Assembly (NCBI GenBank): GCA_004524535.1
Contig: SDNY01000068.1
Coordinates: forward strand, 1-19,382
Length of the DNA stretch: 19,382 bases
Origin: Promethearchaeota archaeon
GTDB lineage: Archaea; Asgardarchaeota; Lokiarchaeia; Sigyniarchaeales; SOKP01
Direction: 5' to 3'
In this document: piece after piece, positions 1 through 19,382 of the stretch
Position numbering within the stretch: the first letter of the stretch is position 1
Layout: each line of letters opens with the position of its first letter
The notes under the pieces: generated by a model
The model's input: only the letters and a program-made list of their open reading frames with translations
Databases searched by the model: none
Told to the model about the DNA's origin: nothing
Translations under genes and position numbers: made by a program

Positions 1-2
1 AT

Positions 3-371
3 CAAAAAGTTCAGCATATTGTTAGTAAAGTGAGAAGTAAGACACCGCTTGATGGATATCAAGTTTTAAAAAGCATATTCCCAGCAGGTACTCTTTCAGG
101 AGCCCCTAAAAAGCGGGCCATGGAAATAATACAAGAATTAGAAACAGAATCGAGAGGTCCTTATGGTGGTGGTGTCGGCTATTTCTCATTTAATGGTGAT
201 ATGGCATTTGCTATTGCGATTAGGACACTTTTTGGGATGAATGGTACATATTTTGCTCAAGCAGGAGGCGGGATTGTCGCAGATAGCCAACCTCATGAAG
301 AGTATACGGAGACCTACAATAAATTATATAGTGTAATAAAATCGATAATAATTGCGGAGGCAAGAGAATAA
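3..371 (+). CDS. trpE: Anthranilate synthase component I, C-terminal part (5'-truncated by window edge)
   Basis: The frame is open from base 3 (QKVQHIVSKV...). Chorismate-binding motifs FPAGTLSGAPK, RGPYGGGVGY, AIAIRT, QAGGGIVADS and EEYTETYNK are present. The stop overlaps the trpG start (TAATG at 369-373). The GTG at 30 used by the ORF track is internal. Confidence 0.9.
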   Translation, partial: QKVQHIVSKVRSKTPLDGYQVLKSIFPAGTLSGAPKKRAMEIIQELETESRGPYGGGVGYFSFNGDMAFAIAIRTLFGMNGTYFAQAGGGIVADSQPHEEYTETYNKLYSVIKSIIIAEARE

Positions 372-964
372 TGAGAATCCTATTTATCAACAACTATGAT
401 AGTTTTGTTTATAATTTGGTCAATTATATCTGTCAATTACAACCAGACGCTGAAATCATTGTTGAAGACAATAATATTGCAGTGGATAAAGTAAAAGAGA
501 TGAAAGTTGATAAAATAATAATCTCACCCGGACCTGGACATCCTAAATACGACACGGGTACAGTAATACCACTCATCAAGGAATTCTGCTCTAAAATACC
601 AATTCTAGGAATTTGCTTGGGGCATCAAGCTATAATTGAAGCATTCGGCGAAGATAAAAATATTGAATATGTAGGTAGAGCTAAAGTAGGTCCTATGCAC
701 GGTAAGGAATCTAAAGTCTTTCACGACCAAGAAACAATTCTTAAGGATGTCCCTAATCCACTTCAAGTAATTAGATATCACTCACTCTCCGCAAAATCCG
801 ATATTTTGCCCCAAGACCTTAAAATCAGTGCGACTGCGGATGATGGCACAATCATGGGTGTCCGACATAAGCAATTTCCTGTCGAAGGTCTCCAATTCCA
901 TCCCGAGTCGATAAAAATGAAGCCACATGGAATGAAAATTTTAAAAAACTTTTTAGAACTATAA
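371..964 (+). CDS. trpG: Anthranilate synthase component II (class I glutamine amidotransferase), intact
   Basis: Motifs NYDSF, SPGPG, GICLGHQ (catalytic Cys82), RYHSL and QFHPES (His177/Glu179). Translationally coupled to trpE. Confidence 0.92.
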   Translation: MRILFINNYDSFVYNLVNYICQLQPDAEIIVEDNNIAVDKVKEMKVDKIIISPGPGHPKYDTGTVIPLIKEFCSKIPILGICLGHQAIIEAFGEDKNIEYVGRAKVGPMHGKESKVFHDQETILKDVPNPLQVIRYHSLSAKSDILPQDLKISATADDGTIMGVRHKQFPVEGLQFHPESIKMKPHGMKILKNFLEL

Positions 965-972
965 AATAGAAA

Positions 973-1338
973 TCAAATATCGGTGTTAAAAACCCTGTAT
1001 ATTTCTTTCAATAGTGTTTCTTCTTTAACTGGTTTTGTTAAGAATGATTTGGCTCCATTAGCTAACGCTTTTTCTTTTATAGTTAAATCACCAGAAACAA
1101 ATATAATTTTTGCATATTTATCGCATTCTAAAATTTCTTTCATTATTTCAAGACCATTTTTACCTGGCATTCGATGATCTAATAGGATAATATCAGGTTT
1201 TTGCTTAAAGCATTTAAATTTGTTTATAGCTTCTTCTCCGTTAGTGGAAACATCTAGTACTTCTATATTATTAAAATCCATCATTATTTTATAGCCAAAT
1301 ACTAGATCTTGATTATCCTCGATTATGAATATCTTCAT
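973..1338 (-). CDS. Single-domain response regulator (CheY-like receiver)
   Basis: IIEDN acidic pocket, LLDHRMP phosphoacceptor, FVSG and KPV motifs. 121 aa, directly downstream of the kinase. Confidence 0.9.
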   Translation of the reverse strand: MKIFIIEDNQDLVFGYKIMMDFNNIEVLDVSTNGEEAINKFKCFKQKPDIILLDHRMPGKNGLEIMKEILECDKYAKIIFVSGDLTIKEKALANGAKSFLTKPVKEETLLKEIYRVFNTDI

Positions 1339-1342
1339 TATG

Positions 1343-4300
1343 CTATTCTTCTTCTCTTAATAACACTATTACATTTAATCCTTTAGAAAAATCGTTTTTA
1401 ATTCGATCTTTAATAAAAATCTTTCCATTTATACTTTCAATTATTTTTTTTACAATATATAATCCCATTCCCAAACCTTCTTCACTTAATTTTATTTTCC
1501 TTTCAAAAATTAATTTCTTTAAATCATCTGGTATTCCTGGACCATTATCAACTAACTCAATTTTAATATATTTTACGTTCTGAATTTCCTCCTTGGAGAC
1601 TCTAATATCAAGTTGAATGGATTCTTGATCAGTATGTTTGATTGAATTAATAAGAATATTTTCAATCGCATTATATATTAAATCATTAGCATATCCCTCC
1701 AACACTTGATTATTATAATCAATATTAAAATCGATTTTCTTATGAGGAAATGAATTTCTTATAGATTCAATACTCTTATTAATTAAATTGGATACGAGGT
1801 AAGGATAAATTTTACCTTCGATTTGATCAATTTGGGATAGTAATATAATGTTTTTTACTAAATTTTGTCCTTTTTTAAGTTGATTTAAAATAATATCATT
1901 CAATTCTATTAATTCATCATACCTTTCAGGATTTTTTGGTATTCTTTTAAGAAGTTCACTAGAAGTTAGTATAACTTGTAGAATATTATTTATATCATGA
2001 ACAAAAATATCTTGATAAAGTTCAGCCTTGTTATAGGCATTTCTATACATCTCTCTTGATTTGATTAATTTATCATTAGCTAATTTTTTTTCTGTTATAT
2101 CTTCAATGGATATTAGTATCATTGAACCTTCTTTTCTTATTAATTCTTTAGCATTCAAAAGTATAGTTCTTTGACCAATCTTTTCAAAATTATGAGTTAC
2201 TTCAAAATCAGTAATAATTGAGTGAGTTTTAATAATTTTATCAAATAGTTCACGTAAGTTGGGGATGGACCATTGTCTATTTCCTAAATCATAAACATAA
2301 TTATTTTCTGTTTCTTTTTTATCAACTTGAAATAACTGACAAAATGCTGAATTCACTTTAATCACCTTTAACTCGTTATCTAACACTAGTAATGGAGTTC
2401 TGGTAGTCTCCACGATATTTTCAGCAAATTGCATAGTTTCTAACTTTTCTTCCTCTGCTTTCATTCTATCAGTAATATTAAAAAATGTAAGAACTACTCC
2501 ACTAATAACGTTGTTAATCGTTCTATATGGAATTATACGCATGTTATACCATTGGTCCTCTTTTGTTCGAAGATCTTTTTCTATTGTAATTAATTTCTTA
2601 AGAACTGTTTCAGCATCTTGAATTAAATAATCATATTGGAGATTTGATGAAATATGTTCTATAGGGCGTCCAATATCAGTTTCTATGATGTTAAATATTT
2701 CTTTTATATTTGGAGAAAAACGTTGGATTATAAAATTTTCGTCTAGGAAGAGAGTAGCAATCTCGGTACTTGAAATGAAATTGGATAAATCTGAATTTAC
2801 TTCAGACAATTCCGTTATTTTAATTTCAAGCTCTGAATTAACTGTAGTTAATTCCTCGTTTAAAGACTGAAGTTCTTCTTTAGAGGTCTGTAACTCTTCG
2901 TTTGTACTCTGTAATTCTTCATTAGATGATTGCAATTCTTCATTTGCGGATTTTAATTCTTCATTAGTTGTCTCAAGTTCTTCAATCGTGGTTTGAAGGT
3001 ATTGTTTCGTCGAGAGCAATTCATCTTCTAATTCTTTAATTCTGGCATCTTTATTCGTTTCATTTGAATCATTTACAACCGTTCCTTCTTCAGTTGTTAA
3101 ATCGGGAGTTACTTCTATAAATGATATTACGATTAAACCTTTTAACGAGGTGGGTTGAGTAATTGGCGATAAGGTTAAATTAAATCTAATAATTTTTCTA
3201 TTCAAATTAATTGATAAATTCTCTAATATTATTGGAATCTCAGATTTAGTTGCTTTTCTTAAACCTGAAACTAAGTGTACTTTTAAATTTTCCTTTGACA
3301 TATCAGATATGTTCATTTTTGCCTCTCCCTCTGGTAATTCAAGATAAGAGCCGACTTTTCCATGGATATATAAGATATCTCCTTTTTCATTTACAATTAT
3401 TGAAGGGGGAGTGTATGTCTTTAGTAAGAACTCCTCCATCAGAGCCCCATAATTCGTTATAGCCGCATTTTTAAGAGAGTTTTGTCTTTCAGTTTTAAAT
3501 TTATAGTCAGTTAAAGGGGGAAATGGTCTTGGTATGCCTAAAAGTAAAGGAGCAATTTTATTGCGTTGATAAATTTTCCACCTTCTGTTAATTTCAAGGA
3601 ATAATTGAGGAGAACTACTCACTGTTTCTGAACTCCCTAAAAACAAAAAACCATCCGAATTAAGAGAATAATGGAATAATGTTAACAATTTTTTTTGGAT
3701 ATCTGCGTTAAGATAAATCAATAGATTTCTACAAACAATTAAATCTACGTTAGAAAAAGGAGGATCTGTAATTATATCTTGCGCAGCAAAAACTATTTTT
3801 TCTCTTATGATTGGTTTTATTTTAAATTTATTTCCTTCTAATCTAAAAAATTTACTTAGACGTTCAGATGAGACATCAACAGCAATATTATCTGGATATA
3901 TACCATTGCGTGCCTTTTCTATTGCTGTATCATCGATATCAGTCGCAAAAATTTGTATTTTACAATTGATATGACTCCTGTCCAAGTATTCTTGAAATAA
4001 AATTGCTATTGAATATGGTTCCTCTCCTGTGGAGCATCCAGGAATCCAAATCCTAATTGTTTTATTTGGGGTACAATCCTTAAAAAGTTCGGGAATAACT
4101 TTTGTTCGTAAAATATCATATGCCTCTTTATCCCGAAAAAAATTTGTTACGCCAATTAATAATTCTTTAAAGAGTATCTCAATTTCGATTAGATTATCAC
4201 GAAGATAATTAGCATATTCATGAATGCTATTCATATGATTAATAACCATTCTTCTCTCTATACGTCTGTTCATGGTATTTTCTTTATAACAAGAAAAATC

Positions 4301-4969
4301 ATGATTCATAGTACTATTCAATATTTGAAATATTTTAGAAACAGAATCTTGAACTTCTATATCTTTATTATCATCTTTTTCTTTCAAAAAATTTAATTCA
4401 TGTTGAATATATTTTATCAAAACCTCGGGGATCTCATTAGCTGGAAATACATAATCCACAACAGCATTATTTATAACGCTTTTTGGCATACCATCATATT
4501 TCGCTGATTTTGGATCTTGAGCTATAGCTATTCCTCCGAAACCTTTAATCTCTCTAATACCAAGAGTACCATCTGTCCCAGTTCCCGAAAGAACAATTCC
4601 AATTGCCTTATCTTTTTTTTCTAAAGCTAATGATCTAAAAAAGAAGTCAATTGGTAATCTTAATCCCCTAGGGGCACTAGGTTTTTTAAGATGGAAAACT
4701 CCATCTATTATTTCCATATTAAAATTGGGAGGAATAATATAGGCTTGGTTAGGTAATATCCTCATTCCTTCACTAACTTCTTGAACATTCATGCGTGTAT
4801 ATCGCTTTATCAATTCAGCTAAAGAACTTTTATGATGTGGATCTAAATGGGGTATTAAAACAAATGCCATACCTGTATCTGAGGGCATATTTGAGAAAAA
4901 ATGCTCAAAAGCTTCTAGTCCTCCTGCTGAAGCTCCTATTCCTATAATGGGGAAATCAATTTCTGTCAA
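1343..4969 (-). CDS. CheB methylesterase-CheR methyltransferase-coiled coil-PAS-histidine kinase fusion
   Basis: CheB motifs: GASAGG, IPHLDP, LSGTGTDG. CheR motifs: GVTNFFRD, GCSTGEEPYS, ATDID, CRNLLIY. EELxxxN heptads followed by PAS-like segments. HisKA HDINNILQ; HATPase ENILINSIKH, DNGPGIP, GLGMGL. The TTG start is preceded closely by an in-frame stop, so the exact start is slightly uncertain. Confidence 0.9.
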   Translation of the reverse strand: MTEIDFPIIGIGASAGGLEAFEHFFSNMPSDTGMAFVLIPHLDPHHKSSLAELIKRYTRMNVQEVSEGMRILPNQAYIIPPNFNMEIIDGVFHLKKPSAPRGLRLPIDFFFRSLALEKKDKAIGIVLSGTGTDGTLGIREIKGFGGIAIAQDPKSAKYDGMPKSVINNAVVDYVFPANEIPEVLIKYIQHELNFLKEKDDNKDIEVQDSVSKIFQILNSTMNHDFSCYKENTMNRRIERRMVINHMNSIHEYANYLRDNLIEIEILFKELLIGVTNFFRDKEAYDILRTKVIPELFKDCTPNKTIRIWIPGCSTGEEPYSIAILFQEYLDRSHINCKIQIFATDIDDTAIEKARNGIYPDNIAVDVSSERLSKFFRLEGNKFKIKPIIREKIVFAAQDIITDPPFSNVDLIVCRNLLIYLNADIQKKLLTLFHYSLNSDGFLFLGSSETVSSSPQLFLEINRRWKIYQRNKIAPLLLGIPRPFPPLTDYKFKTERQNSLKNAAITNYGALMEEFLLKTYTPPSIIVNEKGDILYIHGKVGSYLELPEGEAKMNISDMSKENLKVHLVSGLRKATKSEIPIILENLSINLNRKIIRFNLTLSPITQPTSLKGLIVISFIEVTPDLTTEEGTVVNDSNETNKDARIKELEDELLSTKQYLQTTIEELETTNEELKSANEELQSSNEELQSTNEELQTSKEELQSLNEELTTVNSELEIKITELSEVNSDLSNFISSTEIATLFLDENFIIQRFSPNIKEIFNIIETDIGRPIEHISSNLQYDYLIQDAETVLKKLITIEKDLRTKEDQWYNMRIIPYRTINNVISGVVLTFFNITDRMKAEEEKLETMQFAENIVETTRTPLLVLDNELKVIKVNSAFCQLFQVDKKETENNYVYDLGNRQWSIPNLRELFDKIIKTHSIITDFEVTHNFEKIGQRTILLNAKELIRKEGSMILISIEDITEKKLANDKLIKSREMYRNAYNKAELYQDIFVHDINNILQVILTSSELLKRIPKNPERYDELIELNDIILNQLKKGQNLVKNIILLSQIDQIEGKIYPYLVSNLINKSIESIRNSFPHKKIDFNIDYNNQVLEGYANDLIYNAIENILINSIKHTDQESIQLDIRVSKEEIQNVKYIKIELVDNGPGIPDDLKKLIFERKIKLSEEGLGMGLYIVKKIIESINGKIFIKDRIKNDFSKGLNVIVLLREEE
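2828..2983 (-). repeat. Coding 21-bp/7-aa heptad repeat (coiled coil) inside the CheBR kinase
   Basis: EELETTN-EELKSAN-EELQSSN-EELQSTN-EELQTSK-EELQSLN-EELTTVN-SEL, typical of CheB/CheR fusion proteins. Confidence 0.85.
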
Positions 4970-5195
4970 GGTATCTTCTATGATGATTCAATCACTTTTA
5001 AAGATAGTGATATTTTATGAATTATATTATAACCCTCTAGTTATCTTAGTTATATATTTGTTATTACAATAAATTATAATCTTTAAACATCACTAAATTG
5101 AGCATGTTTCGTGAGCATGTAACTGATAAGTATATGCATCATAAAATATTGGTTTTGTTAGAGGTTATGAAGATAATAATATATTTTATATGCTT

Positions 5196-5581
5196 AGGAA
5201 TTTTATTCAAAAATACCAATATTTGGAATTAGTTTAGGTCATTAAGCAATTGCCGAAACCTTTGGCGAAGATGAGATTATGGAATACGTGGGCAGAGCTA
5301 AAGTAGGTCCAATGCACGGCAAGGAATCTAAAGTCTTTCACGACCATGAAACGATTCTTAAAGGCGTCCCTAATCCCCTACAAGTAATTAGATATCATTC
5401 ACTCTCCGCAAAATCTGATATTCTACCACAAGACCTTAAAATCAGTGCTACTGCAGATGATGGGACGATCATGGGGGTTCGGCATAAAGAATATCTAGTA
5501 GAAGGATTACAATTTCACCCCGAATCCATCAGAATGAAGCCACATGGAATGCAGATATTAAAGAATTTCTTGAGTTTATAA
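5196..5581 (+). pseudogene. trpG: trpG 3' duplicate, long copy (codons ~70-197); cassette-bounding direct repeat R1
   Basis: Colinear without indels with 579-964. The catalytic Cys codon is AGT (Ser, 5231-5233) and there is an in-frame TAA at 5243-5245. The rest matches trpG to the stop codon. Confidence 0.92.
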
Positions 5582-5620
5582 AGTTAGTAAAACAAAAGAT
5601 TTTTGATTATTCTATAGAGT

Positions 5621-6022
5621 TTACATTTCAAGAGAAATATTTGGGAAATTATCCTCTCGATATCCTGTATCAGGCCAAACATCTACGTTATCATCAAAAT
5701 ATCGAGGAACTAAATGCAAATGAAAATGAAAGACGGATTGTTGAGCCACTTCTCCACTTGCATGGAGAATATTCACTCCGTCAGCATTGAATCTTGATTT
5801 CAATTTTTGAGAGATAAACTTAGTAGTTTTTACTATGTTAAATAATTCATTTTCAGGGATATCATAGATGTTCTCATAATGCTTTTTTGGAGCGATAATT
5901 AAATGTCTTTTTGATATAATCGTATTTGGATTAGGAGCAAAGGCAATAGTATGTTTATTTTCAAATACTTTTAGACTTTTCTCTGATCCATTAATAATCT
6001 TACAAAATATACAATCCTTCAT
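5621..6022 (-). CDS. HIT (histidine triad) family nucleotide hydrolase
   Basis: N-terminal DCIFCKII zinc motif, AQQSVFHFHLHLVPR with the HxHxH triad. Confidence 0.92.
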   Translation of the reverse strand: MKDCIFCKIINGSEKSLKVFENKHTIAFAPNPNTIISKRHLIIAPKKHYENIYDIPENELFNIVKTTKFISQKLKSRFNADGVNILHASGEVAQQSVFHFHLHLVPRYFDDNVDVWPDTGYREDNFPNISLEM

Positions 6023-6118
6023 ACTGAGATTCTCTTTTTATATTCTTAATAAATAAATCTTAATCTTGGTAAATAAATATTTAAGGTTAAATAACTAGTT
6101 TTATAATAGTGACTGATT

Positions 6119-6337
6119 ATGAGTAAAATTACTAAGAAGGAATTACACGATCTTATTGAAAGAATGCCAAACAATTTTACTTTAGAGGATTTGCAGTATC
6201 GTCTGTTTGTTCTTCAAAAATTAGAAAGAGCTGAAAACCAATTTAAGCAAGGTTGTAAAACTACTAATCTCGATGAGATGAGAGAATTAGTAAAAAGTTG
6301 GCGTAGCGAGAAAGAGCAAAATATGGAAACTTACTAA
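6119..6337 (+). CDS. Putative antitoxin of a RelE/ParE pair
   Basis: Small gene upstream of the toxin. K..L..LI..MP..FTLEDLQY.L pattern shared with 7893-8078, 9211-9411 and 19287-19382. Confidence 0.75.
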   Translation: MSKITKKELHDLIERMPNNFTLEDLQYRLFVLQKLERAENQFKQGCKTTNLDEMRELVKSWRSEKEQNMETY

Positions 6338-6355
6338 TATAAATTTTCTTGGAAA

Positions 6356-6640
6356 ATGGTTGATATCAAATTCCATCCTATCGCAAGAGAAGATATTAAA
6401 GAACTATATGACTACTTCTCACGTTATTCTTTAGAATATGCTGATTCTTTTGTCAATAGTCTCTATAATCGTATTGAGGACTTAAAGAGATTCCCAGAAT
6501 TAGGAAAGAAATATCCAGAAAATGAGGATTACCGCCAATTAATCTACCAGAATTATAGAATCCTCTATAAGTATAATAAAGAAGAGGAAAAAGTCATCGT
6601 AATGATTGTCGTGCACTGTTCAAGACAATTGAGAATCTAA
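6356..6640 (+). CDS. Type II toxin, RelE/ParE family
   Basis: 94 aa: MV.I.F...A..D...I..Y, L..FPELG, YRQLIYQNYRILY, VH.SR. Confidence 0.85.
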   Translation: MVDIKFHPIAREDIKELYDYFSRYSLEYADSFVNSLYNRIEDLKRFPELGKKYPENEDYRQLIYQNYRILYKYNKEEEKVIVMIVVHCSRQLRI

Positions 6641-6643
6641 TCT

Positions 6644-6708
6644 ATCCCGAATCCATAAAAATGAAACCCTATGGGATGCAAATTTTAAAAAATTTTTTAG
6701 AACTCTAA
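6644..6708 (+). repeat. trpG 3'-end direct repeat R2 (short)
   Basis: ATCCCGAATCCATAAAAATGAAACCCTATGGGATGCAAATTTTAAAAAATTTTTTAGAACTCTAA translates to PESIKMKPYGMQILKNFLEL* and matches 900-964. Confidence 0.92.
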
Positions 6709-6861
6709 GTTCACAGTCATTAATTAATTGAAAGTCAATAAATATATATGATTAAATAACTATTCTCTTATTAGTAATTGAGTATGAGTAATATTTTCAA
6801 GCAATGATTACACATTCTCATTAAAATAATAAAAAATGATTATACATAGGAGTAAAAATTT

Positions 6862-7104
6862 ATGATCGATATTGATAAATTAATTGCTATCAATCCAGAA
6901 GTATGTTTTGGCAAACCTCATATTAAAGGGACCCGAATTAAGGTAAGTTTTATTTTAGAATTGGTCTCTTCTGGCTGGACTATTGAACAGATTCTACAAG
7001 AATATGATCATTTATCTCGGGATCAAGTAATTGCTTGTTTAATTTATGCTGGACATATTGTAGACAAATATAATGGAAAAATGGAAATCACTAATGAAGT
7101 GTAA
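6862..7104 (+). CDS. DUF433-family antitoxin (VapB45-like)
   Basis: I.INPEVCFGKPHIKGTRIKV..IL....G.TIEQILQEY..L....V.ACL.YA is the DUF433 signature. AGGAG upstream. Confidence 0.88.
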   Translation: MIDIDKLIAINPEVCFGKPHIKGTRIKVSFILELVSSGWTIEQILQEYDHLSRDQVIACLIYAGHIVDKYNGKMEITNEV

Positions 7105-7450
7105 ATTCTTTTGTGATGAGAATATTACAAAGAAATTGCATAATACCATAAAAAACTACGGGTTTCAAGTCGATTCAGTAAGAAATCGAAAAATTTTTGG
7201 GATTAGGAATGGAGATCTTATTGCACTTCTTAACTCTGAGAATTTTATTTTAATAACCTTTGATAAGGATTTTTTAGAACAGAAGTATACAGTAAGACAA
7301 GGCATCATTATTATAGACGTCAATCCAAATCGGGACGAATTTACGATTCCTCTATTTGAAAGATTCTTAGATTTGCTTAAAAAAGATAAAATAGATTGTA
7401 CAAATAAAAAAATTGTGTTAAACCAAGAGTTCTTATCAAATTTCGATTGA
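7094..7450 (+). CDS. DUF5615/Mut7-C-like PIN-domain toxin (VapC45-like)
   Basis: KFFCDENI N-terminal motif, ILITFDKDF, GIIII. Start placed at ATG 7094, overlapping the DUF433 end. Confidence 0.8.
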   Translation: MKCKFFCDENITKKLHNTIKNYGFQVDSVRNRKIFGIRNGDLIALLNSENFILITFDKDFLEQKYTVRQGIIIIDVNPNRDEFTIPLFERFLDLLKKDKIDCTNKKIVLNQEFLSNFD

Positions 7451-7497
7451 TTAAAAAAAAATATAATTTTAGAATATATTTATCATATTTTTTTATA

Positions 7498-7574
7498 GTC
7501 TTCAATTTCACCCCGAATCCATCAAAATGAAGCCCTATGGGATGCAAATTTTAAAAAATTTTTTGGAATTAAAA
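7498..7574 (+). repeat. trpG 3'-end direct repeat R3 (short)
   Basis: Translates to LQFHPESIKMKPYGMQILKNFLEL and matches 888-964. The stop position reads AAA, with TAA two codons later. Confidence 0.92.
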
Positions 7575-7620
7575 ATTAAAAGATAGATTTTTAAAATGTA
7601 ATTAAAAAGATTTTATACAA

Positions 7621-7905
7621 TTATATCCTCAAAAGGCGACTTCCATGGATTATTCTAGCAATTTCTAATATTTCCTCTTTCAAACGATATATTATCCTGA
7701 AATTTCGATAGATTATTTCTCTTATCTCTTCAATTTCTAATTCAGGAACAATTCTACCCATTTTGGGAAATTGGTTTAAGTTTTCAATAATATAAATAAT
7801 TTTCTTGGCAAGGGTTTGAGCAAATTTTGGTGCAGTTTTTTCATAATATTTGATTATTGAGTCATAATCGTCAGCAGCTTTAGGAGACCATCTTATTTCA
7901 ACCAT
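7621..7905 (-). CDS. Type II toxin, RelE/ParE family
   Basis: 94 aa: MVEIRWSPKAADD, L.QFPKMGR.VPE, REIIYRNFRIIY, IIHGSR. Confidence 0.88.
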   Translation of the reverse strand: MVEIRWSPKAADDYDSIIKYYEKTAPKFAQTLAKKIIYIIENLNQFPKMGRIVPELEIEEIREIIYRNFRIIYRLKEEILEIARIIHGSRLLRI

Positions 7906-8078
7906 TCTTTAAACCTTTCTTTAATATCTTCATGAGATATATACTCTCCCTTGTCCAACTGCTCGATACCTTCCGAAATCATTTGCTGAACATAAATTGA
8001 TTCCATGATGTCATCATAATTAACATCATCAGGAAGCTTTTTAATTGATTCTATAACGCGGTCTTTTATTGTTTGCAT
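7893..8078 (-). CDS. Putative antitoxin of a RelE/ParE pair
   Basis: MQTIKDRVIESIKKLPDD..YDDIM..IY...I.EG..Q...G..ISHE...WLK. Overlaps the toxin start by 13 bp. ATG at 8078 preferred by similarity to the gene at 19287 (MQTIKERL). Confidence 0.8.
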   Translation of the reverse strand: MQTIKDRVIESIKKLPDDVNYDDIMESIYVQQMISEGIEQLDKGEYISHEDIKERFKEWLK

Positions 8079-8176
8079 AGTCTTCAATATTATTAATGAC
8101 TTTCTAATTTAAATTTTTAATCTTAAGAATATTCAAAAATCAATTAATTGTTTTTTCTTAGGGTCTATCTTATAGA

Positions 8177-8242
8177 CAAGCCCTTAAAACCAGCTTATCT
8201 GCTGATGATGGCACAATCATGGGGATTAGGCATAAAGAATAT
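8177..8242 (+). repeat. Internal trpG fragment R4 (codons 148-169), lacking the 3' terminus
   Basis: Translates to QALKTSLSADDGTIMGIRHKEY versus trpG QDLKISATADDGTIMGVRHKQF (812-877). GATGATGGCACAATCATGGG is identical. Confidence 0.85.
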
Positions 8243-8278
8243 AATCTTAAAAAATTATAGGGTGAAATAGCGGTATAA

Positions 8279-8306
8279 TTTATATACTTATTATACTATA
8301 TATACT
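8279..8306 (+). promoter_or_regulatory. Archaeal-type TATA box (TTTATATA) overlapped by three TATACT direct repeats; candidate autoregulated promoter
   Basis: TTTATATA at 8279-8286, 30 bp before ATG 8309. TATACT at 8283, 8292 and 8301 (9-bp period). Confidence 0.55.
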
Positions 8307-8308
8307 AT

Positions 8309-8575
8309 ATGAGTAAAAATACAACCATTAAAGTTTCGAAAAATACTCTAAAGAAATTACACAAGTTAGCTGGAGAAATCGCAGCAGAAAAGGGTAGAAG
8401 GGTGACTTTAGAGGAGGCTCTTATACATTTATTAGATGAAAACGAATTGAAGAAAACGGAAATGAAATCACATAAACCTGATGAGGAAAGAAAAAAGCTC
8501 CTGTCTTTATTAGAAATGAAAATCGAAGGTGCAGGCCCTGAAGATTTTAAAGAATATGATTTTAATGATTTATAG
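8309..8575 (+). CDS. Putative VapB-type antitoxin with N-terminal ribbon-helix-helix-like domain
   Basis: TTIKVSKNTLKKL...TLEEALIHLL beta-alpha-alpha pattern, acidic tail, located upstream of a PIN gene. Confidence 0.7.
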   Translation: MSKNTTIKVSKNTLKKLHKLAGEIAAEKGRRVTLEEALIHLLDENELKKTEMKSHKPDEERKKLLSLLEMKIEGAGPEDFKEYDFNDL

Positions 8576-8587
8576 GAGAATATAACA

Positions 8588-9067
8588 ATGCAAATCTATA
8601 TTGATACAGAACTCTGGGTTTTTGCTCAAAAATCACCAGATTCTTCAAAATTTAAAGATAATGCTGAATATAAGAGGATGTTAAATTTCCATATTAAGTC
8701 TAAAGAATTCTTAAAGGAACAATTTGCTAATAACACTATTTCAATGACTACTCATCAACTATGTGAAATATATCATGCTTTAGGATTTAGAGGTCAAAAA
8801 ATGGAACCCGCTGAATTAATGGAATACTGCAATAAGCTAGCGACAAATAAAATAATTATTTGGTATACAATATCTAACGATATCATTACTCAAGCATTAA
8901 ACTTAAGTTCAAATAGTAGAATACATATTTGGGATTATGTTTGTGTTTTACCGCTATATAATGATGTAGAAATTATTTATTCATGTGATGAACATTTTAA
9001 ACATGAGACATTTCAATCATTAGGACCTAAAATTGAGAATCCTATAGGGGATTGGATTACTCTTTAA
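8588..9067 (+). CDS. PIN-domain protein (VapC-like toxin)
   Basis: IYIDTE, QLCEIYH, HIWDY and IYSCDEHF give the acidic PIN active-site pattern. Confidence 0.8.
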   Translation: MQIYIDTELWVFAQKSPDSSKFKDNAEYKRMLNFHIKSKEFLKEQFANNTISMTTHQLCEIYHALGFRGQKMEPAELMEYCNKLATNKIIIWYTISNDIITQALNLSSNSRIHIWDYVCVLPLYNDVEIIYSCDEHFKHETFQSLGPKIENPIGDWITL

Positions 9068-9082
9068 AACCAATTATAAAAT

Positions 9083-9153
9083 AATTCCATCCTGAATCCA
9101 TTAAAATGAAGTCCCATGGAATGCAAATCCTGAAAAATTTTTTACACTTATAA
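9083..9153 (+). repeat. trpG 3'-end direct repeat R5 (short)
   Basis: Translates to FHPESIKMKSHGMQILKNFLHL* and matches 894-964. Confidence 0.92.
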
Positions 9154-9210
9154 TTTAAGGGAGATAAGAAATTATAAAAATTAGTTTGATTATTTAGATA
9201 ATGAGAAAAT

Positions 9211-9411
9211 ATGACTTCAAACCTTAAGGAAGAGATTATAGACCTCATAAGAAAATTACCAGAAGATGCCACTATTGATGATATTATGTATCATCTTTAT
9301 GTTAAAAAAAAGATATTAGCAGGTCTTAAAGATATTGAGCAAGGGAAAGTCGTTCCTCATGAAAAAGTCATGGAGAATGCCAAAGCGAGATTGGAACAAT
9401 GGTTGAAATAG
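9211..9411 (+). CDS. Putative antitoxin of a RelE/ParE pair
   Basis: LKEEIIDLIRKLPEDATIDDIMYHLYV..KI..GL.DIEQGKVVPHE...WLK. 13-bp overlap with the toxin. Confidence 0.82.
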   Translation: MTSNLKEEIIDLIRKLPEDATIDDIMYHLYVKKKILAGLKDIEQGKVVPHEKVMENAKARLEQWLK

Positions 9412-9683
9412 AATGGTCAACGACAGCTCAAAATGATCTGAATGATATTATAGATTATATCGCACAAGATTCGCTTGAATTTGCTCTTTCGTTTTATGAT
9501 CAAGTAAAAGAGAAACTTGAAAATCTAACTGAATTTCCAAATATGGGAAGGAAAGTCCCAGAGCTCGATGATCCTAATATTCGAGAACTTATTTTTAGAA
9601 ATTATCGTCTTATTTATCGTATCATGGGAGATAAGATTCAGATCGTTAGAGTTTTCCATGGTTCAAGAATTTTAGAATTTTAA
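9399..9683 (+). CDS. Type II toxin, RelE/ParE family
   Basis: 94 aa: MVEIEWSTTAQNDL..IIDYIAQDS, FPNMGRKVPE, RELIFRNYRLIY, VFHGSR. Confidence 0.9.
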   Translation: MVEIEWSTTAQNDLNDIIDYIAQDSLEFALSFYDQVKEKLENLTEFPNMGRKVPELDDPNIRELIFRNYRLIYRIMGDKIQIVRVFHGSRILEF

Positions 9684-9702
9684 ACTAAATATCATCAAGA
9701 TT

Positions 9703-9773
9703 AATTCCATTCCGAATCCATCAAAATAAAGCCCCACGGTATGCAGATAATAAAAAATTTCTTAGAATTATAG
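9703..9773 (+). repeat. trpG 3'-end direct repeat R6 (short)
   Basis: Translates to FHSESIKIKPHGMQIIKNFLEL* (TAG) and matches 894-964. Confidence 0.9.
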
Positions 9774-9881
9774 GAAAAATAAAAATCACTAGTGATGGAA
9801 ATTTTGCGGTAGACATCTTTTCTACTTTTTATGGTTTATCAGATAAATAATCATCCATAGATTTTATTATTAAAAACATAT

Positions 9882-10463
9882 TCAAATTTCAAACAATAGG
9901 TATATCGAGTTATCTTTTATCCTTTCACTTACAAGTTTATATTTATAAGGTTTTAAGAGTTTTGAAAATATAAGTTTTAAATATTGCGAAAATTTAATAT
10001 TGAGACTGTGTGTTCCTGTAAAAGTTATTATTTCTTTTTGGATTGAATAATTAAAATCAATCAGCCAGTTTTGACCATTATAGGACAAAGCCAAATCCAT
10101 GATTGGAAGGATATTCTTTATTTTTAAATCCAGTGGATCAATATCTTCATTGCCCATTTGCTCAAAATATTTTTTAATTCCTCTGAGAGCAGATTTATAT
10201 CCATTTTCAGAGAGCTCCTCAATTTCTTCTTCACTGAGATTATCTAATAAATAAGAAAAGTCTTCCTTAGTAATGATAATCGATGGATCAAGAAAACCAC
10301 TGTCAGTTTCATCTTTATGAGCATATCTTAAATAATATCGTAGAGCTTTTCGTAATAGATCGCTATTTGAGATTCCATAAATTTCAGCATATTTTATCAT
10401 CCTTTCTTCTAAGGTCTTATCAATTCGAGTGCAGATTACTTTTTTCTCATTTTTTTCTGTCAT
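9882..10463 (-). CDS. Putative transcriptional regulator, N-terminal CopG/RHH domain plus uncharacterised C-terminal domain
   Basis: VICTRIDKTLEERMIKYAEIYGISNSDLLRKALRYYL fits the RHH pattern. Divergent from the glycyl radical operon. Confidence 0.7.
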   Translation of the reverse strand: MTEKNEKKVICTRIDKTLEERMIKYAEIYGISNSDLLRKALRYYLRYAHKDETDSGFLDPSIIITKEDFSYLLDNLSEEEIEELSENGYKSALRGIKKYFEQMGNEDIDPLDLKIKNILPIMDLALSYNGQNWLIDFNYSIQKEIITFTGTHSLNIKFSQYLKLIFSKLLKPYKYKLVSERIKDNSIYLLFEI

Positions 10464-10474
10464 TATTAAAAATA

Positions 10475-10509
10475 AAAAGGTTTATATACTGGCGTATACA
10501 CAAGTATAC
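10475..10509 (+). promoter_or_regulatory. BRE-TATA promoter with 10-bp-phased RTATAC operator-like repeats
   Basis: AAAAGG-TTTATATA at 10475-10488. ATATAC at 10484, GTATAC at 10494 and GTATAC at 10504. Confidence 0.6.
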
Positions 10510-10562
10510 ATAGATCTACTATTATTTAAACATTACTAAAAAAAATTTAAACTAATTTTCAT

Positions 10563-13175
10563 GTGGTTAATAAAATGGTAACTGAACTTAAACTTAGAGA
10601 AGATATTAAAATTCATCCTAAGAATGATAGAATCCAGCGTTTAAGAGAAAAGTATCAGACAGACATTCCAAAGATATCAATCCAACGAGCTAAATATTAC
10701 ACGGATAAATGGTTTGAAACGGAAAATAGTAACTTGTCTCTTAATGAACGCGTGGCATTATCCATGTTGCATGTATATGAAAACATGACGCATTATGTAA
10801 ATAGCGAGGATAAAATTGCTGGATATTGGACGGAATCCTTTCTGGGCGTTCCTATAGATATTGAGCGTGGTGTTTTTAATAACGTATATAAAAATGAACT
10901 CAAGAAAGGGCGAATGTTCAAGTTGAGAGTAAAATCTCTTAGTAAGACATTGGGGTTCCTCATCAGAAAACGTCAGTTGGGAAATTTTCGTCATAATATT
11001 AAAATAGTCAAGTCAATGGGCAAACAACCAACGGATCTGAGTATTACAACTATGGATAAGAGAGAAATAAATCCCTATACCATCGATAAAGAGGATCTAG
11101 AGATATTACTCAAAGATTTACTGCCAAAATGGAAGGGAAAAAGCATTATCGATATATTAGATAAAGAAATGCAGAGCTCAAACTTAATTAAGGACAGTGT
11201 GCTCGATTTCTTTTCGGCAGTACCTGCTGTCACGTCAAGACAACTTATCTTTATGTCTCTTTGTTCTAACCTTGCCACATTTCAGGGACATTTAATCCTT
11301 GATTATGAGAAGGTACTTAAAGAGGGCTTGCTCAAAATGAAGGATGACATCGAAAAAACAAAAGTTAATACCAATACTAAAGAAGAATTAGATTTTCTCA
11401 ATTCAATTTCAATTGCGGTTGATGGAATAATTGCCTATTGCAAGCGATTGAAGGAAAAGCTTGAGAACCAAATTTCTATAGAAAAAAACGCTGAGTTAAA
11501 AGAAAATCTTAAAGAAATCTTAAACATCTGCAAAAAAGTTCCGCTCCATCCTGCAAAAAGTTTTAGAGAAGCGGTTCAATCAGCTTGGACGCTTAAAGTT
11601 GCTGTAGAATTAGCTCATCCCATAAATTTAAATTGTTTTGGTCGAGTGGACCAAATATTTTATCCATATTATAAAAGAGATAAGGAGAAAGGAATTATTA
11701 GTGAAGCTGAAGCAGTGGAAATCTTTGAGGAATTACTTTTAAAATTGATGTCACTGAATATAAGGCCAGAATCAAATACGATTGCCAATTTTTACCATCG
11801 ATATCTAGGATCTACGCCAATAACTTTAGGAGGGGTCAAACCAGATGGAACTGATAGCACCAATGATCTTACATATTTATTTATTGATGCCGCAAATGGA
11901 TCAAGAGCAGTCTCGAATATTTCTGTGCGAGTTAATGAGAAAACTCCTGATGATTTGCTTTTAAAAATCGCTGAAGCATTGAATGAAGGAAGTGCAAATA
12001 TTTCAATCTACAATGACGAAGTGAACATTGAAGCCATGAAACGACGCGGTTTTAGCGAAGAAGATGCTAGAGATTATGCTATAATAGGATGCGTAGAACT
12101 TAATTGTCCGGGTAAAACAGGAGCTATGAGTGGAAATGCATTATTGTTATGTCGCTTGCTTGATATGACTCTTAGAAATGGGGATACTCAAACTTTATTT
12201 GGAATGTTAAGGGAAGCTGGGATTAAAACTGGAGATCCTAATAAATTTGAAACTTTTGAAGATTTTATGGATGCTTTCTACCAGCAAGCTAAGGACCAAA
12301 TTGAATTAATCGTTAAAGGTTCTAATTTTCGTGATGAAATTTATGCCAAGAACCAGCCCGCACCATATATATCTGCATTCATGGATGGATGCTTGCAAAA
12401 TAAAAGAGATGTTACTGAAGGAGGAGCCAAATATGACTTATCTGCTATTGGAGTCACCAATAGCATCGCGAATCTGATTGACTCCTTGTATGCTATAAAG
12501 AAGATCATCTTTGAAGATAAGTTTACCACCTTCGATGAATTATTAGATGCTTTGGATAATAATTTTGTTGGTTATGAAGATTTGCATAATCGTATAATGG
12601 AAATAGAAGGTTTTTGGGGAAACGGTAATGCGGAAGTTGATGAATTTGCTCATTCCATTTCAAAAACATTATTTGAAGAGATCTACAAACATAAGAACTA
12701 CCGAGGAGGGCCCTTTATCCCTATTCTACTTAGCATGACCACGCATACCATAGACGGCAGAATCTCTATCGCAACGCCAGATGGAAGATTAGCATCTTCA
12801 CCCTATGCGCCTAGTTGTTCTCCTTATAATGTGGAAAAGAACGGGGTGACTGGCGTTTTTCGCTCTATAGCATCTTTAGACTTTGAGAATTCATTAGGAA
12901 GTGCTGTAAACGTGAAATTCCATCCTTCAGCATTAGGTTCTGAGTTAGAAACAAGAAAGAAATGGGTATCTTTGGTAAAAACATATTTTCAGTTAGGGGG
13001 GCCGCAAGTTCAACCTACCGTGGCTTCGGCTGAAATGCTTATAGACGCACAAAAACATCCAGAAAATTATAAAGATTTAATTGTTAAAGTCGGAGGATAT
13101 AGTGCATTTTTTACGGAATTAGGTATCGAAATTCAGAATGAAGTCATTTCAAGGACCGAACATTTGAGCTGTTAA
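10563..13175 (+). CDS. Glycyl radical enzyme (PFL2/dehydratase-lyase type; substrate unknown)
   Basis: Cys loop YAIIGCVE (single Cys), GRVDQ, ATPDGR, and C-terminal AQKHPENYKDLIVKVGGYSAFF glycyl loop. Start may be GTG 10563 or ATG 10575. Confidence 0.92.
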   Translation: MVNKMVTELKLREDIKIHPKNDRIQRLREKYQTDIPKISIQRAKYYTDKWFETENSNLSLNERVALSMLHVYENMTHYVNSEDKIAGYWTESFLGVPIDIERGVFNNVYKNELKKGRMFKLRVKSLSKTLGFLIRKRQLGNFRHNIKIVKSMGKQPTDLSITTMDKREINPYTIDKEDLEILLKDLLPKWKGKSIIDILDKEMQSSNLIKDSVLDFFSAVPAVTSRQLIFMSLCSNLATFQGHLILDYEKVLKEGLLKMKDDIEKTKVNTNTKEELDFLNSISIAVDGIIAYCKRLKEKLENQISIEKNAELKENLKEILNICKKVPLHPAKSFREAVQSAWTLKVAVELAHPINLNCFGRVDQIFYPYYKRDKEKGIISEAEAVEIFEELLLKLMSLNIRPESNTIANFYHRYLGSTPITLGGVKPDGTDSTNDLTYLFIDAANGSRAVSNISVRVNEKTPDDLLLKIAEALNEGSANISIYNDEVNIEAMKRRGFSEEDARDYAIIGCVELNCPGKTGAMSGNALLLCRLLDMTLRNGDTQTLFGMLREAGIKTGDPNKFETFEDFMDAFYQQAKDQIELIVKGSNFRDEIYAKNQPAPYISAFMDGCLQNKRDVTEGGAKYDLSAIGVTNSIANLIDSLYAIKKIIFEDKFTTFDELLDALDNNFVGYEDLHNRIMEIEGFWGNGNAEVDEFAHSISKTLFEEIYKHKNYRGGPFIPILLSMTTHTIDGRISIATPDGRLASSPYAPSCSPYNVEKNGVTGVFRSIASLDFENSLGSAVNVKFHPSALGSELETRKKWVSLVKTYFQLGGPQVQPTVASAEMLIDAQKHPENYKDLIVKVGGYSAFFTELGIEIQNEVISRTEHLSC

Positions 13176-13196
13176 TTATATTAAATTAAACCACCC

Positions 13197-14105
13197 ATGA
13201 AAGGAATAATCTTCGACATCCATCAATTTGCAATATATGATGGACCAGGCATCCGCACAGTTATTTTTTTGAAGGGGTGTCCATTGTCATGCATTTGGTG
13301 CCATAATCCTGAATCACAAGATCCGGATCCTCAAATCTCATATTTTCAAGAAAAATGCATGAGATGTGGAAAATGCGTGGATTCTTGTCCCAATAAAGCA
13401 CTCACCTTGACATCTGAAGGGATTAAGAGAGATGTTAAAAACTGCAATCTTTGTGGTAACTGCATTAAAGCTTGCCCTAATAAAGTGATGGAAATAGTAG
13501 GCAAGGAATATTCGGTTGAGCAGGCGATCAAGATTGTTGCTGCAGATAAGCCTTTTTACGACAATTCTGGAGGGGGTGTGACTATTTCGGGTGGGGAACC
13601 CACGATGCAATATCCCTTTTTGGTTTCACTACTAAATAATTTAAAGCTTAAAGGCATTCAATCGGCTATTGAAACTTGCGGGTTCTTCAATGAAAAACAA
13701 CTTGATGAACTCCTGGAATTAGTGGATCTTTTTCTATTTGATATCAAACATGTTGATCCTGAAATTCATGAAAAGTTTACCAGTGTAAGAAACGATAAAA
13801 TAAAGAAAAACTTTAAGAAAATCGTAGAGAAAACAGAATCAAAGAAAATAATATGTCGTATCCCCATTATTCCAAATTTTAACAAGGATTTAGAGGTAAT
13901 TAAAGGAATCGCTGAATTTTTGAATAAAGTAAACTATTCCAATGACATCCATTTAATGCCTTATAATAAACTATCTAAAACAAAGTATGAGAAAGTAGGC
14001 ATGGGAAATTTATATAAGGATATGGGAGAACTTAGCGAGAAAGAATTACAAGAAATTAGCAATATTTTTGAAAATCAAGGGTTTAAGGTCTTAATAAATC
14101 AATAA
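13197..14105 (+). CDS. Glycyl-radical enzyme activating enzyme (radical SAM with 2x[4Fe-4S] ferredoxin insert)
   Basis: DGPGIRT..FLKGCPLSCIWCHNPES, CMRCGKCVDSCP, CNLCGNCIKACP, GGGVTISGGEP. Confidence 0.95.
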   Translation: MKGIIFDIHQFAIYDGPGIRTVIFLKGCPLSCIWCHNPESQDPDPQISYFQEKCMRCGKCVDSCPNKALTLTSEGIKRDVKNCNLCGNCIKACPNKVMEIVGKEYSVEQAIKIVAADKPFYDNSGGGVTISGGEPTMQYPFLVSLLNNLKLKGIQSAIETCGFFNEKQLDELLELVDLFLFDIKHVDPEIHEKFTSVRNDKIKKNFKKIVEKTESKKIICRIPIIPNFNKDLEVIKGIAEFLNKVNYSNDIHLMPYNKLSKTKYEKVGMGNLYKDMGELSEKELQEISNIFENQGFKVLINQ

Positions 14106-14154
14106 CCAGTATATGTAAAAAAAATAAAAACAATACAAAAAAGGAGATAAAATT

Positions 14155-15660
14155 ATGGTACATGTTCCAGGATTTTTAGTAAATAGGATATATGAAAAGG
14201 GAAGTTTACAAAATACCGAAGATGGTTTTATGCTTTCATTAAAAAATAGGATAATGTCTATAAAAACATATGGGATAAGTGCATTAAAAGTTACTTTAGA
14301 TGGAGAAATCTCAATTCCACAGGAGGATATTGAACTTGAACTCGATGGACGTATTTTTAAGGTCTCAAATGAACCTCAAAAGGAACTATTAGAATTCTCT
14401 AAAAATTCAAGACTTATATCTCGGGCAAAGGGGCATCATCTCTCAGAGGGGAAACATGTATTAAAAATAAGTTTTGTAACTCATGAATATGGAGGGGTTT
14501 CTCTTAAGATTCAAGATAACGTAGGAGAGGAAGAATATTTAACATTATGGAAGAGAATCAAGAAGCGTATTAAGAAAAAGAAGAAAAAGGTTGCTGCTAA
14601 ACCAATTATTATTGAAGGCGAGCTTGGTGGTATCCCTTTAGATCCAGATTTTTCGAGATTAGAGAAGGTTCTAAGACGAGAAATACCAGATAGAGTCCCA
14701 TTATTTGAATTTGATGTTGAAATTCCTATCAAGGAAGCATTTTTAGGGCGTGAAATTACGACTGCAGAAGATGATGTAGAATTCTATATTCGGGCAGGTT
14801 ACGATTTTGTACCCGTCATTCCACCCTTTTTTACACCAAGATCAATGTCTCAGGCTGAGGGTGAAGAAAGAAGTTGGGTAACAGAAAGCAAAGGGATTAT
14901 TAAAACTATGGAAGATTTTAAGAATTTCCCATGGCCAGATCCTGATAATGTGGACTTTTCGGGATTTTACGAAATTGCAGAGCTCTTACCACCTAAAATG
15001 AGAATTTTAGGATTACTCTCCCCAGCAGCTGTGTTTGGAAATACATCCCAATCGATGGGATTGACCAATTTCTCTTATGCCCTATTTGATAATATTGAAT
15101 TAGTTGAAGCCCTTTTCGAGAAGATCGGTTCTTCTTATTTAAGAATCGCTGAGCGACTTGTAAAGGTGCCGAAGCTAGGAGCGGTATTAATGTCAGATGA
15201 TTTAGCTCATACTGGAGGTTTATTAGTTAATCCAAAAATATACAGGAAGTATGTTTTTCCATGGTATGCTAAATTCGGGGCCATCCTTAAAAAAGCAGAT
15301 ATTCCCTTTCTTTTCCACTCTGATGGGAACTTTATGCCTGTCTTTAACGATTTATACGACTGTGGAATCAGAGGCATCCACCCTATTGAACCCCAAGCAA
15401 TGGATATTGTAAATGTAAAGCAAGAATATGGTGATAAATTCTGTATTTTCGGTAATATCGACCTTGAATACACATTAACTCGAGGAACTGTGGAGGAAGT
15501 GGTAACTCTAGTCAAAAAGAGGCTAAAAGAACTCGCTCCGGGGGGAGGTTATGGACTATCAGCTTCAAATTCCATTCCAGATTACGTTAAGCCTGAAAAT
15601 TTTAGGGCGATGGTTGAAACTGTTAAAAAATATGGTAAGTATCCAATTAATATTGAGTAA
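14155..15660 (+). CDS. Uroporphyrinogen decarboxylase/MtaA-CmuA methyltransferase family protein with extra ~125-aa N-terminal domain
   Basis: PDRVP, FPWPDP, SDDLA, FHSDGN, IHPIEP, FGNID and GGGYGLSASNSI motifs. Adjacent to a corrinoid protein. AAGGAG ribosome-binding-like sequence upstream. Confidence 0.8.
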   Translation: MVHVPGFLVNRIYEKGSLQNTEDGFMLSLKNRIMSIKTYGISALKVTLDGEISIPQEDIELELDGRIFKVSNEPQKELLEFSKNSRLISRAKGHHLSEGKHVLKISFVTHEYGGVSLKIQDNVGEEEYLTLWKRIKKRIKKKKKKVAAKPIIIEGELGGIPLDPDFSRLEKVLRREIPDRVPLFEFDVEIPIKEAFLGREITTAEDDVEFYIRAGYDFVPVIPPFFTPRSMSQAEGEERSWVTESKGIIKTMEDFKNFPWPDPDNVDFSGFYEIAELLPPKMRILGLLSPAAVFGNTSQSMGLTNFSYALFDNIELVEALFEKIGSSYLRIAERLVKVPKLGAVLMSDDLAHTGGLLVNPKIYRKYVFPWYAKFGAILKKADIPFLFHSDGNFMPVFNDLYDCGIRGIHPIEPQAMDIVNVKQEYGDKFCIFGNIDLEYTLTRGTVEEVVTLVKKRLKELAPGGGYGLSASNSIPDYVKPENFRAMVETVKKYGKYPINIE

Positions 15661-15676
15661 AAAGAGGTTAAAAAAA

Positions 15677-16300
15677 ATGGAAGAATTAAAAAAATTAGTA
15701 ATTGATGGTGATAATGTTGAAGCAGTTGATAGAATTCAAAAACTCTTAGCTGAGGGGAATGACCCAAATGATATAGTAAATAATGCTTTAATCCCTGCTA
15801 TGGATAAGGTAGGTGAATTATTCCAAAATAAGGAATATTTCATTCCAGATTTGCTAATTGCAGCAAGAGCAATGGAGGAAGGAATGGCATTTTTAAAACC
15901 ACTACTTGTTAAAGATGAGAGCTCAAAATCGCTAGGTAAGATCGTCCTTGGAACAGTTAAAGGAGATCTACACGATATTGGGAAAGCTTTGGTAGGGATT
16001 ATATTGAAAAGTGCTGGATTTGAAGTGATAGATATTGGTATTGATGTCCCTGCTGAAGAATTTATAGAGGCGATCAAGAAGCATAATCCAATTGCCTTAG
16101 GTATGTGTGCACTTCTGACAATTACAATGATTGAAATGGAAGTAGTAATTAAAGCGATAAAAGAGGCAGGATTACGAGATAACTTGAGAATATTAGTTGG
16201 GGGTGCTCCGGTAAATGATGACTATGCAAAAGAGATAGGAGCAGATTTTTACGGTCCAGACCCAACCTCAGCTAAGAATTATTTATTAGGGATAATATAA
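15677..16300 (+). CDS. Corrinoid (cobalamin-binding) protein, MtaC/MtbC-like
   Basis: Cap domain LIPAMDKVGELF..EYFIPDLL, GTVKGDLHDIGK (DxHxxG), VGGAP, IGAD. Start placed at ATG 15677 after GAGGT, not at 15551. Confidence 0.92.
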   Translation: MEELKKLVIDGDNVEAVDRIQKLLAEGNDPNDIVNNALIPAMDKVGELFQNKEYFIPDLLIAARAMEEGMAFLKPLLVKDESSKSLGKIVLGTVKGDLHDIGKALVGIILKSAGFEVIDIGIDVPAEEFIEAIKKHNPIALGMCALLTITMIEMEVVIKAIKEAGLRDNLRILVGGAPVNDDYAKEIGADFYGPDPTSAKNYLLGII

Positions 16301-16371
16301 CTAATAATAAAAAATAAATAAATATAGAATGTAAATAAAAAATAAACAAAAGAAAAAAAAGGGTTAATAAA

Positions 16372-17736
16372 ATGGAAGAGAAAAATATTAATAAGGAACA
16401 TCTTTTTTTAAAAGCCAGAATGCTTTCTGAGGGTGTAGATCTTACCAGTTCAAAGGAATTATCACCTGAGCTTTATAGGGCTTGGTCTTTAGATAAAAGT
16501 GGAAAACAAAAAGAGGTAGAGCTACCTAAGAAGCTTGACCTTGATAATCCAATGGCTCTCCTTTCTTTATTTGGAGAAATGAAAAAAGATGATACGACTG
16601 TCAATTTTAGACCAGAAATACGGTTTGATAGTACTGGACTTCGTGCACAAATACACCCAAATAAACGCTCCAGATTAGAACTTCTTATCGAAGGGGATAC
16701 TGCAAGTGTTATAGAAAAGGGAAAAACGTTAATAACAGGTAAGTTCCCAAAAAGACTTGAATGGTTAGACCAAAAGTTAGGAGGGGGAATCAACGCGACT
16801 GTTGGGGGTTTATTACCTGCAATGTCAGCTCAAGTCATTAATGTAGTGATTAGTCTATCTTGCTTTAATTATAATACGGGGCGGGGTTGTCGCTTTTGTA
16901 ATCTATTTTCAAACCCAATATCTCGGAAAATTTCTATATTGCCTATGACAATACTGAAATTATGGGCGATGGGGCAAGGAAGAGCAGTTAAAATAGCCGT
17001 TGATAATGGATGGAACGGAAGTTTTGCTCTAAGTGGTGGAGCATTAGCACCTGCCCAAAGAGGAGAGTATTTAGAGCGGCTTGAGGTGGTATTAACAACA
17101 TTGAAGAAAGCTCTGGGTGATGAGAAATTTAACCAAATACCTAAACTTTATAATCATTATCCGCCCGAAGATTTTGCAGACATGCATAAATGGAAAGAAA
17201 TGGGCATTACATCTGTTGGTATTGATTTGGAAGTAATGGATGATGCCTATTATGCTGCCATATGTCCAGGAAAAGCTGCATATAAACCTCTTTCCTATGT
17301 GAGAAAAGCTCAAGAATATTCGGTAAAGGTTTTTGGACCGCTTTTTGGCACAACAGGTTTATTAGTCATGGGTATAGAGCCTATGTCCACATTAGTGGCT
17401 GGTTATGAAGAAAGAATGTCAAAAGGAATATTGCCTATGCCTGTAGTATTTCACCCCGAACCTAATTCTGCCTATGAAGGTTTTCGTCCTCCCACCGCAG
17501 AATGGATTGTAGAGGCCTCTGATAAGATGGCTGACTCCTTTATGAAACATTTTATCAAGTGGCTCCCTGCAGCAATCGAACATGCAGAAAAATGGGATGG
17601 CTCCTTCGATTTGGAAACTGGTTTCGCTCATACGTTTAATTCACTTTCACATCAAACTATTTTATTTGATGAGATCAAGTTGCGACTCGATAAACTGCTC
17701 GATGGCCGACCTTTTTCGGCACTTATAGAGGGATAA
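16372..17736 (+). CDS. Radical SAM protein with non-canonical CX8CX2C motif
   Basis: CFNYNTGRGCRFC at 16861-16899; LSGG, IDLEV, ICPGK, VMGIEP, FHPEP. Confidence 0.75.
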   Translation: MEEKNINKEHLFLKARMLSEGVDLTSSKELSPELYRAWSLDKSGKQKEVELPKKLDLDNPMALLSLFGEMKKDDTTVNFRPEIRFDSTGLRAQIHPNKRSRLELLIEGDTASVIEKGKTLITGKFPKRLEWLDQKLGGGINATVGGLLPAMSAQVINVVISLSCFNYNTGRGCRFCNLFSNPISRKISILPMTILKLWAMGQGRAVKIAVDNGWNGSFALSGGALAPAQRGEYLERLEVVLTTLKKALGDEKFNQIPKLYNHYPPEDFADMHKWKEMGITSVGIDLEVMDDAYYAAICPGKAAYKPLSYVRKAQEYSVKVFGPLFGTTGLLVMGIEPMSTLVAGYEERMSKGILPMPVVFHPEPNSAYEGFRPPTAEWIVEASDKMADSFMKHFIKWLPAAIEHAEKWDGSFDLETGFAHTFNSLSHQTILFDEIKLRLDKLLDGRPFSALIEG

Positions 17737-17798
17737 GAAAAGTAAATAATCAATCAATCTTAGTTCTATTTTAATTTTATAATTTTTACCTAATCATT

Positions 17799-18575
17799 AT
17801 GGAAATATTTATTTTAATTTTGATAGTTCTTGCTTTTGCTACAATTGTAGCTGCAACATTAGGATTTGGAGATAGCTTAATCTTTATAGCAATCACGGCT
17901 CTATTTATTAACATACTATTAGCTATAGTTTTAATCTCATTTTGGTCGTTTTGGATATCAGTTTTTAATGCAATAAAATACAGAGAATATATAGACAAGG
18001 TTTTTGTGAAAAAAAATGTTCCACCAGGAATAATTGGTGCCATACTGGGATCTTTGCTAATAACTATAGCCCCTTTAAAGTGGATCGAATTATTTCTGGG
18101 TTGTTTCATATTAATATATACGATATTTAAATCTTTAGAGATAAAAAAAGAAAACAGATTGAAATCTGAAACTAATAGCGAGGTTGAGCGTAATTTTAAA
18201 GATATTTCTGATCCAATTTTTTATCTAGGATCATTTTCTTATGGTTTTTTTGGGGGATTAATTGGAGCATCAGGACCAATTAATGTAATTTTATTGGAAA
18301 GAAAAGGGCATCAGAAAGAAAGTTTTATTGTAAATTTTGCAATATGTAGTGTAATTATTAGCAGCTTTAAACTTGGGATATATTTAGGAAGTGGTTTATT
18401 TCCTGTTGCTTTCCTCGCTGTATATCTCGCTGGATTTGTTGTTATTGTATTATCAATGAAGTTAGGGCATGCAATAACACCAAAAATTTCCAAGGAAAAA
18501 TTTCAATTTTCTATTTTAATGCTATTATTAATTATTGGGATTAGAATGATTGTTAATTCACTCTTTTATTATTAA
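17799..18575 (+). CDS. TauE/SafE (sulfite exporter-like) family membrane protein
   Basis: About 8 hydrophobic segments in two halves, with ATLGFGDSLI and GFFGGLIGASGP motifs. Confidence 0.8.
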   Translation: MEIFILILIVLAFATIVAATLGFGDSLIFIAITALFINILLAIVLISFWSFWISVFNAIKYREYIDKVFVKKNVPPGIIGAILGSLLITIAPLKWIELFLGCFILIYTIFKSLEIKKENRLKSETNSEVERNFKDISDPIFYLGSFSYGFFGGLIGASGPINVILLERKGHQKESFIVNFAICSVIISSFKLGIYLGSGLFPVAFLAVYLAGFVVIVLSMKLGHAITPKISKEKFQFSILMLLLIIGIRMIVNSLFYY

Positions 18576-18589
18576 ATAAGAATCTTTTT

Positions 18590-18622
18590 CTTATCCTGTT
18601 TAGACACTTTTAGATGGATAAG
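18590..18622 (+). terminator. Possible hairpin after the TauE gene
   Basis: CTTATCC (18590-18596) and GGATAAG (18616-18622) form an inverted repeat that extends with G-U pairs. Function not established. Confidence 0.25.
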
Positions 18623-18744
18623 GAGGGTTACCAATATTTATTAAGGAATATTTTAGACCAGTATCAATAGGATAAAAGGGATCCTAATTTTGTTTATTCT
18701 GGGAATAATAAATATGGAAAAAGACCAACACTTCTTAGATAGCT

Positions 18745-19131
18745 AAAGAATTTTACTCTAAAATGCCAATATTAGGAATTTGTCTATGTCATCAAGCAAT
18801 TGTCGAAGCTTTTGGCGAGGATGAAAGTATGGAATATGTGGGCAAAGCTAAAATAGGTCCTATGCATGGAAAGGAATCTAAAGTCTTTCACGACCAAGAA
18901 ACAATTCTAAAGGATATCCCTAATCCACTTCAAGTAATTAGATATCACTCACTTTCCGCAAAATCCGATATTTTACCCCAGGACCTTAAAATCAGTGCGA
19001 CTGCAGATGATGGAACGATCATGGGGGTTAGGCATAAACAATATCCTATAGAAGGGCTCCAATTCCATCCCGAGTCGATAAAAATGAAACCCTATGGGAT
19101 GAAAATATTAAAAAACTTCTTGGAACTATGA
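18745..19131 (+). pseudogene. trpG: trpG 3' duplicate, long copy (codons 70-197); cassette-bounding direct repeat R7
   Basis: Colinear without indels with 578-964 (KEFYSKMPILGICLCHQ...NFLEL*). Lacks the first 69 codons, including the NYDSF and SPGPG motifs; conserved Gly84 is Cys. Confidence 0.92.
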
Positions 19132-19286
19132 ATATCATTTAATAATTTAAAAAGGATAAATGAGATTTACGTTCTCTCACATTAAAAAGGAAAAAAAATT
19201 AGATTTAGAATTTCATTTTACTCAAGATATTAGTTTCTTTTTTATAATAAAAATTTATATAATAGAGTTCGAATTTATATTATAGA

Positions 19287-19382
19287 ATGCAAACTATTAA
19301 AGAAAGATTAAAGAAAATAATTGATGATCAACCTGATGATGCATCTTATGAGGAAATCTTACGAGAAATGCTCTTTGATAAA
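19287..19382 (+). CDS. Putative antitoxin, same family as 7893-8078 (3'-truncated by window edge; not in ORF track)
   Basis: MQTIKERLKKIIDDQPDDASYEEILREMLFDK aligns with MQTIKDRVIESIKKLPDDVNYDDIMESIY. TTTATATA at 19254-19261. Confidence 0.75.
   Translation, partial: MQTIKERLKKIIDDQPDDASYEEILREMLFDK

Follow-up and report, generated by a model that had tools for sequence, protein, structure and literature searches.

The trpG locus and its cassettes

The stretch of DNA analysed (the window) is the entire contig SDNY01000068.1, 19,382 nt, from a Promethearchaeota (Lokiarchaeal) metagenome-assembled genome (MAG), GCA_004524535.1, which comprises 198 contigs with 4.4% contamination. An intact trpG is followed by seven cassettes, separated by six in-register copies of the trpG 3' end and one internal piece (R4). 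Positions within trpG are given below as gene nt.

1 to 149, plus strand: exact match to the beginning of contig C80; nt 1 to 37 also overlap with C52 and C133 at their ends, forming a two-in, two-out assembly node
3 to 371, plus strand: 3' end of trpE (anthranilate synthase component I), running off the start of the contig
371 to 964, plus strand: intact trpG, an open reading frame (ORF) of 197 aa, class I glutamine amidotransferase
893 to 922, plus strand: 30-nt block, gene nt 523-552, coding for QFHPESIKMK, where the short repeats start
973 to 4969, minus strand: cassette 1, response regulator and 1208-aa CheB-CheR-PAS-histidine kinase
5196 to 5581, plus strand: R1, displaced trpG copy, gene nt 209-594, two in-frame stops
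5621 to 6640, no single strand: cassette 2, HIT hydrolase (minus) and antitoxin/ParE pair (plus)
6641 to 6708, plus strand: R2, gene nt 527-594, terminal codon TAA
6862 to 7450, plus strand: cassette 3, DUF433/DUF5615 (PIN-like) pair
7498 to 7574, plus strand: R3, gene nt 518-594, terminal codon AAA, that is, without a stop
7621 to 8087, minus strand: cassette 4, ParE toxin and small partner ORF
8177 to 8242, plus strand: R4, gene nt 442-507, internal piece followed by a deletion; 5' remnant of a longer repeat
8243 to 9082, plus strand: cassette 5, two genes (88 and 159 aa) in a VapBC-like layout, inserted into the R4/R5 repeat
9083 to 9153, plus strand: R5, hybrid repeat
9211 to 9683, plus strand: cassette 6, antitoxin/ParE pair
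9703 to 9773, plus strand: R6, gene nt 524-594, terminal codon TAG
9882 to 18575, no single strand: cassette 7, gene products given below
18745 to 19131, plus strand: R7, displaced trpG copy (gene nt 208-594) whose frame is open and ends in TGA
19240 to 19382, plus strand: 143 nt identical to ends of C80, C138 and C133; second two-in, two-out node, where the array continues

A repeat search recovered seven copies of an 84-nt family (at 888, 5505, 6632, 7498, 9077, 9697 and 19055), 69 to 83% identical to the trpG copy; two of them, R1 and R7, stretch upstream for about 385 nt. Overall, the repeats measure 57 to 590 nt and are 69 to 91% identical, with differences mainly at third codon positions, and the long ones begin at gene nt 6, 208, 209, 237, 324, 347 and 425. 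The target-site duplication of a transposon, short, identical at birth and decaying neutrally, does not fit this length, divergence and codon pattern. The inserts are flanked by direct repeats of the target gene's own 3' end, and the gene itself is intact, apparently thanks to a replacement end that the element carries.

Cassette genes lie in both orientations, and the cassettes of 0.5 to 0.85 kb act as discrete units. The genes of cassette 5 have no Pfam match; diverged copies of it lie on C80 (87%) and C133 (84%). Cassette 7 encodes an RHH-type regulator (minus strand), a glycyl radical enzyme, an activase, an MtaA/URO-D-like methyltransferase, a corrinoid protein, a variant radical SAM protein and a TauE exporter. 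Cassette 6 is 98.2% identical to a cassette of the sister genome L002, another species, versus only 89.4% for the trpE-trpG flank; judging from these identities, one cassette has clearly been exchanged between species.

The array appears to extend over four contigs, about 70 kb and about 20 fragments. Outside the window, the same genome holds 21 more trpG pieces (on C80, C138, C123, C18, C133 and C167), and overlaps between contig ends allow the path C52-{C167|C80}-C133rc-{C167|C80}-C138rc, with each contig used once. Since a second intact allele lies on C80, the trpG of the window may be the one that is expressed, or it may be a complete copy that was displaced; given the 4.4% contamination, the two trpE'-trpG copies could also derive from two strains. 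The trpE fragment of C133 matches Chorismate_bind.

The repeats diverge as coding sequences

A sequence-only reading of this DNA had proposed that the repeats were once functional ends of trpG alleles. The observations behind it are accurate. The six in-register copies contain no indel (R4 being an internal piece only), and over the last 72 nt trpG differs from R7 at 8 positions and from R1 at 17. The terminal codons are TAA (trpG, R1, R2, R5), TAG (R6) and TGA (R7), to which the AAA of R3, unmentioned before, is added, and all five variant patches quoted occur in the copies named. The excess of third-position changes is real as well: excluding the terminal codon, 33 columns of these 72 nt vary, of which 20 are third, 10 first and 3 second codon positions. 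Compared with the trpG of the window, R1, R7 and five other long fragments have dN/dS ratios of 0.05 to 0.13; between intact trpG alleles the ratio is 0.04 to 0.08.

These low ratios support a functional past, as do the terminal codons of the repeats, which also end intact alleles of relatives (n = 19; TAA in 7, TAG in 4, TGA in 2 and AAA in 3). The expectation that variants of the repeats would be found in intact alleles elsewhere thus held for the terminal codons, but not for three of the patches (CCC TAT GGG, the 18-nt TTT CAC CCC GAA TCC ATC, and CAG ATA), which occur in 0 of the 19 intact alleles sampled, so that donors of the short repeats were not found among these. In a tree of gene nt 349-591, weakly supported overall with 16 of 24 inner branches open, R7 and a C80 fragment group with the intact L002 allele (support 92/89).

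If the trpG end had been duplicated locally in tandem and the copies had then decayed neutrally, with gene conversion mimicking mosaics, their direct orientation on one contig would be accounted for, and gene conversion could also produce the PHI signal reported below. We nevertheless regard this history as very improbable: the dN/dS ratios of the displaced copies equal those of intact alleles, R7 and the C80 fragment group with the allele of another species, the DNA between copies is unrelated cargo, cassette 5 occurs in three contexts and cassette 6 recurs in L002.

Crossovers inside the repeats

The same reading had placed crossovers within the repeats, and several observations bear this out. 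The PHI test on the seven short copies gives p = 0.015 with a 10-nt window and 0.03 with 15 nt, but no significant signal with windows of 20 and 30 nt; for the long copies, p = 0.001 to 0.003 with windows of 30 to 50 nt. Several window sizes were tried and these p-values are uncorrected. Among pairs of informative sites, 68 of 120 are incompatible.

More directly, a single repeat (gene nt 425-594) runs without interruption in L002 at the place taken in the window by R4, cassette 5 and R5. Cassette 5 is found in three contexts, taking along the 5' part of its right-hand repeat: the 5' part of R5 is common to the C80 copy of the cassette, while its 3' part and downstream flank are common to the resident repeat of L002. 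In-register joints inside repeats were also found in other samples, a contig of run X2 joining 6670 to 927 and one of run X3 joining 9120 to 9741. As these are Logan contigs, not reads, matched at 90% likeness, they come from related organisms, not necessarily from the same population.

Seven pairs of long copies show a flip in divergence from gene nt 425-522 to gene nt 553-591. R7 and C138, for instance, differ at 23 of 98 positions and then at 1 of 39, and the L002 repeat and L002 trpG at 2 of 98 and then 10 of 39. The intervening 30 nt show no difference in six pairs and three in the last (C123 versus L002_R14528). Fisher tests of the flips give p values from 0.034 to 1e-5, for pairs chosen after inspection of the divergence data. 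Termini segregate independently of the upstream part of trpG. Crossover positions can be mapped to about 45 nt, the mosaic breakpoints lying in 893-936 of the window; between long copies they fall within the 893-922 block or at most about 15 nt downstream. All crossover intervals lie inside gene nt 523-574, without one nucleotide common to them all: some require gene nt 555 or less, and one requires 561-566.

In the genus group, third-position diversity drops from 0.281 upstream to 0.075 within the 30-nt block and reaches 0.387 in the terminus. Pairs taken from 51 fragments differ on average by 0.165, 0.145 and 0.443 at the three codon positions in the block, and by 0.266, 0.12 and 0.418 in the terminus. 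Out of 64 fragments, 31 begin at gene nt 515-538, adjoining unrelated cassettes.

Trouble in the assembly might be suspected, with strain variants of one locus put in series by the assembler: the MAG is fragmented and contaminated, and the window starts and ends in repeat nodes. This is scarcely credible, since the same layout is present in the independent assemblies L002, L003, L018 and L020, in about half of 34 metagenome contigs matched by the pattern of the 30-nt block, and in Logan contigs (four runs, three studies in all); moreover, copies 69 to 87% identical are too diverged for collapsed or mis-joined strain variants. Of the 39 relatives searched, 5, which belong to the same family, carry trpG fragments behind the gene, as do L002, L003, L018 and L020. 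Nearly every relative examined has different DNA following trpG; L002 and the window have some cassettes in common, in a different order.

Probable serial insertion at the trpG 3' end

We consider it likely that an additive genomic island has grown at the 3' end of trpG by Campbell-type insertions, one after another, and that the window holds its proximal part. Each cassette would exist, at least transiently, as a circle whose tag resembles the end of trpG. In its minimal form this tag would be about 70 nt, comprising the QFHPESIKMK block, the last 13 codons and the stop, and some circles would carry 250 to 590 nt. A single reciprocal crossover between this tag and trpG, or any resident copy, would insert the circle. 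Upstream of the insert, the gene would be rebuilt from host sequence and the cassette terminus, and so kept intact; downstream, a hybrid of the cassette 5' tag and the former terminus would be left. Repeated insertion would stack cassettes and old termini, while excision and re-insertion would shuffle them into mosaics. Each short repeat is a hybrid, its 5' part coming from the incoming cassette and only the part 3' of the crossover being the displaced former end. The earlier view of the array as a record of allele swapping, not of duplication and decay, keeps its negative half, decay being rejected; its positive half is refined, the swapping being most probably a by-product of cassette insertion.

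The question arises as to which enzyme would perform the crossover. No integrase, resolvase or transposase domain was found in 261 array ORFs (20 from the window, 80 from other array contigs, 108 downstream of trpG in relatives and 53 beside metagenome copies). The MAG has one clear PF00589 match, an Xer-like gene adjoining orc1/cdc6, and one weak match; PF00239 has no match in it. No circular form was seen, a scan of viral contigs gave nothing, and no IntI-type integrase adjoining the array was found. In ten single-strand folds, the repeats did no better than shuffled sequences (z -0.79 to +0.85), unlike attC sites with their imperfect hairpins.

The same scar is present at other genes of this genome. 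At least 13 other loci have a displaced 3' fragment 0.6 to 5.5 kb downstream of the full gene; these fragments have sharp edges, differences of 52, 46 and 160 by codon position, and no motif in common. Cases at 5' ends exist too, on C51 and at C123 64-72 kb.

Two forms of the insertion model are considered. Given this class of mechanism, a site-specific recombinase encoded outside the array and acting in trans comes close to an even call. A single fixed site, however, leaves unexplained why long repeats start at seven different gene positions, and the crossover intervals fit no single nucleotide. Alternatively, no dedicated recombinase would be involved: circles formed by repeat loop-out or from end-joined imported DNA would integrate by RadA-type homologous recombination. 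Crossovers would then cluster in the 30-nt block only as the longest tract in which diverged alleles are identical, and selection would keep only insertions leaving one intact copy. This form is a serious possibility, if hardly a probable one. It is in keeping with the lack of recombinase domains, with the 13 other loci and their sharp, motif-less fragments, with the 5'-end cases, with the variable 5' starts of the repeats, and with the exact identity blocks of 149 and 143 nt that bound the C80/C133 segment. On the other hand, homologous recombination inherits boundaries and creates none, so that the cluster of 31 starts at gene nt 515-538 counts against it; tags of 70 nt with 69 to 83% identity should be poor substrates, and cassettes of 0.5 to 0.85 kb behave as discrete units.

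A free-standing homing endonuclease near trpG, whose break repair replaces the gene end with co-conversion of the flank, would also yield mosaics. The ORF directly after trpG on C80 (230 aa) weakly matches PHROG HNH and homing endonuclease families (E 5e-7 and 7e-4), and in L007 the position immediately behind trpG is taken by a relative with 37.5% identity. Those matches are weak, however, with none in Pfam at 1e-5, and the window has no such ORF. Homing replaces sequence and leaves no stack of displaced copies behind. We regard this scenario as highly unlikely.

Possible significance

Asgard genomes are large and rich in transferred genes, whose route of entry is little known. If serial insertion is correct, about 20 insertions, made one after another at a single site and without an element-borne integrase, could be read from the trpG locus, and coding-like pseudo-ends in these MAGs should be taken as insertion scars that break assemblies and are not paralogues for annotation. 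Should the 13 other scars share one mechanism, it would be among the main ways in which this lineage acquires genes. A broader and rather doubtful proposal is that Lokiarchaea possess an integrase-less, integron-like cassette system docking and exchanging on the coding 3' ends of housekeeping genes, with trpG as its largest case and at least 13 other genes in this genome. If so, tags mimicking host gene ends, and handled by a host enzyme (Xer-like or general recombination), would carry toxin-antitoxin pairs and whole metabolic operons from species to species, and Asgard archaea would generally gain genes in this way. Our search of the literature on Asgard mobile elements found no description of such arrays.

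Comparison with known systems

The island is of a known kind, represented by e14/icd and by tRNA islands; what is unusual is the lack of a recombinase domain in the 261 ORFs, the archaeal host and the 13 or more other scarred genes. Phage 21 also attaches in E. coli icd. In the e14 case, icd runs on into the element, at whose other end a displaced C-terminal fragment (icdC) is found, and excision by icd x icdC recombination yields a chimera that is functional and recognisable by its synonymous changes (PMC13626634). The likeness lies in an element within the 3' end of a housekeeping gene, with the displaced gene end beyond it. However, e14 is one element with its own site-specific recombination in a bacterial host, whereas the host here is an archaeon with seven repeats in the window alone and about 20 genome-wide, no integrase was found, and cassettes go down to 0.5 kb.

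Archaea offer a precedent: among 68 integrated elements, 14 have their target in the 3'-distal portion of a protein gene, and there is one that restores the reading frame by supplying a stop codon; in the text available, these elements are single, bear an integrase or casposase, and have short att sites (13 bp in one example), and no multi-cassette array is described there (PMC6563490).

Sedentary chromosomal integrons, in the partial accounts at hand, share with the trpG array its length, its small cassettes, many of them toxin-antitoxin, and one repeated recombination site. They differ in that here there is no IntI and no hairpin folding, genes lie in both orientations, and the site is the end of a coding gene.

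A further parallel is with tycheposon islands and additive flexible islands at tRNA or tmRNA genes. These grow by serial integration at one site, with older elements pushed inward and partial target copies left between cassettes; their cassette sets differ between close relatives, and cassettes are common across species (bioRxiv 10.1101/2020.12.28.424599; PMC4898812). The trpG array likewise has a fixed hotspot by a conserved gene, variable content and partial target copies between cassettes. In those islands the targets are tRNA genes, the sites measure about 40 nt and the elements bear tyrosine recombinases, whereas no recombinase was found here and the target is coding sequence; for this last reason, the scars at trpG, unlike those of tRNA islands, diverge as codons do.

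The trp locus and its cassettes

The metagenome-assembled genome (MAG; 3.66 Mb, 198 contigs, 99% complete, 4.4% contamination) in which the window forms one entire contig, C167, finds its relatives, when these are retrieved with the TrpG protein, among the Promethearchaeota/Promethearchaeia (Lokiarchaeal Asgard archaea). Downstream of trpG lie seven blocks of unrelated genes, with copies of the trpG 3' end between them; "gene nt" below denotes positions within the 594 nt of trpG.

Features of the window
Window start: trpE 3' end
371-964: intact trpG, 197 aa
Block 1: response regulator and CheB-CheR-PAS histidine kinase (kinase at 1343-4969, minus strand, 1208 aa)
Block 2: HIT protein and ParE pair
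Block 3: DUF433/DUF5615 pair
Block 4: second ParE pair
Block 5: two-gene unit of VapBC-like layout, without Pfam match
Block 6: third ParE pair
Block 7, 9882-18575 (8.7 kb): glycyl radical enzyme, activase, MtaA-like methyltransferase, corrinoid protein, variant radical SAM protein, TauE exporter
5196-5581: repeat R1, gene nt 208/209-594
8177-8242: repeat R4, internal trpG piece
18745-19131: repeat R7, gene nt 208/209-594
R2, R3, R5, R6: each about the last 70 nt of trpG

The kinase of block 1 carries, at about residues 635-730, a run of EELQS.NEEL-type near-repeats that gives weak matches to coiled-coil families. In the large cassette (block 7), the glycyl radical enzyme reaches the cut-off of no named NCBIfam equivalog, and the methyltransferase bears an HMG-CoA-reductase-N-like domain.

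The repeats as probable former gene ends

A sequence-only reading of the window had proposed that each repeat was once the functional 3' end of a trpG allele, and the observation behind it is real. Its counts over 72 nt are exact (8 differences between trpG and R7, 17 between trpG and R1), and the stops TAA, TAG and TGA stand where it had located them; R3, missing from its list, ends in AAA. No indels separate the six in-register copies, and their 33 variable columns, terminal codon excluded, are distributed 10, 3 and 20 over the three codon positions. Compared with the window trpG, seven long fragments, R1 and R7 among them, give dN/dS values of 0.05 to 0.13 (Nei-Gojobori), and the intact alleles of two relatives, L001 and L002, give 0.04 and 0.08. 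R1 contains two in-frame stops, the copies on contigs C123 and C80 one each (on C80, in one copy), and the inside of R7 none; these few stops show recent decay. Among 51 complete fragments from the MAG, its relatives and metagenomes, 11 have an in-frame stop, and variation at third positions is two- to threefold that at first and second ones, both in a 30-nt block described below and in the last 39 nt. The 19 intact alleles end in TAA (7), TAG (4), AAA (3), TGA (2) or another codon (3), so that every terminal variant of the repeats is in use by working genes.

As to the origin of the copies, a tree of gene nt 349-591, mostly unresolved (16 of 24 inner branches open), groups the long fragments of the MAG with the window trpG and with the intact allele of the congeneric species L002 (support 92/69). 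R7 and one C80 fragment are nearest to the L002 allele (92/89). The MAG has a second intact trpG on C80, which belongs to a different clade, that of L008 and L013 (92/87). No close donor of the short repeats was found among the intact alleles, the best of which fits 54 to 58 of 66 nt for five short-type termini; for the R7 terminus it fits 59 of 66. Three of the variant patches that had been taken as marks of swapped alleles occur in none of the 19 intact alleles.

Crossovers inside the repeats

That crossovers take place within the repeats is supported in four ways. The VapBC-like cassette is present three times in the MAG, in the window and, with 87% and 84% identity, on C80 and C133; in all three, the sequence just past the last gene runs on into the trpG tag. 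The first ~19 nt of this tag, including a rare ATT codon, are common to the window and C80 copies, and the remainder matches the local neighbour. The place occupied in the window by R4, the VapBC-like cassette and R5 holds a single uninterrupted repeat (gene nt 425-594) in L002. R5 agrees with that repeat over its last 30 nt and on into the next cassette, but over the first 42 positions the two differ 9 times (counted by hand on the alignment).

Among the long copies, relatedness switches at one place, with Fisher p values from 0.034 to 1e-5 for seven pairs that were selected after the table had been inspected.

Differences between long copies by segment (gene nt 425-522; 523-552; 553-591)
R7 and the C138 copy: 23/98; 0/30; 1/39
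C80 fragment and L002 trpG: 3/98; 0/30; 8/39
L002 repeat and L002 trpG: 2/98; 0/30; 10/39

By the PHI test, recombination is supported for the long copies at 30-50 nt (p = 0.001-0.003); among the seven short ones the signal is weak at 10-15 nt (p = 0.015-0.03) and not significant at 20-30 nt. Joints within repeats are also seen in other samples. A Logan contig of run X2 joins 6670 to 927, from R2 to the trpG tail, in register (18 nt fit either side; shorter side 255 nt), and one of run X3, from another study, joins 9120 to 9741, from R5 to R6, in register and skipping the third ParE cassette (shorter side 84 nt); matched at 90% likeness, these contigs represent related genomes with other cassette orders rather than events in a single population. 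Most of the joints in run X1, 19129 to 876 and 7575 to 9725 among them, are out of register, and we read these not as rearrangements but as paralogous array copies matched at the same likeness.

All bracketed breakpoints fall in gene nt 523-574 (window 893-944). This zone opens with the 30-nt block, gene nt 523-552, which encodes QFHPESIKMK and whose His and Glu we take to be two catalytic-triad residues of class I glutamine amidotransferases. Within the genus group, the block has a third-position diversity of 0.075, compared with 0.281 upstream of it and 0.387 downstream; it does not stand out among the 19 intact alleles of the wider family (0.391 versus 0.534 and 0.413). The block is thus homogenised only among recombining copies. 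The short repeats start at it and, over the MAG, relatives and metagenome contigs, 31 of 64 fragments start at gene nt 515-538, beside unrelated cassettes, a count in which some of the other starts are contig ends and for which the metagenome scan demanded the block itself. Folding of an attC-like kind was rejected, the single-stranded repeats folding no better than shuffles. The viral contigs scanned contained no match to a degenerate pattern of the block.

Extent of the array

Beyond the window, blastn detects 21 further trpG pieces in the MAG, including a near full-length pseudogene on C80. C52, which carries the 5' part of trpE, and C133rc each end in the first 37 nt of the window contig and C80. 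These two share their first 149 nt and their last 143 nt, the latter being also the start of C138rc and C133rc. In one path, C52-X-C133rc-Y-C138rc with the window contig and C80 as X and Y, each contig appears a single time and the array comes to ~70 kb with two trpE'-trpG copies. A chromosome plus a ~17-kb circle (C80 and C133), or two strains, would fit the same contig graph. On C133 (350-398 plus 1-349), the middle of trpE is fused in frame to a trpG tag (gene nt 523-571), possibly the joint of a ~17-kb segment (C80 and C133) bearing the second, foreign-clade trpE'-trpG. Just past the last fragment on C138 lies an amino-acid kinase gene, probably the far flank of the array, since the same gene adjoins fragments in metagenome contigs L046 and L063.

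Fragments downstream of trpG were found in 5 of 39 relatives searched, all of the same family, and fragments also occur in L002, L003, L018 and L020; 34 metagenome contigs match the block pattern, and roughly half of these carry fragments. Nearly every relative has different DNA after its trpG. At 98.2% identity, the third ParE cassette is closer to its L002 counterpart than the trpE-trpG flank is (89.4%), which points to a recent transfer of the cassette. In metagenome contig L060 (942-2983), a trpG tag precedes a shortened VapBC-like cassette, of which the first 308 nt are present (97%) and run straight into the radical SAM/TauE end of the large cassette (97%), so that cassette contents rearrange internally too. 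Contigs in which 9889 is joined to 16238, from runs X3 and X4, represent a variant without most of the large cassette. Distant from the trp locus, a 349-nt trpG fragment (C123, 56952-57300) sits between a DUF4760 gene and an AAA_15 ATPase/type IIG methylase block resembling a defence island.

How are the cassettes inserted?

Searches for a dedicated enzyme covered 261 array ORFs with Pfam. Integrase, resolvase and transposase domains were absent from the 20 ORFs of the window, 80 of the other array contigs, 108 downstream of the relatives' trpG and 53 beside metagenome copies. PHROGs and NCBIfam revealed no recombinase among the unnamed ORFs, nor did a protein atlas for the 880-aa ORF of C80 (TPR-like leads only, none reaching 0.9). 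In the MAG as a whole, PF00589 yields one clear tyrosine recombinase, Xer-like, encoded at C126 10749-11672 and adjoining orc1/cdc6, and one weak match on C144; serine recombinases (PF00239) are absent. The ORF directly after the C80 trpG (1244-1936, minus strand) has weak HNH/homing endonuclease PHROG matches, and a relative of it, 37.5% identical, directly follows trpG in L007 (10669-11364).

A site-specific recombinase acting in trans on the trpG tags could well account for the insertions, although we stop short of calling it probable: at trpG the boundaries are clustered and the tags short and diverged, as expected of a defined site. Insertion by homologous recombination is a more tentative possibility, and draws on the rest of the genome. 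Self-comparison of the MAG revealed the same scar, namely a full gene, 0.6-5.5 kb of cargo (often a toxin-antitoxin pair) and a displaced, coding-like 3' fragment, at 13 other loci (for example, msrA on C18, and loci on C23, C28, C74 (two fragments), C93, C104, C137, C145, C186 and C198; C11 and C63 are the further contigs in this set). Differences at the 13 loci fall 52/46/160 by codon position. Their fragment edges are sharp, and no common motif was seen at the 5' edges. There are also mirror cases, in which a 5' gene fragment and the DNA preceding it are found a few kb ahead of the full gene, cargo lying between the two (C123, 63972-64457 versus 71907-72391; C51, 1834-2084 versus 5956-6206). 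Scars without a common motif, together with these 5'-end cases, argue for a process not tied to one sequence. The msrA fragment on C18 has a trpG fragment as its immediate neighbour.

Relation to known systems

The trpG array is an insertion hotspot. The allele swapping put forward by the sequence-only reading is right as far as it goes, but the locus does not exchange alleles for their own sake. Insertion at gene ends is already known, and the array is a variant of it. In the literature searched at abstract level we found no description of such arrays in Asgard archaea; archaeal elements have been documented in 3'-distal portions of protein genes (PMC6563490). Aloposons, giant-gene elements at tRNA sites (PMC8813620), do not match the structure of the array. 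The same logic operates in e14 at icd, where the element carries the gene end, a pseudogene remains of the old one and a chimera results from excision (PMC13626634), as well as in the serial integration at tRNA genes of tycheposon islands and additive genomic islands. What sets the trpG array apart from these systems is its many stacked scars, its small cassettes without integrase, its coding site, its Asgard host and the recurrence of the scar throughout the genome.

Follow-up and report, generated by a model that had tools for sequence, protein, structure and literature searches.

The 3′ end of trpG in a Promethearchaeota archaeon is followed by a long array of gene cassettes separated by co-oriented copies of the end of trpG itself. 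With a probability of roughly 60%, we read this region as site-specific cassette accretion at the trpG 3′ end, worked in trans by a recombinase that is either host-encoded or located on an unbinned element; it is integron-like in function, but it is not an integron. The window, i.e. the whole stretch of DNA that was analyzed, comprises 19,382 nt and represents one complete contig of a MAG (99% complete, 4.4% estimated contamination, 198 contigs); the array continues on further contigs.

The window opens with the 3′ end of trpE (anthranilate synthase component I; 3–371, + strand; Pfam Chorismate_bind, E 7e-37), which is truncated by the contig start; nt 1–37 overlap the ends of contigs C52, carrying the trpE 5′ part, and C133rc. 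Intact trpG (371–964, + strand, 197 aa; Pfam GATase, E 1e-53) is the final gene of the trp operon and the anchor of the array, and it clears the TIGR00566 trpG_papA cut-off with 175 versus 121 bits. Its terminal 71 nt (893–963, + strand; nhmmer E 6e-18) constitute core R0, the resident recombination site of the proposed system; this gene end, which is copied into the core, encodes a catalytic motif. Cassette 1 (965–5195) bears a response regulator (973–1338) and a CheB-CheR-PAS-histidine kinase fusion (1343–4969), and is followed by a long trpG fragment (5196–5581, + strand; gene nt 209–594, 82% identity, two in-frame stops) with a core at 5510–5580. Cassette 2 (5582–6640) contains a HIT hydrolase (5621–6022, − strand), a 72-aa ORF (6119–6337) and a ParE-family toxin (6356–6640), and ends at core R2 (6641–6708, + strand; nhmmer E 3e-17). 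Cassette 3 (6709–7497) carries DUF433 (6862–7104) and a DUF5615/PIN_10-like protein (7073–7450) in front of core R3 (7498–7581, + strand, a profile match); cassette 4 (7582–8176) carries a ParE-family toxin (7621–7905) and a 64-aa ORF (7893–8087). The next repeat (8177–8242, + strand) comes from the interior of trpG (gene nt 442 to ∼507), lacks the terminal core and is probably the leftover of a deletion. Cassette 5 (8243–9082) encodes an 88-aa and a 159-aa protein and precedes core R5 (9083–9153, + strand; nhmmer E 9e-17); cassette 6 (9154–9702), with a 66-aa ORF (9211–9411) and a ParE-family toxin (9399–9683), precedes core R6 (9703–9773, + strand; nhmmer E 4e-17).

Cassette 7 (9774–18744) is a metabolic cluster consisting of a 193-aa ORF (− strand), a PFL-like glycyl-radical enzyme (10563–13175; Pfam/NCBIfam), its activase (13197–14105), a URO-D/MtaA-like protein (14155–15660), a corrinoid (B12-binding) protein (∼15677–16300), a variant radical SAM protein (16372–17736) and TauE (17799–18575). 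It is closed by a second long trpG fragment (18745–19131, + strand; gene nt 208–594, 87% identity; core 19060–19130), after which only the start of a further cassette is present (19132–19382, + strand, antitoxin-like ORF from 19287); C133rc and C138rc both begin with the final 143 nt of the window. Cargo lies on the minus strand in cassettes 1 and 4, on the plus strand in cassettes 3, 5 and 6, and on both strands in cassettes 2 and 7. The module content was checked by searches with Pfam and NCBIfam, which found ParE in three window cassettes. The 88-aa and 159-aa proteins of cassette 5 gave no family match.

The sequence-only reading had listed seven trpG-derived repeats, all on the + strand and bounding the modules. 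Between them, a repeat search, BLASTN and a 71-nt profile recovered all seven at essentially the same coordinates, including the internal piece. A 300-nt unit occurs in three copies (578–877; 5195–5494, 83%; 18745–19044, 86%) and an 84-nt unit in seven (888–971, 5505–5588, 6632–6715, 7498–7581, 9077–9160, 9697–9780 and 19055–19138), with the extra piece at 8176–8242. With trpG as BLASTN query against the entire MAG, the long copies were found with E-values of 1e-102 and 1e-132 and the short ones with 2e-6 to 4e-15, and the profile detected seven cores within the window (E about 9e-17 to 8e-20). The window copies of trpG are 70–89% identical. Six of the seven repeats were said to end at the stop-codon position: six do reach the gene end, but only five of them keep a stop there (TAA, TAA, TAA, TAG at R6 and TGA at the second long fragment), the copy at 7498–7581 having AAA instead and a stop four codons downstream. 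At least nine short copies start at gene nt 522–525. The ORFs 5279–5581 and 18763–19131 are mere remnants of the long repeats. In comparison with trpG, 54 of 75 differences in the first long fragment and 37 of 52 in the second fall on third codon positions (synonymous to non-synonymous 43:18 and 34:13, respectively). The differences are mostly synonymous, which identifies the long repeats as ends of functional trpG alleles of foreign origin that have been displaced.

The array proved larger than originally described. Across the MAG we found 26 copies of the ∼71-nt core at E<1e-3, the window repeats among them, on 7 of 198 contigs, and 22 of these sit on only four contigs (C167, C80, C133 and C138). 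With end overlaps of 37 and 143 nt, these contigs can be linked into one path, in which C52 leads via C167 or C80 to C133rc, and from there via C80 or C167 to C138rc. This inferred path starts from trpE-trpG and would measure about 71–84 kb; its contigs have similar depth (∼50–59, run X1) and every core along it points the same way. More than 20 cassettes are stacked downstream of trpG: between co-oriented cores lie short units of 0.55–1 kb, with pairs of the ParE, PIN-like and DUF433 kinds, as well as long units with signalling genes or the glycyl-radical/corrinoid cluster. The pair of cassette 5 is present in three copies in the MAG and also in metagenome loci L236 and L262. Other gene ends are repeated in the same MAG as well, namely those of msrA, of a 144-aa gene on C103 and the 5′ end of a gene on C123.

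Stitching or collapse of strain variants during assembly might in principle make one locus look like such an array: the source is a MAG with the contamination given above, and contig breaks fall at repeats. We consider this extremely improbable, since copies on the same contig differ by 11–30% and hence are not collapsed duplicates, the independent assembly of run X1 matches whole cassettes with their cores without differences (e.g. 8612–12023), depths are alike across the pieces, and arrays are also found in other genomes, including contigs of 289 and 436 kb, and in 24 metagenome loci. All evidence from runs X1, X2 and X3 was taken from assembled contigs, not raw reads.

In order to locate the exchange point we compared homologous cassettes in differing contexts. 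For five pairs with differing upstream neighbors, the right arm of the upstream core is identical at 109 of 116 positions and the left arm at 166 of 199, whereas for two pairs with differing downstream neighbors the right arm of the downstream core is identical at just 27 of 42. One expected match was not borne out: between the window and genome G008, the left arm on the downstream side of the ParE cassette agrees at only 31 of 40 positions, despite 95% identical cargo. A contig of run X3 carries the joint 9120→9741 (side 84, both 5), by which precisely cassette 9154–9702 is deleted, with R5 as left and R6 as right partner; the crossover lies in the common 5-nt ATGCA, though three 8-nt identical runs were on offer. 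A joint of run X2, 6670→927 (side 255, both 18), falls at gene nt 557–575, inside core R0. This joint goes back within the window and is the sequence expected of a circle of 965–6643, and it equally fits a different cassette order. On C133 a core ends at ...GCAAATTT and then runs into internal trpE sequence, where the native sequence, CCCTATGGCAATTTA, is similar to the core. Half-cores are broken at profile positions ∼45–48, and both joints, the trpE junction and the half-cores all lie inside positions ∼39–48. Together, these four kinds of evidence (homologous cassettes in differing contexts, trpE junction, half-cores and two joints from other samples) locate DNA exchange in one ∼10-nt window of the core, around ATGGAAT/GCAAAT. 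The ∼24–30 nt to the right of it move with the downstream cargo and supply the final codons of trpG. A second trpG copy, on C80 (201 aa), illustrates this: it terminates in the right arm that lies ahead of cassette 7582–8176 in the window, and the right arm of R3 together with the next 300 nt is 95% identical to the end of this copy. Judged from these alignments, trpG was regenerated by a cassette-borne arm, as had been proposed.

The localized exchange bears on another explanation, by which host machinery for general homologous recombination integrates and excises DNA with homology to the trpG end and selection retains those outcomes that leave trpG intact. This would agree with the failure to find a site-specific enzyme, with repeat lengths from ∼30 nt to 1.3 kb and with the short homology at the trpE junction. 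The several other repeated gene ends also count in its favor; under site-specific accretion they would require several specificities or a homology-based route. However, the exchange points all fall within ∼10–20 nt of a 71-nt (or 170–390-nt) homology, the X3 crossover took a 5-nt identity over the available 8-nt runs, copies of this low identity are poor substrates, and at least nine short copies share the start at gene nt 522–525. We regard homologous recombination on its own as a rather improbable source of the array.

In a set of 40 related genomes, seven have at least two copies. Two or more cores occur in 24 of the 113 metagenome loci, co-oriented in all 24 with a median spacing of ∼1 kb. 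Cassette content and order differ among related genomes and metagenome arrays. Between G008 and this MAG the distal cassettes are collinear with 90–97% identity, whereas the trpG-adjacent ones differ; two window cassettes delimited by cores have no counterpart between the same neighbors in G008, and the metabolic cluster of cassette 7 is missing there between the same two adjoining cassettes. Cassette 6 is 95% identical in G008 with other neighbors and absent from one X3 contig. Cassette 2 is 92% identical in locus L176, behind a different upstream cassette, and small window cassettes reappear with other neighbors in L176, L211, L236, L196 and L205. Content that is variable next to trpG and collinear far off fits insertion at the gene with outward displacement of older cassettes, the direction suggested by the sequence-only reading. 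The outcomes which that reading had named as contrary to it, namely identical arrays in relatives, scattered repeats unrelated to modules and mis-assembly, were not encountered. Against site-specific accretion stands a 3.7-kb difference between G008 and C138 without core boundaries. In G016 and G023 a toxin–antitoxin-like or putative nuclease gene follows trpG, and no second core was found in the 6–17 kb examined.

The same comparisons weigh on the possibility that bigger elements (plasmids or proviruses), every one equipped with an integrase and an attP made of the trpG end, integrated serially and were then mostly deleted, so that the short cassettes are immobile relics. According to PMC8371274, archaeal elements are known for tandem integration and for loss of the integrase after integrating. 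Some units are large (4–9 kb), broken sites exist (the internal piece 8177–8242 and the half-cores), and searches of the MAG found no array recombinase. Against decay, the same 0.55–1-kb units reappear with intact cores beside different neighbors in other genomes and samples, and an X3 contig misses exactly one short unit, with the joint inside the core; 20 of 38 core spacings in the metagenome loci are ≤1032 nt, and integrase remnants were not seen in the arrays examined. Such a history is unlikely.

In none of the arrays examined, nor beside them, was a recombinase found, which counts against site-specific accretion and agrees with the earlier observation that the cassettes encode none. Searches of the MAG with PF00589 yielded only proteins on C126 (Xer-like, 139.7 bits) and C144 (divergent, 24.7 bits), neither an array contig; PF00239 (serine recombinase) gave no match in the MAG, and across the genus no PF00589 match lay near an array. 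The arrays of G000, G008, G005, G004 and G007 yielded no integrase, and Pfam recognized no recombinase among ten large cassette ORFs. Two further searches, phmmer with the Xer-like protein against 858 ORFs of the 113 metagenome loci and two core patterns against viral contigs, returned no matches; the integrase searches as a whole are of limited sensitivity. Since the cassettes carry no recombinase, the enzyme would have to act in trans. It is most likely a tyrosine-type site-specific recombinase, and a helper element with an integrase may lie outside the binned contigs.

A different enzyme is conceivable: an endonuclease could cut the core at the trpG end, and repair from core-bearing DNA would copy cassettes in or out in a homing-like manner. 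The candidate is a 230-aa protein family encoded just 3′ of trpG and convergent with it. Among 26 unique close trpG loci with at least 1 kb of downstream sequence, three have homologues of C80:1244–1936 in this arrangement, 78–286 nt after trpG, and in L243 and L242 homologues adjoin partial copies of trpG; in G023 the homologue makes up the C-terminal portion of a DUF4379 zinc-finger protein of 923 aa, and the gene for this protein ends 2 nt past the trpG stop. The family has invariant D51, G65, H68 and D89, near-invariant E62, Q67 and K92, and a C-terminal domain that is a winged helix (Z 9.1, rmsd 3.5 Å, 76 residues aligned), and the varying lengths of foreign trpG look like co-conversion tracts. 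Yet neither the window nor 23 of the 26 loci contain the gene, no zinc-finger part is present in the copy of this MAG, G023 combines the gene with no array in the 17 kb examined, the N-terminal domain gave no match, and weak sub-threshold DUF2726 matches came from only two homologues. We consider this route quite improbable.

Under site-specific accretion, each unit would pair its cargo with a ∼71-nt duplex site, a copy of the terminal 71 nt of trpG, and units would be gained, lost and reshuffled, presumably via circular intermediates, as DNA is broken and rejoined at a single fixed point in the core, ∼30 nt before the trpG stop. The right arm (∼24–30 nt), on the upstream side of the unit, gives the last ∼9 codons and the stop when placed beside trpG. 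On the downstream side lies the left arm, which measures ∼40 nt but extends in some units to as much as 1.3 kb of sequence from trpE-trpG. Insertion at the intact gene would then remake trpG and displace older units outward; we infer this direction of growth from the comparison with G008.

Recombinase-less units that depend on a host enzyme have precedent in IMEX elements, which exploit the host Xer recombinase at dif. Like these, the trpG units would pile up in tandem, and an Xer-like gene, the only tyrosine recombinase of such spread there, is common in the genus (8 of 9 genomes). PMC2958812 describes an Xer/dif system in archaea. The site differs, being the trpG end instead of dif, and by inspection it has no 11-6-11 dyad.

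The sequence-only reading had not recognized the array as a described system; with close counterparts known at the ends of other genes, it is less unprecedented than supposed. SGI1 is an integrative mobilisable island at the trmE 3′ end (PMC8409611; PMC2297512). Further examples are SCC elements, which sit at rlmH, and cis-mobilisable elements, which adjoin ICEs at fda. Systems of this kind likewise use a conserved gene 3′ end as target and repeat, form tandem arrays and include recombinase-less units moved in trans, but at least one of their units bears a known integrase, of the tyrosine or large serine type, and their repeats are short. In the trpG array, by contrast, direct repeats from the 3′ end of an intact target gene flank more than 20 units, the site is ∼71 nt long, and neither a helper element nor an integrase-bearing unit was found in the MAG or the related arrays searched; a large serine recombinase (ccr), as in SCC-type cassette chromosomes, is likewise lacking, given the PF00239 result in the MAG. 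The tycheposons and tRNA-anchored genomic islands of Prochlorococcus involve integrase-bearing elements at tRNA/tmRNA genes (bioRxiv 10.1101/2020.12.28.424599). They resemble the array in serial integration at one site that displaces older elements, in scattered partial target copies and in adaptive cargo; the trpG array differs in targeting a protein-coding gene and in units down to 0.55 kb, none with an integrase.

The original label 'integron-like' stands for function, whereas the defining parts of an integron are lacking. No IntI-type gene adjoins the array in the PF00589 search. The site is a duplex copy of coding sequence without an attC-type hairpin: eight single-stranded folds, of seven cores (+ strand) and the complementary strand of the trpG core, gave −2.4 to −5.8 kcal/mol, with z-scores of −1.28 to +0.82 against shuffles. 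The cassettes are self-contained modules with cargo on both strands, not promoterless and co-oriented units served by one shared promoter, and the counterpart of attI is a housekeeping gene end that needs regeneration. Chromosomal (sedentary) integrons are long arrays of small one-site cassettes without their own recombinase, in which toxin–antitoxin cassettes are frequent. The trpG array shares all of this: co-oriented cores, one per cassette, bound every unit. Apparent entry at one end is common to both, the content near trpG differing between G000 and G008 and the distal content being collinear. It is possible, and we suggest it tentatively, that Asgard (Promethearchaeota-type) archaea own an independently built integron-like gene-capture platform, in which the ∼71-nt duplex trpG-end site doubles as the point of entry into the chromosome and the site borne by each cassette, toxin–antitoxin, defence, signalling and metabolic cassettes circulate between lineages, and a host-encoded or unrecognized array-unlinked recombinase moves them.

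The trp operon of this genome, a metagenome-assembled genome (MAG) of 3.66 Mb in 198 contigs with 99% completeness and 4.4% contamination (G000), has the order trpD-C-F-B-A ... E-G and closes with trpG. The window is its complete contig C167 (32% G+C): the 3′ part of trpE (3–371) is followed by an intact trpG (371–964; Pfam GATase, E 1e-53; TIGR00566 over its cut-off), and the remaining operon genes lie on contig C52. On C52 trpA and trpE are separated by about 7 kb (32240–39408) whose ORFs mostly lack annotation; in the related genome G005 the two genes are adjacent. A sequence-only reading had proposed a cassette array at the trpG end with seven trpG-derived copies on the + strand downstream of the gene. 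Repeat, BLAST and profile searches found all seven where they had been placed: two long copies starting at gene nt 208/209 (5196–5581, gene nt 209–594, 82% identity; 18745–19131, gene nt 208–594, 87% identity), four short copies of 65–84 nt each and an internal piece without the gene end (8177–8242). Matches of the trpG copies against the whole MAG had E-values from 2e-6 to 1e-132 by BLAST and from 6e-18 to 8e-20 with a 71-nt profile, values so low that a chance origin of the repeats is excluded. The modules between the repeats are self-contained according to Pfam and NCBIfam checks, with genes on both strands. We judged the array reading to be supported; its central observation is confirmed and also extends beyond the window.

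The unit of repetition is a core corresponding to the final 71 nt of trpG; it begins in codons for the conserved motif QFHPES and runs to the stop codon. Nine or more of the short copies start within gene nt 522–525. The profile detected 26 cores (E<1e-3) on 7 of the 198 contigs: seven in the window, four each on C80 and C133, seven on C138, two on C18 and one each on C123 and C27. Two relics on C138 (34219–34266 and 23189–23215) retain the right arm only. The ends of C52 and C133rc share 37 identical nt with the starts of C167 and C80, and the ends of C167 and C80 share 143 identical nt with the starts of C133rc and C138rc, so that the sole path using every contig once leads from C52 through C167 or C80 to C133rc, and through the other of the two to C138rc. 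Given this path the array would measure ∼71 kb up to the last full core and ∼84 kb up to the last relic, including a second full-length, frameshifted trpG (C80:7111–7703) and a partial trpE′-trpG′ copy. In an independent assembly of sequencing run X1, the probable source run, depth was ∼50–59 for pieces of the window and ∼54–56 for joints matching copies on other contigs; depths as even as these fit all contigs lying in series in one genome better than alternative strains, and an assembly artefact as the source of the array is barely credible. Three kinds of observation were left out as evidence: joints in X1 contigs, which mirror paralogous copies on C80, C133 and C138 only; joints with a side below 31 (8057→9083 in run X3 and several in run X2); and depth holes in run contigs, for example X1 at 12294–16175.

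Several kinds of evidence from sequence comparison place the exchange within the core, between a left arm of ∼40 nt and a right arm of ∼24–30 nt. We compared five pairs of homologous cassettes with unlike upstream neighbours (window/G008, window/L176, window/L211, C80/L205 and window/C80, where G008 is a genome of the same genus and L-numbers are metagenome loci; the window/L236 pair was omitted from the sums, its context being identical on that side). In the upstream core the right arm was identical at 109 of 116 positions, compared with 166 of 199 for the left arm, and in two pairs with unlike downstream neighbours the downstream right arm was identical at just 27 of 42. One long left part, which in three G000 copies matches G008 at 90–93% identity across 160 nt, bears differing right arms and cargo. 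Half-cores break at profile positions ∼45–48. A core on C133 breaks off at ...GCAAATTT and internal trpE sequence continues, the native trpE at this junction reading CCCTATGGCAATTTA, which is similar to the core. An imperfect dyad, GGAAT-GCAA-ATTCT, lies around the exchange window, and similar GGAAT-type motifs occur inside trpG where several long fragments start (gene nt 208/209 twice, 237 and 473); we infer that these are secondary sites. A cut by an endonuclease followed by repair would be another explanation of the array, and we regard it as quite improbable. Folding of the core in the manner of attC was ruled out, as no stable structure was found.

Assembled contigs of the sequencing runs also carry recombinant forms. 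An X3 contig, from another sample, joins 9120→9741 (depth 6, side 84, both 5), which is the exact loss of cassette 9154–9702; its crossover falls within a common ATGCA, despite three 8-nt identical runs elsewhere in both cores. An X2 contig joins 6670→927 (side 255, both 18) inside gene nt 557–575. That homologous recombination by itself built the array seems distinctly unlikely. A further joint, 9889→16238 (side 60), lies within the metabolic cluster in X3 and X4 contigs, and extra letters may separate its sides; it suggests a cluster variant without the glycyl-radical enzyme, activase, MtaA-like and corrinoid proteins. In this cluster the listed ORF 15551–16300 overlaps the end of 14155–15660, and the more likely start of the B12-binding protein is at 15677 (MEELKK...); a 501-aa protein combines an HMG-CoA-reductase-N-like domain with a URO-D/MtaA-like domain.

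All right arms keep an open frame, ...(I/L)LKNFLxL, whose stop falls at the homologous position or close to it. The trpG copy on C80 (201 aa) ends in a right arm that, together with the next 300 nt, matches window 7498–7881 at 95% identity. In the two long fragments most of the differences from trpG fall on third codon positions (54 of 75 and 37 of 52), with synonymous to non-synonymous codon changes of 43:18 and 34:13; because the differences are mainly synonymous, these fragments acquired them while functional genes of other lineages and not by decay in place. The gene end is regenerated, and displaced ends of foreign trpG genes make up the long repeats.

The proposed search with trpG in related genomes, run with a 394-nt query, gave matches in 23 of 40 genomes and at least two copies in 7 of the 40 (G000 counted); the profile search adds a second copy in G013. 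G008 carries trpG and 5–6 copies across 23 kb. The comparison of cassettes downstream of trpG that had likewise been called for showed differing content near the gene, where two adjoining cassettes of G008 are not present in G000, and collinear distal cassettes matching C138rc at 90–97% identity, with gains and losses. In G008 the ParE cassette (window 9154–9702) is directly followed by the first C138 cassette; neither the metabolic cluster of 9 kb nor the following ParE cassette intervenes.

Among 113 metagenome loci, 107 contain a core (145 cores in total). Full trpG genes end in 51 of these cores; the proteins are at least 72% identical to that of the window in 21 cases and just 39–49% identical in 30, which therefore come from other organisms. 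Of the remaining cores, 19 belong to long and 58 to short fragments, and 17 stand without further trpG sequence. Where a locus holds at least two cores they are co-oriented (24/24), spaced 432–7224 nt apart (median ∼1 kb). The small cassettes recur beside other neighbours in L176, L236, L211, L196 and L205: L176 reads trpG, a 96-aa cassette and a HIT+ParE cassette, and in L236 a DUF5615-like cassette directly precedes the 88/159-aa cassette. Core-bearing records include MAGs titled Promethearchaeota, Promethearchaeia and Hermodarchaeota archaeon, several with two cores per locus. A pattern scan of the genome collection was too loose, most of its 91 stretches being chance bacterial matches, and only the archaeal ones were of use. 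One locus titled Candidatus Nanopelagicaceae bacterium and binned as a freshwater actinobacterium (L086) has an archaeal trpG-type core (4856–4925, E 1e-18), and this contig is probably mis-binned. Two loci (L221, L267) show a short array that terminates at genes we take to be lysW-lysZ-lysX, the trio that also follows the last full core in G000. On C138 (34219–36730) lysX, lysZ and lysW, identified by likeness to ORFs of G005, lie between a full and a decayed core; flanked by cores, they are housekeeping genes inside the island. In G005 the same trio stands before a single core, 18 kb past trpG.

The reading that we prefer, at a probability of about 60%, is that the cassettes are themselves mobile units, moved by a putative enzyme supplied in trans that would cut and rejoin DNA site-specifically within the core. 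Several observations count against it: for the ParE cassette, identity in the downstream left arm is just 31/40, a failed prediction of the arm test; a 3.7-kb difference between G008 and C138 has no core boundaries; no second core was found in the available sequence of G016 and G023; and arrays exist on other gene ends in G000, namely the msrA 3′ end (C18), a 144-aa gene (C103) and a 5′ end (C123).

In the region on C18 (1400–5334; locus L013 covers 720–3788), 199 nt from the msrA 3′ end recur (2325–2523, 91% identity) 2.3 kb downstream of intact msrA (4846–5334, − strand). Between the msrA copies lie a gene for DprA (Pfam E 2e-61) and a ComF-resembling 242-aa ORF without Pfam match. Two trpG-type cores (1404–1466 and 2219–2287) adjoin the msrA repeat and flank a PIN-like toxin-antitoxin cassette, which is also found in the trpG array of L242. 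On C103 (15500–20400) the 3′ end of the 144-aa gene (19975–20409, − strand) is repeated at 18412–18494 and 16012–16211, with toxin-antitoxin and oxidoreductase cassettes in the intervals, and C123 (63972–72391) has three repeats, at 92–95% identity, of the start of an Fe-S protein gene (its 5′ end), the intervals holding toxin-antitoxin-like and flavoprotein genes. From C103 and C123, gene-end repeats are a general feature of this genome.

Candidates for the enzyme were sought by domain. G000 has two PF00589 matches, a Xer-like protein on C126 (307 aa, SAM-like domain at the N terminus) and, on C144, a divergent tyrosine recombinase of 562 aa; it has no PF00239 match. The Xer-like gene occurs in every genome of the genus except one (72% complete) and is the sole PF00589-type match in G008. 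No recombinase match lies near an array in the genomes of the genus. The C144 protein (14805–16490, − strand; 23–25 bits, under the cut-off; 75% identical to a G020 protein) was rejected as the array enzyme, being found in 0/8 other genus genomes and just 2/39 relatives; it is probably part of another mobile element. A phmmer search with the Xer-like protein matched none of 858 ORFs from the metagenome loci. Ten large cassette ORFs gave LRR, ankyrin/TPR, PRTase-CE and AsnC-type HTH domains in Pfam and no recombinase, an 880-aa ORF on C80 matched no Pfam family, and no recombinase was found among the cassette ORFs examined. Tandem islands that have since decayed would be one explanation of such an array, and we think it unlikely. 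A helper virus or plasmid bearing the core was set aside on weak evidence: two degenerate core patterns matched 0 viral contigs, a weak test, since it detects exact matches to the pattern only.

One protein family beside trpG may be a site-specific nuclease. Its genes are convergent to trpG; a 230-aa member (C80:1244–1936, − strand) lies just after the C80 trpG copy. Of 26 unique close trpG loci for which 1 kb or more downstream was available, three place the family 78–286 nt after trpG (from the tblastn match to the gene end). The G023 homologue (L269:2549–5320, − strand) is fused to DUF4379 zinc fingers, and its ORF stops 2 nt past the trpG stop. The N-terminal domain of the family has conserved D/E/H/K residues. 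A first model of the 230-aa protein was poor (pLDDT 51) and a second good (pLDDT 93); Foldseek and a wide VIA search with the model matched only the C-terminal winged helix, and a profile search of PDB sequences gave nothing significant.

Asgard archaea are the archaeal group closest to eukaryotes, and if the preferred reading is true the array would be a major path by which genes move among them, and one not described until now. The locus makes up ∼2% of the genome, with turnover between species and between sediment samples, and its cargo comprises toxin-antitoxin, defence, signalling and anaerobic-metabolism genes. The mobile unit would be minimal, cargo plus 71 nt, and the gene would be repaired at each insertion; since the target DNA encodes a conserved enzyme motif, a wide host range of the cassettes would follow. 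The core and its mapped exchange window offer a ready substrate for a recombinase hunt and a possible site-specific integration tool for organisms so far without genetics.

Literature searches turned up no account of an array at the trpG end, and the portions available of three papers on Asgard mobile elements (PMC11529989, 10.64898/2026.08.12.739948 and PMC8813620) mention none; their supplements might list islands of this kind. From integrons the G000 array differs in IntI, attC folding and cassette orientation. Islands at protein-gene 3′ ends that are moved in trans are known from SCC and cis-mobilisable elements. SGI1, as far as the available portions of PMC8409611 and PMC2297512 describe it, is likewise an island at a protein-gene 3′ end moved in trans, and islands of this type appear close to the trpG array. 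The closest concepts, going by the parts of the sources at hand, are the accretion of tycheposons, integrative elements that accumulate at one site and leave partial target copies (bioRxiv 10.1101/2020.12.28.424599), and the tandem integration with integrase loss described in archaea (PMC8371274). The trpG array is a new form of this known accretion: cassettes accrete at a gene 3′ end in Asgard archaea as minimal, recombinase-less units.
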